Shown here: one piece after another, positions 1 to 64,000 of the stretch | Layout of the letters: the number at the start of each line of letters is the position of its first letter | Numbering within the stretch: position 1 is the first letter of the stretch | From: an uncultured Clostridia bacterium | GTDB taxonomy: Bacteria > Bacillota > Limnochordia > DTU080 > RSA5 | Reading direction: 5' to 3' | Assembly: GCA_964424335.1 (NCBI GenBank) | Contig: CAYRIY010000004.1 | Location: forward strand, 9,068 to 73,067 | DNA: 64,000 bases | Position numbers and translations under genes: made by a program | The notes under the pieces: generated by a model | Databases searched by the model: none | Seen by the model: the letters and a program-made list of their open reading frames with translations, nothing else | Told to the model about the DNA's origin: nothing

Positions 1-441
1 CTGATCGTAGCGATCGATCAGGCGACGAAAGCCTTTGTCCGCCAGGCGCTTTCGCCCGGCGATTCCTTTCCTGTCATTGCAAACATCCTCCATTTGACAT
101 ACGTCCGCAATCCGGGCGCCGCGTTCGGCATCCTACAGGGCAAGCTCGGGCTCTTGATCGCAGCCTCGATCATCATGGTCGCGGTCGTTCTGTTTTACAC
201 GCGCAGCATTGCCCGCTCCGAGCCTTGGCTGGGATTAGGGTACAGCCTTGCATTAGGCGGAGCGGTGGGCAACCTCATCGACCGCATCCGCTATGGTTGG
301 GTCACGGATTTCGTGGACTTTCGCGTCTGGCCCGTCTTTAACGTGGCAGACACGGCGATCTTCCTCGGCGTTTGCATCTTGCTTTGGCGCACCGTGATCC
401 TCTCGCCCAAGACGTTCAAGGAAGGGGAGGAAGGAGCGTGA
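1..441 (+). CDS. lspA: Lipoprotein signal peptidase II (LspA), 5'-truncated at the window edge
   Basis: Frame 1 is open from nt 1 (LIVAIDQATKAFV...NPGAAFGILQGK...FNVADTAIFLG) to the stop at 439-441. The conserved LspA C-terminal motifs NxGAAFG and FNVAD are present. Confidence 0.8.
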   Translation: MIVAIDQATKAFVRQALSPGDSFPVIANILHLTYVRNPGAAFGILQGKLGLLIAASIIMVAVVLFYTRSIARSEPWLGLGYSLALGGAVGNLIDRIRYGWVTDFVDFRVWPVFNVADTAIFLGVCILLWRTVILSPKTFKEGEEGA

Positions 442-1370
442 GGCCGGTTGCGGCCTCACATTCCCTAACCGTCGACTCGGCGGGTGCAGGCTTGCGTTTG
501 GACGTATTCTTGGCCCAGCAGGAAGGTATACGATCAAGAGCCGAGGCGCGGCGTTTGATCGATGCGATGTGCGTGCAAATCAACGGCACGCGCCCTCAAA
601 AGGCCGGTCAACGGCTGGTCGAAGGCGATCGCGTCGACGTGTCGATCCCTGTCGCGGAACCGACCGATCTGGCGCCGGAACCAATCCCTCTGGACGTGCT
701 TTTCGAAGACGAGTGGGTGCTCGTCATCAACAAACCCAAAGGCCTCGTGGTGCATCCCGCCCCCGGACACCAGACAGGCACGCTGGTGCATGCGCTCATC
801 CACCACCTTCCCGAGCTGCCGGTGATTGGCGGCGCCGAGCGTCCTGGCATCGTCCATCGCCTCGACAAAGACACCACGGGCGCATTGGTCGTCGCGAAGA
901 CCGAAGAGGCCCACGTCAAGCTGGCTGCCGATTTGAAAGCGCGGCGCATCAAGCGCGTCTACATCGCTTTGGTCCACGGAAACGTCCGATCTGATGCGGG
1001 CTCTATTGACGCGCCCATCGGGCGTCACCCCACAAATCGAAAGCGGATGGCCGTGGTTCCCGGTCGAGGAAGGCCGGCGGTCACGCACTTTGAGACGCTC
1101 GAGCGCTTTGGGCGGTACACGCTTCTTCAACTCAGGCTCGAGACGGGGCGCACCCACCAAATTCGGGTCCATTTGGCGCACATCGGCCACCCTGTGGTCG
1201 GCGACACGGTCTACGGGCCGAACAAGCCTCATCTCGTCGACGACGGACAGGCTTTGCACGCGGTAGAGATTGCGTTTTTTCACCCGATTACAGGCGAACT
1301 GATCAACGTCCGGGCTCCGATTCCCGAGGGCCTGCAACGTGTTTTGAGCAAACTTCGTCTTGACGGTTGA
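438..1370 (+). CDS. rluD: RluA/RluD-family 23S rRNA pseudouridine synthase
   Basis: The GTG at 438 overlaps the lspA stop (GTGA) and is preceded by GGAGGAAGGAG. The protein has an S4-like N-terminus (LRLDVFLAQQ) and the catalytic motif HRLDKDTTGALVVAKT, ending ...YGP...LHA. Confidence 0.8.
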   Translation: MRPVAASHSLTVDSAGAGLRLDVFLAQQEGIRSRAEARRLIDAMCVQINGTRPQKAGQRLVEGDRVDVSIPVAEPTDLAPEPIPLDVLFEDEWVLVINKPKGLVVHPAPGHQTGTLVHALIHHLPELPVIGGAERPGIVHRLDKDTTGALVVAKTEEAHVKLAADLKARRIKRVYIALVHGNVRSDAGSIDAPIGRHPTNRKRMAVVPGRGRPAVTHFETLERFGRYTLLQLRLETGRTHQIRVHLAHIGHPVVGDTVYGPNKPHLVDDGQALHAVEIAFFHPITGELINVRAPIPEGLQRVLSKLRLDG

Positions 1371-1412
1371 AAGCGCGTGCATGTAAGATGAGACAAATAG
1401 CACGTTCCTTTA

Positions 1413-1432
1413 AACAGGTCCCGTGAGGCCGG
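1413..1432 (+). promoter_or_regulatory. Candidate PyrR-binding loop in the pyr leader (aCAGGTCCCGTGAGGCCgg; matches the UCCNGNGAGG core)
   Basis: The motif lies about 200 nt upstream of pyrR and is followed by an intrinsic terminator, giving a classic attenuator layout. Confidence 0.5.
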
Positions 1433-1524
1433 TAAGGAATGCCAAAATTGACGTTCGCCGAGGTGTGCGCGCCGTACGTGCGCTTATCTAAAGGGAACAG
1501 TCAAATTTAGCATGGTCAATTTGA

Positions 1525-1552
1525 CTCCTGCCGGTCGGGCAGGAGTTTTTTT
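1525..1552 (+). terminator. Intrinsic terminator / pyr attenuator hairpin (CTCCTGCCGGTCGGGCAGGAG followed by TTTTTTT)
   Basis: A perfect GC-rich stem-loop followed by a 7-T run, 60 nt upstream of the pyrR start. Confidence 0.6.
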
Positions 1553-1579
1553 GTGCGCTCGTTTTTGGCTTAAAGCTAG

Positions 1580-2143
<564 letters not shown>

Positions 2144-2191
2144 TCGTGGGGACACAAGCTAGGCGGATTCTTATTAGGGGAGGCGTCGTGC

Positions 2192-3136
2192 GTGATGTTG
2201 CGCCAAAAGGACTTGTTGGGATTGCGGTCGCTTTCCAAAGCCGAGATCGAGCTCGTCTTGGACACGGCAAAGCCGTGTAAGCAGATCTTCGAACGGCCGG
2301 TCAAGAAGTTTCCCACCTTGCGGGGAAAGGTAGTGGTCAACCTCTTTTACGAGGCGAGCACCCGCACGCGAACCTCCTTTGAGTTGGCGGGGAAGTGGAT
2401 GAGCGCCGACGTGATCAACATCAGCGCTTCGTCGAGCAGCGTCGTCAAGGGCGAGAGCCTTGCAGACACCGCCAAAACGCTGGAGGCCCTGGGGGCGGAT
2501 ATCGTGGTGATGCGCCACAGCGCTTCCGGTTCGGCACATTTGCTGGCGCGCTCGATCAAGTCCCGCGTCATCAACGCCGGGGACGGCCGGCATGAGCATC
2601 CTACTCAAGGGCTCCTCGACCTCTTTACGATCCAGGAGCGCAAAGGGCGAATCGAAGGACTCACCGTGACGATCATCGGGGACATTCTCCACAGCCGTGT
2701 CGCACGTTCCGATATTTGGGGGCTCCTAAAGCTCGGTGCGACCGTCCGCGTCGCGGGCCCGCCCACACTTTTGCCCCCGGGGCTCGCAGATTGGGGCATC
2801 GAGATCTACCACGACGTCGACCGGGCGATCGATGGCGCCGACGTCATCAACGTGCTCCGGATCCAAATGGAGCGGCAGGCGAGCGGACTCTTCCCGTCGC
2901 TGCGCGAGTACTCGGCCCTGTACGGGATCACGAAGGAGCGACTCCGCAACGCAAAAGACGACGTGATGATCATGCACCCCGGGCCGGCAAACCTCGGTGT
3001 CGAAATTACGCAAGAGGTCGTAGACGATCCTCGCTCTGTCGTCAGGGACCAGGTGTCGAACGGAGTCGCGGTGCGCATGGCATTGCTCTACCTGATGTCG
3101 GGAGGGGATGTGAGTGAGCTTGAAAACGCTGATTAA
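2192..3136 (+). CDS. pyrB: Aspartate carbamoyltransferase catalytic subunit
   Basis: Carries the STRTR motif ([15 protein letters not shown]), HPTQ and HPGP motifs. Confidence 0.9.
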
Positions 3137-4406
3137 AGGCGTATCGCTCTGGTCTTCGGCCGGATTTATCCACGAGCAGGACGTGTTGATCGGGGACGGA
3201 CGACTTCTCCGGATCGGACGGGGTTTAGCGGAGACAAACGCCGTGACGATCGACGGCCGGGGCTGGGTTGGGCTTCCCGGTCTTGTCGACCTCCACAGCC
3301 ATTTGGGGGAACCGGGGCGGGAGGACCGAGAGACGCTCGAGTCGGGTCTGCTCGCCGCGGCATGGGGCGGATTCACCGCCGTGCTCGGGATGCCCGACAC
3401 GGATCCGGCGCTCGACAGTGAGACGGGAATCGGGTACGTCCTGCGGCGGGGCGACCTGATACGCGGCGCTCGCATTTTGGTATGCGCTGCCGCGACAAAG
3501 GGGCGAAACGGAAAGGAACTCGCTGAGCTCGGCAGGTTGCAAGGCGCAGGCGCGGCCGCGGCAGGCGACGCGAAACCGATCCGTGACGCATCGATCGTCA
3601 GGCGAATCCTCGAGTACACAAGGATGCTCGACATCCCGGTTTTGATCGAAGCTAGAGACGAAGGACTCTCGAGCGGCGGCGTGGCGCACGAAGGCATACA
3701 AGGCGGATGGCTCGGCCTTTCCGGGATTCCTGCCTCGGCCGAGTGGATTGCGCTCGCGCGCGACTTGCTGCTTGCCGAAGAAGCGGGCGGACGCATTCAC
3801 GTACAGGGCGTGAGCACCGGGCGCTCGCTTGCGCTGATTCGTGAGGCGAAGTCCCGAGGCGTGCGCGTGAGCGCAGAGTGCAGTTTCCACCACTTGATCC
3901 TGGATGACGGGGCCTTGGCGGATTACGACACCGCCAAAAAGTTGATGCCTCCTTTGCGGCCAAGGCGCGATGTCGAAGCGCTCATCGAAGGCGTCAAAGA
4001 GGGCGTCATTGACTGCGTCGTCACGGACCACACGCCGATCACTCCGGAGGAGAAAGACGTCGAATTTGACTATGCTCCCTTTGGCGCGGCCGGATACGAG
4101 GCGGCCTTGGTCGCGCTCCACACCCATCTGGTGCGTCCCGGGCTGTTGTCATGGAGTGAACTGGCGAACGCAACGAGCCTCAGGCCGAGAGCGGCGCTTG
4201 GGATCGAGCAGCCGCAGTTTGTCGAGGGCGAGCGGTGCGACATGGTCTTGTTCAATCCGGAGCCCGAGTACACCCTTGACGCGGCAACGTGGAAGTCAAA
4301 AGCTCGCAACACGCCTTTCGACGGAACGCGGGTCGTTGGTCGTGTCGAAGGCGTATTCCTAGGCGATCAGGTATTCGGTCCCCTTGAGACAGAGGTGGAA
4401 GCGTGA
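3114..4406 (+). CDS. pyrC: Dihydroorotase
   Basis: Contains [13 protein letters not shown] (HxH metal site) and the DHOase-like ...VVTDHTP. It overlaps the pyrB end. Confidence 0.85.
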
Positions 4407-5428
4407 ACTTTTCGGACAGGCTGTTTGGAGCATGCCGGGAAAAGGGCAGCGCGGTCGTCGTTGGCATCGATCCGGACCCACTCTTAATCCCCCGATCGTA
4501 TTTTCCCGACCCGTTTCCTGAGATAAATCGTCGAGAGGCATTGGCACGCGGCGTTGTGGATTTCGCGGGGGACGTCATCCATGCGGTGCATGATGTCGCC
4601 GTGGCGATCAAGCCGCAACTCGCGCACTTCGAGCGGCTGGGCGCCCCCGGAATTGCGGCCTTTGAGCAAGTCGTGCAGCTCGGACGCGAAGCAGGCTTGT
4701 TGGTGATTGCGGACGGCAAGCGCAACGATATCGGGTCCACCGCCGAGATGTATGCCGCAGCTTATTTGGGCGCAAGGCGCCTCCAGCGCAAGATCCGATC
4801 AGAGGCGGCCGACTCCTTTGAATCGCTGCTCGCAGGCGCCGAGGCCGAGGGGCCCAAGGCGGACGCGCTGACGGTCAACCCATACCTCGGCTGGGATGGC
4901 ATCGAGCCGTTTCTTGACCGAGGCGAAGGCGCCACAGGCCTGTTTGTCCTCGTGAAGACGTCAAACCCGTCCTCCGGAGAGCTACAGGACCTCGAGGTGA
5001 TCGGGGATCGCGATGGTCGAGGCGCATCGCCGGAAGTTGCTTTGATCGGGGGATCCGATGGCCCGTACTCGGTTGCGGACGTGGTGGCCGCCTCCCTCGA
5101 GCGGGCGAGCGCGGCGCGCCAAGGAGCGCTCGGGTACGGCCCCGTGGGCGCCGTCGTGGGAGCGACGTACCCTGCAGAACTCGAGCGCCTCCGCCGCCTT
5201 ATGCCGCACGTGCCGATCCTCATTCCGGGGTTTGGCGCTCAAGGCGGGACGGCAGACGATGTGGCGCTCGGGTTTGACTCAAATGGCCTCGGCGCGGTCG
5301 TCAACGCATCGCGCAGCATCTTGTACGCCTATCGGGCAGGCGGGACAGTGGCAGAGGCCTCGCGGCGCGCAGCGGTGGAGATGCGCGACGCGCTGAGCGC
5401 GGCAATCGACCGCAGGCGGCCGGTGTAG
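4403..5428 (+). CDS. pyrF: Orotidine-5'-phosphate decarboxylase, long (type 2) form
   Basis: VVVGIDPD...IKPQLAHFE...VIADGKRNDIGST matches type-2 OMPdecase motifs. The gene overlaps the pyrC stop. Confidence 0.75.
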   Translation: MNFSDRLFGACREKGSAVVVGIDPDPLLIPRSYFPDPFPEINRREALARGVVDFAGDVIHAVHDVAVAIKPQLAHFERLGAPGIAAFEQVVQLGREAGLLVIADGKRNDIGSTAEMYAAAYLGARRLQRKIRSEAADSFESLLAGAEAEGPKADALTVNPYLGWDGIEPFLDRGEGATGLFVLVKTSNPSSGELQDLEVIGDRDGRGASPEVALIGGSDGPYSVADVVAASLERASAARQGALGYGPVGAVVGATYPAELERLRRLMPHVPILIPGFGAQGGTADDVALGFDSNGLGAVVNASRSILYAYRAGGTVAEASRRAAVEMRDALSAAIDRRRPV

Positions 5429-5529
5429 CAATTCGATTTGGCAACAGGCGCGTGGAGTTAGTCCACGTCGGTTACTTTGTGAACAGCGATCGTGAGATCA
5501 TGGCTTTTTTAGAAAACGAGGTGGCGTGT

Positions 5530-6621
5530 GTGAGCAAACAGGTGCGGGCCGTGTTGGCGCTCGAGGACGGAGCCTATTTCGAAGGGCGTTCGGTCGGAGC
5601 GGAAGGGCGCGTCTTTGGCGAGGTCGTTTTCAACACGAGCATGACCGGTTATCAAGAGGTCTTGACTGACCCCTCATACCGAGGGGAGATCGTCGCGATG
5701 ACGTACCCGCTTATCGGAAACTACGGCGTCAACGATGAGGACATCGAGTCGGCCCGCCCCCACGCCCGAGGGTTTGTCGTCCGAGAGCTCGCTGGCAACC
5801 CCAGCAACTGGCGCTCCAAGTTTCGCTTGGCTGACTTTTTAAAGCAGCACGGCGTCGTGGGAATCGAAGGCGTCGACACGCGCGCGCTGACGCGGCGCAT
5901 CCGCGAGCAAGGCGCGATGCGGGGCGTGATCGCATCCGGCGACGTCGATCCGAACGAACTCGTTCACGCCGCACGCAGCGCGCCCGACCTTTCGAGCCAA
6001 GACTTGGTCAGCGAGGTGAGTGTAAAGGAGCCTTACGTCTACGCTGATCTCGCCGGGCCGAGCGTCACTGTCGTGGACTTTGGCACAAAGCTGAACATCC
6101 TGCGCTCGCTAAAAAATAGAGGATGCCGCGTGACCGTGGTGCCGGCCAAGAGCACCGCGGCCCAGGTCATGGCAACGCGGCCGGACGGCGTCATCTTGTC
6201 GAACGGCCCGGGCGACCCGATCGGGGTGCCGTACGCCGTCGATACGGTCAAGGATCTGCTCGGCCATGTGAGCATCTTTGGCATTTGCTTTGGGCATCAG
6301 ATCCTCGGTCTTGCTCTCGGAGGCTCCAGGTTCAAGATGAAATACGGGCATCGCGGCGGAAACCATCCCGTAAAAGAGCTTGCGACGGGACGTGTGTACA
6401 TTACGTCGCAAAACCATGGATTTGCGATCGAAGATGGGAGCTTTAGCGATCCGAACGTCGTGGTCACGCACAAGAACGTCAACGATCAGACCGTCGAAGG
6501 CCTTGCGCACCGAAGCGTGCCGGCGTTTTCCGTTCAATATCACCCTGAGGCGTCGCCCGGTCCCAACGACTCGGGGTACCTCTTCGATCGGTTCATCGAA
6601 GGACTCACGCGCCCGGCGTAG
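5530..6621 (+). CDS. carA: Carbamoyl-phosphate synthase small (glutaminase) subunit
   Basis: A GTG start preceded by GAGGTGG gives VSKQVRAVLALEDGAYFEG, a typical CarA N-terminus. The protein has MTGYQEVLTDPSY and the catalytic GICFGHQ. The gene runs directly into pyrK with no carB. Confidence 0.85.
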   Translation: MSKQVRAVLALEDGAYFEGRSVGAEGRVFGEVVFNTSMTGYQEVLTDPSYRGEIVAMTYPLIGNYGVNDEDIESARPHARGFVVRELAGNPSNWRSKFRLADFLKQHGVVGIEGVDTRALTRRIREQGAMRGVIASGDVDPNELVHAARSAPDLSSQDLVSEVSVKEPYVYADLAGPSVTVVDFGTKLNILRSLKNRGCRVTVVPAKSTAAQVMATRPDGVILSNGPGDPIGVPYAVDTVKDLLGHVSIFGICFGHQILGLALGGSRFKMKYGHRGGNHPVKELATGRVYITSQNHGFAIEDGSFSDPNVVVTHKNVNDQTVEGLAHRSVPAFSVQYHPEASPGPNDSGYLFDRFIEGLTRPA

Positions 6622-6631
6622 GGGCGGCTAG

Positions 6632-7465
6632 GTGGTGCAAAAGCGATTGCCTGAAGTGATTCGATTACCTGTGTTGGACCACCGCGAAGTGGCAGAGGGC
6701 CATTGGGAGCTCATCCTTCCCCTCGAAGGGGGACTCGCCGACGTCGTACCCGGGCAGTTCGTCAACGTCCTCTGCCGGGACATCGCAGCTTACGACCCCC
6801 TGCTCAGACGGCCCTTCAGCGTTTACTGGGCGAACGGCGATAGGTTTGGTGTGATGTACCGAGTGGTTGGCCGGGGGACGCGCCTGCTTTCTCGCCTCAA
6901 GGCTGGCGATACGGTCGACTTGGTAGGACCGCTCGGCCGTGGATTCGATTGGCTGCCGTTTAAGGATCGCCAAGGTGGTAGGCTCGTCCTCGTCGGAGGC
7001 GGGGTAGGCGTACCGCCGATCTACTTCCTGTCCGAGCGGCTCAAGGCAGATGGCTTGAGCCATACGGCGCTCGTTGGATTTGCGGGCGCTAAGCAGATTG
7101 TGGCCGTCGATCGGTGGCGCGCTGGAGGCGTCGAGCCCCGCATCGCCACGGTCGACGGCTCCGTCGGTCACCCTGGTTTCGTCACGGACCTCCTGCAGGC
7201 GGCGCTCGAGCAGCGGGACTTCGGCGCCCCGGTTATGGGCGTGTTTGCATGCGGCCCTGCTGCGATGCTTGCCGCCGTTTCCGAAATCTGCAAACGCCAC
7301 GAGGTGCCCTGTCAGGTCGCGCTGGAAGAATGGATGGGATGCGGCCTCGGGGTTTGTCTGAGCTGCGTTTGCAAAGTCCAAGGAGAAACTGGCGAGCCCG
7401 AGTGGGCTAGAGTGTGCCGAGAGGGGCCGGTCTTTGACGGCGCGAAGGTGGTGTGGGGCGGATGA
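6632..7465 (+). CDS. pyrK: Dihydroorotate dehydrogenase electron-transfer subunit (PyrK)
   Basis: FNR-like fold with a C-terminal Fe-S motif CGLGVCLSCVC. Confidence 0.85.
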   Translation: MVQKRLPEVIRLPVLDHREVAEGHWELILPLEGGLADVVPGQFVNVLCRDIAAYDPLLRRPFSVYWANGDRFGVMYRVVGRGTRLLSRLKAGDTVDLVGPLGRGFDWLPFKDRQGGRLVLVGGGVGVPPIYFLSERLKADGLSHTALVGFAGAKQIVAVDRWRAGGVEPRIATVDGSVGHPGFVTDLLQAALEQRDFGAPVMGVFACGPAAMLAAVSEICKRHEVPCQVALEEWMGCGLGVCLSCVCKVQGETGEPEWARVCREGPVFDGAKVVWGG

Positions 7466-8403
7466 ACAAACAAGCGCAATTGCCCAAACCCGATTGCGAC
7501 CTTTCGGTGCAAATCGGCGACGTCGTATTCAAGAATCCGGTCATGGTCGCATCGGGAACGTTTGGCTACGGCGCCGAGTACGCGGAACTTTTCGACCTCG
7601 AACTCCTCGGGGCCGTCATGGTGAAAGGCGTATCGCTCGAGCCGTGGACCGGCAATCCGCTTCCTCGCATCGTCGAGACGCCGGCCGGGATGTTGAATGC
7701 GATCGGATTGCAAAATCCGGGGGTCGAGGCGTACGTCGAGCGTTACCTCCCGGCCTTGCGCGGCCGCGAGGTGCGCGTCATCGTCAACGTAATCGGAAAG
7801 ACCGTCGACGAGTACGTCGGCGTCGTCCGGCGACTGGAAGAGGTCGAAGGAGCCGACGCGTACGAGCTCAACATCTCATGCCCCAACATCAAAGAGGGAG
7901 GCATCGCGTTCGGAGTCGACCCCAAGATGGCCGCGGAGGTTGTAGGCGCCGTGCGCAAAGTTACGACTCGGCCGGTCATTCCAAAACTCTCACCAAACGT
8001 AACCGACATCAAAGTGATGGCGAAAGCGTGCGAAGACGCAGGGGCCGACGCGGTATCCGCCGTGAACACGTTTTTAGGCATGGCGATCGATGTGCGCTCC
8101 GAGCGGCCGGTGCTTGCCAACGTCGTCGGCGGGCTTTCCGGGCCGGCAATCAGGCCTTTGGCGGTGCGAATGGTTTGGGATGTGTACGAGGCGGTCGACA
8201 TTCCGATCATCGGCATGGGTGGCATCGCGAGCCTAGAAGACGCCATCGAATTCACGCTCGCCGGCGCTTCGGCGTTCGCCGTCGGCACCGCAAACTTCAC
8301 GAGTCCCACGCTGAGCGCGGAGATTGCCGAGAGCCTTCCCCAACTGTTGAGAGAGAAGGGCGTGTCTCGATTTGGCGATCTTGTCGGGCGCGCCCACGCT
8401 TGA
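7453..8403 (+). CDS. pyrD: Dihydroorotate dehydrogenase catalytic subunit (class 1B)
   Basis: NPVMVASGTFGYG...NISCPN...GGI TIM-barrel DHODH motifs. Confidence 0.9.
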   Translation: MGRMNKQAQLPKPDCDLSVQIGDVVFKNPVMVASGTFGYGAEYAELFDLELLGAVMVKGVSLEPWTGNPLPRIVETPAGMLNAIGLQNPGVEAYVERYLPALRGREVRVIVNVIGKTVDEYVGVVRRLEEVEGADAYELNISCPNIKEGGIAFGVDPKMAAEVVGAVRKVTTRPVIPKLSPNVTDIKVMAKACEDAGADAVSAVNTFLGMAIDVRSERPVLANVVGGLSGPAIRPLAVRMVWDVYEAVDIPIIGMGGIASLEDAIEFTLAGASAFAVGTANFTSPTLSAEIAESLPQLLREKGVSRFGDLVGRAHA

Positions 8404-8449
8404 ACGCCCTGGAGATTTGTGCGTTTTTGAAACTGGAAGAGGGGAATGA

Positions 8450-9034
8450 TTGAGCGTGAATCAAGAGGAAGTCGCAAGGCTGTTCGAAGAGTCCGACGCC
8501 CTCCTTCGAGGCCATTTCTTGCTTACATCCGGCCTTCATTCGGACAAGTACTTCGAGAAGTTCGCCGTGCTGCAACGGCCTGAGAAGACCGAACTCCTGT
8601 GCAAAGAGATTGCCAGACGATTTGAGCAGGACGGGGTGGAAGTCGTGATCGGGCCCGCCGTCGGTGGAATCTTGCTTGCGCACGAAGTGGCTAAGGCCTT
8701 GAAGACACGGGCCCATTTCACCGAACGAGAAGGCGGGCGCATGGCGCTTAGGCGCGGCTTTACGGTGGCGCCGGGTGAGCGGGTGCTCGTGGTCGAAGAT
8801 GTGACGACGACCGGGGGATCCGTCAGGGAAGTCCTCGACTGCGTGCGCTCGAGCGGAGGAGACGTAATCGGGGTGGGCCTTTTGGTTGATCGTAGCGAGC
8901 AGGGGATGGATTTTGGCGTCAAGACCGAGGCTCTGCTCAGGATGCCCGTTTCCGCCTATCCTCCCGCCGAGTGCCCTCTATGCAGGGACGCAGTCCCACT
9001 CACTGCCCGCGGCAGTCGCCACACGGCGAGTTGA
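8450..9034 (+). CDS. pyrE: Orotate phosphoribosyltransferase
   Basis: LLTSGLHSDKYFEK...VLVVEDVTTTGGS PRTase motif. Confidence 0.85.
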   Translation: MSVNQEEVARLFEESDALLRGHFLLTSGLHSDKYFEKFAVLQRPEKTELLCKEIARRFEQDGVEVVIGPAVGGILLAHEVAKALKTRAHFTEREGGRMALRRGFTVAPGERVLVVEDVTTTGGSVREVLDCVRSSGGDVIGVGLLVDRSEQGMDFGVKTEALLRMPVSAYPPAECPLCRDAVPLTARGSRHTAS

Positions 9035-9143
9035 TCGATCGGGCGCTGATCATACGAGTCGATAGGGTCGCCTTCTGACTTGGCCGGGCCGACGAGCTCG
9101 GGCGGCCAAGGGGGGCACACGCCAAAAAAAGGAGAATCCGAGC

Positions 9144-9668
9144 ATGTCCGAATCGACCGAGCCTCGCCCCACGATCGGGGTCGTTCTTGGCAGCAAATCC
9201 GATCTTCCCGTCGTCGCCAAAGGCCTCGAGATCTTCGATGAGCTTCGCATCTCGTACGAAGTTCGCATTCTTTCCGCACACCGCACGCCCGACGAGGCGG
9301 TCGCGTACGCGAGGAGCGCAGCCGATCGCGGGTTGCACGCGATCGTTGCCGCTGCCGGCCGCGCCGCGCACCTGCCCGGCGTGCTGGCAAGCCACACTTT
9401 GGTGCCCGTGATCGGCGTGCCGATCGGCGGGGGGCCACTTGCCGGCGTCGACGCCTTGTACTCGATCGTGCAAATGCCAAGCGGCGTGCCGGTCGCTTCG
9501 ATGGGCATCGACGGCGCCGCCAATGCCGCGCTGTACGCGGCCCAAATCCTCGGTCTGCACGATGCGGCCGTACGGGAGCGCCTTGCGGCCTGGCGGCAGG
9601 GGCGGGCGGAAGTTTCGCTCAACGACGACGCCAAGGCGCGCGATCATGGCTGGCGTTCACTGCTTTAA
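9144..9668 (+). CDS. purE: N5-carboxyaminoimidazole ribonucleotide mutase / AIR carboxylase catalytic subunit
   Basis: PTIGVVLGSKSDLPV...VIGVPIGGGPLAGVDALYSIVQMPSGVPVASMGIDGAANAA matches PurE. It is preceded by the RBS AAAGGAGAA. Confidence 0.9.
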   Translation: MSESTEPRPTIGVVLGSKSDLPVVAKGLEIFDELRISYEVRILSAHRTPDEAVAYARSAADRGLHAIVAAAGRAAHLPGVLASHTLVPVIGVPIGGGPLAGVDALYSIVQMPSGVPVASMGIDGAANAALYAAQILGLHDAAVRERLAAWRQGRAEVSLNDDAKARDHGWRSLL

Positions 9669-9671
9669 AGG

Positions 9672-11045
9672 TCAATGCGCTCTACTTGCCAGCGCGCCCT
9701 TCGCTCGGGGCGCGCTGGGGAGTTGAAACCCGCCTACCGTAAAGCAATACCGCACGAGGCGGCGGCGCGCGTGTTTGCGAATGGCGGGCTCGTCGAAGAC
9801 CATGGGCTTTGCATTCAGCTCCAAGATCCACGGGTGGCCGCTTCGATCGAGCGCCACATCCATCGAGAGTTCCCCGTGCGTCCCGCCCGTCGCGGCATCG
9901 AAGGCCGCAGCCGCCGTGACGATCGCATTTTCTAGATTTCTGACGACTTGATCGACGCGGTCAGCGCCCTTTAGCACGCGGCGGAGGAGCGGGATGAGTT
10001 TGGCCCTCGATCCTCCCCGAGGACGGTGGGTTGTGATCTGCCGCGGTCCTGCGATGCGCGCGGCCATCCCCGTCACGGTCCACCCTTTGACCGGATCGTT
10101 TTGGACCAATGCTCGGATGTCAAAGGGACGCCCGTGGTAACGCAGGAGAGGGATGGCCTGTTGTATCAAGTAGCGCCTTCCGGCCTGAAATCGGTCCAAC
10201 TGGGCCGAGAATGCGCCGATGTCGTAGTACGTCGCGGCCCTGATCCGCCCTTTTCCCAAGGTCGATCGCCAGAGGATTCGGCCGTTTGGGTGCAGATCGA
10301 TGCGGGCCGTTCCATTGCCAAGGCTGCCGCCGGCCCGTTTCATGTACACTTCGTGGTGCTTGCGCAAAAACTCCATCAAAGACGTTGCATCCCGATACAT
10401 GAGCGTCTCGGGGAGGTGCGCCTTGACGGCTTCGTGGTCCTTGAGGATGTTGTGCACTTCCCACTTGTCGAGCAATTTCGGGTTGAAAAAGTGGACGTCC
10501 GACTCTTCAATAAACCGCTTGCGGGCTGCGTCGACGCTCGCCCGCCGCTCAGCGTTGCGGTTGGGCACTCGGTTGTAGATGACGTGGGGAAATGGGAAGC
10601 GGCCGCGAACCCAGGCGCCGCTGCGGCCGCTGATCGTATACCCCGCGATGGTCCGATCACTCCAATTCACGCCTTCCGGCGTAAATACGTACGCGATCGC
10701 TCCCATCTCCTTGGCGACGAGGATCAAACGGCGAAACTGCCCGGAGCTCGCCGCAAACCGGCGCTTAGGATTCTTGCGTGAGGACGATGTGAAGATTGCG
10801 ATGACGGGGCCAAGTGACAAGCCGTGCTCGCTCGTACGCACGGAGACTCGCCAGCGACCCGGTAGGTGTAGGCCTTTTCGCTGAGAACTCACCAAGGCCA
10901 CGCGGGCTCCCGATGTCTTGAGTTCGATGGGCGTCAGACCGATCGTCACGCTGCCGGCCCGCCTGACCGCTTGGATCGCGTCGGATGTGGATTTCAGCTT
11001 TAGCATCCGACCGGGGCCGTTTTTTATTTCAAATTGCATGGGCAA
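9672..11045 (-). CDS. YheC/YheD-family ATP-grasp protein (paralog 1) with a ~90-aa N-terminal extension
   Basis: Shows the family signatures LGPVIAIF, VHFFNP..DKW, YMKRAGGSLGNG, PFDIRALVQ, TGMAARIAG, SMDVALDRSGHPWILELNAKP. It is the last gene of the minus-strand block. Confidence 0.7.
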   Translation of the reverse strand: MPMQFEIKNGPGRMLKLKSTSDAIQAVRRAGSVTIGLTPIELKTSGARVALVSSQRKGLHLPGRWRVSVRTSEHGLSLGPVIAIFTSSSRKNPKRRFAASSGQFRRLILVAKEMGAIAYVFTPEGVNWSDRTIAGYTISGRSGAWVRGRFPFPHVIYNRVPNRNAERRASVDAARKRFIEESDVHFFNPKLLDKWEVHNILKDHEAVKAHLPETLMYRDATSLMEFLRKHHEVYMKRAGGSLGNGTARIDLHPNGRILWRSTLGKGRIRAATYYDIGAFSAQLDRFQAGRRYLIQQAIPLLRYHGRPFDIRALVQNDPVKGWTVTGMAARIAGPRQITTHRPRGGSRAKLIPLLRRVLKGADRVDQVVRNLENAIVTAAAAFDAATGGTHGELSMDVALDRSGHPWILELNAKPMVFDEPAIRKHARRRLVRYCFTVGGFQLPSAPRAKGALASRAH

Positions 11046-11078
11046 TTCCTCCCGAAAGGCGCGTGCGCTTTTTCGTGT

Positions 11079-12425
11079 TCAAAACCCGGCAATGTAGTTT
11101 GCATAGGCCATAGGCCGGTGGAATGAGCGCCACACTTGGCGCTTGGGGCCTGCGTCCGTAATCTTTCGGAACGGCTTGGCGTTCACTTCGATCAGCCAAA
11201 CTTGCCCTTTCCGATCGACGCCAAGGTCGAGGCCGACCTCGCCGAGCGGGCCGTCGAGCACTTCTTCAAGGGCGGTCACGATCTCGAGCGATGCGGTGCG
11301 GATCTTGGCCGCCACGCGCCGACCGTTCCTCTTGAATCGCTTGCGCAAGACGTAGGCAAGACCAAAGGCCGTTCCACCACGGCTCAGATTGGACGTGACC
11401 CTGCCTTGCGGAGCCACTCTGGCGTACGTCTTGGTCCGCGCCCACTCGCCATCGCCCGTCTTTTGCATGAGAATTCGCACGTCGAACGGGGCGCCGCCGA
11501 AGGTAGCAAGGTGAAGATCTTGCTGGACGATGTATCGCCGCCCGCGTTGAATGCGAGTAATTCCTTTGTATAGTGCATCAAACCGAGTCGTCCCATGGAT
11601 TCTGCGACCGTGCCGCCACTCGTATCCCGTGTGCGTCCGTCGCACCCGCACGACGCCTTTGCCTTGGCTGCCTTCGGTAGGCTTTACGTAGACGGAGCTG
11701 TGTTGGTCGAGAAACGCCTGCAGACTGGCGGGCCCGGTCAGTTGCCGCGTCTCGGGGATGTACCGAACCAGGCGTTCGTGCCGGGACATGCGCTGATAGA
11801 TCGACCACTTGTCAAAAAATCCTTCATTGAAATAATGGACGTCGGGGATGGCCTGCAAAACTGCTTTCGCACGTTGCGTGCTGGCACGCCGCTCCCAACT
11901 GCGCGCTTGCACGCGATCGTACACCACGTCGGGGAGGGGAAGGCGCCTTTTGACCCAACGCTTTCCGGAGCGAACGTACCCCTCCACGTAATCGGCGCCT
12001 TCCTCGATTCCGTCCGGGGCCGCGACGAACGCCACCATGCCCAAAGCCCTGCCATGGGCGATCAGGTGTTTGAGGTCCCCAGTGCGGACACCAAAGAGCG
12101 CCCGCCTTCCGCTGCGCCTCTTTTTGGCTGCAAAGATCGCGACGATCGGGCCGAGGCAGAGCGCCTGGCGCTCTGGCTCCCATCGAATGCGGAGCGTTTG
12201 CGGGAGCGAGAGGTAAAGGTCACTTGCGACCTTGGGACTGATGGCGACGACGTCAGAGCCTCGTTTGTTCGAAACAGGCACGGAGACGCTCTTAGCCCCA
12301 ACTTTTAGCGTCGCTTGATCAAGGCGCGGGGCGCCAAGCGACTCGAGAAGCGCCTCTGAAACGGCGATCCCGTCGACCCCCTCTTGGGCCCGCGTCAACT
12401 TGACCTTTGCGCTCTTGTATGGCAT
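11079..12425 (-). CDS. YheC/YheD-family ATP-grasp protein (paralog 2) with a related N-terminal extension
   Basis: LGPIVAIFAA, VHYFNEGFFDKW, VYVKPTEGSQGKG, PFDVRILMQ, GLDLGVDRKGQVWLIEVNAKP. The N-terminal ~95 aa parallel those of paralog 1. Confidence 0.7.
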   Translation of the reverse strand: MPYKSAKVKLTRAQEGVDGIAVSEALLESLGAPRLDQATLKVGAKSVSVPVSNKRGSDVVAISPKVASDLYLSLPQTLRIRWEPERQALCLGPIVAIFAAKKRRSGRRALFGVRTGDLKHLIAHGRALGMVAFVAAPDGIEEGADYVEGYVRSGKRWVKRRLPLPDVVYDRVQARSWERRASTQRAKAVLQAIPDVHYFNEGFFDKWSIYQRMSRHERLVRYIPETRQLTGPASLQAFLDQHSSVYVKPTEGSQGKGVVRVRRTHTGYEWRHGRRIHGTTRFDALYKGITRIQRGRRYIVQQDLHLATFGGAPFDVRILMQKTGDGEWARTKTYARVAPQGRVTSNLSRGGTAFGLAYVLRKRFKRNGRRVAAKIRTASLEIVTALEEVLDGPLGEVGLDLGVDRKGQVWLIEVNAKPFRKITDAGPKRQVWRSFHRPMAYANYIAGF

Positions 12426-12505
12426 CGACTTCTTCCCTTTCTCGGAGCTGCTCTTTAGGCCGTAGGGCCCGGGAAAGGCCCGCCGATCGGCGTGGCCGCC
12501 CCACG

Positions 12506-13897
12506 TCAGCGCCGCTTACGCTTTTGGGGTCGTCGGCGGACCAATCCCCACCGCAACTTTAGGTCGCGGTTTTCGCTCCATTCTTTACCCTCACGCACCC
12601 ATTCAGGAATGACTTGCAGATGCTCTTCCATCCTCGAATAGTCCGGTAGGGTCTCAAGGTCGGACCAGATTGCCTCAAAGGCAGGGCGCATGACCTCTTT
12701 GTCGGATCGGTAAAATGCGCGGCAAATCTCGTTATGCGCAAACATATCGAGACGCAGGCGCTCGTAGTTCTCCGCGACCAGCTTTGCCAGGCATGCGATG
12801 GCGTGGGCGAAGTCGGGCGCTACGATCCAACTCGACGGGACTCGGTACTCAAAGCCGTGGCGCTGCCAGCGAAACTCGCCGAGGTATCCGTAGCGGGGGC
12901 GCCGCCGACGGGCGCGCTTTGGATCCTCGAGCATCGCCACGGGGAGCGCGAGGTAGTTGTCGAGCGCCCGGAGCAATTCCGTCGTGAGCGGCACGTCGCT
13001 GAAGTGGATGTGGCCGCCGATCGGGTAGCTGCGCACGGGGAGGCTTCCCGCCTGCCAACTCGAATCTTTGGGCGCGCGGCGAGCGGCCCTGCGGAGCAGA
13101 TCCTTGATGTTTGAAACGAGCACGACCGGGTCGGACGAAGGCGAAGGGCGCACCTCGACGATGGGCTTTGCCCCCCGGCGATATCGACTGCCCTGCTGGT
13201 CGTAACCGACCCGGCCGTGCCTGCTGAAATATCGAGACGCGTAAACGATCCCTTTGCCTCGGCGCATGATGAACTCGATGTCGGCGCCGAGCGTGACGGG
13301 CTTGCGGGCAAAGTCGAATCGGGAGCGCCGACGAGCGACGAAATGGGAGGCGGAGCGGGCATACAACCTGCCCGTCGTCGGTGTGAGCTCCGGGGTGGGA
13401 TCGACCCGCGTCGGCGCCGCTTCGTCCTTGCTGAGCGAGATGACGTCCACCGAGCCGAAATGCAGCCCGAGGGCGTAAATGCAGCGGACGGCCATCGCCC
13501 GGACCGCCCGCATTCGCTTTGAACCACCGTGTATCCGCTTGAGCTTCTTTCCGCTTCGCCGGTAAAGGCCAAGGACTCGCAAGTCGCATACGTGCACTCT
13601 GTAGCGGCCCTTTCGTCCATAGTACCGGGTGCGGATCCCGTGTGCGCGCAGGCGCTCAACGACTCTTTCTTTGTCTTGAGCGGCGCGGAGCGCTTCGGGC
13701 GGGTTGAGGACCCACTCGGCGCCGATGGGATCGAAATCCGTGGCGCCCCAGGACATGACGGCATCCCACGGTCCGGGTAGGTACTCGGAGTCAAACGTGA
13801 TTTTCCCTTCATTATCGTTGGGAAACTTCAGCCGCTTCGGTTTTCCTTTGGGCGGATGAATGGCAAGGAGGTTCACCGCGTCCGGGCCTCCTTCCAA
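12506..13897 (-). CDS. Uncharacterised ~460-aa protein (paralog A): degenerate ATP-grasp-like N-terminal half plus a C-terminal domain with GADIEF / GYDQQ / GGHIHFS motifs
   Basis: Shares YxLGLHFGSVDV, GAD[IP]EF, IVYASRY, GYD.Q, SNI..ALRRAA, GGHIHFS, LRALD.YL, RRR.RYG, FEYRV.SW with the ORF at 15382..16770. The N-terminal YRVHVCDLRVLGL...MAVRCIYALGLHFGSVDV resembles the ATP-grasp central and C-terminal sheets. No confident family assignment is possible from sequence alone. Confidence 0.6.
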   Translation of the reverse strand: MEGGPDAVNLLAIHPPKGKPKRLKFPNDNEGKITFDSEYLPGPWDAVMSWGATDFDPIGAEWVLNPPEALRAAQDKERVVERLRAHGIRTRYYGRKGRYRVHVCDLRVLGLYRRSGKKLKRIHGGSKRMRAVRAMAVRCIYALGLHFGSVDVISLSKDEAAPTRVDPTPELTPTTGRLYARSASHFVARRRSRFDFARKPVTLGADIEFIMRRGKGIVYASRYFSRHGRVGYDQQGSRYRRGAKPIVEVRPSPSSDPVVLVSNIKDLLRRAARRAPKDSSWQAGSLPVRSYPIGGHIHFSDVPLTTELLRALDNYLALPVAMLEDPKRARRRRPRYGYLGEFRWQRHGFEYRVPSSWIVAPDFAHAIACLAKLVAENYERLRLDMFAHNEICRAFYRSDKEVMRPAFEAIWSDLETLPDYSRMEEHLQVIPEWVREGKEWSENRDLKLRWGLVRRRPQKRKRR

Positions 13898-13969
13898 ACG
13901 ATCCGCCAGGTCGAGTCCAAACGAGGAGTTACGTCACATAAACGAGGGTAGCGGTCATCACAACACGGT

Positions 13970-14170
13970 CTAGCAGCGCATCGTGAGTATGAGTACAAAG
14001 ATGAGTCCCCCGAGGAGCACGACGTCGAACGGATTGGGAACGATCAGCACCTTGAGGAGTTCGATGCAGATCATTGCGACAATGACGACGAACGTCACGT
14101 CGAGGTTTCGCATTTTGCGCGACATGGATCGTTTCACCCTCACCGTGCAGGCTCGCTCGCCTGCTTTCAA
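13970..14170 (-). CDS. Possible small two-TM membrane protein (66 aa)
   Basis: Lies in the gap between two block genes on the same strand. It has hydrophobic segments VTFVVIVAMICIELLKVLIV and VVLLGGLIFVLILTM, and local GC content is lower. The coding evidence is weak. Confidence 0.3.
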   Translation of the reverse strand: MKAGERACTVRVKRSMSRKMRNLDVTFVVIVAMICIELLKVLIVPNPFDVVLLGGLIFVLILTMRC

Positions 14171-14268
14171 AGGAGTCGTGGCGTCAGTTCTTTCCCGCTA
14201 TCCTACGAGCCTCGGCGGAGGCTGGGAATAGTACTGAGTTCCCTAGTTCCCAGGTGGTAAGCGCATCC

Positions 14269-15363
14269 CTAGGAGTCTGTTGATTTCTTGCTCAAGTACC
14301 AAGCGTATTGAACGACACGGATGCGCGACGTCCGCCACGATTTCGTCAGGCGCGCTCTGGAGAAGAGCGCCCGTCCGGGTTGCCGGTTGACCTCGATGAT
14401 CCACAGTTTTCCTGTGCGGTCGAGGCCAAGATCGAGGCCGAGTTCGCCAAGGGTTGGGTGGGCGCTGGACATTTGGGCGGCGCATTTCAGCGCAAGGGCC
14501 CGAACCATTGCAGCGAGCGTCTTTGCTTTCGGGGCGCGGGGAAGACCGCGCACGAGGCGCTGCAGCGTCATTGCGGTTCCCCCTGCGTGCAGGTTGGAGA
14601 CAAACCCTCCGGGACGCCCGACACGCGCGCCGATCGCCGAGACGCGCCAGCGGCCTTCAATGTCACGTTGGACGATCGCACGTATGTCGACGGCAGACCG
14701 CCCTCGACGCATCAGGTCGAGGTCCTGCTGTACCAAGTATTCGTCAGGCGGTTGCCCGTCGACGGCAAATGCGACGAGCTGCGCTGCGTCTTTTAGGGAT
14801 CGCTTGACGGCAGCGCCTGATTCGGATCGTCTCGCCGCTTTCCAACCCGACTCGGATCGCACCGCCTTGACGATCCCCTTGCCCTGGCGGCCGCGCACCG
14901 GCTTGATGTAAAGCGCTCGGTGGGACTCGGCGATCCGCTCGATGGCATCGGCGCTCAGGGGTAAGGTTTCGGGGAGGTGAAGGGCGAGCTTGGGATCTTG
15001 AGCAAGGAGCGCATGGACCTCGAGTTTGTCCCCGAAGTCCGGGTTGAACACGGCAACCCCATATTCGCTCTCCAGGCGCCCAAGCGCGAGCCTGCACTTT
15101 TCGGCCTTCTCTTTGCCTAGGCCCCAAAGACGGTCGTGGACCACGTGAGGAAATCCTCGTTGAACGACTTTCCATCCCCCGTTCGTCGGGACGTACGCTT
15201 TGACGCGCCTGCGTTCCCAGTCGATGTCGAGGGGGGAGAAGACGTACCCTTCCATGTGGTGCCGTCTGGCGATCCGGATGAGTCCTCGCAGGTACGAGGT
15301 TTGCTCTCCAAACAGCCGCTTGTGAAACCGGCGCGCTGCAATTGCAAACACGGTGCGGGCCAT
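14269..15363 (-). CDS. YheC/YheD-family ATP-grasp protein (paralog 3, no N-terminal extension)
   Basis: VAVFNPDFGDKLEVH, LYIKPVRGRQGKG, AVDIRAIVQ, NLHAGGTA, ELGLDLGLDRTGKLWIIEVNRQP. Confidence 0.7.
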   Translation of the reverse strand: MARTVFAIAARRFHKRLFGEQTSYLRGLIRIARRHHMEGYVFSPLDIDWERRRVKAYVPTNGGWKVVQRGFPHVVHDRLWGLGKEKAEKCRLALGRLESEYGVAVFNPDFGDKLEVHALLAQDPKLALHLPETLPLSADAIERIAESHRALYIKPVRGRQGKGIVKAVRSESGWKAARRSESGAAVKRSLKDAAQLVAFAVDGQPPDEYLVQQDLDLMRRGRSAVDIRAIVQRDIEGRWRVSAIGARVGRPGGFVSNLHAGGTAMTLQRLVRGLPRAPKAKTLAAMVRALALKCAAQMSSAHPTLGELGLDLGLDRTGKLWIIEVNRQPGRALFSRARLTKSWRTSRIRVVQYAWYLSKKSTDS

Positions 15364-15381
15364 GGCAACCGCCTCCCTTAG

Positions 15382-16770
15382 TCAGATCTCCCAAGCCGCC
15401 TTGATGTCCCGATCCTCGTGCCACTCCTCGCCGGCCTCGATCATTTTGGTGAAGTAGGATAGCTCCGCTCGGTATTTGCGCCCTGTTTCGGTCCGAAGCA
15501 CGTTGTGGATCAGGCGCGGGTAAAGTGTGCGGAATCGCCCTTTTTTGGATAGATAAAACTCCTTGCTCGCCTGCGTCGAGGAGAGGTAGTTCCGATTCAA
15601 CCGCGGCCACTCGGCGGCCACCGTCTTGGCTAGGGCAAGCGTCGCCGTCGTGGCTTCAGGCGAGACGAGCCAGCTTGGCAGCACCCGGTACTCAAACCCG
15701 CCGTGTTCCTTGCGGCGAAAGTCGCCCGCACGGCCATACCGGCGCCTGCGTCTTTTGGCCCGGTGTCTTTGCTCGAGCAGCATGATCACAACGCCCAAAT
15801 AGCTGTCGAGGGCCCGCAGAAACGGGGTGGTCAGCGGCGCTCCACTGAAATGGATGTGGCCGCCGGTCGGGTACTTTCCCATGGGGTAGCTGCCGGCGAG
15901 CCACGAAACGCCCTTTGTCGGCAGGAGCTCCGCCGCTCGCCGCAATGCCGTCTCGATGTTTGCGACAAGCGTGAATGGGGAAGGGCTCGGATTTGGCCGC
16001 AGCTCCGCCAAGGGAAAGACCGACCCCCGGTTCGCGCGGCTTTGTCGGTCGTATCCCACGAGTCCGGAATGGGTCACATACCGGGACGCGTATACGATTT
16101 TCCCGCCCGCTTTGACCAGCGCAAACTCGGGATCGGCGCCAAGCGCCGCCTCGCTGGAAGGCTCCGGGGGCTCAACCCAGGATTCGGCCATGTCGGCAAT
16201 GCTCGCGCCATAAGCCCGGGCGAGGTCATCGTCCGCTGAAGGTTGAGCGTCGACTCGACCGACGTACCAGCGTCCGGATGGATGCACCATGACGTCGACC
16301 GACCCAAAGTGCAGTCCGAGGACGTATACGGCACGGCATGCCCCCTCGGCAATTCTTTGGTACTTCCAGCGCGAAATCGAGCGCATGGCTCCGCGGGCGT
16401 CATCGACCGCCAGGATGCGCAGGTCGGCCACGTGGACGCGCACAAGGGCGTACTCATCCCTCAATGGCGGCATGACCGGGCGCACAGCGTCGCGGGGCAG
16501 GCGCTCGGGATCCACGGGGATGCCATGCAGGTGAAGGAGGAGGGAGGTCTTCTCTGGTGAGTCGGCGATCCTTACCGCATTGACCGGATTGATCACGACG
16601 GCTGCCTTGGCAAGGGATGCGCTTTTTCCCCAACAAATGACCACGTCCGACTCGTTCGAAGACGCGCGGGCGCGCCGCTCGACGGTAAATCCCCGCTTGT
16701 CGAGCGCGTCGGCTACGGCCAAGACCGCGCTCGAGCGAACTTCTTTCGGGGCTAACAGTATCGCCTTCAT
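15382..16770 (-). CDS. Uncharacterised ~460-aa protein (paralog B of the 12506..13897 family)
   Basis: The N-terminus (VINPVNAVRIADSPEKTSLLLHLHGIPV; LVRVHVADLRILAV; AVYVLGLHFGSVDV) looks like an ATP-grasp N-terminal/central part. The C-terminal domain carries GADPEF, IVYASRY, GYDRQ, GGHIHFS, RRRRRYG, FEYRVLPSW. Confidence 0.6.
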   Translation of the reverse strand: MKAILLAPKEVRSSAVLAVADALDKRGFTVERRARASSNESDVVICWGKSASLAKAAVVINPVNAVRIADSPEKTSLLLHLHGIPVDPERLPRDAVRPVMPPLRDEYALVRVHVADLRILAVDDARGAMRSISRWKYQRIAEGACRAVYVLGLHFGSVDVMVHPSGRWYVGRVDAQPSADDDLARAYGASIADMAESWVEPPEPSSEAALGADPEFALVKAGGKIVYASRYVTHSGLVGYDRQSRANRGSVFPLAELRPNPSPSPFTLVANIETALRRAAELLPTKGVSWLAGSYPMGKYPTGGHIHFSGAPLTTPFLRALDSYLGVVIMLLEQRHRAKRRRRRYGRAGDFRRKEHGGFEYRVLPSWLVSPEATTATLALAKTVAAEWPRLNRNYLSSTQASKEFYLSKKGRFRTLYPRLIHNVLRTETGRKYRAELSYFTKMIEAGEEWHEDRDIKAAWEI

Positions 16771-16811
16771 AAGGACAAATCGCCATCCTGTAGTAGATCT
16801 TGCAAGATCGA

Positions 16812-17690
16812 TTACTGAACGTTCATGATTCGTCGGCGCATGGAGTCCATGACGCTTCCCGCAATGTCAGCGCCCGTGGCCGCTTCGACGTGTTGAAAGC
16901 CGGGGCAAACGTTGACGTCGATCACCAAAGGGCCCTCGGCCGTTTCGAGGATGTCGACAGCGGCAAAATCGGCTCCGACGGCGCGGGCCGCACGTACTGC
17001 CGCGTCCGCCGTCTCAATCTCTGCTTTGACAGGCATTGCTCGCGCGCCGAGCGACAGGTTGGCGCGCCATTCGCCCGGAGGAGGCGTCTTAGCCACTGCC
17101 GCAAGGACGCTTCCATCCAAGATGACGAGTCGCAGCTCCCGCTTTGCGCCGCTTACGAAGGACTGAACCAACATCGGCGATCCGTTCTCCTTTAGCAGGC
17201 GGAGCAGCTCTCGGGGCCCCGCTGCCTTGGAGACGAGAGCGCCTTTTCCGCCGATCAAGGGCTTGACGACGACCGGGTAGGAAACATGGCGCAGGTGGTC
17301 GACGGTGAGAGCGCTCATGATTCGGCTCTCCGGCTGAGGCACCCCGTGTTCAGACAGTGCGAGCGCGGCGAGCGCCTTGTCTCGGCCGTTTCGGACCGCC
17401 GCGGGTCCGTTTATCGTGGGCACGCCGACACGAGCGAGGACTTCGAGGACTCGAAGGCCCGCGAGGAGCGCGTCTTGGTCAATCCGCCCGATGGCGCCGA
17501 TCATGCTTGGATCTTGGCGGATCAGGCCCTTGGAGATTCCTTCGAACCGGGCGTGCTGCACGTCGAAGGCCCAGCGCATGGGATCGATCCGCACGAGGGA
17601 GATGCCCCGTGCCCGCGCGGCCCTGTGGAGCGCCTTCATCTCCCATGTCACGAAGTTGTCCCTGGTGATGACGGCCACGGCCCCTCTCAC
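16812..17690 (-). CDS. RimK-like ATP-grasp alpha-L-glutamate/peptide ligase
   Basis: A GTG start at 17690 overlaps the upstream glycosyltransferase stop (GTGA). The N-terminus VAVITRDNFVTWEMKALHRAARARGISLVRIDP parallels RimK MKIAILSRD...ILDP. Also present are PVVVKPLIGGKG, LVQSFV, ELRLVILDG, GADFAAVDIL. The longer ORF from 17786 is rejected as an antisense extension. Confidence 0.75.
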   Translation of the reverse strand: MRGAVAVITRDNFVTWEMKALHRAARARGISLVRIDPMRWAFDVQHARFEGISKGLIRQDPSMIGAIGRIDQDALLAGLRVLEVLARVGVPTINGPAAVRNGRDKALAALALSEHGVPQPESRIMSALTVDHLRHVSYPVVVKPLIGGKGALVSKAAGPRELLRLLKENGSPMLVQSFVSGAKRELRLVILDGSVLAAVAKTPPPGEWRANLSLGARAMPVKAEIETADAAVRAARAVGADFAAVDILETAEGPLVIDVNVCPGFQHVEAATGADIAGSVMDSMRRRIMNVQ

Positions 17691-18682
17691 GAAGGCCACG
17701 TCCTTATCGCATCGCGGTACACTTCGACCACCGCCTCGGCCATTTTCTCGATGGGAAACGTTCGGCAGGCGAACTCGCGACTCCAAGCGGCAAGGCGGCC
17801 GCGAAACGCCGCGTCTTGGGTGAGTCGGAGAATGTCCGTTCGGATGGTTTCCGATCGGGGCAACACACCGTCGTAACCGCTAAAGGAAGGGAACGCCTGG
17901 CCGTCGTAGCGATCGGGCGTGACCGGGCCCCCGTATTTGGCGCCCAAGACGAGGCCGATTGCGCCGCACGCGAGCCCTTCGCGAATCGCTCGGCCGGTGC
18001 CGCAGACGATGTGGCTCTCGGCCAACAGTTTTGAGACGTCGTCCACCCATCCGAGGGCGGTCAAACGAGGTCCGACCGGACGGTCGTTTGATGCGACCGC
18101 GAGGTGGGCGTGGGGAATGGCTTCGGTCGCTCTGATCAGTTCGTTTAAGCCGCTTCTCTTGGTTTCGTCAACCCTGCCGACATAGGCGATGCGAAGGCTG
18201 GGGCCCTTTGCGCCCGGAGAGAACCGCTCGGTGTCAACTCCGTTTTGGATGATCACCGAGGCGATGGAGTGCTTCATTAGGTCCTGCGCGACATTGGGCC
18301 CCACGGCAATGCACCGATCGACCTTGGCGACGTCCGGAAATCGACCCGCCACGCCCAAACCGTGACATGTGATCACGCACGGAACGCCGTGCGTCTCGCG
18401 CAGGCGAAGGAGACACGGGACGGCGACTGACGAATGGCCGTGCGCAATGTCGGGGGCGAAGGCCTCGGCCATTTTGAAGAACTGGCTCGATTTCACCGCA
18501 TGCCGACACGGAATCGCGTGTTGGTGCAACATGTCGGCGCAGGCCTTGACTGCGAGGGGCAATGATCGTCCGAGCGCAATCACGCAGACGTCGTGGCCCA
18601 TGTTGCCAAGAGCCCTGGCAAGCTCGACGAGGTGCGTCGTCTGGCCGCTTTGATGGAACTTAGCCGTGAGCAAAATGCGCAA
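17687..18682 (-). CDS. GT-B fold glycosyltransferase (family 1 / GT4-like)
   Basis: The N-terminus MRILLTAKFHQSGQTTHLVELARALGNMGHDVCVIA is typical of GT4 enzymes. The C-terminal half has the E-x7-E-like region (GRVDETKRSGLNELIRA ... GLACGAIGLV). Confidence 0.7.
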   Translation of the reverse strand: MRILLTAKFHQSGQTTHLVELARALGNMGHDVCVIALGRSLPLAVKACADMLHQHAIPCRHAVKSSQFFKMAEAFAPDIAHGHSSVAVPCLLRLRETHGVPCVITCHGLGVAGRFPDVAKVDRCIAVGPNVAQDLMKHSIASVIIQNGVDTERFSPGAKGPSLRIAYVGRVDETKRSGLNELIRATEAIPHAHLAVASNDRPVGPRLTALGWVDDVSKLLAESHIVCGTGRAIREGLACGAIGLVLGAKYGGPVTPDRYDGQAFPSFSGYDGVLPRSETIRTDILRLTQDAAFRGRLAAWSREFACRTFPIEKMAEAVVEVYRDAIRTWPS

Positions 18683-18724
18683 AGCCGCTCGAGTCCCCCT
18701 TCATCGAAACGCCGACGATGAGAT

Positions 18725-19888
18725 TCATCCTATGGCAATGGGGCGCGCTCCGTTCTCCTTTGGTCTCCACGCGTATTTGAACAAGCGGCGAGCGGCGAGA
18801 GTACGGATTTCATCTTCGTCAAAGGGAAAGGGCTTGGCGTTCATCTCGAGGATCGCAAGGCGCCCGTCCGCTGTCGGAGCGATGTCTGCCGAGAACTCGA
18901 AAAACTCTTCTCCGCGGCTTTCTTCGATGGCTAAAGCCGCACGGCAGACGAGCGATTCGACCGCGCCGCGGTCGATGCCGCACATATCGGCGACCTCGGC
19001 GAAGGGAACAATATGGCCGCCGCGAACCGTGTGAGTCGACACGTGACCGGGAGGCGCCGCGCGGCCTGTTACGCCCGTCAGGCTCCAGCCGGCCTCGGTA
19101 CGTTGGACGAGCGCGCGCAGGTCGACTCGGCAGCCGTCGATCGACGGGAGATCGACGCCCTCTTGAGCAATGTACGGCGTGGAACGGACGAGGTCGCCTA
19201 AGAGCTGAGAAAGCGTTCGGCGTCCGCACAAGGTCTGTAAGGGGGGATCCGGAGTTGCCCGGTTCGACGTGATCAAATAATTTCCGCGGCCTTGAGCCGT
19301 ACCTGGTTCGATTCTGACGATGCCTCGCCCAAGGCTGCCGTCCTTGGGCTTGAGGTAGACGACGCCCCACGATCGCAAGGCGCTCATCGCGTCGTCCACG
19401 TCTTGAACAACCGCAAATCGGGGGGTCGCAACTTGCTTCGCGCCCAATGCGGATAGCGCCTCGTCTTTGGCCAAAAAGCCGGGATTAAAAAGGAGGCGAT
19501 TTATTCGAATTTGATCTAGGAGCCGCTGCATGGTCGGGCGCCTTTCGAGCGATCGGCGAGCCAGTCGGTTGTAGATGGCGTTTGGCAGCGGCGCCGTCAT
19601 CCGCTTCCACTCGGATCCGTCGAAATGCCATCCCGCCACCGAGTTTTCGCGCACGTTTATGCCGTTGGGGGTGAAAAACAAGGTGCGTCCCCACGTGGGG
19701 CCGAGGAGGCCTAGGTGCGCGTACGTGTGCTCAGGTGGGCGCCCAAGCTCAAACTCCCGTTCCGATAGTGGATCGATCAATACGCCAAGCGCGCGCTCAC
19801 AGTAAGTCACGGGAAAATCAACCTCCACCAAGCATTGATATGCCGGCGGGGCCCACCGAGGTGACCTGGCTTTTTTTAGTCCAGTCAT
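18725..19888 (-). CDS. YheC/YheD-family ATP-grasp protein (paralog 4)
   Basis: LLFNPGFLAKD, VYLKPKDGSLGRG, RVDLRALVQ, GVTGRAAPPG, EFSADIAPTADGRLAILEMNAKP. Confidence 0.7.
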   Translation of the reverse strand: MTGLKKARSPRWAPPAYQCLVEVDFPVTYCERALGVLIDPLSEREFELGRPPEHTYAHLGLLGPTWGRTLFFTPNGINVRENSVAGWHFDGSEWKRMTAPLPNAIYNRLARRSLERRPTMQRLLDQIRINRLLFNPGFLAKDEALSALGAKQVATPRFAVVQDVDDAMSALRSWGVVYLKPKDGSLGRGIVRIEPGTAQGRGNYLITSNRATPDPPLQTLCGRRTLSQLLGDLVRSTPYIAQEGVDLPSIDGCRVDLRALVQRTEAGWSLTGVTGRAAPPGHVSTHTVRGGHIVPFAEVADMCGIDRGAVESLVCRAALAIEESRGEEFFEFSADIAPTADGRLAILEMNAKPFPFDEDEIRTLAARRLFKYAWRPKENGARPIAIG

Positions 19889-19909
19889 TCGATTGTTATC
19901 TACAGTGCT

Positions 19910-21031
19910 TCATACGACGCTCTCGGCAACGCCTTGTGCGACGCCGCTCTTTTTGTACGCAAGGTGTCTTGCAAACTCGGCCGGAGAGCGATCCGCCATG
20001 CTTGCAGCCTCCGTCTCGCCGGCCCGGTGAAAGGAGATCCGTCCGGTCCGGGAGTTTGCCTCCAGGAGCCAGCATCTGTAGTCTTTATCGATTGCAAAAT
20101 CGATGCCGAGTTCTGCTACGAGGCGGGTCGTCTTGCTCGTCGCCTCCGCGGTTTCGATGGCGAGGCGCTTGATGCTCTCGATGATCTCTGCGACTTGATG
20201 ATCATCCGCGCCGGTTTCGGCCAAGATTTCGTGCAATTTGCGTGCGCTTCCCCCGGCGTGGATGTTTGTGACTTTGCTCCGTCGACCGCCAAGCCGTGCG
20301 ACGACTCCGGTGACGCGCCATTCTCCGTCGCCATGACGCTGAACGAGCGCCCGGATGTCGAAAGGCCTGCCGTCGTACTTTAGGACGTCGATCGCCATCT
20401 GGACGATGCGCGGCCTTCCGCCGCCGCAGCGTGCGCTCACGGCGCCGATCGTGCGGACCATGCCCGATCGGACGCCGCGCCCTCCATGAATCCGGTACCG
20501 ATACCCTCCGGGCACGCGCTTGACCCACGCCACGCCCTTTCCCTGACCGCCGTTGATCGGTTTTACGTATACTTCACCGTACTGTTTGAGCATCGAGTAG
20601 AGCGTCGTTTTCGTCAGCACGCGGGTTGGGGGGAGGATCGGGGCGAGGGTCGGGTTTTTCCGCCATACCTTGTACATGCCCCATTTGCCCGTGAGGCGGG
20701 TGTTGAACATCGGTATCTTCATGCGCGCAAAACGACGTCGGACCGAGGGAATGCCGGCGAGGTCCGCTCTGCCTTTGGGCGACACGCGGTCGAAGACGGC
20801 GTCGGGAAATCGGTAGATTCCTTTTCGCCATCGCCCGTTCACCATTGTCCAGCCTCGAATCCGCCTGCGCGACCAGAGGACGTCGCGCGGAGAGAAGATG
20901 AACACTTCGACCCCGATGGTCCTTGCTTCCTTGATCAACCTGCGAAAAAACGTGGTCTGCTCCTGATAGGGACGGGTCTTGGATGAACGCCTGGCACAAA
21001 GGACACCTAAATAGACGTCGGGTTGTGACAA
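19910..21031 (-). CDS. YheC/YheD-family ATP-grasp protein (paralog 5), first gene of the block
   Basis: A TTG start at 21031 is preceded by AAGGGGAG; the ORF as tracked from 21223 is probably over-extended. Signatures: YLGVL, MFNTRLTGKW, VYVKPINGGQGKG, PFDIRALVQ, NIHAGGSA, ELGIDFAIDKDYRCWLLEANSR. Confidence 0.65.
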   Translation of the reverse strand: MSQPDVYLGVLCARRSSKTRPYQEQTTFFRRLIKEARTIGVEVFIFSPRDVLWSRRRIRGWTMVNGRWRKGIYRFPDAVFDRVSPKGRADLAGIPSVRRRFARMKIPMFNTRLTGKWGMYKVWRKNPTLAPILPPTRVLTKTTLYSMLKQYGEVYVKPINGGQGKGVAWVKRVPGGYRYRIHGGRGVRSGMVRTIGAVSARCGGGRPRIVQMAIDVLKYDGRPFDIRALVQRHGDGEWRVTGVVARLGGRRSKVTNIHAGGSARKLHEILAETGADDHQVAEIIESIKRLAIETAEATSKTTRLVAELGIDFAIDKDYRCWLLEANSRTGRISFHRAGETEAASMADRSPAEFARHLAYKKSGVAQGVAESVV

Positions 21032-21247
21032 ACTGGAGCTCCCCTTGAGGCGGGCAGCGCCCTGGCGACACGAAACCTTTTTCGAAAACACGCGGCGAGG
21101 GCAGGGCGCGGCGAGCACGCGTTTTGGCTGTGGCAGGAGCAATGTACGCTTGAGCGAAGGCTGTTGGATACAACCCGGCGCTCCTATTTTCGAGAAGTTC
21201 GACTTCCGAACAATGGGGCGCAAACAACGTTAATGTTCGTCTTTTGC

Positions 21248-21276
21248 TTGACGCATACCGGACAACGTGCTAACAT
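21248..21276 (+). promoter_or_regulatory. Candidate sigma-A-type promoter for purB and downstream genes (TTGACG, 17-nt spacer, TAACAT)
   Basis: The motif sits ~95 nt upstream of purB in the divergent intergenic region shared with the minus-strand block. It is flanked by two inverted ACGAACATT(A/C)AAC PurBox-like motifs at 21229-21240 and 21298-21310. Confidence 0.3.
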
Positions 21277-21368
21277 TGGGCCGTATCGCCACGAAAACAC
21301 GAACATTCAACCGGGACCTTACGTCCCTCGTCACGTGAGCGAGCTGGGCCCGGTGAGGAGGTAGACCT

Positions 21369-22763
21369 GTGGAGCGCAACGTGTTCTCCTCCATCAGTCC
21401 ACTCGACCATCGCTATTACGTCAGCTCGCCCGAGCTGTTTGACCGTTTGTCACAATACTTGTCCGAAGAAGCCACGATTGCATATCAGGCCCGGGTCGAG
21501 GCCGCGCTCGTCAAGGCGCTGGTCCGCAAGGGGATTTGTCCTCAGTCTGTGAGCGACGAGGTGGAGGCGGCGATCAGAGCCGTTCGTCCCGACGAGGTCT
21601 ACGAGGAAGAGCGCAAGACTCACCACAACATCCGAGCGCTCGTCAATGTCATCCGCTCCAAGGTCTCAGACGAGGCCAAGCCTTTCGTTCACTTCACCGC
21701 CACGTCCATGGACATCACGGACACAGCCCGATCGCTTCAGTACCGCGACGTGACCGAGCACGTACTGCTCCCGCAGCTCAAAGAGCTGATGAACGTGTTG
21801 ATCGCGCTCGCAAGACGAGAGGCGGACCGCGTCCAAGTGGGCCGGACACACGGTCAACACGCCGTGCCGATCACCTTTGGCTTTGCCGTGGCGGAGTACG
21901 TGAGCCGCCTTGGCGGTCGCATCGAGCTGATCGCACGGAGCGCGGCGGCGCTAAGAGGCAAGATGGCCGGGGCGGTCGGAGCGTACAACGCCTCGCGGCT
22001 CTTTTTTGACGACCCGGAGGCGTTTGAGGCCGATGTCCTCGGAGAACTTGGAATGGAAGCCGCCGATCACGCGACGCAGATCGTCGAACCCGAGTACGTC
22101 GCGGATTTCATCCATGCGATCGTCAGCGCATTTGGCGTTCTCGCCAACTTCGCAGATGACATCCGCCACTTGCAGCGCACCGAGATCGGAGAAGTGGGCG
22201 AAGCGTTCGACGTCCACCAAGTCGGATCGTCGACGATGCCTCACAAGCGAAATCCTTGGAACTACGAGCACGTGAAGAGTTTGTGGAAGACGTTCGCACC
22301 GAGGATGCAGACGATCTACCTCGATCAGATCTCCGAGCACCAGCGGGACCTTACCAATTCGGCGTCGGCCAGATTCACGGCCGAGCTGATTGCGGGCTTC
22401 GCGGCGGCCGTCGACCGGTTGACCCGGGTGACCAAAAAACTCGTGGTCGACCATGGTCGTATGGAGCAAAACTTCCAAAGCACCCAAGGGTACGTCATCG
22501 CGGAGCCGCTCTACATTCTCCTCGCCGCGTGCGGCCATCCCGATGCACACGAAGCGGTGCGCAAACTCACCCTCAAGTCAGAGCAAAACGAAGGCTCCCT
22601 CTACGACTTGGCGAAAGCGGACCCGGAGTTGCGGCCGTACGTAGAGCGTTTCACGCCCGAACAGGCGCGGGTGCTGCAGGACCCCAGAGAGTACGTGGGA
22701 ATCGCGGCGAGTAAAGCGCGGAAAGTCTGCGACCGGTGGGAAGCCCGGATGGCAAGCATCTAG
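21369..22763 (+). CDS. purB: Adenylosuccinate lyase
   Basis: SPLDHRY (compare E. coli PurB SPVDGRY) and the fumarase/lyase signature region GSSTMPHKRNP. Confidence 0.9.
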   Translation: MERNVFSSISPLDHRYYVSSPELFDRLSQYLSEEATIAYQARVEAALVKALVRKGICPQSVSDEVEAAIRAVRPDEVYEEERKTHHNIRALVNVIRSKVSDEAKPFVHFTATSMDITDTARSLQYRDVTEHVLLPQLKELMNVLIALARREADRVQVGRTHGQHAVPITFGFAVAEYVSRLGGRIELIARSAAALRGKMAGAVGAYNASRLFFDDPEAFEADVLGELGMEAADHATQIVEPEYVADFIHAIVSAFGVLANFADDIRHLQRTEIGEVGEAFDVHQVGSSTMPHKRNPWNYEHVKSLWKTFAPRMQTIYLDQISEHQRDLTNSASARFTAELIAGFAAAVDRLTRVTKKLVVDHGRMEQNFQSTQGYVIAEPLYILLAACGHPDAHEAVRKLTLKSEQNEGSLYDLAKADPELRPYVERFTPEQARVLQDPREYVGIAASKARKVCDRWEARMASI

Positions 22764-22823
22764 GCCTCTTACATGGCGCGAAGTTCAGGCGCCCACAGCG
22801 AACAACAAAGGAGCGCTGCCAGC

Positions 22824-23075
22824 ATGACGTATCGAGCGAAAGTTTACGTGACGTTGAAAGAAGGCGTGCTCGACCCGCAGGGAAACGCGGTTCGACAAGG
22901 ATTGAACTCGTTGGGTCACTCGGTGCAGGACGTTCGGGTCGGACGGTTTATCGTGCTCACCCTAGAGGCCGAGGATGAAGCGTCGGCCAAGGCCCAGGTC
23001 GAGGAGATGTGCCGCCGCCTCCTGGCAAACCCTGTAATCGAAGATTACACGTTCGATACGCCCGAGGAGGTGTAG
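22824..23075 (+). CDS. purS: FGAM synthase PurS subunit
   Basis: The ATG at 22824 is preceded by AAAGGAG. MTYRAKVYVTLKEGVLDPQG...VGRFIVLTLEA matches PurS. Confidence 0.85.
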   Translation: MTYRAKVYVTLKEGVLDPQGNAVRQGLNSLGHSVQDVRVGRFIVLTLEAEDEASAKAQVEEMCRRLLANPVIEDYTFDTPEEV

Positions 23076-23081
23076 CGCGCC

Positions 23082-23798
23082 TTGCGATTTGCGGTTTTGG
23101 TTTTCCCCGGTTCAAATTGCGATTCGGACTGTTTCAACACGCTCAAAGAGTTTGAGGGCGCCGAAGTCGAGTACGTGTGGCATCAGGAGACCGACATCGA
23201 CCGCTTTGACGCCGTAATTTTGCCCGGTGGATTTTCGTACGGCGACTATTTGAGACCGGGGGCGATTGCGCGCTTCTCACCGGTCATGGGCGCCGTAGCG
23301 AAGTACGCCGATCGGGGCGGGCTGGTCCTTGGAATTTGCAATGGCTTTCAGATTTTGTGCGAAGCCGGGCTGCTTCCTGGGGCGTTGGTTCGCAATGCGT
23401 CGCGCCGGTTTCACTGCGAGATGCGCCCGATACGGGTCGAGCGAAACGACACGCCGTTTACCAATGCTTGTGCGGATGGCGAAACGCTCCTCATGCCCAT
23501 CGCTCACGCGGAAGGGCGGTACTACGCAGACCCGGAGACGCTTGCTCGCTTGGAGGCCAATCGGCAAGTCATCTTTCGCTACGTCGACGAAAACGGGGAG
23601 GCGACGCCTGCCGGAAATCCGAACGGGTCGCTCGCAAACATCGCCGGCATTTCGAGCGAGCGCGGCAATGTGGTCGGACTGATGCCTCATCCCGAACGAA
23701 ACGCGGACACGATTTTAGGCGACGGGAGCGGCCGCAAAGTCCTCTTGTCGCTCGCAAGGGCGGTTTCTGGAGTTGAGAGGGGGCAGTTTGTCCGATGA
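23082..23798 (+). CDS. purQ: FGAM synthase glutaminase subunit
   Basis: [14 protein letters not shown]...GGFSYGDY...GICNGFQ...HPER is a class-I GATase. Confidence 0.9.
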
Positions 23799-26059
23799 GC
23801 TACCCGGACGGCGCTTGGAGAGAGATGGGCCTCAAGGACAGCGAGTTTGAGCTCATTATTGAGGCGCTCGGCAGGCGGCCCAACTGGACTGAGCTCGGCA
23901 TGTACGCCGTGCTTTGGTCCGAACACTGCGCGTACAAACACTCGCGGCCGCTCTTTCACCTTTTCCCGACGGAAGGGGAACAAATTCTTCAAGGCGTCGG
24001 CGAGAACGCCGGCGTCGTAGACATCGGAGACGGCCTTGCCGTCACGTTCAAGGTGGAGTCCCACAACCACCCGTCGGCCATCGAGCCGTACCAAGGGGCT
24101 GCGACCGGCGTCGGCGGCATTTTGCGCGACATTTTCACGATGGGCGCTCGGCCCATCGCGGTCCTCAATTCGCTCAGGTTTGGACCTCTAGACAGCGATA
24201 GGGTGCGTTATCTCTTTGAGGGCGTCGTCTCCGGCATCGCCGGCTACGGCAACGCGGTGGGTGTGCCGACGGTCGGCGGAGAGATCGCATTCGACGATGC
24301 GTACGCCGGCAACCCCCTCGTCAATGCGATGGCCGTCGGGCTCGTCCCTCACAAACACGTGCAGACGGCCGCGGCAAAAGGCGTAGGCAACCCTGTGATG
24401 GTCGTGGGCGCACGGACCGGTCGGGACGGCATCCACGGCGCGAGCTTCGCCTCGGCGGAACTCACCGAGGAGTCCGAGTCCAAGCGGCCCTCCGTCCAGG
24501 TGGGAGATCCCTTCACGGAAAAGCTCTTGATCGAGGCGTGCATGGAGTTAATCGAGTCCGGCGTCGTCGTCGGCATTCAGGACATGGGCGCCGCCGGCCT
24601 TACGAGCTCGTCGGCGGAGATGGCGGCGCGGGCCGGTTCAGGCATCGAGATGGACATCTTGAAAGTGCCAAGGCGCGAGCCCGGCATGAGCGCGTACGAG
24701 ATCATGCTCTCCGAGTCGCAAGAGCGCATGCTGGTCGTTCCCAAGAAAGGCGCCGAGGACGAGGTAAAGCGGATCTTCGCGAAATGGGGCCTCGAGGCGG
24801 TCGTGGTCGGAAGAGTGACCGATGACGGGATGCTGAGGATCAAAGAGGGCGATCAAGTGGTCGCGGAGGTCCCGGCAAAGTCCTTGTCGACGGATGGCGC
24901 TCCGAGCTATCGCCCGGAGGAAAGGCGACCCGCCTACATCGATGAACTGGTCAACGCTCCCATTCCCGACGACATTGAAGGAGACGCGGGTCAGATCCTC
25001 AAGACGCTGCTCTCCGATCCGAACATCGCAAACAAAGCGTGGGTTTACCGACAGTTCGACCACATGGTGCAGACCCGCACTGCGGTGCCGCCCGGCGTCG
25101 CAGACGCAGCGGTGCTGCGGCTGCGAGAGAGCGGGAAAGGGCTCGCCATGAGCATCGACTGCAACGCGCTCCACTGCTATGTCGATCCCAAGACGGGCGC
25201 AGCGGCGGCGGTCGCCGAAGCGGCGCGAAATCTCGTGTGCACCGGCGCTCGGCCTCTTGCTTTGACCGATGGGATGAACTTCGGCAATCCGGAAAAGCCC
25301 GAAGTGTACTGGCAGCTTCATCGATCCGTCGAAGGGATTGCGATGGCGGCGCGCGCGCTCGGCACGCCGGTGACGGGCGGCAACGTGAGCCTTTACAACG
25401 AGTCGGAAGGGAGCGCGATTCCTCCGACGCCCATCATCGGTATGGTCGGCTTGCTCGAACGGGTCGAGGCGCGCCTTACGCAAGGGTTCAAAGAGCCGGG
25501 AGACATCGTTTACCTGCTTGGCGAACACTGCGGCGAGCTTGGCGGCAGCCGCTATTTGAAAGCGCTCCACGACGTCATCAAAGGTCCTCTCCCGCCGCTT
25601 GACCTCGAGCTCGAGCGGCGCGTCCAAGAGGCCTGTCTTGCGGCGGCCGGCAAGGGGTATTTGAAGTCCGCTCACGACTGCTCCGAAGGCGGGCTTGCCG
25701 TGGCGCTTGCGGAGTCTTGCCTCACGGGACGATTGGGCGTGCGCGTGCAGTGGGAGCCGGCGGCGGGTCTTCGTTTGGATGCTCAGCTCTTTGGGGAAGG
25801 GTATAGCCGCATCGTGGTCACGGTAGCGCCTTCCGACGTCGAGGCGTTCGAGTCCCTTTTGGCGGACGCAGGCGTTCCCTGGAGCCGCATCGGTGTCGTC
25901 ACCGCCCTCGAGGACGGTTACGCGCTTGAGGTTGGCGGTGTGCACATCAAGGAAGGTCTGGCCGACCTTGCAGACTGTTGGTACGGCAGCCTACCCCGGG
26001 CGATGGATGGCGCCGAGGCCGCGAGCGGCTTTGTGCCTCCGGCGCTTGCAAGAGCGTAG
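23795..26059 (+). CDS. purL: FGAM synthase large subunit
   Basis: 754 aa with a PurM-like duplicated fold ([21 protein letters not shown]). Confidence 0.9.
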
Positions 26060-26126
26060 TGTAGACCGGCGCCTCTTTCACGTTTGATGAGGAGGCGCGC
26101 TTTTCGTTGCAAAGGGAGGGCCTACC

Positions 26127-27557
26127 ATGTGCGGCATATTTGGGATGTTTAGTCGTGGCCCGGTCGACGCGGCCGGATTGACGTACCTTGGACTTTACGC
26201 CCTGCAGCACCGAGGCCAGGAGAGCGCCGGCATCGTGGTCTCCGACACGCAGCGCATGCGGCTCCACAAGGCGATGGGGCTCGTTCCCAACGTCTTTGAC
26301 GACGCCGCTTTGGAATCAATGCCGGGCCGGATCAGCATCGGTCACGTCCGCTATTCGACGACCGGCGCCCCGCACATCGCGAACGCGCAGCCGCTCCTTG
26401 CTTTTTCGCGCCACGGGCAATTGGCGCTCGCCCACAACGGCAACCTGACGAATACCAACCTGCTCCGACATGAGCTTCTCGCGTCGGGATCGGCCTTTCA
26501 GACGACGACGGACAGCGAGGTAATCATCAATCTCATCGCGGCCGGAAACCACGACGAACCGCTCGAAGATGCCGTGCTCCGGACGGTGCGGCGGATCTCC
26601 GGAGGGTTTGCCATCGTGTTGATGACGAACGACGCGCTGATCGGCATCCGTGATCCCCTTGGCATCCGGCCGCTTTCGATCGGACGCATGGGGGACGATT
26701 GGTTTTTCTCCTCCGAGTCGTGCGCCTTCGACATCGTCGGCGCAGATCTCGTACGAGACGTGCGGCCCGGCGAGATGGCGATCATCGACGAGCATGGATT
26801 GCGGTCTGTTCAGTTTGCTCCCGCGAGCAAAGACGCGTTTTGCATTTTCGAATTCATCTACTTTGCGAGGCCCGACAGCGTGATCGACGGAAAGAGCGTC
26901 CATGAGGTGCGCAAGGAGATCGGCCGACGCCTTGCAGACCAGCGCCGGATCGACGCTGATCTCGTCGTGCCCGCGCCCGACTCCGCCATGTCGGCGGCCC
27001 TCGGTTACGCGGAGCGATCGGGCATTCCATTTGACATTGGACTTGCGAAAAACCGGTATGTGGGGCGCACATTCATTCAACCGACGCCGTCGATGCGTCG
27101 GACAGGCGTGCGCATCAAGCTTAATCCGATTTCCGAAACGGTGCGGGGTAAGCGCGTCATCCTCGTCGATGACTCGATCGTGCGAGGAACGACGAGCCAA
27201 AAGACGATCCAGCTCCTGCGCGAGGCCGGCGCCGCCAAGGTTCACATGGCCGTCGCGTCGCCTCCGTTTTCCCATCCGTGCCTTTATGGAATCGACGTGC
27301 CCACCGGCGACGAACTGATCGCATACCACCGTTCCGTCGATGAGGTCTGTCGACTGATCGGCGCGGACTCGCTCGATTACCTCAATTTCAATTCGCTGTA
27401 CGAAGCGGTCGGCATTTCGGGCGATCGACTGTGCACGGCATGTTTTGGCGGCGGATATCCGACTGAGATCGAACCTGAGCATTTTGACGTCCCGGATCTC
27501 CTCGAGGACAAGAGAGGACGCGCCGTATCGGCGCCCATGGACGGAAGTAACCGGTAG
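26127..27557 (+). CDS. purF: Amidophosphoribosyltransferase
   Basis: N-terminal MCGIFG (Ntn Cys) and a PRTase domain (VILVDDSIVRGTT). Confidence 0.9.
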   Translation: MCGIFGMFSRGPVDAAGLTYLGLYALQHRGQESAGIVVSDTQRMRLHKAMGLVPNVFDDAALESMPGRISIGHVRYSTTGAPHIANAQPLLAFSRHGQLALAHNGNLTNTNLLRHELLASGSAFQTTTDSEVIINLIAAGNHDEPLEDAVLRTVRRISGGFAIVLMTNDALIGIRDPLGIRPLSIGRMGDDWFFSSESCAFDIVGADLVRDVRPGEMAIIDEHGLRSVQFAPASKDAFCIFEFIYFARPDSVIDGKSVHEVRKEIGRRLADQRRIDADLVVPAPDSAMSAALGYAERSGIPFDIGLAKNRYVGRTFIQPTPSMRRTGVRIKLNPISETVRGKRVILVDDSIVRGTTSQKTIQLLREAGAAKVHMAVASPPFSHPCLYGIDVPTGDELIAYHRSVDEVCRLIGADSLDYLNFNSLYEAVGISGDRLCTACFGGGYPTEIEPEHFDVPDLLEDKRGRAVSAPMDGSNR

Positions 27558-27594
27558 ATGTTCAACGACTATTTGCAAAGGAATCGGTGCGCAT

Positions 27595-28629
27595 ATGAAC
27601 GACCAGACCAGCTATAAGGCTTCAGGCGTCGACATCGAGGCCGGATACGAAGCGGTCCGCCGTATCCAAGAGCACACGAAATCTACGTTTCGCCCCGAAG
27701 TGCTGCGGGGCATCGGGTCATTTGGCAGCTTTTTCGCGCTCGATACGGCTAAGTACAAAGAGCCCGTGCTCGTCTCCGGCGCGGACGGCGTCGGAACGAA
27801 GTTGAAGATCGCATTCATGATGGACAAGCACGACACCATCGGCATCGACGCAGTCGCCTACTGCGTGAACGACATCGTCTGCCAAGGTGCCGAACCCCTC
27901 TTCTTCCTGGATTACCTCGCACTCGGGAAGCTGGACCCCATGATGGTCGAAGCGATCGTATCCGGTGTGGCAAAGGGGTGCCGCGAAGCCGGCTGCTCTT
28001 TGGTAGGAGGTGAGACGGCGGAAATGCCGGGCTTTTACGCGACTGGCGAGTACGACTTGGCGGGCTTTGCCGTGGGCGTGGTCGAGCGCGACGCCGTGAT
28101 CGACGGCAGCCGCGTGCGCGCAGGCGACGTCGTGGTAGGCATCGCCTCGACCGGACTGCAAAGCAGCGGCTTCTCGCTCGTGCGCCACATCTGCTTCGAG
28201 CGGGCACGGCTCAGCGTTGAGACGCATGTCGAGGCGCTCGGGCGGACGCTCGGCGAAGAGCTCTTGGAGCCGACGGGAATTTATGTGCCCGCAATTTTGA
28301 GCCTCATTTCCAAGTTTGACGTGAAAGGCATTGCCAACATTTCCGGCGGCGGATTGCCGGAAAACCTGCCCCGATCGGTCGGACAAGGGCTCGAGATCGT
28401 CGTGCGAAAAGGTTCGTGGGAGACGCCTCCGGTCTTTCCCTGGCTCCAATCGCTCGGCAACGTCGACGAAGCGGAGATGTTCAAGACGTTCAACATGGGC
28501 GTCGGCATGGCTGTCATCGTCTCACAAGGAGACGTGGATGCGGTCATTGCACAGCTTGCTTCGCTGGGCTGGCGATCATGGCCGATCGGTGAGATTCGGG
28601 CGGGCGAGGGAGGCGTCGTGTTCTCGTGA
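27595..28629 (+). CDS. purM: AIR synthetase
   Basis: Start at MNDQTSYKASGVDIEAGYEAV. Also DAVAYCVNDIVCQGAEPLFFLDY. Confidence 0.9.
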   Translation: MNDQTSYKASGVDIEAGYEAVRRIQEHTKSTFRPEVLRGIGSFGSFFALDTAKYKEPVLVSGADGVGTKLKIAFMMDKHDTIGIDAVAYCVNDIVCQGAEPLFFLDYLALGKLDPMMVEAIVSGVAKGCREAGCSLVGGETAEMPGFYATGEYDLAGFAVGVVERDAVIDGSRVRAGDVVVGIASTGLQSSGFSLVRHICFERARLSVETHVEALGRTLGEELLEPTGIYVPAILSLISKFDVKGIANISGGGLPENLPRSVGQGLEIVVRKGSWETPPVFPWLQSLGNVDEAEMFKTFNMGVGMAVIVSQGDVDAVIAQLASLGWRSWPIGEIRAGEGGVVFS

Positions 28630-29285
28630 GCGCTTCAGAGGAGGTCATTCGCCTCGGGCGAAAAGCGGACGCAAGCGATCCGCTCAAAGTCGGCGTCCTC
28701 GTCTCGGGCAGAGGGTCCAACATGGAAGCGATCATCGACAGCGCAAAGTTGGGCGAAATCCCGGTTTCCGTCGAAATCGTCCTCTCCGATCGGGAGGATG
28801 CGCCCGCGCTCGAGAAAGCGGCAAGGCGAGGCATCCCGGCGCGAGGGTTTCGCTGCCCGCCGCCGGGACCGGAGCGCGATGCGTTCTACGATCGAGTGCT
28901 CGAGGCGCTGCGCTCGCACGGAGTCGAAATGATCGCGCTTGCAGGGTACATGCGCATCTTACCCGCCGCCGTCCTCGAGGCATACCCTCATCGGATCCTC
29001 AACATCCACCCCTCGTTGCTCCCGTCATTTCCGGGCTTGCATCCGCATCGCCAAGCGCTCGAGCACGGCGTCAAGGTATCGGGTTGCACCGTGCACTTAG
29101 TCGACGGCGGGGTCGATACGGGGCCCATCATTTTGCAAGAGAGCGTGCCGGTGCTCGAGACCGACGACGAAGAGAGCTTGGCCGCGCGGATTCTTGCCGT
29201 TGAGCACAGGCTTTACCCCAAGGCGCTCGGCCGCTTGGCGTCGGGACGGCTGGCATTGTCCGGGCGCCGGGTGATCGAAGCGTAA
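28626..29285 (+). CDS. purN: GAR formyltransferase
   Basis: VGVLVSGRGSNMEAII...NIHPSLLP...VSGCTVHLVD formyltransferase motifs. Confidence 0.85.
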   Translation: MSASEEVIRLGRKADASDPLKVGVLVSGRGSNMEAIIDSAKLGEIPVSVEIVLSDREDAPALEKAARRGIPARGFRCPPPGPERDAFYDRVLEALRSHGVEMIALAGYMRILPAAVLEAYPHRILNIHPSLLPSFPGLHPHRQALEHGVKVSGCTVHLVDGGVDTGPIILQESVPVLETDDEESLAARILAVEHRLYPKALGRLASGRLALSGRRVIEA

Positions 29286-29315
29286 CTCTGTTACTTTGGA
29301 GGCAGGCGTTTCATC

Positions 29316-29915
29316 TTGATCAAGCGAGCAATCTTGAGCGTGTTCGACAAGACGGGCATCACCGAGTTTGCGAAGGCGCTCGCCCGACACGGCGTCGAGA
29401 TCATCTCGACCGGCGGAACGTATCGCACCCTCGAAGAGGCGGGCGTCCCCGTTACATACATCAGCGACGTAACAGGCTTTCCCGAGATTCTGGGCGGCCG
29501 CGTGAAGACGCTCCATCCAAGAATTCACGGGGGCATTCTCGCGCGCAGGCAGATTCCTTCGGACCAAAGCGACCTCGAAAAGATCGGAGCGCAAGGGATC
29601 GATCTCGTCGCCGTAAACCTTTATCCGTTCGAAGAGACGATAAGAAAACCCGGGGTGAGCGTGTCCGAGGTCCTGGAGAATATCGACATCGGGGGCCCGA
29701 CGATGGTGCGGGCTGCCGCCAAAAACTATCCGGATGTAGTCGTCGTGGTTCGGCCTGATCGTTACCCGGAAATTGTCGAGCGACTCGACCAAGGCAATCC
29801 GATCGATTTGGCGACTCGAGAGGTGCTCGCCAAAGAGGCGTTTGCCCATACGGCCGCGTACGACGCGGCGATCGCCCGGTGGTTTTCAAGGCGCGGGGAA
29901 GGAGAGGCGACTTGA
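29316..29915 (+). CDS. purH: IMP cyclohydrolase domain of PurH only (MGS-like, ~199 aa); the AICAR formyltransferase domain is absent
   Basis: [15 protein letters not shown]...[20 protein letters not shown]...[10 protein letters not shown] aligns with PurH residues ~1-200. The stop at 29913-15 is followed two nt later by the purD start. Confidence 0.75.
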
Positions 29916-29916
29916 C

Positions 29917-31197
29917 GTGAAGGTCCTTGTAGTAGGAAGTGGAGGGCGTGAGCACGCCCTTGCCTGGAAGCTCGCGCAAAGCCCAACCGTCGCCAAAGTG
30001 ATCTGCCAAAGCGGCAATCCGGGCATGCGCTCCGTGGCCGAGTGTCTTCCTGAGCCGGAGGGCGGGATCGAAGAGATCGCAGCGTGGGCAGCGCAGGAGC
30101 GCGTCGACCTTGCGGTCGTGGGCCCGGAAGCATACCTGGACCTCGGCCTCGTGGACGCCTTCGAACGTCGGGGCGTAAAGGCCGTGGGACCCACGAGGAG
30201 CGCGGCCATGCTGGAAAGCAGCAAGAGCTTTGCCAAGGAATTGATGGCCAAAGCACAGATTCCGACCGCGCAGTTTGTTGTGTGCGACGCGCCCGAAGCG
30301 GCCCGCAAGGCGGCGCGGCGTTTCGGCGCTCCGGTCGTCGTGAAAGCCGAGGGACTTGCCGCAGGCAAGGGCGTCACCGTCGCGTTCACCCTCGAGGAGG
30401 CCGATCGAGCGATCAGCCAAGCGATGGAGGAGCGCATTTTCGGGGACGCGGGGCGGCGCGTCGTCATCGAAGAGTTTTTGCGCGGCGAAGAGGCGAGTGT
30501 CCTCGCGTTCGTCGACGGCGAGCGCGTGATGCCGATGCCCGCCGCTCAGGACCACAAGGCCATCGGGGAGGGGGACACGGGTCCCAACACCGGGGGCATG
30601 GGCGCTTATTCGCCTGCGCCGATCATCACGCCCGACCTCGAAGCGCGCGTGGTGCGTGAGATTTTGGAACCTGTCGTGCAGGCGATGGCCAGCGAGGGCC
30701 GCCCTTATCGCGGCGTGCTTTACGCAGGCCTCATGGTCACGAACGATGGCCCAAAGGTGGTCGAGTTCAACTGCCGGTTCGGAGACCCGGAGGCCCAGGC
30801 CGTTTTGCCGCGCCTAAGGTCCGATCTGGTGGAGCCGCTCATGGCCACTGTCGAAGGGCGGCTTGACGAAGTGACGCTGGAATGGGACGAGCGGGCCTGC
30901 GTCTGTGTCGTGCTCGCCTCCGGAGGGTACCCGTCCCGCTACGAAACAGGGTTTCCCATCGAAGGCCTCGCTGAAGCCGAAGCGATCGAGGACGTCATGG
31001 TGTTTCACGCAGGCACGCGCGCCGAGGGCGATGCGATCCTCACCGACGGCGGGCGCGTGCTCGGCGTGACGGCGCTCGGCGAGACGCTCGCCCAGGCGAC
31101 CGAAACGGCCTACTTGGCGGCTGACAAGATTCGTTTCCAAGACAAGTACTTGCGGCGAGACATCGCATGGCGAGCCCTGGAACGGTTAAACCAATAA
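29917..31197 (+). CDS. purD: GAR synthetase (ATP-grasp)
   Basis: The GTG at 29917 is preceded by GAAGGAGAG. VKVLVVGSGGREHALAWKL is the classic PurD N-terminus. Confidence 0.9.
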   Translation: MKVLVVGSGGREHALAWKLAQSPTVAKVICQSGNPGMRSVAECLPEPEGGIEEIAAWAAQERVDLAVVGPEAYLDLGLVDAFERRGVKAVGPTRSAAMLESSKSFAKELMAKAQIPTAQFVVCDAPEAARKAARRFGAPVVVKAEGLAAGKGVTVAFTLEEADRAISQAMEERIFGDAGRRVVIEEFLRGEEASVLAFVDGERVMPMPAAQDHKAIGEGDTGPNTGGMGAYSPAPIITPDLEARVVREILEPVVQAMASEGRPYRGVLYAGLMVTNDGPKVVEFNCRFGDPEAQAVLPRLRSDLVEPLMATVEGRLDEVTLEWDERACVCVVLASGGYPSRYETGFPIEGLAEAEAIEDVMVFHAGTRAEGDAILTDGGRVLGVTALGETLAQATETAYLAADKIRFQDKYLRRDIAWRALERLNQ

Positions 31198-31261
31198 GCA
31201 TATAACCGGAGCGGGCACTCGGCCAATTTGCGGCCAATTTGTAAGTGGCCGATCGCCCGCG

Positions 31262-33073
31262 CTAGCCCTGTTTCAACCGCTGGGCGAGCCCCTCGTCAGG
31301 TGTGACGTAGACGGTCTTGTGGTTATCGTAAATGACCATGCCAGGCCTTGCGCCGCGGGGTTTTCGCACATGGCGACACAAGGTGTAGTCGACCGGAACG
31401 TTGCTCGAGTGCCTCGCCTTGCTGTGCAGCGCTGCGAGCATCGCCGCCTCTTTGATGGTAACCTCCGAAACCTCGGCCCCCTTGGAAAAGACGACGACGT
31501 GCGCCCCGGGGATCTCTTTCGTGTGGAGCCAAAGGTCGTTTGGGCGGGCTAGGTGGAGGGTGAGTCGATCGTTTTGCTTGTTGTTGCGGCCAACGGCGAT
31601 CTCAAACCCTTCAGATGAACGCCAGCGAAGCGGCTCCGGGGCCGCGCCGGCGCGCTTTTTTCCCCGCTGCTCGGTTTGTTCGCTCGCATACCCTTCCTTG
31701 ACGAGTTCGTCGTAGACCTCTTCGAGGTCCGCCACCGTCCGGGCGAGGTCGAGGGAGCTTTCCACCGAATCGAGGTACGCAAGCTCCGATTCCGAGTGGC
31801 GGAGTTGCTCCGCTGCTTTCTCGAGCGTCTTTTTTGCCCTTTGATATCGCCTGTAGTAACTTTGCGCGTTGTCCGACGCCGTGAGCCGGGGATCGAGCTC
31901 GACCGTCACGGGAGGGGCATCGGTGTCGAAATCGTCGAGTTCGATGCTTGTTTGACCGGGCGGCAGGCCGCGCAAGAGATAAAGGTTGGCGGTGAGCAGG
32001 TCTCCGGCCTTGCGAAACTTTTCGGCCTCACCTGCTTCCTTGATCGACGCTCGCTGCCGATCCATCTTCTTTTCGATACGAGCGCGGTTTTGGCGCAAGG
32101 CGCTCTCGATCTTTTGCGTGAGGGATCGCATCGCCTCTTCTTCGTCGACGGCCTCAAAATGGCGGTCGAGGAGTTGTTGGGCGCTATTGTACGATGCGCC
32201 GTCGCCCTTGCCTACCACACTTGGAAAACACCAAAACTCGGGCTTTCCGCCCAGCATGAATCGGGAGGGCTCGCTTCGGCCCGCGTCGATCGCGATGACG
32301 AGTTCACGGATGACGTCCCACAGAGAACGCATATCATTCTCGGTTAGCTCGGCCCTCGTTTTTTCAGGCTCGACACCGGCCCTAAGCGCCGCCTCTCGAG
32401 CCGCGAAGGGACTTAGGCCCATCACCGCACGTTGGACGGCCCGATCGACGCTCGTCTGCACGCCCATGTGCCTGATCGCATCCTCGAACGCTTCGAACGT
32501 CGCGGCGCGGGGATCAAGCTTGTCTTGCGGCGGGGGAGGAACATAAGGACGACCCGGTACGATCTCACGGTACGCATTCGCATCACCATGGATCCGCTTT
32601 AGCGCGTCGATCACAACGCCTTCGCCTGGATCGATAAGGAGCAGGTTGCTGTGGCGGCCCATCACTTCAGCCGTAAGGATGCGCTCCACCCGCCCGCCGT
32701 GGGAACCGTACCCTTCGATCACGATCTGGAGCACGCGCTCAAACGGCGGTTGGCGCACGTCCACGATGCGGCCGGGAATCAGGTGCTTTCGGAGCAATAG
32801 ACAAAAGGCCGGCGGTGAGATCGGATTTTCAAAGGCGCGCGCCGTCAAATGGATTCTGGCCGCCGCCGGGTGGGTGGAGATGAGTAGGTGGAGCGTCTCT
32901 CCGGGCTTTCGCAGTCCGAGGAGAACATCCGTGCTCTTAGGTTGGTGCACGCTTTGAATGCGGGCGTTGATCAGCTCTTTGGAGAGCTCCGCCGCTACGG
33001 CGGTGAAAAAGAACCCGTCGATGGGCACATTCGTCCCCACTTTCATATAAGAGATTCCGGCGCGTTCTTGCAA
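31262..33073 (-). CDS. rqcH: RqcH / fibronectin-binding protein A family (NFACT-N, coiled coil, NFACT-R; YloA homolog)
   Basis: 603 aa with a central coiled coil and C-terminal ...FEIAVGRNNKQNDRLT...WLHTKEIPGAHVV (NFACT-R). Confidence 0.8.
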   Translation of the reverse strand: MQERAGISYMKVGTNVPIDGFFFTAVAAELSKELINARIQSVHQPKSTDVLLGLRKPGETLHLLISTHPAAARIHLTARAFENPISPPAFCLLLRKHLIPGRIVDVRQPPFERVLQIVIEGYGSHGGRVERILTAEVMGRHSNLLLIDPGEGVVIDALKRIHGDANAYREIVPGRPYVPPPPQDKLDPRAATFEAFEDAIRHMGVQTSVDRAVQRAVMGLSPFAAREAALRAGVEPEKTRAELTENDMRSLWDVIRELVIAIDAGRSEPSRFMLGGKPEFWCFPSVVGKGDGASYNSAQQLLDRHFEAVDEEEAMRSLTQKIESALRQNRARIEKKMDRQRASIKEAGEAEKFRKAGDLLTANLYLLRGLPPGQTSIELDDFDTDAPPVTVELDPRLTASDNAQSYYRRYQRAKKTLEKAAEQLRHSESELAYLDSVESSLDLARTVADLEEVYDELVKEGYASEQTEQRGKKRAGAAPEPLRWRSSEGFEIAVGRNNKQNDRLTLHLARPNDLWLHTKEIPGAHVVVFSKGAEVSEVTIKEAAMLAALHSKARHSSNVPVDYTLCRHVRKPRGARPGMVIYDNHKTVYVTPDEGLAQRLKQG

Positions 33074-33162
33074 GGCGAGCGCCCACCGGGCTTGTTTTCT
33101 ATTATGAAGCTTTTTAAAGGCGGGAAGGATGCGAACGAGCGCGCAGAGAAAACTCCTTACCC

Positions 33163-34074
33163 ATGGCTATAAAAGCAGAGGTGCGCAACGTGAAGCGATC
33201 GAGGCAATCCCCTAAAGCCCTCGGAGCACGCTCCAAAGCGGCGATAGCCGTCATCGCTCTCATATTCTTCTTGCGTTTTGTCCCTTCCTTTTCTCCTTTC
33301 CTCCTCGCTAAAGGAGCCTTTGACCTTTCCGTCCCGTTTCGATACATAAGCATCGGCTGGGTGGACTGGGCCGCCGTTCAGTTGCAGGAGATGTCCGAAC
33401 AAACCGCGCCGGATGAGGAGTTGCTTGCAGTGCTCGGGCTCGCACACGAATCGCTCGGCGATTACGACGAGGCCCTCGCAGCGTACGAAAGGATCGCCCT
33501 GAGTTACGCGGACGATCCACTTGCCGTGAGCCGGGCAAAAGCCCTTGCAGCCAATGTATACTTGCGACAAGGGCACATCGAGGCGGCGCGCGAGCGCTTC
33601 TTGGAATCAAACCGCCTAAATCCCGATCAGGCGTTCGTTACGTTCAACCTCGGCATCCTCGCCGAGTCGGATGGCGACTTGAGCGCCGCCCTCGAATGGT
33701 TTGAACGCTCGATGCAAGCATCGCCGCAATGGGTTGATCCGGCCGTGCGAGCGGGCGCGGTGTACAATCGCTTGGGCGACCCTGTCGCGGCGGTTACCCT
33801 CCTTCGCCCGCACGAGGCCGGCGCGAGCCGACTCGTGGACCTACACCTGCAGATTTCCACCGCGTATGCCGCCTTGGCGCAAGCAAGCGCCAGGGGCGAG
33901 CTCGACGAGCAGCAGCTCGGCGCCCTCGAATCAGTGGGAATCGTCGGAGACGACATCACCGTCGTCCTCTCGGACCTCGCGCTCCACGCGCTCGACCGGA
34001 CGCGTCAACTCGATCCACAGCATCGAGGTCTTGCCGACCTCGAACGCCTCATCGACCGATTGCCCATCCGCTAG
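33163..34074 (+). CDS. TPR-repeat protein with an N-terminal hydrophobic anchor
   Basis: Repeated A..Y......P TPR-like helices (LGDYDEALAAYERIAL..., GDLSAALEWFERSMQASP). The exact start is uncertain. Confidence 0.5.
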   Translation: MAIKAEVRNVKRSRQSPKALGARSKAAIAVIALIFFLRFVPSFSPFLLAKGAFDLSVPFRYISIGWVDWAAVQLQEMSEQTAPDEELLAVLGLAHESLGDYDEALAAYERIALSYADDPLAVSRAKALAANVYLRQGHIEAARERFLESNRLNPDQAFVTFNLGILAESDGDLSAALEWFERSMQASPQWVDPAVRAGAVYNRLGDPVAAVTLLRPHEAGASRLVDLHLQISTAYAALAQASARGELDEQQLGALESVGIVGDDITVVLSDLALHALDRTRQLDPQHRGLADLERLIDRLPIR

Positions 34075-34133
34075 ATCGTGTCAAGATGCTCGAACCCATA
34101 AGTATGGATTCGCCGTTCGTCTCATACGGATAG

Positions 34134-36941
34134 GTGATGGCAGGCAGGCTGTCGCTTTGGCCTGCATCATCTTTCGAAGACGACGGGGTGAAACAAACGT
34201 CGATGCCGAATCCATGGCACTCTCTCACGCTGGAACAAGCTCTCTCGAAGGCGCACGTCTCGTCCACCCGTGGACTGAGCGACCAGGAGGCGGCGAAGCG
34301 CCTTCGGACCTACGGTCCAAACAGGCTCGAAGAGCGCTCCGGCCCAAGCCCGCTCGCCTTGCTCTTCAAGCAGTTCACCGACTTTATGGTCGTCGTGCTC
34401 ATTGCGGCGGCCATCATCTCATTCTTGCTCGGTGAGCGAATCGATGCGACCGCGATCCTCGCGATCGTCGCGCTCAACGCGCTGTTCGGATTTTTCCAGG
34501 AGTACAAAGCGGAACGCTCTCTTTCGGCGCTAAGGGAGATGACCGCGCCACAGACGACCGTGAAAAGGAACGGCAAACTCAAGGTCTTAAAGGCGACAGA
34601 GCTTGTTCCAGGAGACATCATCCACCTCAAAGAGGGCGATCGGATCCCCGCGGACGCGCGCCTTTTGGCTCAGTCGTCCCTTGCCGTCGACGAAAGCGCG
34701 CTGACCGGCGAGTCGGTCCCCGTCCGCAAGGATGCGACATGGGTCGGAGACCCTAAGACAGAGCTCGCCGAGCGACGAAACATGCTCTATATGGGAACCA
34801 GTGTCGCGCGGGGGCGGGCTGAAGCCGTCGTCGTCGCCACAGGGATGAACACGGAGATCGGAGATATCGCCGCCCTCATCAAGGATGTCGGAGACGAGCA
34901 GACGCCGCTTCAACGGCGCCTCGAGCAACTGGGTCGATGGCTGGTCGTTGCCTGCCTGGCGATCGTCGGGCTCGTCTTTGCTGCCGGGCTGTTGCAGGGG
35001 TTGCCGTTTTACAGCATGTTCCTGACGGGGGTCAGCCTTGCCGTAGCCGCGATTCCAGAGGGACTTCCTGCCGTGGTGACGGTCGCTTTAGCCCTTGGCG
35101 TACAAAAGATGATCCGCCGCAACGCGATCGTGCGCAAACTGCCGGCGGTGGAGACGCTTGGGTGCGCGACCGTCATTTGTTCCGACAAGACGGGAACGCT
35201 CACCCAAAACCAGATGACGGTGACCCGGATCGTACTGCCGACGTCCGAGATCGAGGTGACAGGCAACGGCTATGACGTCGATGGCCGATTCCTGGCTGAC
35301 GGCAAGGAGATCGATCCCGACCCGAACTCAGACCTCGGGATGGCGCTGTTGATTCAAGGGCTCTGCAACGACGCGACCGTCATCGAGGCTCGCCGTGGCA
35401 AGAGCGCCGTCCAAATTTCCGGCGATCCGACGGAAGCCGCGCTCCTCGTGTGCGCATACAAGGGCGGGCCGGCCGTGCGGGCAGCGATCAAGGGCGCTGA
35501 GCGTTTAGGCGAACTTCCATTCGACTCGGATCGCAAGCGAATGAGTGTCGTTGCCCGGGTGGGCGACTCGCGGCTTGTACTCGTGAAAGGGGCTCCGGAT
35601 GTCATCCTCGCGCGCTGCACGCACGTTCGCCGGATGGGGCGGGTGGCGCCGATGAGCCCTGCCGACCGCGGGCACGCGCTCAAGGCAGCGGAGCGTTGCG
35701 CCGATGGAGCTTTGCGCGTCCTGGCGCTCGCGTACAGGGAGGCGAAGCCAGGCGACGAGCGAGCGGGGGAGCGGGACGTGGGGGACGATCGGGTCGAAAG
35801 CGACCTCGTCTTCGTGGGATTGTCGGCAATGATGGATCCGCCGCGCCCCGAGGTCGCACGGGCCATCTTTCTCGCGAAGCGAGCGGGAATCGAAACAAAG
35901 GTCGTGACGGGGGATCATCCAAAAACTGCCGAGGCGATCGCCGCTAAGCTGGGGCTTGGACGGACACGGGCGATTACCGGTCGGGAGCTCGACGAGATGA
36001 GCGACGAGGAAATGGACAGGGCGGTCCGGGAGGGAACGGTCTTTGCCCGCGTCTCGCCAAGGCACAAGTTGCGGATCGTACGGGCGTTGAAAAAGCAAGG
36101 AGAGGTCGTCGCGATGACGGGCGACGGCGTAAACGACGCTCCCGCCGTGAAGGAGGCGGACATCGGCGTTGCGATGGGCAAGTCGGGCACGGACGTGACC
36201 CGGGAGGCATCCTCCATGGTGCTCGCGGACGACAACTTCGCGACGATCGTCTCGGCGATCGAAGAAGGGCGCGGCATATACGACAACGTCAGGAAGTTCA
36301 TTCGATACCTGCTCGCCTGTAACACGGGAGAAGTGTTGGCCATGTTTTTTGCCGCCTTACTCGGATGGCCGCTCCCGCTGCTGCCGATTCAGATACTTTG
36401 GGTCAACCTCGTCACAGACGGGTTGCCCGCAATTGCACTCGGCGTCGATCCCACCGACAAGCTGGCGATGGCGCGGCCGCCGCGCCGACCAAGCGAGGGT
36501 GTGTTTACCCGGGGCCTCCACATCAAGATCGCCGTGCGGGGGTGTCTGATCGCCGTATGCACGATCGTCGCATTTGCCGTGGGCATCATGATCGGTCCGC
36601 AGGGCGATGCAAACATCGCTTACGCGCGGACGCTCGCGTTTTGCACGCTGGTGGCATCGCAGCTCATTTACGTATTTCAATGCCGCTCGGAGTACAAGTC
36701 GCTCCCGGAAATCGGCATATTCGGGAATAAGTGGCTTGTCCTCGCCGTAGCCGCATCCTTTGGCATGCAGCTTGCGGCCGTCTACTGGCAGCCTGCCGCA
36801 GCCATTTTTGAGACGGTCCCCCTTTCGGGCCTCGACTGGATCATTGTGTTTGCGCTATCCGGTTGGTCACAGGCGCTCGAATCGACGCTCATCACCCTAC
36901 GAAGGGCCGTATTGAAAAGGATATCGCTCCTTCGCGTCTAA
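34134..36941 (+). CDS. P-type Ca2+-transporting ATPase (SERCA-like, YloB homolog)
   Basis: Phosphorylation site DKTGTLT, hinge [10 protein letters not shown], ten TM segments. The true start is probably the internal M at ~34203 ([14 protein letters not shown]). Confidence 0.85.
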
Positions 36942-37058
36942 GCTGCAGTTCGTAAGGGGAATCTTCAGTCGATTCGGGACCCTGATTCGCGAGGCGATGT
37001 TGAGGGGCCGCGCCGGTCCGTGTAAAACGCCCCGTAGACTGCTTGGAGTTGACGATTC

Positions 37059-37934
37059 GTGCTCGTGAGTATGACAGGCTTCGGCAGCGCTGCCGTATCC
37101 GATGCCGATTACAGCGTAAAAGTAGAAGTGCGGTCCGTGAACCACCGGTACTGCGAAATCGCCGTTCGGGCGCCCAAGGGGTATCAGGCGGTCGAAGACG
37201 GAATCCGCCGCTTAGCAGGGGAGTTTGTGGAGCGGGGAAGGACGGAAATTTTCGTTTCAGTAGAGGAATTTCATGGCAGGGAGAGAACGGTCAGGTTAGA
37301 TAAGGGACTGCTCGAAGGGTATCGGCACGCCTTTCGTGAGGCGGGCGAGGCGCTCGGCTTAGGTGGGTCGCTTACCTTGGACATGCTCCCGGCGATCGAG
37401 GGCGTTTTCCTTGTCGAAGAGGCCGAGGTCGATTTGGACGCCGTTTGGCCCCTCATCGAGAGCGCGGTGCGAGAGGCGCTAGGTGGGCTCCAAGCGATGC
37501 GATCGGCCGAGGGGAAAAGGCTCGAGGAGGACATGTTGCTTCGACTGCTTCACGTCGAGTCTCTCTTGGGATCGATTTCGAGGAGATCGCCCGAAGTGGT
37601 CGAATCTTACCGGAAGCGCCTGACTGAGCGGACCCAGCAGATGCTCTCGCAAGGCATCGACGAACAACGCATCGCACAAGAAGTTGCACTCTTTGCAGAT
37701 AAATCTAACATTGACGAAGAGATCACGCGGGCCAGAAGCCACATCGAGGAGTTCCGATCCGCCTGCAACCTCGGAGGGGCCGTCGGACGAAAACTCGACT
37801 TCCTGCTGCAGGAGCTAAACCGCGAAATCAACACGATTGGGTCCAAAGCCCAAGACGGCGAGATCGCGAAGCTGGTAGTCGATGTCAAAGCCGAGCTGGA
37901 GAAAATCCGAGAACAGGCCCAAAACATTCAGTAA
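37059..37934 (+). CDS. yicC: YicC-family stress-induced protein (YloC homolog)
   Basis: N-terminal MTGFG and C-terminal DUF1732 region (EELNREINTIGSKAQ). Confidence 0.8.
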   Translation: MLVSMTGFGSAAVSDADYSVKVEVRSVNHRYCEIAVRAPKGYQAVEDGIRRLAGEFVERGRTEIFVSVEEFHGRERTVRLDKGLLEGYRHAFREAGEALGLGGSLTLDMLPAIEGVFLVEEAEVDLDAVWPLIESAVREALGGLQAMRSAEGKRLEEDMLLRLLHVESLLGSISRRSPEVVESYRKRLTERTQQMLSQGIDEQRIAQEVALFADKSNIDEEITRARSHIEEFRSACNLGGAVGRKLDFLLQELNREINTIGSKAQDGEIAKLVVDVKAELEKIREQAQNIQ

Positions 37935-37958
37935 TCATTATTAGGAGGTGACCGGAAG

Positions 37959-38267
37959 ATGGCGTTGCCCAAGCTGACTCCAGACGAGAAGATGCGGGCG
38001 CTCCAAAAGGCCCAGGAAATGAGGACCAAGCGAGCCGAAGTTCGCGAGCAGCTCAAAAAAGGCAAGATCAGCTTGAAAGAGGTCCTCGAAAACTCGGAAG
38101 ATGAGGTTGTCGGTCGGATGCGAGTGGCATACCTCTTGCAGTCCTTGCCCCAAGTCGGCAAGGTTACGAGTCAAAAGATCATGAGCGAGATCGGCATTCA
38201 CGAAAGCCGACGCGTCCAAGGTCTTGGAAAGCGACAAATCGGGCTGCTACTCGAGAAGCTTGGTTGA
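37959..38267 (+). CDS. Actinobacterial-type integration host factor (mIHF/sIHF-like nucleoid-associated protein)
   Basis: [11 protein letters not shown]...[13 protein letters not shown]...[19 protein letters not shown]...[19 protein letters not shown] closely parallels mycobacterial mIHF (recalled from memory). The RBS AGGAGG lies 8 nt upstream. Confidence 0.6.
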
Positions 38268-38328
38268 TGGCCGTAGAGCGTCAATAGATGTGGGGCCCGG
38301 ATCGCGAATGGGAAGAAGTGCGAACCCC

Positions 38329-38598
38329 ATGGACATCAAGCTGATCAACATTGGTTTTGGCAACATCGTTACAGCAAATCGCATCGTCGCAATCGTCAGT
38401 CCCGAGTCCGCTCCCATCAAAAGGATCATACAAGAAGCGAGGGAGCGGGGAATGTTGATCGATGCCACGTACGGTCGGCGCACGCGAGCAGTCATCGTTT
38501 GCGATTCGGACCACGTCATCCTTTCGGCCGTTCAACCGGAGACTGTCGCTCACCGCGTTGCAAATCGGGAAAGTGGAGCCGTTGACGCAAGTTCGTGA
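38329..38598 (+). CDS. remA: RemA (DUF370) extracellular-matrix regulatory protein
   Basis: [76 protein letters not shown] is near-identical in pattern to B. subtilis RemA. Confidence 0.8.
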
Positions 38599-39223
38599 AT
38601 CACTGTTCAACAAGGGTCGGGGAAGTCACTTTTGGCCGGTAAATCGGCGAGGCTTTCTCATCGTATTGAGCGGTCCATCGGGCGCAGGCAAGAACAGCCT
38701 CTTGGCAAAGGTCTTGCCGCGTGTCCCCGACCTGAAGTATTCTGTTAGTGCAACCACAAGACCGCCGCGCCCCGGCGAAATCGATGGAGTCGACTACTTC
38801 TTTGTGGGAGAGACTGAGTTTCAGCGGATGGTCGACCAGGGCGACTTGCTCGAGTGGGCCGAGTTTGCAGGCTACCGCTACGGCACCCCGCGAAGGTTCG
38901 TCTTGGAGTCGATCGAAAAGGGACTCACCGTCATCACCGACATCGATATTCAAGGCGCGCGGCAGATCAAGCAAAATCTCCCTGAAGGCGTCTTCGTGTT
39001 TTTGTTGCCGCCGTCCGAGTCCGAGCTCAGAAAGCGGTTACAAGGGCGCGGCACGGACAGCGACGACGCCATTCGGCGCAGGATGAAGATCGCCGAAGAG
39101 GAGATCAAGGCAGTCGTCGACTACGACTACTGGATCATGAACGAGGACTTGGACGAGGCGTCCGACGTCCTACTTGCCATCATCAAGGCAGAACAGAGCA
39201 AAGTGCGGCGCGCCGACTTTTAG
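38582..39223 (+). CDS. gmk: Guanylate kinase
   Basis: [13 protein letters not shown]-loop and ...[26 protein letters not shown]. The start (TTG at 38582 or CTG at 38603) is uncertain; the tracked ORF from 38462 is over-extended into remA. Confidence 0.75.
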
Positions 39224-39265
39224 CGGCCTTGCGCGGGCGCTTTGGGAGGATTGAAGAACAGAGCG

Positions 39266-39472
39266 ATGAATCAACCGCCGATGGAAATGTTGAGCGAGAA
39301 AGTAGACAGCAGGTACAGCCTTGTGGTGTGCGCCGCAAAGCGAGCGCGCCAACTCCTCGAGGGAGCTCCGCGGCTGGTCGAAGTCGAATCAAACAAACCC
39401 GTCACCATCGCCCTGCACGAGTTGGGCGCGGATAAGCTCGTCTACGAACGGGCGAGCGCGAGCATCAAGTAG
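39266..39472 (+). CDS. rpoZ: RNA polymerase omega subunit
   Basis: MNQPPMEMLSEKVDSRYSLVVCAAKRARQL matches the RpoZ pattern. Confidence 0.8.
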   Translation: MNQPPMEMLSEKVDSRYSLVVCAAKRARQLLEGAPRLVEVESNKPVTIALHELGADKLVYERASASIK

Positions 39473-39517
39473 CGGGGAGTCTTATCCATTCCGCCCATCG
39501 CAGAAGTCATCGTCGAC

Positions 39518-41710
39518 TTGCACGTACACGACGTCGACCGCGTGTTTCATTACGCTGTTCCCGCACATCTTTCCGATCGCTTGGCGATCGGTCACAGAGT
39601 CGCTGTGCCTTTTGGCCATCGTGACCGGGTCGAAGGGTATGTCGTCGGCCTCTCCGAGTCGAGCGACCGCTGTGACCTAAAGGCGATCGGAGAGATCTTG
39701 GACGACGATCCGCTGCTCTCGCCCGCTGCGATTGCCGCTGCCAAGTGGATGCGCGACTTTTACCTGTGTACGCTCTCACAAGCGCTGCAGTGCTTCCTGC
39801 CTCCAGGAGCCAGCCTGCGGTCGAAACAAAGGGCCAACGAGCAGACGCTCCTGGCCTACCAGGTCGATCGAATTGAACAGGCGGAGGCCGCCTTGCCTGA
39901 GCTCGAGCGCCGTGCCCCAAAGCAGGCCGCGGCGTTGAGATTGCTCCTTTCTCAAGGCCGACCCTGTGAACTGAAAATGCTCAGGCAAGCGGGCATCGGT
40001 CGGGATGCATTGGTGCGCCTGGTCGAAAAGGGACTCGTCGCTCCCGTCCGCATTCGTGTAGGAAGGAGCCCCGTAGAAGCAAACTCCAGGCCAAGCCGTG
40101 CGCCGTACCGGCTCAGCTCCGTTCAAGACGCGGCCTTGCGGCGGATCGTCGGCAGCATAGAGCGGGGCGTCGCACAGTCCCACGTGCTTCAGGGCGTCAC
40201 GGGGAGTGGCAAGACGGAAGTTTACCTCCAGGCGATCGACGAGGCGATGCGCCGAGGCCGTGGGGCGATCTTGCTCGTGCCAGAGATCGCCCTAACCGAG
40301 CAGACCGTGAGCCACCTCCAGGCGTATTTTGGATCAAAGCTCGCAGTGCTTCACAGTCGCCTCTCCCTTGGCGAGCGGTTCGATCAGTGGCACTCGATCC
40401 ATCGGGGAGAAGTCTCCATCGTGGTCGGAGCGCGATCCGCCGTCTTCGCGCCGGTGCAAAACCTCGGCCTGATCATTCTGGACGAAGAGCACGAGACGTC
40501 GTACAAGCAGGAGGAGGCGCCGCGATACCACGCCAGAGAGGTGGCATGGACGCGAGCGAAAGAAGAGAATGCCACGCTCGTACTCGGCTCCGCGACGCCC
40601 GCGCTCGAATCCCGCTTGGCGGCCGAGCGCGGCGAGCGATCCCACATCCTCCTTCCTGAGCGGATCGACGGCAGGCCGCTTCCGAACGTCGAAGTTGTAG
40701 ACATGCGCAAGGAGCTCGCGGCGGGAAATCGGTCCGTCTTCAGCCGCTTGCTTTTCGACGGTTTGACCGCGGCCATCGCCCGAGGCGAGCAAGCGGTCTT
40801 GTTCATCAACCGCCGGGGCTTCGCTTCGTTTCTTCTTTGCCGTGAGTGTGGCTATGTGCCGGTGTGCGACCAGTGTGAAGTGAGTCTCACGTTCCATCAA
40901 CCCGACTCGCTCCGCTGTCACTATTGCGATGCTCACGCGACGCTCAAAGGCGCGTGTCCCGTTTGCAAGGGACCCTACTTGCGGCCATTTGGCGGGGGCA
41001 CCCAGCGCGTCGAACACGAGTTGAACACCGTGATGCCACATGTTCGCACGATCCGCATGGACGTAGACACGACGCGGCGCAAGGGTTCGCACGGACGCAT
41101 CCTGAGGGCGTTTGGCGAGGGCGCGTACGACGTGCTCATCGGCACGCAAATGATCGCGAAAGGGCTTCACTTTCCGGAAGTGACCCTCGTTGGGGTGGTG
41201 TCCGCGGACACCGGATTGCACTTTCCCGACTTCAGGGCCGCCGAACGCACATTTCAGCTCCTGACGCAGGTCGCAGGACGCGCCGGGCGGGGCGAGCGGG
41301 AAGGGCGTGTCATCATTCAGACCTACGCGCCCGATCACTACGCGATCAAGGCTGCAATGGGTCACGATTATGAAGGGTTTTACAGGTTTGAGCTCGGATT
41401 TAGGAAGCGGGCAGGCTATCCTCCGTACACCTCGCTCGTGCGGTGTGTGTGGAGCGGCGAGGTCGAGGAGAACGTGATCCGGGCCGCGCAGGAAGGATGG
41501 GCGTCCCTCCATGCGATCGTCGGAGGTCCGGAGGTCGTGGGACCATGTCCCGCGCCCTTGGCGCGACTAAAGGGAAGGTACCGGTGGCACCTTTTGCTCA
41601 AAGGATCGCCAAGCGAGGTAAGGGAGGCGGCGCACGCCTTGCGCACCTCTGAGCGGCGAAGAGACGACGTCCGTCTCGTTCTCGACGTCGACCCTGCGAA
41701 CATGCTGTGA
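39518..41710 (+). CDS. priA: Primosomal protein N' (PriA helicase)
   Basis: 3'BD N-terminus (HYAVP), Walker A GVTGSGKT, DEEH, and the Cys-rich zinc-binding region CRECGYVPVCDQCEVSLTFH...CHYCD...CPVC. Confidence 0.9.
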   Translation: MHVHDVDRVFHYAVPAHLSDRLAIGHRVAVPFGHRDRVEGYVVGLSESSDRCDLKAIGEILDDDPLLSPAAIAAAKWMRDFYLCTLSQALQCFLPPGASLRSKQRANEQTLLAYQVDRIEQAEAALPELERRAPKQAAALRLLLSQGRPCELKMLRQAGIGRDALVRLVEKGLVAPVRIRVGRSPVEANSRPSRAPYRLSSVQDAALRRIVGSIERGVAQSHVLQGVTGSGKTEVYLQAIDEAMRRGRGAILLVPEIALTEQTVSHLQAYFGSKLAVLHSRLSLGERFDQWHSIHRGEVSIVVGARSAVFAPVQNLGLIILDEEHETSYKQEEAPRYHAREVAWTRAKEENATLVLGSATPALESRLAAERGERSHILLPERIDGRPLPNVEVVDMRKELAAGNRSVFSRLLFDGLTAAIARGEQAVLFINRRGFASFLLCRECGYVPVCDQCEVSLTFHQPDSLRCHYCDAHATLKGACPVCKGPYLRPFGGGTQRVEHELNTVMPHVRTIRMDVDTTRRKGSHGRILRAFGEGAYDVLIGTQMIAKGLHFPEVTLVGVVSADTGLHFPDFRAAERTFQLLTQVAGRAGRGEREGRVIIQTYAPDHYAIKAAMGHDYEGFYRFELGFRKRAGYPPYTSLVRCVWSGEVEENVIRAAQEGWASLHAIVGGPEVVGPCPAPLARLKGRYRWHLLLKGSPSEVREAAHALRTSERRRDDVRLVLDVDPANML

Positions 41711-41762
41711 CACCGACGGATTTATGGCGAGGCACGGGTTTTTGGAAAGCGAGTGAGCCGAC

Positions 41763-42275
41763 ATGGCTGTACTGGAAATACGCAAGGAAGGCGACCCCGT
41801 ACTGCGGGAGAAGGCGGCCCCGGTCGAGAAGGTGACGAAGCGGATCGCCAAGCTGATCAAGGACATGGAGGAAACGATGTACGCCGCCGACGGCGTCGGT
41901 CTGGCAGCGCCTCAGGTCGGGGTCCTCCTCAGGATCTTCGTGGCAGACGCCGGCGAAGGCCCCATGACCTTTATCAATCCGGTGCTCGTCGAGGGCAAGG
42001 GGTCCCAGGTGGACAGCGAGGGGTGCCTGAGCATCCCCGGAGTATACGGGTACGTGGATCGATACGAGTCCGTGGTCGTGACGGCGCAGGACGCCAAAGG
42101 AAAGTCCCGCCGCATCGAGGCGAGCGGCCTCATGGCTCGGGTGATTCAGCACGAGATGGACCACCTTGACGGTATACTTTTCACGGACAAGGCCACGGGC
42201 GTCAGCCGTCCGGGCGATCAAGGTTCCCAGTCGGCGGCCGATGCCGACAGCGAACAACCTGCCGGGGGCGCGTGA
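41763..42275 (+). CDS. def: Peptide deformylase
   Basis: GVGLAAPQ, EGCLS, HEMDHL motifs. Confidence 0.9.
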   Translation: MAVLEIRKEGDPVLREKAAPVEKVTKRIAKLIKDMEETMYAADGVGLAAPQVGVLLRIFVADAGEGPMTFINPVLVEGKGSQVDSEGCLSIPGVYGYVDRYESVVVTAQDAKGKSRRIEASGLMARVIQHEMDHLDGILFTDKATGVSRPGDQGSQSAADADSEQPAGGA

Positions 42276-43204
42276 TGGGCTTGGACATCGTGTTCATGGG
42301 GACGCCGGAATTTGCCGTGCCGGCGCTCGAGCGACTTTGCAAGTCGCCTCACACCGTGCGCGCGGTCGTGACCGCTCCGGATCGCCCAAGGGGCCGCGGA
42401 CACGCCGTGCAGCCGACGCCGGTGGCGCGTGCGGCAAAGTCGCTCGGGCTCGAGGTGTGGAAGCCTGAGAGCGTAAGAGATGAAGGCTTTTTGGACAGGC
42501 TGAAATGTACGGGGGCGCACGCCGTTGCGCTGGTGGCTTACGGCAAGATCATCCCCCCGAGCGTCTTGGAGTGGCCGGAATTTGGCTGCATCAACGTCCA
42601 CCCGTCGCTCTTGCCCAAGTATCGAGGCGCGTCGCCGATTCACGCCCCTCTTTTGCACGGCGATTCGACGACGGGTGTTACCACCATGTTCATGGACGAA
42701 GGATTGGACACCGGGGATATTCTACTCCAAGAGGAAATCCCGATCGAGCCGGACGACAACGCGGGCGATCTCCATGATCGGCTTGCAGCGCTTGGCGCTG
42801 ATTTGTTGCTCACAACATTCGACGGACTCGAACAGGGCTCGCTGCGGCGCGTGCCGCAAGACGACGAAAAGGCAACTTACGCGCCGAAAGTCGTGAAGGA
42901 GCAGATTCGCTGGGACATGCCTTCCACCCAGGTTGCCGCCCGCATTCGGGGTCTTTCGCCTTTTCCCGGAGCGTACACCTATATGGGTATGGCGCGGCTC
43001 AAGATTTTGCGGGCGGTCCCAGGACCTTTGGAGGTTTCCCTACCGCCAGGCGCGGTGGTCTCCCTATCGGAGGACGGCGTGGTCGTCGCTTGCAAGGAAG
43101 GTTCCGTCGTGATCCTCGAAGCGCAACCCGAAGGCAAATCGCCGTTGACCGCCGGGGTGTTTGTGGGGGGTTATGCTGCTCAAATCAAGGCAGGGTTTGC
43201 TTGA
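42272..43204 (+). CDS. fmt: Methionyl-tRNA formyltransferase
   Basis: MGTPEFAVP...NVHPSLLPKYRGASPI formyltransferase N-terminus. Confidence 0.9.
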   Translation: MMGLDIVFMGTPEFAVPALERLCKSPHTVRAVVTAPDRPRGRGHAVQPTPVARAAKSLGLEVWKPESVRDEGFLDRLKCTGAHAVALVAYGKIIPPSVLEWPEFGCINVHPSLLPKYRGASPIHAPLLHGDSTTGVTTMFMDEGLDTGDILLQEEIPIEPDDNAGDLHDRLAALGADLLLTTFDGLEQGSLRRVPQDDEKATYAPKVVKEQIRWDMPSTQVAARIRGLSPFPGAYTYMGMARLKILRAVPGPLEVSLPPGAVVSLSEDGVVVACKEGSVVILEAQPEGKSPLTAGVFVGGYAAQIKAGFA

Positions 43205-43318
43205 CAGAGCAAACCGCGCCAAGGTATTTTCTAGAGTGGAGGAGCGGTTTCAAGGCTCCTCATAGGTTTCCATCGCCCTTTGGACTTTTATGATGTTTAT
43301 ATGGAGGTCATGGGAAGC

Positions 43319-44023
43319 ATGTCATTCATTGACTTTATCGATCCAATCGGATTTATGCTCCTGATCCCCGCCTTCGCGCTCGCGATGTACGCCCAGTTCA
43401 AGGTGCAGTCGACGTTTGCCAAGTACCTACAAGTGCGGGCAAAAAGCGGAATCACGGGAGCGCAGGTGGCCCGGACGCTTCTCAACGACGCCGGATTGCA
43501 CGACGTGCCGGTAGAGGTGATTCCGGGACGGCTGACCGACCACTACGATCCCAGGTCGCGCACAATGCGACTGTCGCCGGACGTGTACCACGGCACCTCC
43601 GTCGCATCGCTCGGCGTTGCCGCGCACGAGACAGGGCACGCGCTCCAGCACGCGGAAAACTACGTCCCGCTGACGATTCGCAATCAGATTTTCCCGATCG
43701 CCGCCTTCGGTTCGCAGCTTGCGATGCCGCTCTTTCTCATCGGCCTGATCTTTGCGTCTCCAGGTGTCAGTGGTTGGTTCATGGATCTTGGCATTTGGTT
43801 GTTCACCGCAGCCGTCGCGTTTCAAGTCGTCACGCTGCCGGTCGAGTTCAACGCGAGCTCGAGGGCCATGAAGCTCTTGGTCGATCGAGGCTTCATCGAT
43901 CGGGATGAGGCCCCGCGCACGCGCGCCGTCTTGAGCGCTGCGGCCCTGACCTATGTGGCGGCCGCGGCCGTGGCGGCGCTGCAGTTGCTCCGGCTCGTCC
44001 TCCTGCGTAATTCGAGGGATTAA
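43319..44023 (+). CDS. YugP-like membrane zinc metallopeptidase (Zn_peptidase_2 family)
   Basis: HExxH motif in AAHETGHALQH, flanking TM helices, and the FDPT-like N-terminus IDFIDPIGF. Confidence 0.6.
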   Translation: MSFIDFIDPIGFMLLIPAFALAMYAQFKVQSTFAKYLQVRAKSGITGAQVARTLLNDAGLHDVPVEVIPGRLTDHYDPRSRTMRLSPDVYHGTSVASLGVAAHETGHALQHAENYVPLTIRNQIFPIAAFGSQLAMPLFLIGLIFASPGVSGWFMDLGIWLFTAAVAFQVVTLPVEFNASSRAMKLLVDRGFIDRDEAPRTRAVLSAAALTYVAAAAVAALQLLRLVLLRNSRD

Positions 44024-45426
44024 TGCGGGGGCCAAGTCGGGCGCGCCTCGCGGCGGCGCATGTGCTCGAGCGGGTCGAAACGAAAGGGGCCTTTGCTCCG
44101 ATCGCGTTGACTTCGGCCATCCAGTCGCACGACCTCGCGCCTATGGATCGCAATTTGGCTACGGAAATCGTGTATGGCGTCCTCCGCTGGCGAGGACGCC
44201 TTGATTTTTACCTCTCGCGCTTTTCAAAGCGCAGGATCGGCTCCCTTTCGCCTTGGGTGCGAAACGCCATGCGGATCGGCGCCTTTCACGTTCTTTTCCA
44301 CGACTCGGTCCCTATACCAGTGGCGCTCAGCGAGAGCGTGGAGCTCGCGAAGGTGAAAGAGCGCTACGCTGCGGGCTACGTGAACGCGGTCCTCCGAGCA
44401 TTCGTGCGGGGGCGCGCCTCGGTGCGTTTCCCAGATCCAGACAAGGACATTGCCTCCTACCTCGAGACGTGGGAATCCCATCCAAGATGGCTCGTAGAGC
44501 GCTGGCTCGCCGCGTGGGGAAATGAAGGCGCCAGGTCTCTTTGCGCTACGAACAACGCGCCCGCCGACATCACCTTGCGGGTCAACGTCGCCAAAACTTC
44601 CGTCGAGGATGTGAGGGCGGGGCTGCTCAGTGTGGGAATCGAACCGAGCATGGGGCGTTTGACTCCGCATGCGCTCCGGGTTCGGGCCGCGGGCTCGGTC
44701 GAGGGCCTACCAGGCTTTGAGCAAGGTCTCTTCCACATTCAGGACGAGGGCTCTCAACTTGTCGGTTGGGCGGTGGCCCCGGACGGGCGCGGCCCCATCG
44801 CCGATGTTTGCGCCGGGCCGGGAGGGAAGACGACACACTTGGCCGAGCTTTGGCACGTTCGCTCAGGCCGAACCGAGCCCCCTGTGAGCGCCCCGATCGT
44901 CGCGTTCGACCTCCACGACCATCGCACAGCGCTCATAACAAGCAGTGCGGCCCGCCTGGGGCTGGATCGGCTCATCCGCGTCCACACAGCCGATGCGCGT
45001 GCGATCAGCCCCGATGTGTACGGCACGTTCTCTCGGGTGCTCGTCGACGCGCCCTGCACAGGGACAGGCGTCCTGCGTCGCCGCCCCGATCTGCGCTGGC
45101 AAAAGTCGCCCGAGGACGTCGCAGCGCTCGTCCAAACGCAGCGGGAGATCCTTACCGGCGCCGAGCGGCTGGTAGCAAAAGGAGGCACGCTGGTCTACTC
45201 CACGTGCAGCCTCGAGCCCGAAGAAAACATCGAAAACGCACGGTGGTTCCTGGCACGGTTCCCCGAATTTCGGCCCGAGTCGATGGCGGACGACCTCCCA
45301 TCGCTCGCGAACCTTGCAAGAGATCGATTCGCGCTCGATGGAGCCGCGCTGCAACTTGCGCCACATTTGGACGGGACGGATGGTATGTTTATTTTCCGAG
45401 CGATTCGACGAGAAGTTGGAAAATGA
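44023..45426 (+). CDS. rsmB: 16S rRNA m5C967 methyltransferase (NusB-like N-terminus plus SAM-MTase)
   Basis: DVCAGPGGKTTHLAE, ...DAPCTGTGVLRRRPD..., TLVYSTCSLEPEENE. Confidence 0.85.
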   Translation: MRGPSRARLAAAHVLERVETKGAFAPIALTSAIQSHDLAPMDRNLATEIVYGVLRWRGRLDFYLSRFSKRRIGSLSPWVRNAMRIGAFHVLFHDSVPIPVALSESVELAKVKERYAAGYVNAVLRAFVRGRASVRFPDPDKDIASYLETWESHPRWLVERWLAAWGNEGARSLCATNNAPADITLRVNVAKTSVEDVRAGLLSVGIEPSMGRLTPHALRVRAAGSVEGLPGFEQGLFHIQDEGSQLVGWAVAPDGRGPIADVCAGPGGKTTHLAELWHVRSGRTEPPVSAPIVAFDLHDHRTALITSSAARLGLDRLIRVHTADARAISPDVYGTFSRVLVDAPCTGTGVLRRRPDLRWQKSPEDVAALVQTQREILTGAERLVAKGGTLVYSTCSLEPEENIENARWFLARFPEFRPESMADDLPSLANLARDRFALDGAALQLAPHLDGTDGMFIFRAIRREVGK

Positions 45427-45499
45427 AGGAGTGATTGGAATCGCGGGGAATTCTTGACAAAATTTACTGGCGACCGCTATAAGGAGGATCTCCATAAGT

Positions 45500-46294
45500 A
45501 TGGCTTCACGACCGATCCGAGTGATGATCGCCGACAACAACGTCGAGCTGTGTCGAACGATCCAAGAGTTCTTGACCACGCAAGGGGACATGGAGATCGC
45601 TGCAATCGCGCACGACGGCAAGGAAGCGTTGGACCGAATGGAGGAGGCGAGGCCCGACGTCGTCGTGCTCGACATCACGATGCCCAACCTCGACGGCATG
45701 GCCGTCCTGGAAAGGATGGGGAGCCTCAACCTAAACCCACGGCCGACGGTCATCGTGCTGACCGCCATGGGGCGGGAGGACATCATCCAAAGGTTTACCG
45801 AGCTTGGGGCTGAGTATTTCATTATCAAGCCATTCGACCTCGAGCTGCTCGCCGAACGCATCCGACAATTTTCGAGCGGGTCCGGATCGGCGCTCGTGGG
45901 CGAGGCGAGGGGTGATCGGGGCCTCGTCCGGGGCGTAGAAGATGCCTCACTTACCGTCACGCAGCTCCTTCACCGCATGGGCGTCCCGCCGAATTTCAAA
46001 GGTTACAACTACTTGCGTGACGGCGTTTTGATGGTGCTGCGCGACACGCAGTTGCTTGGCGGCGCATTGACAAAGCGGCTCTACCCCGAACTTGCGGAGA
46101 AGTATCGCACGACGCCCGGCGGGGTGGAAGCGGCCATTCGAAACGCGGTGCTGGCATGTTATGAGCGCGGCAATCGCGAGTTTATCGACGAGCTGTGCGG
46201 CCAGGGACCGAGAGCAAAAAAGACATGTCCCACTAACTCGATGGTCATCGCAAAGCTTGCCGACCACATTCGCTTGCAGCAAAAGGTCGGGTAA
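45500..46294 (+). CDS. spo0A: Sporulation master regulator Spo0A (receiver domain plus Spo0A-specific DNA-binding domain)
   Basis: Receiver VMIADNNVELC...DVVVLDITMPNLDGMAVLERM...YFIIKPFDLELLAERIRQ. The C-terminal domain LLHRMGVPPNFKGYNYLRDGV...LTKRLYPELAEKYRTTPGGVEAAIRNAV matches B. subtilis Spo0A [20 protein letters not shown]...[25 protein letters not shown]. Confidence 0.85.
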   Translation: MASRPIRVMIADNNVELCRTIQEFLTTQGDMEIAAIAHDGKEALDRMEEARPDVVVLDITMPNLDGMAVLERMGSLNLNPRPTVIVLTAMGREDIIQRFTELGAEYFIIKPFDLELLAERIRQFSSGSGSALVGEARGDRGLVRGVEDASLTVTQLLHRMGVPPNFKGYNYLRDGVLMVLRDTQLLGGALTKRLYPELAEKYRTTPGGVEAAIRNAVLACYERGNREFIDELCGQGPRAKKTCPTNSMVIAKLADHIRLQQKVG

Positions 46295-46308
46295 TAACCA
46301 GCGACGCG

Positions 46309-46662
46309 CTACTCACCGGGCGGCGGGCTCGCCAAGCGCCGCCCCGATCTTGAGTATTGCTCCATCTCTCTGAGCAAGTCGTCCAAGAGCTTGATTTGTT
46401 GTTCTTTGAGCCGCACGATCCGCAGCACTTTCTGGTGCAGTTGGGGGGCGCGCGTGCTTAGCATGAGGTCTTGATAGTCATTTCGCAGGAGAAGGCGTTC
46501 AAGGAGCAGGAGCTTTTCAGTAAGGTGCTCGTGCACTTTGCGTTCCCACACCCTTGTCGTCCGTGGCCTATCGCACGCGGGACGGATGACGTTTTCTACA
46601 ATCACACTATGCATCGGCCGTGCGAAAGGCGCGGGCAAAGCCGCTCCATCTTGATTACTCAA
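46309..46662 (-). CDS. Hypothetical 117-aa protein (coiled-coil-like; low confidence)
   Basis: The ORF is convergent with spo0A in a locally lower-GC stretch. No recognisable motif was found. Confidence 0.25.
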   Translation of the reverse strand: MSNQDGAALPAPFARPMHSVIVENVIRPACDRPRTTRVWERKVHEHLTEKLLLLERLLLRNDYQDLMLSTRAPQLHQKVLRIVRLKEQQIKLLDDLLREMEQYSRSGRRLASPPPGE

Positions 46663-46684
46663 GGCCCAATCGGCTACACTATTG

Positions 46685-46724
46685 AATGAGAAAGAGCCCA
46701 GCGCTATATTCCGCCGGGCTCTTT
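46685..46724 (-). terminator. Candidate terminator downstream of tRNA-Pro on the minus strand (AAAGAGCCC / GGGCTCTTT 9-bp stem, then a U-rich tail on the minus strand)
   Basis: Inverted repeat 46691-46699 / 46716-46724 with a 16-nt loop. On the minus strand it is followed by CUCAUUCAAU. Confidence 0.35.
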
Positions 46725-46772
46725 CCCACTAAAAAACCGCCTATGGGCGCCGCCACGAAGGGGCGACGATGT

Positions 46773-46850
46773 TGGTCGGGGCGGCCAGATTTGAACTGGC
46801 GACCTCTGCGTCCCGAACGCAGCGCTCTAGCCAAGCTGAGCCACGCCCCG
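46773..46850 (-). tRNA. tRNA-Pro (anticodon CGG), CCA encoded
   Basis: The reverse complement reads CGGGGCGTGGCTCAGCTTGGCTAGAGCGCTGCGTTCGGGACGCAGAGGTCGCCAGTTCAAATCTGGCCGCCCCGACCA. Acceptor 7 bp CGGGGCG/CGCCCCG, D-stem GCTC/GAGC, anticodon stem CTGCG/CGCAG with loop TTCGGGA, T-arm GCCAG-TTCAAAT-CTGGC. Confidence 0.85.
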
Positions 46851-46880
46851 ATGCAACATCAATAATTCTAGCCCAACGTC

Positions 46881-47252
46881 TTAGGGGTTGTCAATGGGCG
46901 TTGCACCTGGTTGAGTCATAAATGGATCGTTGGTGACGTCGAGACGCTCGGCCGCAAATGCGTAAAACTTTTTGAGCGTCATCGCAAGCCTGCGGCGGTA
47001 TGCAGCAGACGACGATGTCGAAAGGAACGCCTGGATGTCCTCAGGCCTGCTGTTTTGGATGAGAAATCGCAAGTAGCGGCTTGCGTCGCCGACATAGTAA
47101 TACTCAGACTTGATTCCTTGATCGTATAGGTACTCGAGGTACGCCGTTAGAAAATGTACCCTGGCTTGTTTGCTCACAGGTCGACCACACACCTTTGATT
47201 GGCGAAAAAGCCTTGCGTATGTGGTAGTGTTGCCGCAGAGGCCTTGGCACAT
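46881..47252 (-). pseudogene. Possible remnant of a tyrosine-integrase N-terminal (SAM-like core-binding) domain with no catalytic domain
   Basis: LTAYLEYLYDQGIKSEYYYVGDASRYLRFLIQN...EDIQAFLSTSSSAAYRRRLAMTLKKFYAFAAERLDVTNDPF resembles the XerD/phage-integrase N-terminal helical domain. The ORF stops where the catalytic domain would begin. It lies 31 nt from tRNA-Pro and its start abuts the rlmN start, which makes it suspect. Confidence 0.35.
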
Positions 47253-47283
47253 TTCCCAGCACTCGATTCCTCGCTCGGCAGAA

Positions 47284-48345
47284 ATGGGGAAGTTAATGTC
47301 TACCGTCTCGTCAACTCAATTACTCAACATCGTGGGGATGGATCGGGCCGAATTGCGCGACCTCATCGAGCGCGCAGGTGAACCGTCTTACCGGGCGGAG
47401 CAGATCATGCGCTGGCTGCATCAGCGGGACGTCGACTCGATCGATTCGATGACCAACCTTTCCAAGGGATTGCGCTCAGCCTTGGCCGACCAATATCGCG
47501 TCGACCGGCTGGAAACGATCGCGTGCGAACGTTCGCAAGACGGCGTCACTAAGTTGCTGATGAAGCTTTGTGACGGGTTGACGATCGAATCCGTGCTCAT
47601 ACCCGAAGGAAAGCGTCAGACCGCGTGCATATCCTCACAGGCCGGTTGCGGGATCGGTTGCGCATTTTGCGCGACGGCCCTGGGAGGGTTTAACCGCAAC
47701 CTTGCGGCAGGCGAAATCGTCGATCAAGTGCGGGCGCTGGAGGAGAGCTCCGGCCACAAAGTGACCAACGTCGTCTTCATGGGAATGGGCGAACCGTTCC
47801 AAAACTACGCCAACGTGATCAAGGCGGCCAAACTATTGAATGACCCTTGGGGAAAATCGATCGGCGCACGTCACATCACGATCTCAACCTCGGGTGTTGT
47901 GCCGATGATCGAGCGCTTTACCGAGGAACGTTTGCAGTTTGTGCTCGCGATCTCCTTGCACGCCGGCACGAATGACGTGCGTGACCGACTGGTGCCGCTC
48001 AACCGCAAGTACCCGATCGAGGCGTTGATCGATGCGTGCAGACGGTACGTGACGACGACCGGCCGGCGCGTCACGTTTGAGTACGTCATGATCGACGGCG
48101 TCAACGACGGGCTCGACCAGGCCGAGGGCGTACTAAAGCACGCGCATGGGCTCATGTGCCACGTCAACTTGATTCCCCTCAACGCGGTGCCGGAGACGGG
48201 TCTCCTTAGATCGCGCGACGATGCGATCGAAAGGTTTGCCGAGCGCTTGCGCAAGGGCGGCCTGCCGACGACGATCCGGCGAGAGCGGGGGGCCGACATT
48301 CAGGCGGCGTGCGGACAGTTGCGCAGGAGCCGTCCACGAGCTTGA
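47284..48345 (+). CDS. rlmN: 23S rRNA/tRNA m2A2503 methyltransferase (radical SAM)
   Basis: The ATG at 47284 (MGKLMSTVSSTQLLN...) is used; the tracked ORF from 47170 is probably too long. Radical-SAM Cys triad ISSQAGCGIGCAFCAT and the conserved GMGEP. Confidence 0.9.
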   Translation: MGKLMSTVSSTQLLNIVGMDRAELRDLIERAGEPSYRAEQIMRWLHQRDVDSIDSMTNLSKGLRSALADQYRVDRLETIACERSQDGVTKLLMKLCDGLTIESVLIPEGKRQTACISSQAGCGIGCAFCATALGGFNRNLAAGEIVDQVRALEESSGHKVTNVVFMGMGEPFQNYANVIKAAKLLNDPWGKSIGARHITISTSGVVPMIERFTEERLQFVLAISLHAGTNDVRDRLVPLNRKYPIEALIDACRRYVTTTGRRVTFEYVMIDGVNDGLDQAEGVLKHAHGLMCHVNLIPLNAVPETGLLRSRDDAIERFAERLRKGGLPTTIRRERGADIQAACGQLRRSRPRA

Positions 48346-48420
48346 AACTTGCGGCCGGCGCGCTTTCTGCGGTGAATTCTCGTAACTCTTTGCAAAGGTC
48401 GTTTGTGAGGTGATCGCCAG

Positions 48421-49248
48421 ATGGGCTTGCTCTCCGACGTCGAACAACGGATCGACGCCTTAGTGCGCCGGGTCTTTCCAAAGCGCGCCGGGGATCGGGT
48501 TCAGCCGCTCGAGATCGCCCGCGAGATGGCAAAGGCGATGGAGCGACAGCGAACCCTCAGCGTCGATACCGTGTATGTCCCAAATGTGTTCCATGCCACG
48601 GTCCACGAGGACGACCTTGAAGCGTTGCGTCCCGTGTTAAACACCGTGAAGCGGGACGCCGCAAACTACGTAGAGCGTATCGCCGCAAAGCGAGGGTACT
48701 CATTTGCAGGCGCCGTTCGGCTCGAGATCTCGGCCTCCGAGCGCGCCGAAGCGGGCCGAGTCGTCGTCACGGCAAGCTTTGACGAGTCCGGAAAGGCGGC
48801 GCCAAACCGATCGGACCATACAAACGTCCAGGCGCCCGCAGGTGATGGCGCGGACTTCCAGACGAGGCGTTACGACGCACTCGTCGCGAAGACCGCGTCA
48901 CCCTCACCTCGTGTGAGCGGCGCTTCGGCGATCTTGGAAGTGGTGAGCGGCCCGGAAACCGGAAGACGATTGGAACTGAAGGGGGAGCGCACGTACCTGA
49001 TCGGGCGTCTGGAGGAGGCAGACTTGGCCTTGAGCGACACCCGCGTCTCGAAGCGGCACGCCGAGATCAGCTATCGGGATGGCGTCTGGTGGCTCACAGA
49101 TCTCGACAGCACCAACGGCACACGCAAGAATGGAAGGTCCATCGTGCAGGAGACGTTGGCTGACGGCGACCAAGTGGCCGTTGGCCTTACTACGCTCGCA
49201 TTCACGCTCGAATCGGAGCGCACCAAGATTGGACTCGATCGGGTATGA
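48421..49248 (+). CDS. FhaA-like protein: N-terminal DUF3662-like domain plus C-terminal FHA domain
   Basis: N-terminus MGLLSDVEQRIDALVRRVF...LEIAREMAKAME. C-terminal FHA (TYLIGRLEEADLALSDTRVSKRHAEISYRDGVWWLTDLDSTNGTRKNG). Confidence 0.7.
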   Translation: MGLLSDVEQRIDALVRRVFPKRAGDRVQPLEIAREMAKAMERQRTLSVDTVYVPNVFHATVHEDDLEALRPVLNTVKRDAANYVERIAAKRGYSFAGAVRLEISASERAEAGRVVVTASFDESGKAAPNRSDHTNVQAPAGDGADFQTRRYDALVAKTASPSPRVSGASAILEVVSGPETGRRLELKGERTYLIGRLEEADLALSDTRVSKRHAEISYRDGVWWLTDLDSTNGTRKNGRSIVQETLADGDQVAVGLTTLAFTLESERTKIGLDRV

Positions 49249-49715
49249 CCATGGGATCCGTGCTTTGGTGGCTCGGGCGCATGGCGTTCCTTGCCGTGCT
49301 CCTCGGTTTTATCCTCCAACTATATCGCGCGCTGGCCGCCTCGAGCCCGACGATCGATGCTCGTCGTCGCGGGCGGTCGGGACGCCTGATGCTGGAAGAG
49401 GTTGCCGAGAGCGCCGAGGTATGGTTAAAGGAGGGAACCGGCGAACAGCGAAGGCTAACCCCAGGCGCGAGGATATCCGTAACCGACTGCATCCAGATCG
49501 GACGCGGGCCCGAAAATCAACTGCGCATCGTTGATCCTTACGTCTCAACAAGGCACTGCGTGGTGCGAGAAGTGGGTGGGCAATTCATCGTAACCGACCT
49601 TGGAACGACGAATGGAACGCGCGTTGACGATCGACCTTTGACAGGCCGCGCATCCCTCGATTCGGGAATGACAATTGAAGTGGGCCGGGCGCGGTTTCGC
49701 TTTGAGGTGAAGTAA
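49245..49715 (+). CDS. FhaB/FipA-like membrane-anchored FHA-domain protein
   Basis: N-terminal TM (VLWWLGRMAFLAVLLGFIL) plus FHA (IQIGRGPENQLRIVDPYVSTRHCVVREVGGQFIVTDLGTTNGTRVDDRPL). Confidence 0.7.
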   Translation: MTMGSVLWWLGRMAFLAVLLGFILQLYRALAASSPTIDARRRGRSGRLMLEEVAESAEVWLKEGTGEQRRLTPGARISVTDCIQIGRGPENQLRIVDPYVSTRHCVVREVGGQFIVTDLGTTNGTRVDDRPLTGRASLDSGMTIEVGRARFRFEVK

Positions 49716-49719
49716 GCGT

Positions 49720-50460
49720 ATGCGAGTTGGGTACGGGACCGATGCCGGCCGGGTAAGGCCGATCAATGAAGACTGTCTGTGGGCGGACGATAAGCTCCTC
49801 GTACTGGCCGACGGCATGGGCGGGCACCAAGCAGGAGAAGTCGCGTCCCGGCTTGCCGTGGAATCGGTCGTAGCCCACTTTCAAGATCACGAGGCGCCCG
49901 CGGATTGCGAAAAATCCAGCGTGGCGATCGATCTTGTGCGCGCGTCGGTCCGCGCCGCCAATGCGCTCGTCTACTCCAAGTCGCTCCAAGCCCCCGAACT
50001 CAAAGGCATGGGCACGACGCTAACCGTCGCGCTCCTCGTCAATGGGGAAGCGGTCCTCGGCCACGTGGGAGACAGCCGCGCTTATCTCGTCCAGCCCGAG
50101 TCGATCGTCCAACTTACCGAGGACCATTCGGTCGTGTGGGAGCTCATGCGAAGCGGCAGCCTGAGCAGCCAGGAGGCGCACGTCCATCCGTACCGCAACA
50201 TGCTCACCCGCGCGCTCGGCACCGCGATGACGGTCGAAGTGGACACCGTGAGGCTTCGTTTGAAACCAACGGACGGGCTGCTGCTCTGTTCCGACGGCTT
50301 GACGGGCGTGCTCTCTGATGAGGAGATTCACGCGATCATCTCGAGCAACTCCGATCCACAAGCCGCCGTCGACGCGCTGATCGAGCAGGCAAACGCCCGC
50401 GGCGCTCCGGACAACGTCTCCGCGATCCTAGCTCTTCCGGAGGGAGACGTTCGTGGATAG
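49720..50460 (+). CDS. prpC: PP2C-family Ser/Thr phosphatase (PrpC/PstP homolog)
   Basis: RVRPINED, DGMGGHQAGEVAS, GDSRAY, SDGL motifs. Confidence 0.85.
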   Translation: MRVGYGTDAGRVRPINEDCLWADDKLLVLADGMGGHQAGEVASRLAVESVVAHFQDHEAPADCEKSSVAIDLVRASVRAANALVYSKSLQAPELKGMGTTLTVALLVNGEAVLGHVGDSRAYLVQPESIVQLTEDHSVVWELMRSGSLSSQEAHVHPYRNMLTRALGTAMTVEVDTVRLRLKPTDGLLLCSDGLTGVLSDEEIHAIISSNSDPQAAVDALIEQANARGAPDNVSAILALPEGDVRG

Positions 50461-51730
50461 ACTCGTCCTGTGGGCGCTGGGCGCGGGCAACGCGGCGATC
50501 CTCCTTGCCGAGCTAGGCCGTGACGGCGCGCTCCACCTCAGCCACTTGGCACTCCCGGTCCTGTATACGATCGCCTATGTCGGTTCCATTTGGTTTTTGC
50601 GCGCGCGCGGTCGCCCGGTCGATCCGATGTTGCTTGGCGTCGTGTGCGCCCTGACCGGGATCGGCCTTGCAGCGCTCGTCCGCCTCGACGCTGACTTGGC
50701 GTTTCGCCAGGTCAGGTGGATCATCCTCGGGATCGGTTTGTTTACGTGGATCTCCCTTGTGAGCCCGTGGAACTGGGTGAGGCGTTATCGGTACGTCTGG
50801 GCGATCGGTGGACTTGCCCTCCTATCGCTCACCGCCTTGTTTGGCGTTCGGTCAGGGGGGGCGCGCTCTTGGCTCGATCTTGGTTTTTTTAGTTTTCAGC
50901 CCGTAGAAATAGCAAAGATTTGCGTCGTCTTTTTTCTCTCGTCGTATTTGGCCGAAAATCGGATGTTCTTGACCGGCGCCCCTGGAAGAGTCGGAGGCGT
51001 GCCGGCGCGCCTTGAGCATCTTGGACCGATCGGCGCCATGGCGCTGCTTTTTGCGCTGGCCCTTGTCGCGCAAAGGGACCTTGGCGCGGCGCTCATTTTG
51101 GTCGGGCTGTGCGTTTGGATGCTCACCGCTGCGACCGGCAGGCTGTTTTACGCCGTGATTGGGGGCGGTCTCGCCGCTGCCGGCGGCGCAGCGGCCGTCT
51201 TCCTCTTCGATCACGTGCGGATCCGATTCAAAGTCTGGCTCGACCCTTGGAGCATGGCAGACGGTCCCGGCTATCAAATCGTCGAGAGCATGTTCGCACT
51301 GGCCGGAGGCGGCTTTTTCGGCTCTGGGTGGGGACACGGGTTAGCGCACCGGATTCCCGCCGTCGAGACCGACTTTATCTACAGCCTCATCGTTGAAGAG
51401 GTCGGGTTCATCGGCGCCGCAGGCCTGCTCTTTTTGTTTGCAGTCTACTGTATACGGGCGCTTCACCCCGCACTCGACCCCAACGTGGAGGACTACGTCC
51501 GCCTAGGGACAGCGGGTCTTTCCGTATTGGTGGCCATGCAAACTTTTTTGATCGTGGGCGGCGTGACGCGTCTGTTGCCTGTCACGGGTGTGACGCTCCC
51601 CTTCGTCAGTTACGGGGGGAGCTCGATGATCTCATCCTTCGTACAGCTTGGCCTTGTCAATTGCGCGCTTGTCGCAAAGGAACGAACCCTCGATGAAGTA
51701 AGCGAGGCGCCGCGATGGAACGAGGGTTGA
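50453..51730 (+). CDS. rodA: SEDS-family peptidoglycan polymerase (RodA/FtsW)
   Basis: The GTG at 50453 overlaps the PP2C stop. Multi-TM protein with the conserved FQPVEIAK and the C-terminal LPVTGVTLPFVSYGGSSMI. Confidence 0.85.
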   Translation: MDRLVLWALGAGNAAILLAELGRDGALHLSHLALPVLYTIAYVGSIWFLRARGRPVDPMLLGVVCALTGIGLAALVRLDADLAFRQVRWIILGIGLFTWISLVSPWNWVRRYRYVWAIGGLALLSLTALFGVRSGGARSWLDLGFFSFQPVEIAKICVVFFLSSYLAENRMFLTGAPGRVGGVPARLEHLGPIGAMALLFALALVAQRDLGAALILVGLCVWMLTAATGRLFYAVIGGGLAAAGGAAAVFLFDHVRIRFKVWLDPWSMADGPGYQIVESMFALAGGGFFGSGWGHGLAHRIPAVETDFIYSLIVEEVGFIGAAGLLFLFAVYCIRALHPALDPNVEDYVRLGTAGLSVLVAMQTFLIVGGVTRLLPVTGVTLPFVSYGGSSMISSFVQLGLVNCALVAKERTLDEVSEAPRWNEG

Positions 51731-53112
51731 AATGGACCAAGCGCTTGATCGTCGGAGCATTCGCCCTGCTTACAGTCTGGACTGCGTACTGGAGCGTCGT
51801 CGCCGCCCCGGCGCTTCGGGTCGATAGTCGAAACGTGCGGACTTTGCGGGAAGAGCGCTCGGTTTTGAGGGGCGAGATACTTGCTGCCGACATGCAGCCG
51901 CTCGCGGTGAACGACCCGGTGACCGGGCGCCGGACGTACGTCGGCCCGTTGTCGCTTGCCCACTTGGTGGGATACTCCGACGTGCGCTACGGCAAGTCCG
52001 GAATCGAGCGGGCTTACAACGGTGAACTGCTCGGCATGACGGATCAACTCGATCGAGCGCTCGACAAGGCGATGGGAAGGCCGCTTAGGGGCTGGGACGT
52101 CGTCACTACCATCGACCTTGAGATTCAGCGTGCGGCTCATGAAGCGCTGGGCGATCGAAAAGGGGCCGTCGTCGTACTCGATCCAAACGACGGATCGGTG
52201 CTCGCGATGGTGAGCAGCCCCACGTTCGATCCAGGTCGCCTGGGCGATGTGATCGGCCTTGCGGATGATGGCGAAGGGCCGCTCTACAATCGAGCGACGA
52301 TGGGGCAGTACCCGCCCGGCTCCGCGTTCAAGCCCGTGATCATGATCGCCGCGCTCGAAACCCGCGCCGCGGATCCGGGGTACGTTTTTGACGATCAAGG
52401 TTACGTCGTCATCAACGGCAAGCGGATTGAGAACTCCGGGCAGACGGCATACGGCCCGATTGCGCTCGACGATGCGCTTGTAGTCTCTTCGAATGCCGCG
52501 TTCGCGCATTTGGCCGTGGAAACCGGCGCTCGGGCCATCCTGGAGACCGGATGGGCGCTTGGGATCGGGATGAGGCCAAGCTTGTCGATCCCGGCGGCAG
52601 GTGGACGACTTCCCACGGCCGAGGAGGTCGCGGACGAGGCGGCGCTGGCGGCCATGGGCATCGGTCAAGGATCGCTGCTCGTCACGCCGATGCAAATGGC
52701 CATGGTCGCAGCGGCGATTGCAAACGGCGGATGGGCCGTGGAGCCGCGTGTCGTGCGCGCTTTGCGCGCGCCCGGCGGCGCGGTAAATGAGGCGCCTCAT
52801 TCCACCCCGGTGCGGGCGATCTCACCGGGCGTGGCGCACATCGTGCGTGAAGCGATGATTCGTGCCGTAGAGAGCGGAACCGGCGCCCAAGCGAAGGCGC
52901 CCGGCGTGCTCGTGGCAGGGAAGACGGGCACGGCGGAGAACCCTCACGGGCGGCCCCATGCGTGGTTCATCGGCTTTGCCCCTGCTAGATCGCCTCGCAT
53001 CGCGTTTGCAATCGTCGTTGAAAACGGCGGAGGCGGGGGCGCGCAGGCGGCTCCGATCGCACGCGCGATCGTTTCGAGCACGCTGCGTTCCAGCGCCGAA
53101 GGAGATTATTGA
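51715..53112 (+). CDS. pbpA: Class B penicillin-binding protein (transpeptidase; PbpA-like short form)
   Basis: SxxK (PGSAFKP), SxN (VSSNAAF) and KTGT (GKTGTAE) motifs, with an N-terminal TM. Confidence 0.85.
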   Translation: MERGLKWTKRLIVGAFALLTVWTAYWSVVAAPALRVDSRNVRTLREERSVLRGEILAADMQPLAVNDPVTGRRTYVGPLSLAHLVGYSDVRYGKSGIERAYNGELLGMTDQLDRALDKAMGRPLRGWDVVTTIDLEIQRAAHEALGDRKGAVVVLDPNDGSVLAMVSSPTFDPGRLGDVIGLADDGEGPLYNRATMGQYPPGSAFKPVIMIAALETRAADPGYVFDDQGYVVINGKRIENSGQTAYGPIALDDALVVSSNAAFAHLAVETGARAILETGWALGIGMRPSLSIPAAGGRLPTAEEVADEAALAAMGIGQGSLLVTPMQMAMVAAAIANGGWAVEPRVVRALRAPGGAVNEAPHSTPVRAISPGVAHIVREAMIRAVESGTGAQAKAPGVLVAGKTGTAENPHGRPHAWFIGFAPARSPRIAFAIVVENGGGGGAQAAPIARAIVSSTLRSSAEGDY

Positions 53113-53115
53113 TAC

Positions 53116-55083
53116 GTGGGTGATTTTTTGACGGGCCGGATATTGCGGGACCGCTACCAATTGCGCGATAAAGTGGGCGAAGGCGGCATGGCCGTCGTCT
53201 ACCGAGCTCAAGACATGCTGCTGGAGCGCGTCGTCGCGGTCAAGATCCTGCGCGAGCAATTCGCATCCGACCGAGAGTTTGTCGAACGCTTTCGCCTCGA
53301 GGCGCTCTCTGCCGCGAGTTTCAACCATCAAAACGTGGTCAACATCTACGATGTCGGCGAGGACGACGGCGTTTACTACATCGTGATGGAGCACGTCGAA
53401 GGGGAGACGCTCAAGGAGATCATCCGCCGCAGAGGGCGCATTCCAGAGCGCGAAGCCGTCGAGATCGCAATCCAGATCGCGGAAGGGCTCGGGGCCGCGC
53501 ACCGGCGCAACCTCGTCCACCGGGACATAAAGCCGCACAACATCCTGATCACGGACGACGGGGCCGTCAAGGTGACCGACTTCGGCATCGCCCGCGCATC
53601 GAGCGCGGCGTCGCTGACGCAGACCGGCACGGTGATCGGGTCGGTTCACTACTTCTCGCCCCAGCAGGCGCGGGGTGAGGCCGTAGACAGCGCCTCCGAC
53701 ATTTACTCCCTCGGCGTCGTGTTGTTCGAGATGTTGACCGGAAGGCTCCCGTACACGGGCGAGAGTCCCGTCGCGGTCGCGCTAAAGCACATTCAAGAGG
53801 AGCCGCCCCACGTGCGATCGATTGCCCCGGATGTGTCGATCGAAGTCGACCGGCTCGTCGCAAAAATGATGTCGAAAGAAAAGGAGCACCGCCCCGCATC
53901 GACCGCCATTTTGCTCAAAGAGCTCGACGCCGTGCGTAGGGCGTTGCCCGATCGGGCCCCTGAGTCTACGATGGATGTTGCGGGCGATACACAGGTGATG
54001 CCGGCGCTCGGCGATGACGAGAAGACGCTGGTGCGCCGCTTGGGAGAGGACGAGATTGGAATGCCCCGACCGCGCCAAAAACCCGAAAAGAGGAGAAAGC
54101 GGCGTTGGCTGTTCGCCCTGATCGTTTTTGTCGGCTTCGTGGGCGGGCTGGCCTGGGCGGCACAGCAGTTGCCGGCGCTGATCTTTCCGGAAGTCGTCCA
54201 AGTGCCCCGCCTTGCGGGACTCGACCTGGAAACGGCGCGTGAACGCCTGGCCGAACAGGGCCTACGGCTCGACCCCGACATCCAGTACACCTATAGCCGT
54301 GAAGTGGAAACGGGCTTGGTGATCCGCCAAACCCCGGACGGTGGGGCGGAGGTGCGCAAAGGCCGTGCGATACGAGTCACGGTGAGCCAAGGGCCGCGCT
54401 ATGTGGTCGTGCCGGAGGTCGTGGGACTGCGAAAGACGGAAGCGCAGCTCTCCATCACGCAGCAGGGACTCACGATGGGTGAGGTTGTCGAGGAGTTTAA
54501 TCCGAACGTCCCGCCAAATACCGTCATCGGGCAGGATCCGCCTGCCGGAACGCGGCTCGAGGAGGGACGGGCCGTCGACATCCAAGTGGCGCGTGGGAGT
54601 CAGCCGCTGACGTTGATTACGGTCCCCGACGTGCGCGGACAGACGCTCAGCCAGGCTCAGTCGCTGCTCGAGTCATTGGGGCTCGTGGCCGGGACGATCC
54701 ACGGCGAACCCAGCGTGTCGATCCAGCCCAACACAGTGATCGATCAGCATCCTAGGCCGGGAGATCAAGTCGAAGTAGGCTCCACGTTCGGCCTGATCTA
54801 CTCGGTGAGACCCGAGGAGCCGGTCGGCAGAGAAGAACCCGCAATTGCGGAGACGGCCGACAAAAACTGGGAGATTCCGGTCTTGATCGCTGTTCCCGAG
54901 GGTCCGTCACAACTCGTCGTCGTGATGGTGACGGACGATTGGTCGCCGCGCGTCGTCTACAGCGAAGTGCACCGGGGCGGATCGCGCTTTACGCACACCG
55001 TTCACGTGCGGGGCGACGAGGCGATGGTCCAGGTATGGTTTGACGGAGTGCCTCAAATGAACGAGGTGTTCCGCAGGCCGTAA
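53116..55083 (+). CDS. prkC: Ser/Thr protein kinase with a TM segment and three extracellular PASTA domains (PrkC/PknB homolog)
   Basis: GEGGMAVVYRA, HRDIKPHNIL, DFGIA, a TM (WLFALIVFVGFVGGLAW), and three repeats of ~65 aa beginning VPxVxG... Confidence 0.9.
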   Translation: MGDFLTGRILRDRYQLRDKVGEGGMAVVYRAQDMLLERVVAVKILREQFASDREFVERFRLEALSAASFNHQNVVNIYDVGEDDGVYYIVMEHVEGETLKEIIRRRGRIPEREAVEIAIQIAEGLGAAHRRNLVHRDIKPHNILITDDGAVKVTDFGIARASSAASLTQTGTVIGSVHYFSPQQARGEAVDSASDIYSLGVVLFEMLTGRLPYTGESPVAVALKHIQEEPPHVRSIAPDVSIEVDRLVAKMMSKEKEHRPASTAILLKELDAVRRALPDRAPESTMDVAGDTQVMPALGDDEKTLVRRLGEDEIGMPRPRQKPEKRRKRRWLFALIVFVGFVGGLAWAAQQLPALIFPEVVQVPRLAGLDLETARERLAEQGLRLDPDIQYTYSREVETGLVIRQTPDGGAEVRKGRAIRVTVSQGPRYVVVPEVVGLRKTEAQLSITQQGLTMGEVVEEFNPNVPPNTVIGQDPPAGTRLEEGRAVDIQVARGSQPLTLITVPDVRGQTLSQAQSLLESLGLVAGTIHGEPSVSIQPNTVIDQHPRPGDQVEVGSTFGLIYSVRPEEPVGREEPAIAETADKNWEIPVLIAVPEGPSQLVVVMVTDDWSPRVVYSEVHRGGSRFTHTVHVRGDEAMVQVWFDGVPQMNEVFRRP

Positions 55084-55128
55084 CACACAGAAACTCTAAG
55101 CCCCAATCAGAAAGGCTGATCAAATTCG

Positions 55129-56022
55129 GTGGCAGGTGACGAAAGACGGATCGGTACGGTAACTAAGAGCGTGGGCGGGTTTCATATGATCGCGCTGCCC
55201 TCCGGCGAAGAGGTGCGGGCGGTTGCCCGGGGGCGGATCAAGCGGAAAGGGGCGATCCTCGCCGGTGATCGCGTGCTCGTGCACGTCACGAGCGAAGGCG
55301 ACGCCGTGGTTGAAGACGTCCTCGAACGCAGCTCGGTGCTGATCCGGCCGCCTGTGGCCAATGTAAGCCTTGCAGTCGTCGTCATGGCGTGCGCAAATCC
55401 CCCGCCCAACATGGAGCTCCTCGATCGAATCCTGCTCCAGGTCGAGCGGGAGGGAATTCGAGCGCTCCTCGTCTTTTCCAAGGTGGACCTGATCGCGCAA
55501 GACGAGGCCAAAAGACTTGCTGCGGCGTACGAAAAGGCGGGTTATCGAGCCGTCTTTACAAGCGTACATACGATGATTGGGATTGACGACCTCGCCGAGG
55601 AGCTGGTCGGCGAGGTGTCCGTCTTGGCCGGACCCTCCGGGGTAGGCAAGTCGAGTTTGCTAAACGCGCTCATACCGGGGGCGAACCTCGAGACGGAGGC
55701 GGTCAGCGTCAAGACCCAGAGGGGACGGCACACGACGAGAGAAGTCACCTTACTCCCACTCCCAAAGGGCGGCTGGGTTGCCGATTCGCCGGGTTTTTCG
55801 ACGCTCGCCGTTCCTGAACTCGATCCCCGCGACCTCCCAAACCTTTATCCAGAGTTTCGCGATGTCGGAAACAGTTGCCGGTTTCCTGGGTGCTTGCATC
55901 GAAAAGAGACGGGGTGCGCCGTCCAAGATGCGCTCGAGCGGGGCGATGTCGACGCCGAGCGGTATCGCCGGTACTTACGCATATTGAACGAGGTGGAACT
56001 CAACTTTGAACGCCGGTATTGA
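55129..56022 (+). CDS. rsgA: Ribosome small-subunit biogenesis GTPase RsgA/CpgA
   Basis: Circularly permuted GTPase: ...LVFSKVDL..., GPSGVGKSSLLNAL, and the C-terminal zinc finger CRFPGCLHRKETGCAV. Confidence 0.85.
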   Translation: MAGDERRIGTVTKSVGGFHMIALPSGEEVRAVARGRIKRKGAILAGDRVLVHVTSEGDAVVEDVLERSSVLIRPPVANVSLAVVVMACANPPPNMELLDRILLQVEREGIRALLVFSKVDLIAQDEAKRLAAAYEKAGYRAVFTSVHTMIGIDDLAEELVGEVSVLAGPSGVGKSSLLNALIPGANLETEAVSVKTQRGRHTTREVTLLPLPKGGWVADSPGFSTLAVPELDPRDLPNLYPEFRDVGNSCRFPGCLHRKETGCAVQDALERGDVDAERYRRYLRILNEVELNFERRY

Positions 56023-56683
56023 TATAACGAACGTAAAGATTGCGCCGTCCCTGCTTGCTGCAGACTTCACCAGGTTAGCCGATTCACTCGATTCGGTGCG
56101 ATCGGCCGATTGGCTGCACCTCGATGTGATGGACGGCTGCTTTGTTCCCAACATTTCCTTTGGGCCCGGAATCATCAAGGCGCTGCGCCCGATCTGCGAT
56201 CTCTTCTTTGACGTGCATCTCATGATCGTCGATCCTGAGCGGTACATCGCCGACTTCGTCGATGCCGGCGCCGACAGGATCACCGTCCACGCCGAAGCCT
56301 GTCGACACTTGCATTCGACGCTTCAAAAGATCAACGAGGCGGGCGTCAAGGCTGGTGTGGCTCTCAACCCGGCAACGGGCATCGAGGCGGTCAAACACGT
56401 GGCGCACCTCGTCGATTTGATCCTCGTGATGACGGTAAATCCGGGGTTTGGCGGGCAGCGCTTTCTCCAGGAGACACTCGTCAAGGTGGAGGAGGCGGCG
56501 AGGCTTGCGAGCGATATGAACTTAAAGCTCGAAATCGAAGTGGACGGCGGCGTCGGACCGGACAACGCTGGACTTTGCGCCCGCGCCGGCGCGACCGCCC
56601 TCGTAGCGGGGACTGCAGTCTTTCAATCGCCTGATCCAGCAGGCGTAATCCGTCTCATGAGAGAGCGAACCCGTGAGCGCTAA
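56006..56683 (+). CDS. rpe: Ribulose-phosphate 3-epimerase
   Basis: KIAPSLLAADF...LHLDVMDG...FVPNISFGP, VMTVNPGFGGQ. Confidence 0.9.
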   Translation: MNAGIDITNVKIAPSLLAADFTRLADSLDSVRSADWLHLDVMDGCFVPNISFGPGIIKALRPICDLFFDVHLMIVDPERYIADFVDAGADRITVHAEACRHLHSTLQKINEAGVKAGVALNPATGIEAVKHVAHLVDLILVMTVNPGFGGQRFLQETLVKVEEAARLASDMNLKLEIEVDGGVGPDNAGLCARAGATALVAGTAVFQSPDPAGVIRLMRERTRER

Positions 56684-57045
56684 GTAGCCGGAACAACGTC
56701 ACGATCTGTAACCTAAATCAAAACTGCAAATTGAGTTAAGTATAACTTGACTACAAGGTGTGCAGAGGTATATATTGGGACCAAGCGACACGGTCTCCGG
56801 GCGGTTCCACTTTAGACAGGGGGCGGCGCTTCACGGACAAGTAAAATCTCCGGGTGATCCCGAAGAGCGCGCCCAGCGCGCACACACAAAAGACTGAAAA
56901 GAGCGATTCAAAACAAAATAAAAACTTCCCCTCATGGGCATGGCTGGTGACGAACCTGGGCAGAGATCGACACATCTAAAAGGCGGACGCCCGGGGGCCG
57001 TTGTCGACTTTCAAACAGTGGGCGTGCGAAAGGGGAACGAGAAGC

Positions 57046-57495
57046 GTGGCACTCATCTTGGTGGGGTGGCGGACCGATGGGCGAATGTACGAAGTGCTGT
57101 CGGATCTCGACATCCCCGAGGGACTTCAATGGTATCCGGGAAACGAGGTGCGAAGCGAACAGGAACTGACGTTGACGCTCAACTTGCTTGGATCTGAGCC
57201 GATGCTGATCTTTGCGCGGGCAAACGAGCGCGACATCAAAGCGCTCGGCTCGTGGCTGACGGATCACGCGCCATCCCTAGATCGGGTGGAAACCGCGGTG
57301 ATCGGAGATGATTGGAAAGAGATTTTGCACTCCCTGGAGCCGACGCTCGACTGGCCGAAATGGCCGCTCGCTTGGTTTCCGTTTTATAAGGAATCAAGCG
57401 AGCTGCAAGGAAGGCTTGAATACCTGGCTCGCCGTGTCCAAGCAGGCGGGCGGGTCGAAAGGGCGGCAGTGGAGGCGGGCCAATCTATTAGTTAG
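57046..57495 (+). CDS. Hypothetical protein (~149 aa), no recognisable motif
   Basis: A GTG at 57046 is preceded by AAAGGGGA. It follows a ~300-nt untranslated, relatively AT-rich region with a promoter-like TTGACT...TATATT at ~56748-56777. Confidence 0.35.
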   Translation: MALILVGWRTDGRMYEVLSDLDIPEGLQWYPGNEVRSEQELTLTLNLLGSEPMLIFARANERDIKALGSWLTDHAPSLDRVETAVIGDDWKEILHSLEPTLDWPKWPLAWFPFYKESSELQGRLEYLARRVQAGGRVERAAVEAGQSIS

Positions 57496-57683
57496 ATGGC
57501 CCGCTCGATCTTGCCCGATTTGATGCACGTGGTGCAGACGTACGCTCTCCTTGGACGACCGTCCAGGACGATGCGGATCCGCTGCAGGTTGGGCAACCAT
57601 ACCCGGTTGGTCTTGCGATTTGAGTGCGAAACATTATGCCCTGTCTGCGTGCTCTTCTCACAAACCACGCAACGCCTTGCCAT
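57492..57683 (-). CDS. rpmB: Ribosomal protein L28
   Basis: MARRCVVCEKSTQTGHNVSHSNRKTNRVWLPNLQRIRIV...CTTC. The start is chosen at the internal Met, giving a 63-aa L28-sized product. Confidence 0.8.
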   Translation of the reverse strand: MARRCVVCEKSTQTGHNVSHSNRKTNRVWLPNLQRIRIVLDGRPRRAYVCTTCIKSGKIERAI

Positions 57684-58054
57684 AGGTACTTCCTCCCAAT
57701 CGTATCGAGCATCACTTGACATGCGCCGAAAATCCCTCTAAGTTTAGCACACAGCCCTAGCGTGTGTCCAATATTGATTGCGTCATTCCATGACAAGTAT
57801 CCGGCCTATGAACTTTCATCAAGTAGATGTGCGCCGCCGAAGCCGAGTATGGGCGCTGTTCAACCGCTCTCGAACGAGGCGGTCCTTTAGGAGGCTCTGT
57901 ATAGGGCAAGGTAGGGGCGCGGCAAGAGGATAGGCACTATACGCCACGAAGTATAGTGCGTGTTATGTCCAGCTAAAGTTGATCACTTGGGTCGGGACCC
58001 GGTGGGCTGGTTACGTTTTTATTATGTGTCCAGCGGATCTGGAGGTCTTATTCT

Positions 58055-59776
58055 TTGTTAGAGTGGTTGACCGGGGCAAGGATGGCGGAAATGGCGCGCG
58101 CCATGGCGTCCTCGTTGGAGCGAGAAAAGGGGAGAATCGACCAACTCAACGTTTTCCCTGTTCCCGACGGCGACACGGGCACCAACATGTCCCTCACGGT
58201 GCGGGCCGCCGTCATGCGCTTGAATGGGGAAAACGGGGATCGTGAGGAGTCCGACCTTTCGCACGTGTTGTCCACGTTGGCGGAAGGGGCGCTCCTCGGG
58301 GCAAGAGGCAACTCGGGAACGATATTGTCGCAATACTTCCAAGGGCTCTACGACGGAGGCAAGGGGCGCCAAAAAGCGGGGCCTCACGACCTCGCCCACT
58401 GCTTGAGCAGGGCGTCAGAGGCTGCGTACCTTTCGGTTGAGACGCCTGAGGAAGGGACCATTTTGACGGTCGCTCGAGCCGCTGCGGAGGCGGCAAAGGA
58501 GTCCGCTGCGCGCGGCGCGGACGTGATCGGGGTATGGGCGTCCGCACTCGAACGGGCACGCGTCGTCCTGGACGAGACTCCGACGATGCTTCCCATATTG
58601 GGAGAAGCCGGGGTCGTCGACGCCGGCGGCGAGGGATTGGTCGTCATGCTGGACGCTGCTTTGCGCGCTTTGCGGGGGGAGTACGTTGCAAGCGACCTTG
58701 GCCGCGCCGCGGACTCACGCAGCAATGCGTCCCCCCATGTAGCGCACTCGCCGCACGGTGACGTAGGCCATTTGACTGCCGGCGACGCCCACAATCGCCA
58801 CGCCATCACGGCGAGCGAGATCGAGTACGGCTACTGTACGGAATTCCTCATCCGCGGCGAGAGGCTTTCAAGGGACGCCATTCGGGCTCGCCTTGCTCCT
58901 TTGGGAGACTCACTCATGGTGGTAGGCCAAGAGTCCCTCGTCAAGGTGCACTTGCACACCAATAACCCGGGCCTCGCCCTCGAAGTAGGATGTGAGCTCG
59001 GCCAGATCTCATCGGTGAGCGTTGGCAACATGTGGGAGCAAAATACGGCCGCAGCGTCTGACGCACACGCCGCCGCCAGGAACAACGTCCCGCGTCCGTC
59101 GCCAAAGTCGGCCCAATCCGGTGAATTCGGAGTGCTCGCTGTCGTTTGGGGCGCCGGCTTTGCAGAGATCTTGGAAAGTCAGGGCGTTTCGACGCTCCTG
59201 CAGGCACATGGCGGCTCCAAGCCGAGTACGGGCGAGATCCTCGAGGCGATCGAGCAAATGCCGCAGGAGCACGTCATCCTCCTTCCAAACAGCAAGGACG
59301 TCGTGCTTAGCGCGCAGCAGGCGGCAAAGATAACGCAAAAAGCCGTGCGCGTGCTGCCGACATCTAATGAGGCGGAAGCCGTAGCCGCCTCCGTCTGCAT
59401 CGTTCCGGGCGCGTCTGTCGACGACGTCTGGCGCGAGATGAGCTCGACCATTGCGGAGCTTAAAGTAGCAGCCCTCACGCAGGCGATTCGCGATGCCAGC
59501 GTGGGAGGGGTCCCGGTGCAGGAGGGCGCGTTTATCGGCTTGGTGTCGGGCAAAGTATTGGCTTCAGGTATCGAGCTCTCTCCCGTCCTTGTCGATCTGA
59601 TCCGATCGCTGGACCCCGACCCCGGTCAGTTGGTAACGCTCTTTCACGGCGCGAGCGTCGACCCATCCGATGTCGAAGCGCACCTTGCGGCGCTGCGCTC
59701 CCGGTGGGACGATGTCGAGTTTGAAGCCTATTACGGAGGACATCAAATCTACCACTACGTGCTCAGCGTGGAGTAG
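58055..59776 (+). CDS. DAK2/DhaL-domain protein with a C-terminal DegV/DAK1-like domain (YloV homolog)
   Basis: N-terminus NVFPVPDGDTGTNM (DhaL ADP-binding). 573 aa. Confidence 0.8.
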   Translation: MLEWLTGARMAEMARAMASSLEREKGRIDQLNVFPVPDGDTGTNMSLTVRAAVMRLNGENGDREESDLSHVLSTLAEGALLGARGNSGTILSQYFQGLYDGGKGRQKAGPHDLAHCLSRASEAAYLSVETPEEGTILTVARAAAEAAKESAARGADVIGVWASALERARVVLDETPTMLPILGEAGVVDAGGEGLVVMLDAALRALRGEYVASDLGRAADSRSNASPHVAHSPHGDVGHLTAGDAHNRHAITASEIEYGYCTEFLIRGERLSRDAIRARLAPLGDSLMVVGQESLVKVHLHTNNPGLALEVGCELGQISSVSVGNMWEQNTAAASDAHAAARNNVPRPSPKSAQSGEFGVLAVVWGAGFAEILESQGVSTLLQAHGGSKPSTGEILEAIEQMPQEHVILLPNSKDVVLSAQQAAKITQKAVRVLPTSNEAEAVAASVCIVPGASVDDVWREMSSTIAELKVAALTQAIRDASVGGVPVQEGAFIGLVSGKVLASGIELSPVLVDLIRSLDPDPGQLVTLFHGASVDPSDVEAHLAALRSRWDDVEFEAYYGGHQIYHYVLSVE

Positions 59777-59782
59777 CGCGCC

Positions 59783-61741
59783 ATGCCCGATCTCACCGTC
59801 GTTCCTGGCGTCGGTAAAGCGTCCGTCGCCAGGCTCGAACGACTCGGCATCCACGATACGGACGGGCTCCTTTTCCACCTGCCCCGGCGTTACTTGGACC
59901 TGCGACCCGTGGCGATCGGAGCGATCGACGATGATCTCGAGTGGGTAACCGTGAAGGGGCGCGTGGCGCGCGCTCACGCCCGCAGGACCAAGAGGCGCGG
60001 CCTGTGCCTAGCGGAAGCGGAGATCGAGGACGACACCGGTTCGCTCCGATTGGTTTGGTTTTTCCAAGCGCCTTTCCGCCGGGATCCAAAACCGCCGATT
60101 GACGCCGGTTCGAAGTGCATTGTAACCGGGCGCGTTCGCAGGTCGTGGGACGGCGTTCAACTCCATGACGTCATCATTCACCCCAAGACGCCGACCGAGG
60201 CCTTTTTGCCGATCTATCCGCTCTCCGAGGGCCTGAGTCAAAAGCGCCTGCGCACGTGGATCCTGTGGGCGCTCGATCATGCAGCGCCCGAAGAGACGCT
60301 TCCGCATTCTTTGCTCGAGCAGGCCAAGACGCCGACCCTTGCGCAAGCGCTCGACATGGCGCATCGGCCAAGCAGGCCTGAGGACCCGGAGGAAGGGCGG
60401 CGACGTCTCGCATTGGGCGAGCTCTATGCCTATTACAAGGAGGCCGAAGCGGAGCGTCGGCGCGCTGCGTCGGGCATCGCGCTATCTTGTCCCGAGTCGC
60501 TCATGCCGATCGAGGAGTTTGAACGTGCGCTGCCGTTCACTTTGACCGAGGCGCAAAGGCGCGCCCTGGCAGAGGTGTCGGGGGACATGGAGCGAACTCG
60601 TCCGATGCGTCGGCTGCTCAATGGCGACGTGGGCTCAGGCAAGACGGTCGTCGCCGCATACGGGGCGCTGCGCGCGGTCCTTGCCGGAGGCCAGGCGCTC
60701 TTCCTTGCTCCGACACGCCTCCTTGCCGAGCAACACCAGCGGACCGTGCGGTCGTTGCTCTCCCCATGGAGCGTGCGCGTGGAGCTCATCGTAGCGGGGA
60801 TGGACGCAGAAGAACGCCGCAATGTCGTCGACGCGGCGGCAAACGGCGTTCCCATGATCGTTGTCGGCACCCACGCGCTGCTCTCGGCCGAATTTACGGC
60901 TTCAAAGGCGTTTTTTGGCGTCATCGACGAGCAGCACCGGTTTGGGGTGGACCAGCGCGCCGCATTGGATCGCGAAGGGCGCATGCACATTCTGGCAATG
61001 AGCGCCACGCCGATCCCCCGGACGCTCGCCATGGCGCTGTTTGCCGAGATGGATGTCACGTTGCTCGACGAGCGCCCGGTCGGCAGAAAGCCGGTCGACA
61101 CACGCTGGATTCATCCGCAAAAGAGAGAAGAGGTTTACGCGTTCGTCCGCAAGCAGGTCGCGCTCGGTCGGCAGGCCTACGTGGTCTGTCCCAGGGTAAA
61201 CCCTGAGACAGGCGAAGAAGACGACGGCGCAGCGGCCGAAACCTTTGCGGCAAGGCTCGCCTCGACGTGGCTCGCAGACCTCAATGTCGGGCTTGTGCAT
61301 GGCCGCATGTCTGCCCAAGAGCAAGAGACGACCATGCGTGCGTTTTGCGAGGGCGCGCTCGACGTCCTCGTGTCGACGACGGTCATCGAGGTCGGCGTCG
61401 ACGTTCCTAATGCCTCGGTGATGGTCATCGAGCGGGCAGATCTGTTTGGCCTTGCGCAATTGCACCAGCTTCGAGGTCGGATTGGCAGGGGCAATCACCA
61501 AAGTTACTGCCTGCTTGTAACCGACCCACAGACGACGAGCGCGCTCCGCCGCGTCAACGTATTGCGTAAGTACGACGACGGCCGCCGCATCGCGGAGATC
61601 GACCTCGCCGCCCGGGGGCCGGGCGAGTTTTTGGGCCTGAGGCAATCAGGTCGCTCCGACTTTAGGTTTGTCGATTTTACAAAGGATATCGGTTTGATGG
61701 AGTCTTTGCGAGCGTGGCGAGCAAAGAGCGCAAGGCATTGA
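59783..61741 (+). CDS. recG: ATP-dependent DNA helicase RecG
   Basis: Wedge-domain N-terminus, Walker A GDVGSGKT, DEQHRFG, and the C-terminal QLRGRIGRG. Confidence 0.9.
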   Translation: MPDLTVVPGVGKASVARLERLGIHDTDGLLFHLPRRYLDLRPVAIGAIDDDLEWVTVKGRVARAHARRTKRRGLCLAEAEIEDDTGSLRLVWFFQAPFRRDPKPPIDAGSKCIVTGRVRRSWDGVQLHDVIIHPKTPTEAFLPIYPLSEGLSQKRLRTWILWALDHAAPEETLPHSLLEQAKTPTLAQALDMAHRPSRPEDPEEGRRRLALGELYAYYKEAEAERRRAASGIALSCPESLMPIEEFERALPFTLTEAQRRALAEVSGDMERTRPMRRLLNGDVGSGKTVVAAYGALRAVLAGGQALFLAPTRLLAEQHQRTVRSLLSPWSVRVELIVAGMDAEERRNVVDAAANGVPMIVVGTHALLSAEFTASKAFFGVIDEQHRFGVDQRAALDREGRMHILAMSATPIPRTLAMALFAEMDVTLLDERPVGRKPVDTRWIHPQKREEVYAFVRKQVALGRQAYVVCPRVNPETGEEDDGAAAETFAARLASTWLADLNVGLVHGRMSAQEQETTMRAFCEGALDVLVSTTVIEVGVDVPNASVMVIERADLFGLAQLHQLRGRIGRGNHQSYCLLVTDPQTTSALRRVNVLRKYDDGRRIAEIDLAARGPGEFLGLRQSGRSDFRFVDFTKDIGLMESLRAWRAKSARH

Positions 61742-61783
61742 CCGGCCGCAGCCGCTCCGCTAGACCCGAGGAGGAAGACCAAA

Positions 61784-62650
61784 GTGAACGTCCACATCGT
61801 CACCGACTCAACGTCGGACTTGTCGGCTTCGTTGCTTGAGGAGTACGGCGTCGCTCGCCTCATTCACATCGTACCGCTCACGGTACACTTCGGAGACGAG
61901 GAGTTTCAAAGCGGCGTAGATTTGTCCACGTCCGAGTTTTATGCGCGCCTCGAAAAGGCCGAGGTGATGCCGCGCACGTCACAGCCGTCACCTGCGGCCT
62001 TTATCGAGTTGTACAAGACGATCTCAAAGCCTGGCGATACGATCCTCTCCTACCATATTTCAAGCAGGCTGAGCGGTACCTTCCAGTCCGCCCTCCTCGC
62101 AACCAAGCAATTTAGCGACCGCCGGATCGAAGTGGTCGATACAAAGTCTGCCTCGATGGGGCTTGGCATCATCGCGCTCAGAGCCGCGCTCGGCCTCGTG
62201 CAAGGCGAATCGGCCGACGCCGTGCTCAATATGAGCCGTGAGTGGATCGCGAACGGCCGGGTTTACTTCTTGGTCGACACCCTCGATTACCTCCAAAAAA
62301 ATGGCCGCATCGGACGCGCCCAGGCGCTTGTTGGCGGACTACTCAACGTAAAGCCGATCCTAACCCTCGATGACGGCGTGGTCACGCCGCTCGAAAAAGC
62401 GCGCGGCCAGGCCAAGGCGAGGGGGCGCGTCCTCTCGCGCGTGGTTGAGTTTTTGCAGACCCAATCAGGCGGATCGCCCGGGCCGTTTGCCGCCGTGGTC
62501 CACGCCCGAGCGCCCGAAGATGCTGAGGCGCTCCGCGAAAAGCTTCAGTCTGAGTTCCCAAACATTACGTTCCTCATCGGCGAACTCGGCCCCACGGTAG
62601 GCACGCATGCGGGCCCGGGAACGCTTGGCGTCGCTTGTTTCGGCTGTTAG
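61784..62650 (+). CDS. DegV-family fatty-acid-binding protein
   Basis: MNVHIVTDSTSDL...ILSYHISSRLSGTFQSA. Confidence 0.85.
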   Translation: MNVHIVTDSTSDLSASLLEEYGVARLIHIVPLTVHFGDEEFQSGVDLSTSEFYARLEKAEVMPRTSQPSPAAFIELYKTISKPGDTILSYHISSRLSGTFQSALLATKQFSDRRIEVVDTKSASMGLGIIALRAALGLVQGESADAVLNMSREWIANGRVYFLVDTLDYLQKNGRIGRAQALVGGLLNVKPILTLDDGVVTPLEKARGQAKARGRVLSRVVEFLQTQSGGSPGPFAAVVHARAPEDAEALREKLQSEFPNITFLIGELGPTVGTHAGPGTLGVACFGC

Positions 62651-62672
62651 GGATATATAGGGAGGAGCGCCA

Positions 62673-63224
62673 ATGGTTCGAGTGATCTCGGGAAGCGCCA
62701 AAGGCGCGAAGCTGCGCGCGCCCAAGGGCCACGCAACTCGCCCTACCTTAGACAGAATCAAAGAGTCGCTGTTCAACATCTTGGGCGACGTGCAGGGCGC
62801 TCGGGTACTCGACCTTTACGCCGGCACCGGCGCCTTAGGCATCGAGGCGCTCAGTCGTGGGGCAAAGCACGCCGTGTTTGTCGAGCGCGATGGACGCGTG
62901 GCGGCGATCATCCGCGAAAACCTCGCGCACACGAAACTCGAGGCGTCGGCCGTCGTCATTCGGGGCGAGGCGCCGCTTGCCTATGATCGCTTGGCCGCGT
63001 TCGGTCCGTTCGACCTCGTCTTCGTTGATCCGCCTTACGACATGGGCCAAGTCGCGAAAGCTCTCATTTGGCTCGACGAAAGCCCGCTGCTCGCGGACCG
63101 GGCGCGTGTCGTGGTCGAACGGGGAGCCGTGGAGGAGATCCCCCCCAATCTGAAGAACTTGAAATCGTTTCGCGAAAAGGTGTACGGCGAGACGGTCCTG
63201 AATCTATTCGTAAACTCTGATTGA
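62673..63224 (+). CDS. rsmD: 16S rRNA m2G966 methyltransferase
   Basis: MVRVISGSAKG..L..P.G..TRPT.DRIKESLFNIL, VLDLYAGTGALGIEALSRGA, VFVDPPY. Confidence 0.85.
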   Translation: MVRVISGSAKGAKLRAPKGHATRPTLDRIKESLFNILGDVQGARVLDLYAGTGALGIEALSRGAKHAVFVERDGRVAAIIRENLAHTKLEASAVVIRGEAPLAYDRLAAFGPFDLVFVDPPYDMGQVAKALIWLDESPLLADRARVVVERGAVEEIPPNLKNLKSFREKVYGETVLNLFVNSD

Positions 63225-63257
63225 GCAAAATTCGCTCTTTTAGGCGAGAGGGAAGAC

Positions 63258-63755
63258 ATGCGCAAAGCAATTTATCCCGGAAGCTTCGACCCGATCACAT
63301 TCGGGCACCTCGACATCATTCGGCGGGCCGCCAAACTATTTGATCACGTGTACGTCGCCGTGATGACCAACGTTCGCAAGCAATCCCTCTTTACGATTCC
63401 GGAACGTCTCGAGATGCTCGAGGAATCGACCTCCGACTTGCCCAACGTGACGTGTGAAACCTTTGACGGGCTCGCCGTCGAGTACGCCCGGAAGCGCTCG
63501 GCTGTCGCGATGGTCCGTGGACTGCGCGCCGTGAGCGACTTTGAGGAAGAGCTAAAAATGGCAACCGCCAATCGCCATTTGGACCCGGGAATCGAAATGG
63601 TGTATCTGATGACCAACAGCGAACATTCGTTTTTGAGCTCGAGCATTGTTAAAGAGGTGGCCAGCATGGGCGGCTCTGTCGGCGACTGGGTGCCCGAGCC
63701 GGTCGCGCAGCGTTTGAAATCGAAATTCTCCCGGAAGGGGCCCGAATCGCTTTGA
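63258..63755 (+). CDS. coaD: Phosphopantetheine adenylyltransferase
   Basis: AIYPGSFDPITFGHLDII (H/TxGH nucleotidyltransferase motif). Confidence 0.9.
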   Translation: MRKAIYPGSFDPITFGHLDIIRRAAKLFDHVYVAVMTNVRKQSLFTIPERLEMLEESTSDLPNVTCETFDGLAVEYARKRSAVAMVRGLRAVSDFEEELKMATANRHLDPGIEMVYLMTNSEHSFLSSSIVKEVASMGGSVGDWVPEPVAQRLKSKFSRKGPESL

Positions 63756-63760
63756 ACCGA

Positions 63761-64000
63761 ATGAACTTGGTGATCCTCCTCGACCGCTTAGATCAATTGA
63801 TCGATTCGGCTCCCGAAATCCCGCTTACGGGAAAGAGCTTGATCAACGCCGAAGAGGCCTTGGACCTTATCGACAAGATCCGCAACACGCTGCCTGAAGA
63901 GGTGAAACGGGCCGAATGGCTCACGTCCGAGAAGGATCGGATGCTAAAAGAGAGCCAGGTCGAGGCTGAGCGCATCGTCGTTCAGGCAGAAGAGTACGCA
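63761..64000 (+). CDS. Hypothetical protein, 3'-truncated at the window end
   Basis: An ATG at 63761 sits 5 nt after the coaD stop. The open frame MNLVILLDRLDQLIDSAPEIPLTGKSLINAEEALDLIDKIRNTLPEEVKRAEW... is helical and charged and runs to the window end. Confidence 0.4.
   Translation, partial: MNLVILLDRLDQLIDSAPEIPLTGKSLINAEEALDLIDKIRNTLPEEVKRAEWLTSEKDRMLKESQVEAERIVVQAEEYA

Follow-up and report, generated by a model that had tools for sequence, protein, structure and literature searches.

Results

Gene content of the pyrimidine side and purE

We analysed a window of 64,000 nt (the whole stretch of DNA considered here) from an uncultured Clostridia bacterium. ORF and HMM checks confirmed all the coordinates and the gene order given in a preliminary description of this DNA. 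Upstream of and around purE, the following features were found.

1403..1554, plus strand: probable PyrR-binding leader, 5' of pyrR (RF00515, below the Rfam threshold)
1580..9034, plus strand: pyr operon pyrR-pyrB-pyrC-pyrF-carA-pyrK-pyrD-pyrE, without carB (NCBIfam matches)
5452-6621, plus strand: carA
6632-7465, plus strand: pyrK
8450-9034, plus strand: pyrE, 109 nt 5' of purE
9144 (ATG)..9668 (stop), plus strand: purE, class I N5-CAIR mutase (PF00731, 8e-58; TIGR01162, 184 bits)
9681..9726: imperfect hairpin with 19-nt arms and an 8-nt loop (inverted repeat I15)

The leader scored 47 bits, short of the RF00515 gathering score of 54 (E 3e-4), and the same element was present above threshold in the relatives L008, L012 and L017. 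A gap overlooked by the preliminary description concerns carB, which tblastn with E. coli CarB found neither between carA and pyrK nor elsewhere in the window; carB was likewise not beside carA in the four block-bearing lineages (see below) whose pyr side was seen (L023, L024, L026 and L028).

Compared with class I structures the PurE of the window scored 116-158 bits, and with class II ones 45-56 bits; it also has SAHRTP and AAGRAAHLPG in common with E. coli PurE. By sequence it belongs to class I, and a class II PurE variant is not supported. Absence of PurK beside a class I PurE is documented in methanogens and other high-CO2 organisms, where it is ascribed to high CO2 (PMC3261824), and the window likewise has no adjacent purK. 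Promoter and terminator scans of the 109-nt pyrE-purE spacer found neither kind of site, and purE is probably the final gene of the pyr transcription unit. The hairpin directly 3' of the purE stop lies within the 3' end of the convergent gene blk1 and lacks a T-run.

A nine-gene ATP-grasp block separates purE from purB

As reported earlier, a block separates purE from purB. It consists of nine minus-strand ORFs (9672-21223, 11.55 kb), which encode five YheC/D-type ATP-grasp proteins, two COOH-NH2 ligases type 2, one RimK-like protein and one family 4 glycosyltransferase (GT4). All the features listed here are on the minus strand.

9672..11045: blk1, YheC/D-type ATP-grasp (PF14398, 6e-66)
11079..12425: blk2, YheC/D-type ATP-grasp (PF14398, 4e-78)
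12506..13897: blk3, COOH-NH2 ligase type 2 (PF14395, 2e-90)
13970..14125: small hydrophobic ORF, 51 aa, conserved, between blk4 and blk3 (ORF list and orthologues)
14269..15363: blk4, YheC/D-type ATP-grasp (PF14398, 3e-66)
15382..16770: blk5, COOH-NH2 ligase type 2 (PF14395, 2e-85)
16812..17786: blk6, RimK-family ATP-grasp ligase (PF08443, 4e-26)
17687..18682: blk7, family 4 glycosyltransferase (PF13439, 4e-20)
18725..19888: blk8, YheC/D-type ATP-grasp (PF14398, 8e-37)
19910..21031: blk9, YheC/D-type ATP-grasp (PF14398, 1e-64)

Orthologues of blk1 were found at the same position in relatives with 44-78% identity, while blk8 is the most divergent block gene (38-49%). With 150.8 bits, blk6 exceeded the TIGR00768 cut-off of 143.4. 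The start of blk9 is likely the TTG at 21031 rather than the ORF start at 21223, as orthologue alignments start at ORF residue 62-64 and the TTG has a ribosome-binding site, AAGGGGAG, in front of it. The 51-aa ORF had no Pfam match; it has called orthologues in L023 and L024, the former with a weak PF27064 (YszA) tag, and L026, L031 and L113 have small called ORFs at this place.

YheC and YheD are coat proteins of B. subtilis (PMC7725329; bioRxiv 10.1101/2022.02.25.481979), and spo0A is present in the window. Because of its family membership and the linkage to cotE in relatives, the most fitting reading of the block is as a cluster of YheC/YheD-type spore-coat amidoligases, most likely serving as a mother-cell spore-coat or envelope peptide-ligation system. 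It shares PF14398 and PF14395 with B. subtilis YheC/YheD and with the cotE-linked clusters of Tumebacillus (L029) and Limnochordales (L032), and has, like those clusters, several paralogous ligases per operon in a spore-former. Unlike them, it is expanded to nine genes, among them a RimK-like and a GT4 gene, carries a 51-aa membrane ORF, and contains no internal cotE.

The purB operon has its own control region

Divergently from the block, the window carries the following features, on the plus strand except where stated.

21232-21244 (minus) and 21295-21307 (plus): PurBox-like boxes, an inverted pair around the purB promoter (motif scan)
21248-21276: purB promoter, TTGACG, 17 nt, TAACAT (promoter scan)
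21369 (GTG)..22763: purB, adenylosuccinate lyase (TIGR00928, 1e-86, 291 bits)
22773..23075: purS (NF004630, 3e-32, match from residue 20)
23082-23798: purQ (NF002957, 321 bits)
23795-26059: purL (NF002290, 1017 bits)
26127-27557: purF (TIGR01134, above cut-off)
27445-28629 (ORF): purM (TIGR00878, above cut-off)
28626-29285: purN (TIGR00639, above cut-off)
29316..29915: stand-alone IMP cyclohydrolase ('PurH2', PurH N-terminal domain), 199 aa, between purN and purD
29917..31197: purD, GAR synthetase (TIGR00877, 556 bits; tblastn alignment from 29917)

The purB score is below the equivalog cut-off of 326 bits, and its orthologues showed 65-85% identity. True starts probably lie about 60 nt 3' of the ORF start for purS and near 27600 for purM. 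The promoter and boxes at purB are conserved in six block-bearing genomes, and their layout is kept in L018, L031, L030, L113 and L115. By their resemblance to the PurBox consensus we tentatively regard the boxes as PurBox-like, and regulation of purB may operate through them; no purR was seen in the window, and the purB leader region yielded no riboswitch, even at E<=1.

The operon resembles purEKBCSQLFMNHD of B. subtilis (PurR/PurBox) in the order of the shared genes (purB, purS-Q-L-F-M-N, the purH part and purD), in its sigma-A-type promoter and in the CGAAC core of the boxes. It differs in that purE ends the pyr operon, outside the pur operon, purK and purC are missing, purH is reduced to the cyclohydrolase domain, one box lies 3' of the -10 element, and both a guanine riboswitch and an attenuator leader are lacking.

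The block occupies an old position at an operon boundary

Gene orders in related genomes were as follows.

L017 (block-free): carA-carB-purE, then purB-purC-purS-purQ-purL-purF-purM-purN-purH-purD
L008, L012 (block-free): pyrR-permease-purE, then purB-purC and the remaining genes
L007 (block-free): purD-purE-purB-purC and the remaining genes
L023/L018: pyrE-purE, block, purB-S-Q-L-F-N-H2-D
L024/L031: pyrE-purE, block, purB-S-Q-L
L026/L030: pyrE, block, purB-C-S-Q-L-F-M-N-H (full length)-D
L113: block, purB-L-F-M-N-H (full length)-D
L115: block, purB-C-S-Q-L-F-M-N-H-D
L028: pyrE, then block
L032 (Limnochordales, more distant): pyrE-AIRS-like gene, YheCD-YheCD-CotE-COOH-NH2 ligase, purB-purC and the remaining genes
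Tumebacillus (L029): cotE-YheCD-YheCD-COOH-NH2 ligase-YheCD-YheCD, remote from pur genes

The preliminary description had placed the block in the exact slot of purK within a split pur operon. None of the four block-free relatives has purK between purE and purB; therefore there is no purK slot to occupy, and B. subtilis is the wrong reference for this lineage. Their purE-purB spacer of 175-200 nt holds a promoter and a ykkC-family leader (RF00442, 65-67 bits), which in L017, L008 and L012 is probably of the PRPP type, judging from gene context (PMC5912903). These three resemble the window in that purE closes a pyr-type unit and the purB operon behind it is under separate control, with rluD and pyrR upstream and no purK; unlike the window, they have no amidoligase block, they have purC and full-length purH, and where the window has PurBox-like boxes they have a riboswitch-like leader. 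As purB has its own promoter and leader in these relatives, and its own conserved promoter and operator in the window, a split operon is not supported, and the comparison places the block at an operon boundary.

The nine genes recur, with order and place unchanged, in block-bearing relatives from five or more further Limnochordia-type lineages, and the position is shared down to 65-69% PurB identity and across a GC content of 61 to 70%. The main earlier reading, in which a mobile island recently inserted into a purE-purK-purB-purC operon and deleted purK and purC, agrees with the block lying between purE and purB relative to block-free Bacillota, and to that extent the interposition holds. It is nonetheless extremely improbable: purK is not there in block-free relatives, purC still stands beside the block in L030 and L115, and a position common to lineages so far apart argues against a datable recent event. 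Around the block we found no integrase, composition shift, adjoining tRNA gene or flanking repeats, the sole tRNA gene of the window (46776-46850) being about 25 kb away. Comparative gene order thus points to an old inherited layout, not a fresh insertion displacing purK.

A truncated purH and missing purine genes

The reported absence of purK and purC was upheld, as tblastn with the E. coli proteins gave no match in the window at E<=0.01 and HMM scans detected neither family among all its long ORFs; no purC lies between purB and purS. A clade-specific purC search returned only the L030 lineage among the matches listed.

The reduction of purH to its cyclohydrolase had been overlooked. The encoded protein covers positions 4-196 of 510 of the PurH model, comprising PF02142 and only the first 60 positions of PF01808, and shows 56% identity to residues 7-194 of E. 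coli PurH. It terminates in the inter-domain linker, with its stop 1 nt 5' of the purD GTG (overlapping the purD start in L018), and its L018 orthologue is 62% identical (pN 0.28 vs pS 0.69). HMM scans and tblastn found no AICAR transformylase domain in the window. As in archaea (e.g. Archaeoglobi), the isolated N-terminal PurH domain is a gene of its own (PMC3261824). Unlike the archaeal PurH2, this one is bacterial, occupies the normal purN-purH-purD slot and derives from a bacterial full-length purH (62% identity to the N-terminal part of L030 PurH), and no PurP or separate transformylase was identified for it, in contrast to the PurH2 and PurP of Archaeoglobi.

That the gaps merely reflect assembly or binning is a thought prompted by the source, an 85 kb metagenome-assembled contig, but its probability is close to negligible. 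The purE/blk1 junction, with its 3 nt between convergent stops as first described, is identical across three independent Logan contigs; the purB-purS junction is found again in L031 and L018, and the purN-purH2-purD junction in L018, in assemblies made independently from related organisms; and the 90% cluster of the 199-aa gene has members from Logan, ENA and JGI assemblies.

The retained pur genes, including purE and purH2, showed pN of 0.09-0.29 vs pS of 0.6-0.78, a constraint like that of the pyr genes, and are under purifying selection. Therefore, the genes for PurC and the AICAR transformylase most likely lie in another part of the genome. Relocation seems common here, because indispensable genes are also missing at relatives' loci (purS and purQ in L113 and L032; carB). 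The L018 locus lacks purM too, giving three gaps in one lineage, which fit pathway erosion as well as relocation.

Under erosion, de novo purine synthesis would be disappearing from the sub-clade, for instance through cross-feeding in digester or compost communities, with purC and AICAR transformylase (and purM in L018) truly lost and the rest leftovers or serving other needs. The variation of the gaps by lineage is in line with this, as are the many amino-acid auxotrophies reported for a digester Limnochordia MAG (PMC9347119) and the failure to recover purC of this clade among the matches listed. We consider it unlikely, since all retained genes are intact and conserved although synonymous sites are saturated, no pseudogenes were found, and the excisions follow gene or domain boundaries cleanly and keep purH2 translationally coupled to purD; moreover, a conserved purE and a stand-alone cyclohydrolase would be useless in a broken pathway.

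Very unlikely is non-orthologous replacement, in which unrelated ATP-dependent ligases, either those of the block (ATP-grasp or COOH-NH2) or a PurP-like enzyme encoded elsewhere, perform the SAICAR-synthetase and AICAR-formylation steps and perhaps the N5-CAIR step. In its favour, ATP-dependent ligation of the carboxylate-amine or formate kind is what the missing steps require, PurK and PurP belong to the ATP-grasp enzymes, Archaeoglobi pair a stand-alone PurH2 with PurP (PMC3261824), and in all genomes of the clade the block lies next to the pur operon. Yet L030 and L115 have the identical nine-gene block alongside canonical purC and full-length purH, so that a connection of the block with the missing purC is unsupported too, and purC-less genomes have no extra block paralogue. 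The block proteins match no PurK, PurC or PurP model (the best being a trivial 19-bit PurK match of blk6), and the smaller versions in L032 and Tumebacillus contain or adjoin cotE.

Discussion

We consider the locus to be, probably, an old, lineage-typical juxtaposition of three independent units in spore-forming Limnochordia-type Bacillota, with the missing functions encoded elsewhere. The first would be the pyr operon, with its PyrR leader and class I purE as the last gene; the second, the convergent nine-gene ligase/glycosyltransferase cluster with its small membrane ORF; and the third, purB-purS-purQ-purL-purF-purM-purN-purH2-purD, transcribed divergently from the block by its own sigma-A-type promoter, around which the PurBox-like operator boxes lie. 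The block probably entered a pre-existing gap between the pyr/purE and purB units in an early Limnochordales ancestor, without displacing purK, which is outside this locus in every relative. Later, purC and the part of purH for the AICAR transformylase would have been cut cleanly from the operon within a single sub-clade, made up of the window, L024/L031 and L018/L023. Relocation of the missing genes with a coincidental rearrangement, an option already named in the preliminary description, is favoured, and we infer that the functions of purC, AICAR transformylase and carB are encoded elsewhere in the genome. N5-CAIR could come from an unlinked PurK, or form non-enzymatically at high CO2. The separate transformylase gene that this reading calls for in a bacterium is an assumption, since the literature places stand-alone PurH domains mainly in archaea (PMC3261824). 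Taken together, the whole locus is ordinary, its one minor oddity being a bacterial IMP cyclohydrolase that stands alone.

Gene order at the pyr–pur junction

HMM scans bore out the coordinates of the gene order purE, block and purB as first described, the block being nine minus-strand genes (blk1 to blk9). GC content in the window is about 62% and shows no break within the region, and the features are as follows.

Features of the pyr–pur region of the window
342–9668, plus strand: rluD, pyrR, pyrB, pyrC, pyrF, carA, pyrK, pyrD, pyrE and purE (HMM scans)
8450–9034, plus strand: pyrE (HMM scan)
9144–9668, plus strand: purE (HMM scan)
9672–21223, minus strand: the nine block genes (HMM scan)
within 9672–21223, minus strand: blk1, blk2, blk4, blk8 and blk9, YheC/D-type ATP-grasp proteins
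within 9672–21223, minus strand: blk3 and blk5, COOH-NH2 ligase type 2
within 9672–21223, minus strand: blk6, RimK-family ligase
within 9672–21223, minus strand: blk7, GT4 glycosyltransferase
21369–22763, plus strand: purB
after purB, plus strand: purS, purQ, purL, purF, purM and purN, in this order
29316–29915, plus strand: 199-aa gene with only the IMP-cyclohydrolase domain of PurH
29917–31197, plus strand: purD, start codon GTG
45458–46294, downstream of the pur genes: spo0A
46776–46850, downstream of the pur genes: a single tRNA gene

As the preliminary description had stated, purE directly follows pyrE and converges with the block, the purE and blk1 stops lying 3 nt apart; the pyrE–purE spacer measures 109 nt. 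The absence of purK and purC from the window was also confirmed, as tblastn searches with the PurK and PurC proteins of E. coli returned no match and no long ORF matched either family. To these we add two gaps, since purH is represented by its cyclohydrolase domain only and carB is absent between carA and pyrK. An imperfect hairpin with 19-nt arms is located at 9681–9726, 13 nt past the purE stop and within the last blk1 codons, and may be a shared terminator of the convergent purE and blk1, though it carries no T-run. Further downstream, spo0A and the tRNA gene are embedded in a conserved housekeeping stretch (priA-def-fmt-rsmB ... rlmN-FHA-PP2C-ftsW-PBP-PknB-rsgA-rpe), and other sporulation and cell-division genes are also present there.

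In the B. subtilis-type operon purE-purK heads one unit with purB, whereas in the window purE is 11.7 kb from purB, nine opposite-strand genes lie between them and purB has its own promoter. Likewise, purC is found between purB and purS in the B. subtilis type, while in the window the end of purB (22763) is followed by the purS ORF from 22773; and in place of a bifunctional purH (transformylase and cyclohydrolase) the 199-aa gene matches only positions 4–196 of 510 of PurH, its C-terminus falling in the inter-domain linker.

The PurB protein (21369–22763) scored 291 bits, below the TIGR00928 equivalog cut-off of 326. Its closest counterpart among species-representative genomes was 73% identical and came from a Limnochordia MAG, and its nearest relatives include Armatimonadota and Patescibacteria MAG proteins at 53–60% identity, which places it in a predicted, somewhat atypical subgroup of adenylosuccinate lyases.

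Class of PurE and the position of purK

The PurE protein of the window scored 116–158 bits against the class I structures 1QCZ, 1D7A, 1O4V, 1U11 and 1XMP, versus 45–56 bits against the class II enzymes 3RG8, 2H31 and 4JA0 (T. denticola and animal enzymes). The loop motifs SAHRTP and AAGRAAHLPG, which we take to tell class I from class II PurE, are invariant between this protein and E. coli PurE. By its scores against both classes and by these shared motifs, PurE belongs to class I (N5-CAIR mutase), a possibility already raised in the preliminary description, and class II (AIR carboxylase) was rejected on the low scores. A block protein acting as PurK was also rejected, since blk6 alone matched the PurK models (TIGR01161, NF004679 and relatives), with 19 bits where the cut-off is 327. 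Class I PurE without purK has been documented in organisms of high-CO2 habitats, in which N5-CAIR forms non-enzymatically or PurE uses AIR and CO2 (PMC3261824).

Four block-free relatives, all Bacillota, were found via PurB. One of them (L017) has carA-carB-purE followed by purB-purC-purS-purQ-purL-purF-purM-purN-purH-purD; L008 and L012 have pyrR-permease-purE, then purB-purC and the rest; and L007 has purD-purE-purB-purC and the rest. No purK was present between purE and purB in any of the four, purB following purE directly, so the earlier proposal that the block fills the slot of purK does not hold. This comparative evidence removes the idea of a new N5-CAIR-synthesis enzyme hinted at by a block in the place of purK, and the locus clearly illustrates how poorly the gene order of B. 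subtilis serves as a null model for distant Bacillota.

The purE–purB spacer measures 175–200 nt in L017 and L008, and a sigma-70-type promoter was located in it, as well as in the corresponding spacer that precedes purB in L012. In addition, ykkC-family leaders (RF00442, 65–67 bits, just above the gathering score) were detected upstream of purB in block-free relatives; judging from gene context (PMC5912903), they are probably of the PRPP-binding subtype.

ykkC-family leaders (RF00442), in locus coordinates
L008, 9821–9922
L012, 9821–9920
L017, 9829–9926
L004, 3743–3858

The presence of a promoter and a structured leader in the purE–purB spacer of block-free relatives indicates that in these Bacillota a pyr-type unit ends with purE, and that purB is the head of a separate, separately regulated operon. 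The block sits in the gap between the pyr/purE unit and the purB operon. The L012 locus also carries a second, partial pur set (purE-purS-purQ-purL-purF, 4410–9707) immediately upstream of its purB-...-purD operon (9908–21140), with a similar ykkC-like leader sequence before each purS or purB.

Control of purE and of the purB operon

In the window, no promoter-like or terminator-like site was seen in the spacer upstream of purE, and the corresponding pyrE–purE spacer in the block-bearing relative L023 is only 30 nt, suggesting that purE is probably co-transcribed with the pyr genes, at the start of which a sub-threshold PyrR site was found.

The purB promoter (TTGACG, 17 nt, TAACAT; 21248–21276) is flanked by an inverted pair of boxes with a CGAAC core (21232–21244 and 21295–21307), both of which resemble the PurBox consensus, AWWWCCGAACWWT, with matches at 11 of 13 positions. 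This layout of promoter and boxes is kept in L018, L031, L030, L113 and L115, that is, in six genomes with the window. No purR gene was seen in the window, and neither a purine nor a ykkC riboswitch was detected there upstream of purE or purB, even at E≤1. PurR-type repression through the PurBox-like boxes is plausible at this promoter. Control of the pur operon was apparently swapped between related lineages, PurBox-like operators in the window and its clade taking the place of the ykkC-type leader of block-free relatives, and this swap is one of the useful points that remain.

Age and spread of the block

Tracing homologues of blk1 and PurB revealed six further contexts in which the nine genes occur in the same order, along with a conserved hydrophobic ORF of 51 aa that separates blk4 from blk3.

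Block-bearing contexts in Limnochordia-type relatives (a slash joins loci of one lineage; H2, stand-alone cyclohydrolase part of PurH)
L023/L018: pyrE-purE, block, purB-S-Q-L-F-N-H2-D
L024/L031: pyrE-purE, block, purB-S-Q-L...
L026/L030: pyrE (no purE), block, purB-C-S-Q-L-F-M-N-H (full length)-D
L113: block, purB-L-F-M-N-H (full length)-D
L115: block, purB-C-S-Q-L-F-M-N-H-D
L028: pyrE, block

The more distant Limnochordales MAG L032, whose PurB is 65% identical, has a smaller block in the same place (YheCD-YheCD-CotE-COOH-NH2 ligase, between pyrE with an AIRS-like gene and purB-purC), and Tumebacillus carries cotE-YheCD-YheCD-COOH-NH2 ligase-YheCD-YheCD at an unrelated locus. The AIR-synthase-related gene of L032 (4078–5070, PF00586/PF02769, 330 aa) follows pyrE and is additional to the operon purM; possible identities are thiL and a paralogue of purM.

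The preliminary description had considered an insertion at this site. A recent one is contradicted by the recurrence of the nine-gene block in the same position in six further contexts, and a mobile genomic island was rejected because none of its signs (integrase or transposase, flanking repeats, adjacent tRNA gene, composition shift) was found around the block, which is not patchy but occurs in each of the six related lineages analysed (L023, L024, L026, L028, L113 and L115). An assembly artefact was rejected as an explanation of the locus as well. Taken together, the order common to the relatives and the lack of mobility signs indicate that the block is an ancient resident of the purE–purB position. 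The conserved Limnochordia synteny of pyr operon, coat-type amidoligase cluster and pur operon is usable as a lineage marker.

Three Logan contigs with PurE belonged to the same organism as the window and gave no comparative information; in one Logan contig (L002), an apparent plus-strand gene after purE was rejected as a mis-call over the 3' end of blk1.

Predicted function of the block

The PF14398 domain was detected in blk1, blk2, blk4, blk8 and blk9 at 127–263 bits, above the gathering score (cut-off 26.8). In B. subtilis, the ATP-grasp proteins YheC and YheD belong to the spore coat (PMC7725329; bioRxiv 10.1101/2022.02.25.481979), and operons combining ATP-grasp proteins and COOH-NH2 ligases make peptide-like products (PMC4431377). 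Since cotE lies inside or beside the homologous clusters of L032 and Tumebacillus, and with spo0A in the window, the best reading is that the block encodes a putative sporulation-associated peptide-ligation and glycosylation system.

The strongly hydrophobic 51-aa ORF (MSRKMRNLDVTFVVIVAMICIELLKVLIVPNPFDVVLLGGLIFVLILTMRC; 13970–14125, minus strand) has clearly conserved counterparts in L023 and L024, and four other block-bearing loci have a small ORF called in the same position. The ORF of the window had no Pfam match, and a weak YszA tag was attached to the L023 orthologue. Upstream of blk9 (about 21075–21150, minus-strand view), a conserved GCGTA-N3-T(A/T)(A/G) box was recognized by eye only, preceded at about 17–20 nt by a CTCCTAT-like box; by eye, both also occur in the equivalent regions of L018, L031, L030, L113 and L115. 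The GCGTA box resembles the −10 element of mother-cell sigma factors (sigma-K/E-type CATA-N3-TA).

Missing pathway genes and the stand-alone cyclohydrolase

The 199-aa cyclohydrolase gene ends with a TGA 1 nt before the GTG of purD, and its L018 orthologue is 62% identical and under constraint. We predict that this ORF is a complete MGS-like cyclohydrolase domain encoded as a separate gene and conserved between lineages (PurH2-type). Frequent occurrence of PurH domains on their own has been described for archaea only (PMC3261824). Protein representatives with this domain were 200–600 aa long and intermingled with gene fragments of short contigs; the best representatives (P0300–P0302) had two matched stretches (279–400 aa), which suggests that the cyclohydrolase domain is duplicated in tandem in some metagenomic proteins.

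Absence of purC and the AICAR-transformylase half is confined to one sub-clade, which comprises the window, L024/L031 and L018. As L030 and L115 keep purC and a full purH beside the same block, this absence from the operon is younger than the block. The gene content of the operon is fluid in this group, and other gaps were noted: in L113 (10001–13860) purB is followed directly by purL, without purC, purS and purQ; in L032 (10001–14698) purC is followed by purL, without purS and purQ; and in L018 (Limnochordia MAG GCA_041686855.1, 14534–16800) purN follows purF, purM being missing from the operon. On the pyr side, carA is followed directly by pyrK (5452–7465 in the window), and carB is also missing beside carA in all four block-bearing lineages in which this side was seen (L023, L024, L026 and L028), unlike in block-free L017. 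We infer that carB is encoded elsewhere in the genome. PurL needs PurS/PurQ to function and CarA needs CarB, so pathway genes have evidently often been relocated in this group; the L113 and L032 arrangements show that pur genes are frequently lost from the operon, or moved out of it, in Limnochordia.

Constraint on the retained pur genes is as strong as on the pyr genes, even though synonymous sites are saturated (pN, non-synonymous differences per site, 0.09–0.29; pS, synonymous differences, 0.6–0.78), and the approximate ratios are 0.15–0.18 for purE and, for the cyclohydrolase gene, 0.18. This constraint argues for a working de novo purine pathway and hence for purC and the transformylase being encoded elsewhere in the genome. 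A homologue search with L017 PurC gave at least 8000 matches, none of the 120 listed being assigned to this clade; in a metagenome scan with L030 PurC, the one close match came from the L030 lineage itself (L033), all others being at most 61% identical. The 28 loci of GC above 57% annotated among the latter contained pur genes unrelated to this clade.

Alternatively, the clade of the window, L024 and L018 lineages might truly be without canonical SAICAR synthetase and folate-dependent AICAR transformylase, non-orthologous ATP-dependent ligases keeping the de novo pathway working. As in Archaeoglobi, the stand-alone cyclohydrolase would then partner, for example, a PurP-like formate-dependent enzyme, with an unrecognised CAIR–aspartate ligase in place of PurC, both conceivably recruited from the neighbouring amidoligase cluster. 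No block protein matched the PurK, PurC or PurP models, and we regard such a replacement as very improbable.

The arrangement in the window is a lineage-specific variant of the bacterial pur locus in which every component comes from known families, and the only feature that might be unexpected to a specialist is that a bacterial operon lacking purC carries a stand-alone IMP cyclohydrolase. The gene order of the locus is ordinary and inherited; the stand-alone cyclohydrolase, under selection in such an operon, poses a modest but concrete question that is cheap to test, namely how AICAR is formylated and SAICAR synthesized in these organisms.

Follow-up and report, generated by a model that had tools for sequence, protein, structure and literature searches.

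A ten-gene block of YheC/D, PF14395 and RimK-family ligases at a pyr/pur junction and its probable tie to the spore coat

The window, a 64-kb stretch of DNA, carries ten co-directional genes on the minus strand that form an operon-like block flanked by purE and purB (Table 1). All ten of these ORFs had been recognised in a sequence-only reading of the window, as had the GTGA overlap in which the GTG start of the RimK-family gene meets the stop of the glycosyltransferase gene, and both observations were borne out. The spacers within the block are 18-143 nt rather than the 3-80 nt given in that reading; the 3-nt gap separates the stop codons of purE and Y1, which are convergent. The block encodes five YheC/D ATP-grasp proteins (Y1-Y5), one RimK-family protein, two PF14395 ligases (C1 and C2), one GT4 glycosyltransferase and one 51-aa membrane protein; eight of these products are ATP-dependent amide-bond ligases. 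Upstream of the block, a pyr operon that ends in pyrE is followed by purE, which places the block at a pyr/pur junction. Its neighbors are nucleotide-biosynthesis genes whose plus-strand run is interrupted by the block. A Spo0A gene, also noted earlier, is located elsewhere in the window at 45500-46294.

Table 1. Genes and promoter-like elements of the block (window coordinates).
Feature	Coordinates	Strand	Description
Y1, long-form YheC/D ATP-grasp ligase	9672..11039	-	455 aa from ATG 11039; PF14398 E 5.7e-66
Y2, long-form YheC/D ATP-grasp ligase	11079..12425	-	448 aa; PF14398 E 3.6e-78
C1, two-domain amidoligase	12506..13876	-	456 aa from GTG 13876; PF14395 COOH-NH2_lig E 2e-90
Small conserved membrane protein	13970..14125	-	51 aa from ATG 14125; RBS GAGGGTGA
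Bipartite promoter-like motif	14199..14233	-	TACTATT-N19-CGTAGGATA, upstream of small gene
Y3, short-form YheC/D ATP-grasp ligase	14269..15363	-	364 aa; PF14398 E 2.9e-66
C2, second two-domain PF14395 amidoligase	15382..16770	-	462 aa; PF14395 E 2.1e-85
RimK-family alpha-L-glutamate-type ATP-grasp ligase	16812..17690	-	292 aa; PF08443 E 3e-26, with Rimk_N
GT4-type glycosyltransferase, short	17687..18682	-	331 aa; PF13439 E 4.4e-20, N-terminal half only
Y4, divergent short-form YheC/D ATP-grasp ligase	18725..19888	-	387 aa ORF; PF14398 E 8.3e-37
Y5, short-form YheC/D ATP-grasp ligase	19910..21031	-	373 aa from TTG 21031; PF14398 E 9e-65
Y5 upstream region	21140..21185	-	CGTACATTG, a -10-like box within an AGGAGC...GCTCCT inverted repeat

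A Pfam profile search confirmed that all five YheC/D paralogs match PF14398, and Y3 (45.8 bits) and Y5 additionally pass PF14397 (ATPgrasp_ST, "sugar-transfer associated ATP-grasp"). The Y1 ORF reaches TTG 11045, but ATG 11039 is the preferred start because the RBS GGGAGGAA abuts the TTG; the N-terminal extension of this protein is beta-rich. Y4 may be a 361-aa protein that starts at GTG 19810, and the gene calls are 361 aa in L001 and 365 aa in L082. The TTG start of Y5 is conserved in the three related genomes L082, L003 and L002 and agrees with the Logan gene call. In an AF2 model of Y2 (pLDDT 92.4), the first 98 residues fold into a (beta-beta-alpha-beta)x2 domain that is followed by the pre-ATP-grasp domain and the ATP-grasp body, and the best Foldseek matches are RimK (5zct, E 6e-12) and after it ArgX, Ddl, GshB and TTL. 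The ATP-binding Lys, the Gly loop, the Arg and the Asp/Glu(Asp)/Asn metal ligands are kept in six of six ATP-grasp proteins (Y1-Y5 and the RimK-like protein), which have diverged to 24-35% identity. Across the whole block the paralogs are 24-37% identical and thus ancient, which implies distinct specificities.

The two proteins of ~460 aa that had been left unassigned both match PF14395. C1 and C2 are 37% identical and consist of a degenerate ATP-grasp-like N-terminal domain fused to a C-terminal COOH-NH2 ligase domain of the GCS2/GCL/PafA fold; C1 additionally ends in a basic tail, RRRPQKRKRR. Both proteins keep all 42 invariant columns of family alignment A1, and degeneracy among the ligases of the block is limited to the N-terminal domain of C1 and C2. 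The earlier count of three ATP-grasp sub-types is overstated: the six catalytic ATP-grasp enzymes belong to two families and stand beside two GCS2-type ligases with a dead ATP-grasp domain.

The RimK-like protein is well assigned by PF08443, Rimk_N and NCBIfam TIGR00768 (151 bits against a cut-off of 143), and its closest PDB relatives are RimK structures (7qyr, 4iwx and 5zct, E 1e-26 to 1e-24). Its scores against the NCBIfam equivalogs fall far short of the cut-offs (LysX 129 vs 276, MptN 133 vs 350, S6 ligase 94 vs 331, GshB 60 vs 272), in agreement with the earlier view of a dedicated multi-ligase unit rather than housekeeping RimK/LysX/GshB biosynthesis. The GT4 assignment also holds for the N-terminal domain; the family is narrow (21 homologs, each ~330 aa), and a search for sequence relatives in the PDB found none. 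The small membrane ORF proved to be a genuine gene, although it encodes 51 aa from ATG 14125 and not 66 aa from 14170. The protein has two hydrophobic helices with a PNPFDV motif between them, its ORF has an equal length of 51 codons in four genomes (the window, L082, L003 and L002), and it was called independently by four pipelines (NCBI, JGI, ENA and Logan). Substitutions between the window and L003 favor third codon positions, where 31 of the 51 differences lie, and a search of 1.8e9 proteins found only two further 50%-identity representatives.

No sigma-70-like site was found on the minus strand upstream of the block. In a four-genome alignment of the region upstream of the small gene, GTA..AT and an upstream CTA are invariant. 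L082 shares the Y5 upstream element, and in L003 and L002 Y5 is preceded by the same CGTAnnnT box. Seven of eight upstream regions carry this motif class, which was picked post hoc, whereas its background rate is 0.26-0.46 per kb; it is one base off the B. subtilis sigma-E/sigma-K -10 boxes.

L002, L003 and L082 have these ten genes in the same order and the same slot, with protein identities of 50-80%, and the arrangement is far beyond chance. Recent insertion of the block is contradicted by this shared slot and by the GC content, which is flat across the block (0.60-0.64, without a break). The earlier description of a unit inserted in a colinear pur operon is not upheld: members of the class keep the block position, and a separate sigma-70-like promoter with PurBox-like repeats serves purB. 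No integrase or repeat was found at the block, and a PADLOC search gave no match. In sister Limnochordales a smaller core, C-cotE-Y-Y, occupies the same purB/pyrE slot; its ligases have C1, Y2 and Y1 as best matches, and its cotE is genuine (PF10628, E 8e-29).

In a scan of species-representative genomes, a homolog of cotE, the gene of a spore-coat organiser, adjoins a PF14395 gene on the same strand in 64 of 80 loci. The 80 best loci of the family all come from Bacillota lineages of spore-former type. The adjacency spans several Bacillota orders with differing gene orders (E-C, E-Y-Y-C-Y, C-E-Y-Y and E-Y-Y-Y-C) and flanks (miaB/mutS or purB/pyrE), and cotE-C alone, with no other ligase or glycosyltransferase, is frequent among the cotE-linked loci. 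This persistence of cotE ties the core of PF14395 and YheC/D proteins to the spore coat, and the coat connection proposed earlier gains support from gene context. Neither the 64-kb window nor the flanks of L002, L003 and L082 contain cotE or another coat gene, so a spore role in the window is inferred by orthology. The module of RimK, GT4 and second C gene and the small protein are restricted to the window clade. In the CotE proteins linked to the cluster, D or E fills a median of 15 positions among the final 30; acidic tails are a general CotE trait and not specific evidence. No experimental study of cotE-linked PF14395 clusters was found in the literature searched.

On balance we favor the reading of the block as an expanded, lineage-specific form of a PF14395 and YheC/D cluster of endospore-forming Bacillota, usually cotE-linked, whose ligases probably elaborate spore-coat components. 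Most likely they extend these components with peptides or isopeptides in ATP-dependent steps, and with sugar as well. The genes would form two transcription units, Y5-Y4-GT4-RimK-C2-Y3 and small-C1-Y2-Y1, with non-sigma-70 promoters presumably read by mother-cell sigma factors. The six ATP-grasp and two GCS2/PafA-type enzymes would each use ATP to convert a carboxylate to an acyl-phosphate to which an amine is then joined, and jointly they may make peptide or isopeptide branches or cross-links on components of the spore envelope. As protein substrates, the Glu/Asp-rich tails found on coat proteins, CotE for example, would be the most plausible. Sugar would be added in the window clade by the GT4 enzyme, whose gene is translationally coupled. 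C1 and C2, through their dead ATP-grasp domain, and Y1 and Y2, through their N-terminal beta domain, may dock to partners in a putative complex, and the 51-aa protein may be a membrane anchor.

It is less probable, though still worth weighing, that the enzymes build a free polymer or glycopeptide de novo (poly-amino-acid or teichuronopeptide-like) that is deposited on the surface of the spore or cell, where the small membrane protein would be its primer or anchor. RimK-family enzymes polymerise glutamate, the GT4 gene is coupled to the RimK-like gene, Y3 and Y5 pass the sugar-transfer model, stepwise synthesis suits eight ligases of differing specificity, the block has no substrate-protein gene, and cotE is absent from the window. 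However, the block lacks any gene for an exporter, a flippase, a lipid-carrier transferase or sugar-nucleotide synthesis, the core is linked to the CotE protein in most lineages, often as cotE-C alone, and the solved proteins most closely related to the Y and RimK-like enzymes act on protein termini. We regard as doubtful a vegetative pathway, unrelated to sporulation, that would make a metabolite derived from a peptide (for example an antibiotic, siderophore, thiol or compatible solute) or modify the cell wall; the cotE linkage would then belong to the orthologs only. Secondary-metabolite and cell-envelope operons with several ATP-grasp and COOH-NH2 ligases are known (PMC4431377), and the block lies among pyr/pur genes with no adjacent sporulation gene. 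Against this stand the orthology of the core to a cotE-bearing cluster at the same locus, the spore-former lineages of the best 80 loci, the lack of tailoring, transport or resistance genes in the block, and the missing sigma-70-like promoter. That the YheC/D paralogs are structural coat proteins without activity, encoded by scaffold genes, is very improbable: B. subtilis YheD strongly self-interacts and forms shells round the forespore, and its activity was never shown (PMC7911427), but the full ATP/Mg-binding residue set survives in all six proteins despite their divergence, and the degenerate part is confined to C1 and C2. The reading as conventional amino-acid or cofactor enzymes (LysX/ArgX, GshA/GshB, MptN/CofF) or a recently acquired mobile island, for which one could cite weak matches of the RimK-like protein to LysX, MptN, GshB and CofF HMMs and the interrupted plus-strand run, is effectively refuted by the equivalog scores, the GC content and the position kept in relatives at about 50% identity; the lack of a LysW-type carrier or partner gene and of mobile-element signatures also speaks against it.

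The favored reading, coat elaboration, can be compared with several known systems. B. subtilis YheD is a basement-layer coat protein whose deposition depends on SpoIVA (PMC517825; PMC7725329; PMC7911427); the CotE dependence assumed earlier is not supported (PMC7725329; PMC7911427). Like yheC-yheD, the block has PF14398 proteins in an endospore former, with long (Y1, Y2) and short (Y3-Y5) forms side by side, but it has five paralogs rather than two, and additionally two PF14395 proteins, the RimK-family and GT4 enzymes and the small membrane protein. The idea of a novel peptide-tagging system is overstated, since YheC/D and the phiEco32-like COOH-NH2 ligases are already Pfam families, which Iyer et al. 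2009 defined (cited in PMC4431377). Phages with phiEco32-type COOH-NH2 ligase type 2, which have separate ATP-grasp proteins, share the Pfam family of the catalytic domain of C1 and C2. Foldseek matches the C protein to the Salinivibrio phage CW02 ligase (E 3e-8, TM 0.62, target-length normalised), and there are weak matches to phrog_3815 and a phage RimK-like PHROG; tblastn gave no phage match. The phage ligases are single-domain proteins of ~230-280 aa, whereas the Bacillota C proteins carry the fused degenerate domain. Relatives of the C proteins include the Pup ligase PafA, but identity to PafA/Dop and the glutamate-cysteine ligases (GCS2/GS-like) is only 9-17%, the N-terminal domain differs, and no Pup or proteasome genes were found near the block. 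The tail ligases RimK, LysX-ArgX and TTL-TTLL, which are the closest structural and sequence relatives of the Y and RimK-like enzymes, are ATP-grasp proteins that add amino acids onto acidic protein C-termini, and the acidic-tailed linked CotE would be a candidate substrate; unlike them, the block enzymes reach no equivalog model and have no S6, LysW or tubulin context. The cotE-linked clusters of Paenibacillus, Thermoactinomycetaceae, Alicyclobacillaceae (Effusibacillus, Tumebacillus and Kyrpidia), Symbiobacterium and Limnochordales have a core of C and long-form Y proteins orthologous to the block, and the Limnochordales cluster shares its purB/pyrE slot. The window clade, in contrast, has no linked cotE and has gained a second C, three further Y, the RimK and GT4 enzymes and the 51-aa protein. 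Descriptions of the YheC/D and COOH-NH2 ligase families already predict that they modify the spore wall. Both ligase families and this predicted role are catalogued, and the block is an unusually large version of a known kind of cluster.

The ten genes of the block, all of which are encoded on the minus strand, are best read as a dedicated spore-coat-type amide-ligase machinery, a reading for which there is strong comparative evidence. In the order Y5-Y4-GT4-RimK-C2-Y3-small gene-C1-Y2-Y1 they encode five YheC/D ATP-grasp proteins (Y1 to Y5; PF14398; Y1 and Y2 are of a long form), two two-domain proteins of ~460 aa (C1 and C2), a RimK-like ligase, a GT4 glycosyltransferase and a small membrane protein. 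An ORF check bore out the number and strand of the genes proposed by the sequence-only reading as well as the GTGA overlap, which joins the TGA stop of the GT4 gene to the GTG start of the RimK-like gene. The reported spacers of 3-80 nt had to be revised, as the spacers within the block are 18-143 nt and the 3-nt gap separates purE from Y1 at their convergent stops. The small ORF proved to be a genuine gene, with a length of 51 aa and not 66. Searches against Pfam and NCBIfam upheld the assignment of five YheC/D proteins, one RimK-family protein and one GT4 protein. The two 460-aa paralogs, which had been left unassigned, both belong to PF14395 (E 2e-90 and 2e-85) and C2, as is C1, was classified by Pfam as a phiEco32-like COOH-NH2 ligase type 2. 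With these corrections the original observation stands, and its interpretation is supported in part.

Coordinates of the features discussed, with refined gene starts for the block
Feature	Locus	Position	Strand
Ten-gene block	window	9672-21223	-
Y1, refined start	window	11039	-
C1, refined start	window	13876	-
Y4, possible refined start	window	19810	-
Y5, refined start	window	21031	-
AGGAGC...GCTCCT inverted repeat	window	~21140-21185	-
Region of CGAACA/TGTTCG boxes	window	21207-21305	
purB promoter	window	21248-21276	
Region in pyr operon	window	5452-7465	
Region in pur cluster	window	9144-23075	
rsmB	window	44023-45426	
spo0A	window	45500-46294	+
tRNA gene	window	46776-46850	-
rlmN	window	47170-48345	
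Six-gene FHA/kinase row	window	48421-55083	+
cotE with acidic tail	L005	11356-11988	
cotE with acidic tail	L084	7272-7847	
Distant GT4 relative	L086	1933-2436	
Distant GT4 relative	L087	2979-3771	
Distant GT4 relative	L088	752-2074	
Carboxypeptidase-like genes	L035, L047, L054, L058, L073, L081, L089	~11.2-13.4 kb	opposite to PF14395 gene

Homologs of C1 are widespread in the Bacillota. A scan of species representatives (one genome per species) returned at least 589 stretches that encode a C1 relative. The best 80 were fetched, stop-to-stop ORFs were called in the fetched loci, and the queries run against them were the proteins of the window plus CotE, MutS, and MiaB from two annotated loci. 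The comparison determined that the gene set co-occurs, as the complete ten-gene block in three relatives and as a cotE-linked core elsewhere. In locus L082 (81% identity) the ten genes are found in identical order between purB and purE/pyrE, and in the MAGs of L002 (Clostridia bacterium RSA5) and L003 (Limnochordia bacterium) the colinear ten genes share ~50% protein identity with those of the window. The matching slot in Limnochordales MAGs contains a smaller cluster, purB / C-cotE-Y-Y / pyrE, in which the ligases best match C1, Y2, and Y1 and the middle gene encodes a true CotE (PF10628, E 8e-29). Other arrangements include cotE-Y-Y-C-Y(-Y), with miaB and mutS next in line at some loci (Effusibacillus, Tumebacillus, Kyrpidia, and other Alicyclobacillaceae), cotE-C-mutS (Thermoactinomycetaceae, many Paenibacillus, Brevibacillus/Ammoniphilus, and Tepidibacillus), and cotE-Y-Y-Y-C (Symbiobacterium and several uncultured Clostridia). 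In total, 64 of the 80 genome loci (the best 80 of at least 589) have a neighbouring cotE on the same strand. A PF14395 gene is paired with YheC/D genes at 38 of the same best 80 (L002-L081) and at 42 of all 85 fetched loci; in the window these genes adjoin on one strand as C1-Y2-Y1 and C2-Y3. Since the linkage to cotE survives changes in gene order and flanks across several orders, it is taken to be functional and not inherited synteny alone. The C-terminal tails of the ligase-linked CotE proteins are extremely acidic, D or E making up a median of 15 among the final 30 residues (CotE ORFs from 66 loci), and many contain the motif EDLDPDL(I/V)IDDL(D/E)D. CotE was not found in the window by phmmer or with a 67-sequence HMM (--max; best E 1.1), nor by the same searches in the flanks of L002, L003, and L082. 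Among the fetched loci, only those of the window's clade contain the RimK-like gene, the GT4 gene, a second C gene and the gene for the 51-aa protein.

ATP-grasp and GCS2/PafA-type ligases alike are known to convert a carboxylate to an acyl-phosphate that is then coupled to an amine. The nearest characterised relatives of the ligases in the block modify proteins at acidic tails or at lysines: RimK modifies S6, LysX/ArgX modify LysW, TTL/TTLL modify tubulin, and PafA works with Pup. Because the core (C1-Y2-Y1 and orthologs) is tied to CotE in other lineages, the CotE tails are acidic and these relatives modify tails or lysines, the ATP-dependent elaboration of coat proteins with amino acids and isopeptides is considered the most likely role of the block. 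The analysis shows which genes are present, how their products fold, which residues are conserved and how the genes are linked, whereas substrate, product, timing and complexes are inferred. The ligases would use ATP to decorate coat proteins with branches or chains of amino acids and with isopeptide links and, in the window's clade, GT4 would add a sugar. The main rival explanation, that a surface glycopeptide or polymer is synthesised de novo, would fit the coupling of RimK and GT4 and the absence of cotE from the window; however, export and lipid-carrier genes are lacking and many minimal cotE-C pairs exist elsewhere. A vegetative metabolite pathway is less probable, as the core is orthologous to the cotE-linked cluster. 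If coat proteins are elaborated as proposed, AstE/AspA-type carboxypeptidases might remove the modification. Zinc carboxypeptidase-like genes of this type (M14-like, Peptidase_M99) are found just beyond the PF14395 gene in Syntrophomonadaceae loci (Table), most of which have no cotE. Homologs are found elsewhere in the locus in L016, L024 (same strand), and L038, where cotE is present, and none were found in the window.

The RimK-like protein (PF08443 and Rimk_N) reads as a member of the RimK family and not as an S6 ligase ortholog, scoring above the cut-off for the subfamily TIGR00768 (151 vs 143) and below that for the S6-ligase equivalog PRK10446 (94 vs 331). A LysX/ArgX carrier-protein ligase was rejected (LysX_arch, 128.8 vs a cut-off of 275.6), and no LysW-type small carrier with an acidic C-terminus was found in the block. 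Sub-threshold equivalog scores such as these argue against the proposal that the block encodes conventional biosynthesis enzymes. The N-terminal domain of the short GT4 protein matches PF13439 (E 4e-20). Its C-terminal half has no Pfam match at E<=0.01, with relatives showing only a faint PF13692, and of the two Glu residues in the EX7E motif just the second can be made out by eye (REGLACG). No relative of GT4 was found in a PDB sequence search. Distant GT4 relatives (30-40% identity) stand alone in other uncultured Bacillota, where nearby genes are of sporulation type (Coat_F, YtrH/YtrI, or YheC/D) or encode PspC, and no conserved GT4-RimK pair was seen in these contexts outside the window's clade. 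The 51-aa gene is called by four annotation pipelines, is preceded by the ribosome-binding site GAGGGTGA and has an equal 51-codon frame in three other genomes, with substitutions falling preferentially at third codon positions. Its product has two hydrophobic helices and an invariant PNPFDV turn, and its family is tiny, with only two other representatives among 1.8 billion clustered proteins.

All five Y proteins exceed the PF14398 gathering score (127-263 bits, cut-off 26.8; E 6e-66 to 8e-37). Residues K248, G252, G255, Q301, R317, D400, and N415 are invariant across Y1-Y5 and E413 is kept in all five; the ATP-binding Lys, the Gly loop, the Arg and the Asp/Glu(Asp)/Asn ligands are intact in these proteins and in the RimK-like protein. 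The paralogs are old, with Y proteins sharing 24-35% identity. C1 and C2 (37% identity) match the PF14395 HMM and adopt a GCS2/glutamine-synthetase-like fold in which the metal and ATP residues are conserved, and both keep the 42 invariant columns of the catalytic domain in the family alignment. Given the intact catalytic residues and the old divergence of the paralogs, the block contains eight amide ligases of three kinds that are probably active and are not duplicated spare copies. The same intact residues argue against a pseudo-enzyme scaffold.

The body of the Y2 model (pLDDT 92.4) is closest in structure to RimK, ArgX, DcsG, Ddl, GshB, and tubulin tyrosine ligase, and the YheC/D profile gave only marginal matches to PDB sequences (GshB and TTLL6). 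Residues 1-98 of Y2 form an extra beta-rich domain with a (beta-beta-alpha-beta)x2 pattern, which may hint at a cradle-loop barrel for the N-terminal domain of Y1/Y2. Pfam searches with the N-terminal regions of Y1, Y2, C1, and C2 and with the 51-aa protein gave no significant match. In the family alignment the N-terminal domain of C1/C2 has no conserved polar residue and G144 is the sole invariant. Because Val and Pro occupy the Glu-x-Asn metal-ligand positions of ATP-grasp enzymes (in a weak profile alignment), this domain is read as a degenerate, non-catalytic ATP-grasp module; together with the N-terminal domain of Y1/Y2 it would serve for docking. The C-terminus of C1 and of its closest relatives is a basic tail, RRRPQKRKRR. 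The phage phiEco32-type founders and relatives are single-domain proteins, whereas C1 and C2 have two domains. Searching 50,697 phage records by tblastn with the catalytic domain of C1 gave no match, phage relatives being seen only as weak PHROG matches and structure-level matches, and no solved relative of C1 was found in a PDB sequence search. A pupylation system was considered and rejected, since the block does not have its hallmarks (PafA/Dop family, a Pup gene, and proteasome genes).

The block is preceded by the plus-strand genes carA, pyrK, pyrD, pyrE, and purE and followed by purB, purS, purQ, purL, and purF. In the pyr operon pyrK directly follows carA without carB, an order also seen in L082, and in the pur cluster purK and purC are missing from the stretch between purE and purB/purS. 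A separate sigma-70-like promoter, TTGACG-17-TAACAT, serves purB and lies between inverted CGAACA/TGTTCG boxes similar to PurR PurBoxes, and GTCAAG..GCGAAC in this region is invariant in four genomes. The GC content is 0.60-0.64 throughout with no break. The sequence-only reading had described an insertion into the pur operon; the flat GC and the position shared by relatives instead indicate an old, conserved arrangement and argue against a mobile island. No mobile-element genes were found in the window, the rest of which consists of core chromosomal genes (priA, def, fmt, rsmB, spo0A, rlmN, a kinase/phosphatase/PBP cluster, rsgA, rpe, and recG). An anti-phage defence system was also rejected, as none of the ten proteins had a PADLOC match. 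At gathering thresholds Rfam identified one tRNA only in the window and nothing in the block. This tRNA gene follows spo0A, which lies between rsmB and rlmN, unlike the Bacillus context, spoIVB-spo0A. The six-gene row encodes FhaA_N+FHA, FHA, PP2C phosphatase, FtsW/RodA, PBP transpeptidase, and PASTA Ser/Thr kinase proteins and matches the order fhaA-fhaB-pstP-rodA-pbpA-pknB that is typical of Actinobacteria; in this Limnochordia-like Bacillota genome it stands where only prpC-prkC is found in Bacillus. The presence of Spo0A was confirmed (PF08769 and a receiver domain), which marks the organism as an endospore former. The nearest relatives of the window are Limnochordia MAGs, and Limnochorda pilosa has been treated as a spore former (bioRxiv 10.1101/2022.02.25.481979).

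A promoter scan of the block strand found no sigma-70-like site upstream of either putative transcription unit, and terminator-like sites were not above shuffled expectation. A CGTAnnnT box is found in seven of the eight regions upstream of Y5 and the small gene in four genomes, the eighth having TGTACTATA in its place, and a cTATt-like element is located 18-20 nt upstream of the box. The background density of the box is 0.26-0.46 per kb. It is one base apart from the CATA-type -10 element of B. subtilis mother-cell sigma factors, and inspection revealed no perfect match to a sigma-E or sigma-K consensus of the B. subtilis type. The box may be a mother-cell sigma promoter element, a post-hoc lead and not proof. 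In B. subtilis, YheC/D are made in the mother cell (sigma-E/SpoIIID) and localise to the spore coat. Additionally, an AGGAGC...GCTCCT inverted repeat surrounds the CGTACATTG box upstream of Y5 and is common to L082; it has no Rfam match and could be an operator or a 5' RNA structure.

This kind of system is already catalogued, as a computational prediction. Both Pfam families were reportedly defined by Iyer et al. in 2009, and the Pfam text of PF14398 predicts the modification or biosynthesis of spore-wall proteins. To our knowledge YheC and YheD have been listed as spore-coat ATP-grasp enzymes without a known reaction for ~20 years and PF14395 ligases have never been studied in bacteria, the latter because the PF14395 hosts found here do not include B. 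subtilis, B. cereus, or C. difficile. Operons of ATP-grasp and COOH-NH2 ligases have been discussed, citing Iyer et al. 2009, as systems that ligate peptides in successive steps (PMC4431377). Within the coat, YheD belongs to the basement layer; its deposition is SpoIVA-dependent, it self-interacts strongly and it has no known function (PMC7725329; PMC7911427), and YheC and YheD are among the widely conserved coat enzymes (bioRxiv 10.1101/2022.02.25.481979). Full-text literature searches turned up no experiments on YheC/D chemistry or on an amidoligase linked to cotE, and no description of the cotE-amidoligase linkage was found in the available literature. The earlier claim of a novel, dedicated peptide-tagging unit for the spore coat therefore holds for the dedicated ligase unit, with the coat link provided by comparative evidence, and fails on novelty, the kind being already catalogued. 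What is new is the size and composition of the variant, the finding that its PF14395 proteins have two domains, a membrane protein confined to the clade and how widely the linkage to cotE extends.

With its eight ligase domains, one glycosyltransferase and a membrane protein specific to the clade, the variant in the window is the largest known. The robust, gene-order-independent linkage to cotE provides a concrete substrate neighbourhood, and the chemistry could be tested in cultivable carriers (Paenibacillus, Thermoactinomyces, Effusibacillus, Tumebacillus, and Symbiobacterium). An unlikely extension is a bacterial counterpart of the tubulin code, in which ATP-grasp/PafA-like writers would put branched poly-amino-acid chains, isopeptides and clade-specific sugars on CotE-type acidic tails to control assembly, with the M14-like enzymes encoded beside the ligase in Syntrophomonadaceae as erasers; the ten-gene block would then be the most elaborate writer set yet seen. 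If coat proteins are tagged or cross-linked through peptide bonds formed at the expense of ATP, this would be a rare bacterial case of multi-enzyme protein polyamino-acylation and a second covalent coat-maturation chemistry beside the transglutaminase Tgl.

Follow-up and report, generated by a model that had tools for sequence, protein, structure and literature searches.

A cluster of ligase genes in the window (the whole 64,000-nucleotide stretch of DNA that was analysed) includes two genes, A and B, whose products join an N-terminal ATP-grasp domain that has degenerated to a C-terminal domain of the glutamine-synthetase fold whose motifs are conserved. Judged by their sequences, A and B are ancient paralogues in the Bacillota branch of PF14395 (phiEco32-like COOH-NH2 ligase type 2). 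They belong to an already named family, and the window holds no new kind of enzyme. By analogy with enzymes of the same fold, we lean towards a function as ATP-dependent carboxylate-amine ligases that would cooperate with the ATP-grasp ligases of the operon on a component of the spore envelope or coat.

Two PF14395 paralogues among ATP-grasp ligase genes

The initial annotation described a pair of paralogous open reading frames (ORFs) of ~460 aa, and both are present on the minus strand (Table 1), sharing 37% identity over ~435 aligned residues (BLASTP, E 3e-70), far above chance. The motifs it quoted all occur in A and B, namely Y[AV]LGLHFGSVDV, GAD[IP]EF, IVYASRY, GYD[QR]Q, GGHIHFS, LRALD[NS]YL, RRR.RYG and FEYRV, together with VINPVNAVRIADSPEKTSLLLHLHGIPV, YRVHVCDLRVLGL and LVRVHVADLRILAV. 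For A, the GTG at position 13876 appears a more likely start than the TTG, because it is preceded by a Shine-Dalgarno sequence (GGAAGGAGG) at a spacing of 9 nt. An artefactual fusion of frameshifted genes was considered and rejected: PF14395 is found in 120 of the 120 homologues listed, most of them 440-560 aa long, closer relatives align across both halves, and the full-length AlphaFold (AF2) model forms a single compact unit (pLDDT 92.4, pTM 0.93).

The same annotation could name no family and regarded the architecture as unassigned, which did not hold up. In a Pfam search, A and B match PF14395 over its entire profile (positions 1-254 of 254) scoring 302.9 and 286.4 bits (gathering threshold 25; E 1e-85 to 1e-90), the model spanning ~55% of each protein, in the C-terminal half only. 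Homologues of the two-domain protein (403 matches) are widespread in Bacillota; Limnochordia/Clostridia MAGs come closest, with 51-56% identity, and several among the matches listed carry the NCBI name 'putative amidoligase domain-containing protein'. The confident, full-length match to a characterised family that had been named as evidence against novelty was found in part: the family has a name and a computational description, but PF14395 leaves the N-terminal part uncovered, and the searchable literature (including searches for amidoligases with the spore coat or cotE) yielded no experimental or biochemical work on any member. PF14395 was reportedly defined from a comparative-genomics survey by Iyer, Abhiman, Burroughs and Aravind in Mol Biosyst in 2009. 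A previously unrecognised family without assignable relatives would fit the lack of sequence matches among PDB chains and the confinement of the Pfam match to one half; this reading is refuted by the PF14395 matches, and the already named homologues likewise speak against it.

As had been noted from the sequence, A and B are interleaved with ATP-grasp ligase genes. The operon holds five YheC/D ATP-grasps, one RimK-like ATP-grasp, one GT4 glycosyltransferase, the two amidoligases and one small membrane ORF, and is flanked by housekeeping pyr/pur genes. In the public gene call (L021), the RimK-type ligase has 292 aa and its gene overlaps that of the GT4 by 4 nt. The nine-gene cluster is syntenic in the Limnochordia-like MAGs L001 and L003, and in L002 as far as the contig end; the syntenic orthologues of A in L001 and L003 are 52-53% identical to it. 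The 51-aa ORF lacks a Pfam match but has orthologues at the same position in L001 (12663-12818) and L003 (12665-12829), with the common motif ...LLKV.I.PNPFDV.LLGGLI.VLILT, and may be the tenth gene of the operon. A scan for sigma-70 promoters and terminators over the cluster stayed at chance level, and a regular-expression search upstream of it recognised no SigE- or SigK-like promoters; the conserved block there is part of the purB promoter.

Table 1. Genes and domains of the amidoligase cluster, in order of transcription (positions in the window)
Feature	Position (nt)	Strand	Length or residues	Details
YheC/D-type ATP-grasp ligase, first gene	19910..21223	-	437-aa ORF; 373 aa in public gene call	PF14398 E 1.4e-64
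Divergent YheC/D-type ATP-grasp ligase	18725..19888	-	387-aa ORF; 361 aa in public gene call	PF14398 E 8.3e-37
GT4-family glycosyltransferase	17687..18682	-	331 aa	PF13439 E 4.4e-20; syntenic in L001-L003
RimK-type ATP-grasp ligase	16812..17786	-	324-aa ORF	PF08443 E 4e-26; directly upstream of B
Amidoligase paralogue B	15382..16770	-	462 aa	ATG start
B, N-terminal lid-less ATP-grasp-like domain	16156-16770		aa 1-205
B, PF14395 COOH-NH2 ligase domain	15385-16143		aa 210-462
YheC/D-type ATP-grasp ligase	14269..15363	-	364 aa	PF14398 E 2.9e-66; between the two amidoligases
Small ORF, conserved, unannotated	13970..14125	-	51 aa	two hydrophobic helices linked by PNPFD; between third YheC/D gene and A
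Amidoligase paralogue A	12506..13897	-	463 aa from TTG	GTG at 13876 is the more likely start (456 aa)
A, N-terminal lid-less ATP-grasp-like domain	13307-13897		aa ~1-197 (463-aa numbering)
A, PF14395 domain	12542-13291		aa 203-452 (463-aa numbering)	E 2e-90; profile positions 1-254 of 254
YheC/D-type ATP-grasp ligase	11079..12425	-	448 aa	PF14398 E 3.6e-78; syntenic in L001, L003
YheC/D-type ATP-grasp ligase, last gene	9672..11045	-	457 aa	PF14398 E 5.7e-66; syntenic in L001, L003

A degenerate ATP-grasp domain fused to a glutamine synthetase-fold domain

The N-terminal domain has the fold of a pre-ATP-grasp followed by the C-terminal part of an ATP-grasp, with RimK (4iwx) as the top fold match. 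Its profile retrieves stand-alone ATP-grasps of 230-270 aa at E 1e-19 to 1e-22, and the single stand-alone ATP-grasp that was scanned against PHROGs (P0213) matched phrog_2599 at E 7e-66. Proteins of this type, small RimK-like ATP-grasps of phages annotated as 'ribosomal protein S6 glutaminyl transferase', are the closest relatives of the domain and have the motifs WG...LN..A...DK, EYRVHVFDG and A[LV]GLDFGAVD in common with it. Searches against PDB sequences gave only marginal ATP-grasp matches (E ~1), and an NCBIfam search gave only sub-threshold hints of RimK and MptN. A and B fall outside the YheC/YheD family; they have no PF14398 match, and an origin of the domain by duplication of a YheC/D gene was rejected, as hhalign against the paralogues in the operon gave a probability of only 12%.

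Compared with its phrog_2599-type relatives, the domain carries two deletions of ~45 and ~25 alignment columns, which remove the Gly-rich lid along with the hinge and K..RN..GW loop, and reads R-V-D where the relatives have L-E-V-N; the phage proteins retain all three of the lid/Gly-rich segment, the loop and the LEVN motif, and A and B lack them all. In the AF2 model, residues 82-107 form a loop without regular structure, and a central lid with its Lys, a Gly-rich loop and a hinge are missing. The Mg2+ ligands of an ATP-grasp, an Asp/Glu on the penultimate strand and E-x-N, are absent as conserved features, the corresponding columns varying among 61 family members (159: D20/H14/E9/R8; 172: R13/G9/S8/D8; 174: D30/S10/E6/N4). 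The domain can hardly still act as a ligase, because the nucleotide-clamping lid/Gly-rich segment, the second substrate loop and the E-x-N ligands have been lost. GshF combines a GCL domain and an ATP-grasp glutathione synthetase in one protein, and a comparable bifunctional, two-step ligase with both domains active could be imagined for A and B. The deleted columns, the R-V-D in place of E-x-N and the freely varying ligand positions make this very improbable, the more so when set against the five YheC/D paralogues of the operon, which share an invariant ATP-binding Lys, Gly-rich loop and E-x-N. Conceivably, the N-terminal domain now functions in docking or in the recognition of a substrate.

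The C-terminal domain has a glutamine synthetase/GCS2-like fold and carries most of the 32 invariant columns in an alignment of 61 sequences (A and B included). These columns include G211, A212, D213, E215 and F216, D241, E256, R258 and P259, G303, G304, H305 and H307, D322, R341, Y345 and G346, R352, and G358, F359, E360, Y361 and R362. Within the GYD-x-Q motif, which had been called invariant, D241 is so and G239 is conserved in at least 90% of the sequences. The pairs D213/E215, E256/R258, H305/H307 and E360/R362, as well as R341 and R352, follow the order of the motifs of Escherichia coli YbdK (GIELEM, ELAT, GGGTHP, GQHVHVG and VEVRV); by analogy, mapped through motif order and the fold match to YbdK/GS motifs, these ten residues would bind metal, ATP and the acyl-phosphate. 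The family match, the alignment and the fold together bear out a domain of the COOH-NH2 ligase type, one of the two options suggested earlier, and its acidic, His-x-His and Glu-x-Arg residues are conserved.

The YbdK/GCS2 carboxylate-amine ligases (PDB 1tt4) have this fold, as does the wider group of glutamine synthetase, gamma-glutamylcysteine ligase and PafA/Dop. YbdK differs from A and B in lacking an N-terminal ATP-grasp module, and the sequence profiles show no relationship (hhalign of the family profile, probability 1%), so the basis for the link to GCS2 is the fold together with the order of the motifs; among PDB sequences, neither phmmer nor profile searches returned anything meaningful for the C-terminal domain. 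Neither membership in the Pup ligase/depupylase (PafA/Dop) sequence family nor a Pup/proteasome context was found for A and B. Like other enzymes of this fold, the apparently intact C-terminal domain would bind ATP and Mg2+ and turn a carboxylate into an acyl-phosphate, which an amine would then attack to form an amide bond. Since Dop, a hydrolase, shares the fold, tag removal stays a candidate, with the domain running in reverse as an amidase that needs ATP as a cofactor and would shorten or strip off the amino-acid tags added by the YheC/D and RimK ligases; we consider this distinctly improbable.

Linkage to cotE in relatives and a possible function

In 15 of 24 related loci, a YheC/D gene directly adjoins the amidoligase gene, and cotE is adjacent or close to it in 13 of 24 other loci, which come from Paenibacillus, Brevibacillus, Aneurinibacillus, Clostridia and Bacillota MAGs. 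The amidoligase gene lies directly downstream of cotE in Paenibacillus, Brevibacillus and Aneurinibacillus; in the window and in L001-L003, no cotE lies near the cluster. An M14-like peptidase is present at one locus. The B. subtilis YheC/YheD proteins (PF14398), five paralogues of which share the operon with A and B, are spore-coat proteins, with YheD located in the basement layer in a SpoIVA-dependent manner (PMC7725329; bioRxiv 10.1101/2022.02.25.481979). As the likeliest function, we propose that the operon products together build or extend an amide-linked decoration (a peptide or poly-amino-acid, possibly glycosylated) on a component of the spore envelope or coat, presumably during sporulation.

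Instead of acting on the spore, the operon could produce a small peptide metabolite or a polymer of the vegetative cell envelope, such as a teichuronopeptide-like glycan-peptide polymer; the amidoligases would then contribute one amide bond to a non-ribosomal assembly line. In pathways to peptide metabolites, teichuronopeptides and related products, linked ATP-grasp and COOH-NH2 ligases are described as working one after the other (PMC4431377). The GT4 and the small membrane protein within the conserved cluster, the pyr/pur flanks and the missing cotE in the window and in L001-L003 point the same way. However, the adjacency to cotE recurs across several orders, and the named hosts among the listed homologues belong to what we take to be endospore-forming lineages. 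Together with the coat localization of B. subtilis YheC/D (PMC7725329), this makes a vegetative product unlikely in our view.

A more specific form of the spore-coat proposal, which we put forward only tentatively, is that the cotE-linked amidoligase and YheC/D proteins constitute an ATP-driven system for tagging or cross-linking coat proteins, resembling pupylation or polyglutamylation. In such a system, coat proteins, perhaps those that depend on CotE, would be primed or cross-linked through isopeptide bonds by the GS-fold domain; the dead ATP-grasp, left over from a phage-type cassette of ATP-grasp and ligase, might dock on the elongating ATP-grasps or on the substrate, and the M14-like peptidase could act as an eraser. 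The Bacillota amidoligases offer handles on the function of both YheC/YheD and PF14395, as they fuse a disabled phage-type ATP-grasp to an apparently intact GS-fold ligase, travel together with YheC/D genes and, in the culturable Paenibacillus, Brevibacillus and Aneurinibacillus, are encoded directly 3' of cotE. Because of these handles, the hypothesis of amide ligation in the spore coat is open to genetics in culturable relatives.

Relation to phage cassettes

Members of PF14395 in phages, where such cassettes are widespread, are single-domain proteins of ~265-285 aa, encoded beside separate ATP-grasp, GAT-II and GGCT genes, whereas the Bacillota proteins have the additional N-terminal dead ATP-grasp domain and YheC/D and cotE as neighbours instead. 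A tblastn search with the C-terminal domain against 50,697 phage genomes gave no match, the phage members being too distant for BLAST, and the match of PHROG 3815 to A and B is limited to ~70-90 residues. The probable ancestor of the N-terminal domain is a small, RimK-like ATP-grasp ligase of the phage type. An association with ATP-grasp ligases is common to the phage members and to A and B, and the phage cassettes carry the two modules of A and B as separate genes (PMC3890496).

Two putative amidoligases with a degenerate ATP-grasp domain

A and B are paralogues (37% identity over ~435 residues, E 3e-70), located at the coordinates given in the initial annotation, on the minus strand, and all motifs quoted in that annotation are found in their sequences. 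The view that they could not be assigned to a family fails: residues 203-452 of A (E 2e-90, 303 bits) and 210-462 of B (E 2e-85, 286 bits) match the whole 254-position profile of PF14395 ("Phage phiEco32-like COOH.NH2 ligase-type 2", gathering score 25 bits), and homologues in NCBI and UniRef are already labelled "putative amidoligase domain-containing protein". A and B add two members to an already known and named family, uncharacterised in the searchable literature. Of the columns in the family alignment, 32 are invariant, and almost all of these fall within the C-terminal domain, among them GAD-x-EF (211-216), D241, E256-x-R258-P, G293, P296, GGH-x-H (303-307), D322, R341, Y345-G, R352 and GFEYR (358-362). 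Because A and B retain every invariant residue, both look catalytically competent, judging from sequence. These motifs run in the same order as those of Escherichia coli YbdK (GIELEM, ELAT, GGGTHP, GQHVHVG, an arginine-rich segment and VEVRV); the residue mapping between the two rests on motif order and fold, and hhalign gave no sequence-profile link (probability 1%).

The first ~200 aa of A and B have no Pfam match. This N-terminal domain gave weak RimK/MptN hints in NCBIfam and matched PHROG 2599 (phage "ribosomal protein S6 glutaminyl transferase") at E 7e-7. Its profile matched the RimK-like protein of the operon (hhalign probability 91%, E 1e-6), versus just 12% for the YheC/D paralogues (PF14398 ATP-grasp ligases). 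A profile search of 1.84 billion representatives retrieved 3909 proteins at E <= 1e-3, among them ~450-aa two-domain proteins and stand-alone ATP-grasps of 230-270 aa (E 1e-19 to 1e-22); one of the latter, P0213, scanned against PHROGs, is phrog_2599 (E 7e-66). In an alignment of seven stand-alone ATP-grasps with the N-domains of A and B, WG...LN..A..DK, EYRVHV.D and ALGL.FG.VD are shared. The RimK-like match, the stand-alone relatives and these motifs bear out the ATP-grasp-like N-terminus proposed initially. Compared with the stand-alone proteins, A and B lack a ~45-column block bearing the Gly-rich lid and hinge (where residues 82-107 form an unstructured loop in the B model) and a ~25-column block bearing the K..RN..GW loop, and the Mg-binding L-E-V-N has become R-V-D. 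The Mg-ligand-equivalent columns vary freely across 61 family members. None of the five YheC/D paralogues, in contrast, has lost the ATP-binding Lys, the Gly-rich loop or E-x-N. From these three losses and the freely varying columns, we conclude that the N-domain is an ATP-grasp with its structure preserved that is catalytically dead. Identifying it as an ATP-grasp of phage type without a lid may be new to the searchable literature.

That the ORFs are fusions of frameshifted genes, as initially considered, is ruled out by homologue lengths, alignments and modelling: PF14395 is present in 120/120 homologues among the matches listed (most 440-560 aa), alignments with closer relatives span both halves, and AlphaFold2, given 61 homologues, folds B into one compact unit (mean pLDDT 92.4, pTM 0.93). 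The A protein is probably 456 aa, starting at GTG 13876 rather than TTG, given the Shine-Dalgarno spacing and an equivalent start in its orthologue in L001 (a Limnochordia MAG): the Shine-Dalgarno GGAAGGAGG overlaps the first codons of the ORF, and the GTG follows 9 nt later. In the interval 13876-13897, the mechanically called TTG start thus sits within this same Shine-Dalgarno. The GTG start may be why the exact 463-aa sequence is missing from the protein collection.

The ligase cluster

The cluster is flanked by pyr/purE genes on one side and purB/purS/purQ/purL on the other, and no internal terminators or sigma-70 promoters were found above chance.

Genes of the ligase cluster in the window
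Gene	Product	Position	Strand	Length and start
1	YheC/D	19910-21223	minus	
2	YheC/D	18725-19888	minus	
3	GT4 glycosyltransferase	17687-18682	minus	
4	RimK-type ATP-grasp	16812-17786	minus	
5	Amidoligase B	15382-16770	minus	462 aa from ATG
6	YheC/D	14269-15363	minus	
7	Conserved two-helix membrane ORF	13970-14125	minus	51 aa
8	Amidoligase A	12506-13897	minus	463 aa from TTG
9	YheC/D	11079-12425	minus	
10	YheC/D	9672-11045	minus	

Gene 7 (MSRKMRNLDVTFVVIVAMICIELLKVLIVPNPFDVVLLGGLIFVLILTMRC) is unannotated and is preceded by an RBS-like GGTGAGGGTGA. Its product has a pair of hydrophobic helices linked by PNPFD and no Pfam match, and conserved counterparts occupy the same position in L001 (12663-12818) and the Clostridia MAG L003 (12665-12829); it is likely to be a small membrane subunit encoded by the ligase operon. 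Public calls on an identical contig are shorter than the mechanical ORFs for gene 4 (292 vs 324 aa), gene 2 (361 vs 387 aa) and gene 1 (373 vs 437 aa). In its shorter form, the RimK gene shares 4 nt with the GT4 gene, an overlap suggestive of translational coupling. Genes 1, 9 and 10 have N-terminal extensions of ~170-190 aa before the PF14398 domain, uncharacterised extra domains that have no Pfam match. A block in the purB/cluster intergenic region (~21224-21368) is conserved in the window, L001, L003 and a third MAG (L002), with inverted GTTCG...CGAAC boxes around a sigma-70-like promoter (TTGACG-17-TAACAT, 21248-21276, plus strand, towards purB). We take these boxes to resemble paired PurR PurBoxes, and by this likeness the block would regulate purB, not the ligase cluster.

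Related loci and possible function

The full gene order is kept in L001 and L003, and in L002 as far as its contig extends. As A-type and B-type paralogues both occur in L001 and L003, the duplication is old. Elsewhere, a single amidoligase directly adjoins 1-4 YheC/D genes (15/24 loci), and it lies next to or near cotE (PF10628) in 13/24; this recurrent linkage may also be new relative to the searchable literature. In Paenibacillus, Brevibacillus and Aneurinibacillus, the amidoligase gene follows cotE on the same strand after 70-140 bp, with mutS on its other side. One MAG (L027) has cotE, YheC/D, amidoligase, three YheC/D and GNAT in that order; the GNAT acetyltransferase (13336-13812), the last gene, is a third class of amide-forming enzyme in the module. 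In another, a Bacillota MAG (L026), cotE and three YheC/D genes diverge from an M14/AstE-like peptidase and amidoligase pair. The peptidase gene (5366-7822, 818 aa, AstE/AspA-like plus Peptidase_M99, M14-type zinc carboxypeptidase-like) immediately precedes that of the amidoligase; its product could act as an "eraser", recalling tubulin polyglutamylase/carboxypeptidase pairs. YheC and YheD are B. subtilis spore-coat proteins, YheD residing in the SpoIVA-dependent basement layer (PMC7725329; bioRxiv 2022.02.25.481979); Limnochorda pilosa is counted there among the spore-formers.

Family membership, both folds, the intact C-domain motifs, N-domain degeneracy, synteny and cotE/YheC/D linkage are established. 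Analogy with GS, GCL, YbdK and PafA suggests that the C-domain would activate a carboxylate as an acyl-phosphate with ATP-Mg and then join it to an amine, yielding an amide; a Dop-like amidase role is a rival reading of this domain. A bifunctional, GshF-like enzyme is disfavoured, as the N-domain deletions count against it. With its close packing against the ligase (pTM 0.93), the dead ATP-grasp domain could serve as a docking or substrate-recognition module, its candidate partners being the acceptor or the ATP-grasp enzymes that are active. We infer that the operon would modify a spore-envelope component with an amide-linked decoration, possibly a glycosylated one. Its product might otherwise be a vegetative envelope polymer or a peptide metabolite, a reading consistent with the GT4 and membrane ORF, with housekeeping genes as neighbours and with a window that has no cotE. 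For the YheC/D-amidoligase module of endospore formers, the spore-envelope reading is a specific hypothesis that lends itself to genetic tests.

Phage cassettes and a probable fusion origin

In phages, both modules are separate genes in one cassette. Vibrio phage BA6 encodes, within ~5 kb, a GAT-II, a 282-aa PF14395 protein, a second "amidoligase" and a phrog_2599-type ATP-grasp, and LUZ24-like phage UFV-P2 encodes PF14395, Amidoligase_2, GAT-II, ATP-grasp and GGCT-like genes (PMC3890496). On the metagenomic contig encoding P0213, the ATP-grasp adjoins GGACT and a GAT-II-like gene. The cassette role cited in PMC10580990 is a prediction only (cell-wall modification or superinfection exclusion). 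Fold matches in BFVD include phage CW02 "COOH.NH2 ligase-type 2" and phage ATP-grasps. Since the same two modules occur as separate phage genes, the Bacillota protein looks as if homologues of two cassette partners had fused and the ATP-grasp half had then decayed. Some phage "ATP-grasp domain-containing proteins" of 600-750 aa match the full two-domain model, the BFVD matches including A0A2H5BQ24 (750 aa, Vibrio phage Vp_R1) and A0A7G5CG69 (618 aa, Proteus phage), and the phrog_2599 profile has 708 positions; phages too may encode fused multi-ligase proteins.

Follow-up and report, generated by a model that had tools for sequence, protein, structure and literature searches.

The short "purH" gene in this stretch of DNA (the window; 64,000 nucleotides analysed in full) is a real and conserved gene for a stand-alone IMP cyclohydrolase, purJ, and represents a known minority arrangement of the purine pathway, neither a new system nor an error. 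IMP cyclohydrolase (IMPCH) converts FAICAR to IMP and water and thereby completes de novo purine synthesis; in the preceding step, AICAR and 10-formyl-THF give FAICAR through AICAR formyltransferase (AICARFT). The explanation that we favour, with a probability of about 0.8, is that purJ would have arisen by loss in place of the AICARFT-coding part of an ordinary purH, and that FAICAR would come from a purV-type enzyme (a stand-alone AICARFT) encoded elsewhere in the genome.

Extent, domain content and catalytic residues of PurJ

The gene lies in a pur operon on the forward strand, the relevant features of which are as follows.

21369-22763, + strand: purB, upstream part of the same pur operon
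22773-23075, + strand: purS, upstream part of the same pur operon
23082-23798, + strand: purQ, upstream part of the same pur operon
23795-26059, + strand: purL, upstream part of the same pur operon
26127-27557, + strand: purF, upstream part of the same pur operon
about 27595-28629, + strand: purM, upstream part of the same pur operon
28626-29285, + strand: purN (GAR formyltransferase, 219 aa), directly 5' of purJ (ORF, Pfam)
29298-29302, + strand: GGAGG, likely purJ ribosome-binding site, 13 nt 5' of the TTG (read from the sequence)
29316-29915, + strand: purJ (stand-alone IMP cyclohydrolase, 199 aa; homologue of the PurH N-terminal MGS-like domain) (ORF, Pfam, NCBIfam, alignments)
29499-29507, + strand: codons of R62-V63-K64 in the GGRVKTLHP motif (human ATIC Arg64 and Lys66; alignment to 1p4r)
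29622-29624, + strand: codon of Y103 in the NLYPF motif (human ATIC Tyr104; alignment to 1p4r)
29685-29687, + strand: codon of D124 in the IDIGG motif (human ATIC Asp125; alignment to 1p4r)
29721-29723, + strand: codon of K136 in the AAAKN motif (human ATIC Lys137; alignment to 1p4r)
29880-29915, + strand: non-conserved C-terminal tail of purJ ([12 protein letters not shown] + stop), at the junction
29917-31197, + strand: purD (GAR synthetase, 426 aa; GARS N, A and C domains, complete) (ORF, Pfam)

As read from the sequence, purJ opens with TTG and ends with TGA at 29913-29915. We prefer the TTG start since the conserved N-terminal strand KRAILSV lines up with PurH structures from their residue 1-2 onward. 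Some gene calls begin 8 codons downstream, giving 191-aa versions of the protein (P0002 and P0003). The GTG start of purD at 29917 follows one base after the purJ TGA and in another frame, and AGGAG at 29900-29904, within the 3' end of purJ, is the purD ribosome-binding site. The original prediction had reported these coordinates, the 199-aa length, the stop and the purD start with its own ribosome-binding site accurately, as judged by the ORF and the sequence itself. Translation of purD is probably coupled to that of purJ. Read-through of purJ into purD, or a fusion of the two, was ruled out because the genes occupy different reading frames.

Pfam matches of PurJ comprised the MGS domain (residues 14-129) and, of the 311 positions of AICARFT_IMPCHas (PF01808), no more than the first 60. 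Against the NCBIfam PurH equivalogs (NF002049 and TIGR00355), profile positions 4-196 of 510 were matched, with scores under the cut-offs (286 vs 402 bits and 281 vs 528 bits). PurJ thus lacks what defines a bifunctional PurH, namely both domains and a full-length match above cut-off. Homology to the N-terminal, MGS-like IMPCH domain of PurH extended over its whole length: residues 7-194 of E. coli K-12 PurH were 56% identical (E 4e-57), and the N-domains of solved full-length PurH/ATIC proteins (PDB 9ou7, 3zzm, 1p4r and 1g8m) matched with E values of 5e-64 to 6e-50, the PDB matches spanning residues 1-197 (190-197 residues of the solved N-domains). When aligned with a syntenic full-length PurH, the PurJ C-terminus fell within the interdomain linker. 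The polypeptide ends at a genuine stop, with no frameshift and no AICARFT domain, and the claim made earlier that only the IMPCH domain is encoded, with neither room nor frame for AICARFT, was borne out by Pfam, by NCBIfam and by the position of the stop one base before purD.

The catalytic residues of IMPCH are retained. In the alignment to human ATIC (PDB 1p4r), K64, Y103, D124 and K136 of PurJ correspond to Lys66, Tyr104, Asp125 and Lys137, and R62 and T65 in the GGRVKTLHP loop correspond to R64 and T67. Lys66, Tyr104, Asp125 and Lys137 are important for the cyclohydrolase, and the separately expressed halves of avian PurH were each active (Brown et al. 2011, Biol Direct 6:63, PMC3261824); moreover, the IMPCH active site is made by one monomer, the domain comprising residues 1-197 (PMC9525906). 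Given this conservation, together with the single-monomer active site and the active avian halves, PurJ is very probably an active FAICAR cyclohydrolase.

One solved homologue that also stands alone is ForH of formycin biosynthesis (PDB 6nko; 216 aa), a protein of roughly 200 aa in the same fold family that matched PurJ with E 1e-36. This raises the idea that the product of the window gene might act as a ForH-like cyclohydrolase in the synthesis of a C-nucleoside secondary metabolite of the formycin type, which we regard as having a negligible chance of being correct. The similarity to ForH is much lower than that to most solved full-length PurH/ATIC N-domains (E 5e-64 to 3e-45); ForH belongs to a secondary-metabolite context, whereas purJ sits between purN and purD in the primary, core pur operon, in the purH slot, with no biosynthetic gene cluster around it.

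Conservation of the short form and its probable origin from full-length purH

Four independent assemblies, all from related genomes, have a gene of 198-201 aa in the same slot between purN and purD, at 62-78% identity to PurJ. These syntenic relatives came from ENA (L082, 78%), from Logan and ENA (L086/L087, 65%) and from two NCBI assemblies (L083/L084, 62%), and share the order purN, short gene, purD, NFACT, a TPR or unassigned gene and a P-type ATPase, continuing beyond the ATPase with YicC, RemA, gmk, rpoZ and priA. The purJ-bearing relatives include assemblies GCA_041686855.1 and GCA_041685055.1. The short gene is as conserved as its neighbours: identities between the window and three relatives were 78, 62 and 66% for purJ, 74, 59 and 58% for purN, and 75, 71 and 68% for purD. 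The dN/dS of purJ against relatives was about 0.09-0.29, with dS saturated.

The original prediction had offered recent truncation as one account of the short gene. This is rejected, as a gene of about 200 aa stands in the same slot of four independent assemblies, is conserved like purN and purD, and keeps its catalytic residues. The accompanying caveat that a misassembly or frameshift might have to be excluded did not hold up either. Frameshifted assemblies do give false half-PurH proteins (P0137 and similar), and a frameshift or a collapsed deletion in a normal purH is conceivable in general terms, but here a single base separates the purJ stop from the purD start, leaving nothing to restore. 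An equivalent junction, in which the stop overlaps the start of purD, was present in four independent assemblies (ENA, NCBI and Logan), and copies of purJ that were 98-99% identical occurred in JGI and ENA metagenomes. An artefact is effectively refuted already.

Short forms were also found well beyond this clade. Among the 120 best database relatives of PurJ, 116 were 191-213 aa long, and several carried the NCBI name "IMP cyclohydrolase". Loci of GTDB species representatives included the short form in 21 of 80 cases, counted where the stop fell 0-10 codons from the N-domain end and the flanking ±10 kb held no AICARFT, among them the cultured Selenomonas sputigena ATCC 33150, Succiniclasticum ruminis DSM 9236 and an Anaerovibrio sp. 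A search of the representative library returned cluster representatives of very mixed length, many of them fragments, and a proportion of short forms is therefore not derivable from that library. In a neighbour-joining tree of the 200-aa N-domain, built without support values and without the syntenic full-length relatives, the short forms fell into at least four separate groups (the window clade, Negativicutes, Nitrospirota and Prevotella), a distribution that suggests that they originated repeatedly.

By PurL search, the host clade is an uncultured Bacillota lineage whose closest relatives with names (Calderihabitans and Desulfotomaculia) reach only ~62% identity; GC content is 61% in the window and 60-68% in the relatives, and Spo0A is present. 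More distant relatives carry a full-length purH in the purN-purD slot, of 520 aa in L218 (ENA ERZ27254879 k141_95311, from the same ENA sample as the short-form locus L082), 520 aa in L219 (GCA_017577385.1) and 511 aa in L221 (GCA_017656135.1), the last within a classical purE-BCSQLFMNHD operon. The wider gene order of L218 and L219 is that of the window: an amidoligase/ATP-grasp cluster, purB-purL, purF, purM, purN, the gene in question, purD, NFACT and TPR. Their PurL identities to the window were 69% and 65%, respectively, vs 75% for the L083 assembly, and the PurH of L219 scored 706 bits over positions 4-510, above the PurH equivalog cut-off. Because the same gene order accompanies a full-length purH in these more distant relatives, we infer that the short gene arose by loss in place of the AICARFT-coding part of purH.

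The junctions are consistent with such a loss. In the protein alignment, the four PurJ end 7-12 residues past the HTAAYD..I..F helix and before the AICARFT motif LRYGENPHQ, and their C-terminal tails are not homologous to one another. At the DNA level, each of the four genomes with purJ has a stop codon that overlaps or directly adjoins the start of purD (TGAcGTG, TTGA, ATGA and GTGA), and the purD Shine-Dalgarno sequence lies inside the purJ tail; in the sister genomes with full-length purH, a spacer of 85-142 nt separates purH from purD. The simplest reading of these junctions would be one deletion in the ancestor of the clade, a scenario based on synteny and on the ranking of PurL identities. 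An ordinary purH would have lost its AICARFT-coding 3' part (roughly 1 kb) in the common ancestor of these uncultured, high-GC Bacillota, the same deletion removing the purH-purD spacer. The open frame would then have read across the purD ribosome-binding site and ended where purD begins. In this view purJ is transcribed together with purN and purD and is probably coupled to them in translation, and the tail at 29880-29915 would be the junction that the loss left behind. What is new here is this before-and-after picture of domain loss by synteny, and the clade is an unusually clear natural example of the origin of purJ, with a purH of 511-520 aa before and a purJ of 199 aa after.

Source of FAICAR

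All nine pur genes of the window are intact, and purC, purE and purK were not found within its 64 kb. Absence of these three genes from the window, and of purM from the operon of one relative, could be read as pathway decay, in which AICARFT would have been lost without replacement, external purines would be needed and purJ would be a relic. We consider this very unlikely. Dispersed pur genes are common, intact pur genes that were 58-84% identical were recovered in relatives, and purJ itself has intact catalytic residues and a dN/dS well below 1. Since the rest of the pathway is maintained and constrained, FAICAR must be supplied.

Searches for the partner enzyme near purJ were negative. The C-terminal half of E. 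coli PurH gave no significant match anywhere in the 64-kb window (best E 0.87), and tblastn with purV of Bacteroides finegoldii (a query scoring 761 bits to NF005492, the stand-alone AICARFT family) gave no match in the window at E<=1. Enzymes of the PurP type or the PurO type (PF07826) were absent from Pfam scans of the 53 predicted window proteins, and neither purV nor another AICAR formyltransferase occurred within ±10 kb of purJ in the relatives. Proteins matching NF005492 as purV are about 390 aa long and 42-79% identical between the phyla sampled; one encoded in the window would have been detected. A search for AICARFT-only proteins with the C-half of the closest full-length GTDB PurH (L009), sensitive only to a purV closely related to that half, returned full-length proteins and assembly fragments only.

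Several candidates were examined and rejected. Five proteins matching PF01808 only (P0137, P0147, P0150, P0153 and P0227) start inside the IMPCH domain or the linker of PurH; the contig that carries P0137 has low coverage, and many of its genes are fragmented. Another candidate, L102, came from a scan for the purV motif FKHVSPAG, back-translated into GC-rich DNA, in JGI metagenome sample Ga0180219; this is a sister sample of Ga0180215, which holds a 99% identical purJ. L102 has 70% GC and lies among genes for OmpA, RecQ and a DUF3516 helicase, and was judged foreign to the clade and rejected as its purV.

Stand-alone IMPCH (purJ) and stand-alone AICARFT (purV) were named by Cruz et al. (2019, Genome Biol Evol 11:1235, PMC6486802), who found bacterial purJ 50 times in 1,266 genomes, 44 with purV and 4 with purH. 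In that survey, the commonest neighbours of purJ were purD and purN, and purV and purJ were mostly non-adjacent. Both spacings occurred among our loci: a short purJ and a purV lie 17 kb apart on the 1.77-Mb replicon NC_022111.1 of Prevotella sp. oral taxon 299, and purJ is directly 5' of purV in metagenome loci L118, L154 and L162. From these precedents and the upkeep of the rest of the pathway, supply of AICARFT activity by a separate gene elsewhere in the genome would be the best-supported reading. PurJ would then cyclise FAICAR made by a separately encoded purV-type enzyme (NF005492, about 390 aa), the gene for which would lie at a distance from purJ of >29 kb on the upstream side or >34 kb on the downstream side.

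The same survey bears on a different possibility, that a second, full-length bifunctional purH elsewhere does both steps and purJ is redundant. The four purJ-bearing genomes with purH give this some precedent, but they are the minority pattern among the 50 (PMC6486802). A superfluous remnant ought to decay, whereas purJ lies in the slot that purH held ancestrally, and its constraint across the clade matches that on purN and purD; we therefore consider a second purH unlikely.

A purV-type partner must also be weighed against AICAR formylation by an enzyme unrelated to PurH, either a bacterial counterpart of PurP or an unknown transformylase, with PurJ cyclising the product and no purV acquired. 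Archaeoglobus provides the precedent, with an IMPCH-only PurH2 and PurP, the authors stating that PurH2 does the cyclohydrolase step (PMC3261824). The failure to find purV for this clade in the window, within ±10 kb in relatives or by the C-half search also points this way, as does a large ATP-grasp gene cluster adjoining the pur operon (9672-21223; YheC/D, RimK and COOH-NH2 ligase, i.e. amidoligase, types by Pfam). The cluster was rejected as a PurP analogue: its genes belong to YheC/D, RimK and amidoligase families with no PurP Pfam match, and sister genomes that keep a full-length purH have it beside the operon too, so that it does not track the loss of AICARFT. Furthermore, the folate-dependent PurN and Fmt are kept, and PurP has been found only in Archaea (PMC6486802). 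Formylation by a non-PurH enzyme is thus distinctly improbable; if true, it would be the first bacterial route combining purJ with a non-PurH enzyme. Were the partner any enzyme other than purV, a new bacterial AICAR formyltransferase would be indicated by this locus, which the evidence makes unlikely.

Relation to described stand-alone cyclohydrolases

Judged by sequence and context, the window gene is purJ as Cruz et al. use the name and corresponds to PurH2 of Brown et al., an arrangement that has already been described. Like the window gene, the purJ of Cruz et al. is ~200 aa long, consists of the PurH N-domain only and typically adjoins purN and purD; it replaces purH in genomes that lack purH. 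The original prediction that split PurH is uncommon in bacteria was fair, as purV/purJ or purV/purO stand in place of purH in about 5% of bacterial genomes (PMC6486802). The taxa in Table 3 of that paper are Prevotellaceae, Fervidobacteriaceae, Thermodesulfobacteria, Desulfovibrionales and Desulfobacterales, whereas the window lineage is an uncultured, high-GC, spore-forming Bacillota clade in which, in contrast to the purJ of that survey, an origin in place from purH is visible by synteny.

The main value of the finding lies in annotation and metabolic reconstruction. Labelling purJ as bifunctional PurH would wrongly credit the organism with an AICAR formyltransferase, and labelling it as a pseudogene would wrongly break its purine pathway. 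PurJ has the same motifs and catalytic residues as the N-domain of bifunctional PurH/ATIC but lacks the ~310-aa AICARFT domain, and there is thus no intramolecular proximity of the two active sites. Archaeoglobus PurH2 is likewise an isolated IMPCH that keeps Lys66, Tyr104, Asp125 and Lys137; unlike PurJ, it is archaeal, is paired with the formate-dependent PurP (PMC3261824) and lies outside a pur operon, archaeal purJ in general having been found outside pur context (PMC6486802). PurO (PF07826), the archaeal-type IMP cyclohydrolase that also occurs in bacteria, is unrelated to PurJ in fold and sequence and is absent from the window, but it catalyses the same reaction and is also paired with purV in bacteria, as in the purN-purV-purO operon of metagenome locus L144.

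Possible mobility of purV and the other replacement of purH

Genes of the purV type, which encode a stand-alone AICAR formyltransferase (AICARFT), were found on plasmids of Priestia (L093), Streptomyces (L094) and Mycobacterium (L095), whose genera as a rule encode purH on the chromosome, and in all three cases the surrounding genes were unrelated. This plasmid-borne occurrence suggests that purV is mobile; if so, gain of purV preceding the loss of the PurH domain would be plausible. The other known bacterial replacement of purH, purV together with purO (an unrelated archaeal-type IMP cyclohydrolase), was represented by a high-GC metagenome contig:

L144 (Ga0207872_100068), 93-2824: compact purN-purV-purO operon

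Doubtful PurH-related records

Several proteins (P0137, P0147, P0150, P0153 and P0227; locus L085) had the appearance of AICARFT-only proteins, being 339-413 aa long and matching PF01808 alone. They were rejected as such enzymes since their sequences begin within the IMP cyclohydrolase (IMPCH) domain of PurH or in the linker. Counts of 'split PurH' can be misled by such proteins. The source of P0137 is a low-coverage ENA contig on which many pur genes are split. In the three best cluster representatives, P0366, P0367 and P0368 (400, 319 and 279 aa, respectively), two separate stretches each matched the 199-aa query, such that these proteins appear to carry two tandem IMPCH domains; the doubled match may be a real duplication or an assembly artefact. 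In a neighbour-joining tree of the N-domain, the short purJ (stand-alone IMPCH gene) of L004, a contig labelled Segatella copri (CAVBQX010000001.1), grouped tightly within Phascolarctobacterium sequences and apart from the purJ of Prevotella sp. 299. A binning or labelling error is the probable cause for this contig.

Gene content and surroundings of the pyr and pur operons

5452-9034: pyr operon with pyrR, pyrB, pyrC, pyrF, carA, pyrK, pyrD and pyrE
21369-31197: pur operon
9672-21223, minus strand: nine-gene ATP-grasp/ligase cluster, divergent from the pur operon

In the pyr operon, pyrK directly follows carA, and carB (large subunit, ~1070 aa) was absent both from this operon and from the whole window. 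Missing from the pur operon were purC, purE and purK. In L218 and L221, relatives with full-length purH, the purB-purS interval holds purC, and L083, a relative with a short purJ, has no purM in the purF-purN interval. Dispersal of pur genes is under way in this clade. The neighbouring cluster encodes five YheC/D-like ATP-grasp proteins, two phiEco32-like COOH-NH2 ligases, one RimK-like ATP-grasp protein and one GT4 glycosyltransferase, and its pur-adjacent position is kept in L083, L218, L219 and L220. The cluster probably serves to modify a peptide or poly-amino acid, with a possible link to the spore coat.

Spo0A-type regulator and a kinase-containing gene region

45500-46294: Spo0A-type response regulator (Spo0A_C domain), flanked by rsmB and rlmN
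48421-56683: FhaA-like, FHA, PP2C phosphatase, FtsW/RodA, PBP and PASTA Ser/Thr kinase genes

The Spo0A-type regulator marks the host as a member of an endospore-forming Bacillota lineage, despite a GC content of 61%. The gene order at 48421-56683 is actinobacterial in style, in a host that is a Spo0A-bearing Bacillota; these genes are followed by rsgA and rpe, like those of the prpC-prkC-cpgA-rpe region of Bacillus.
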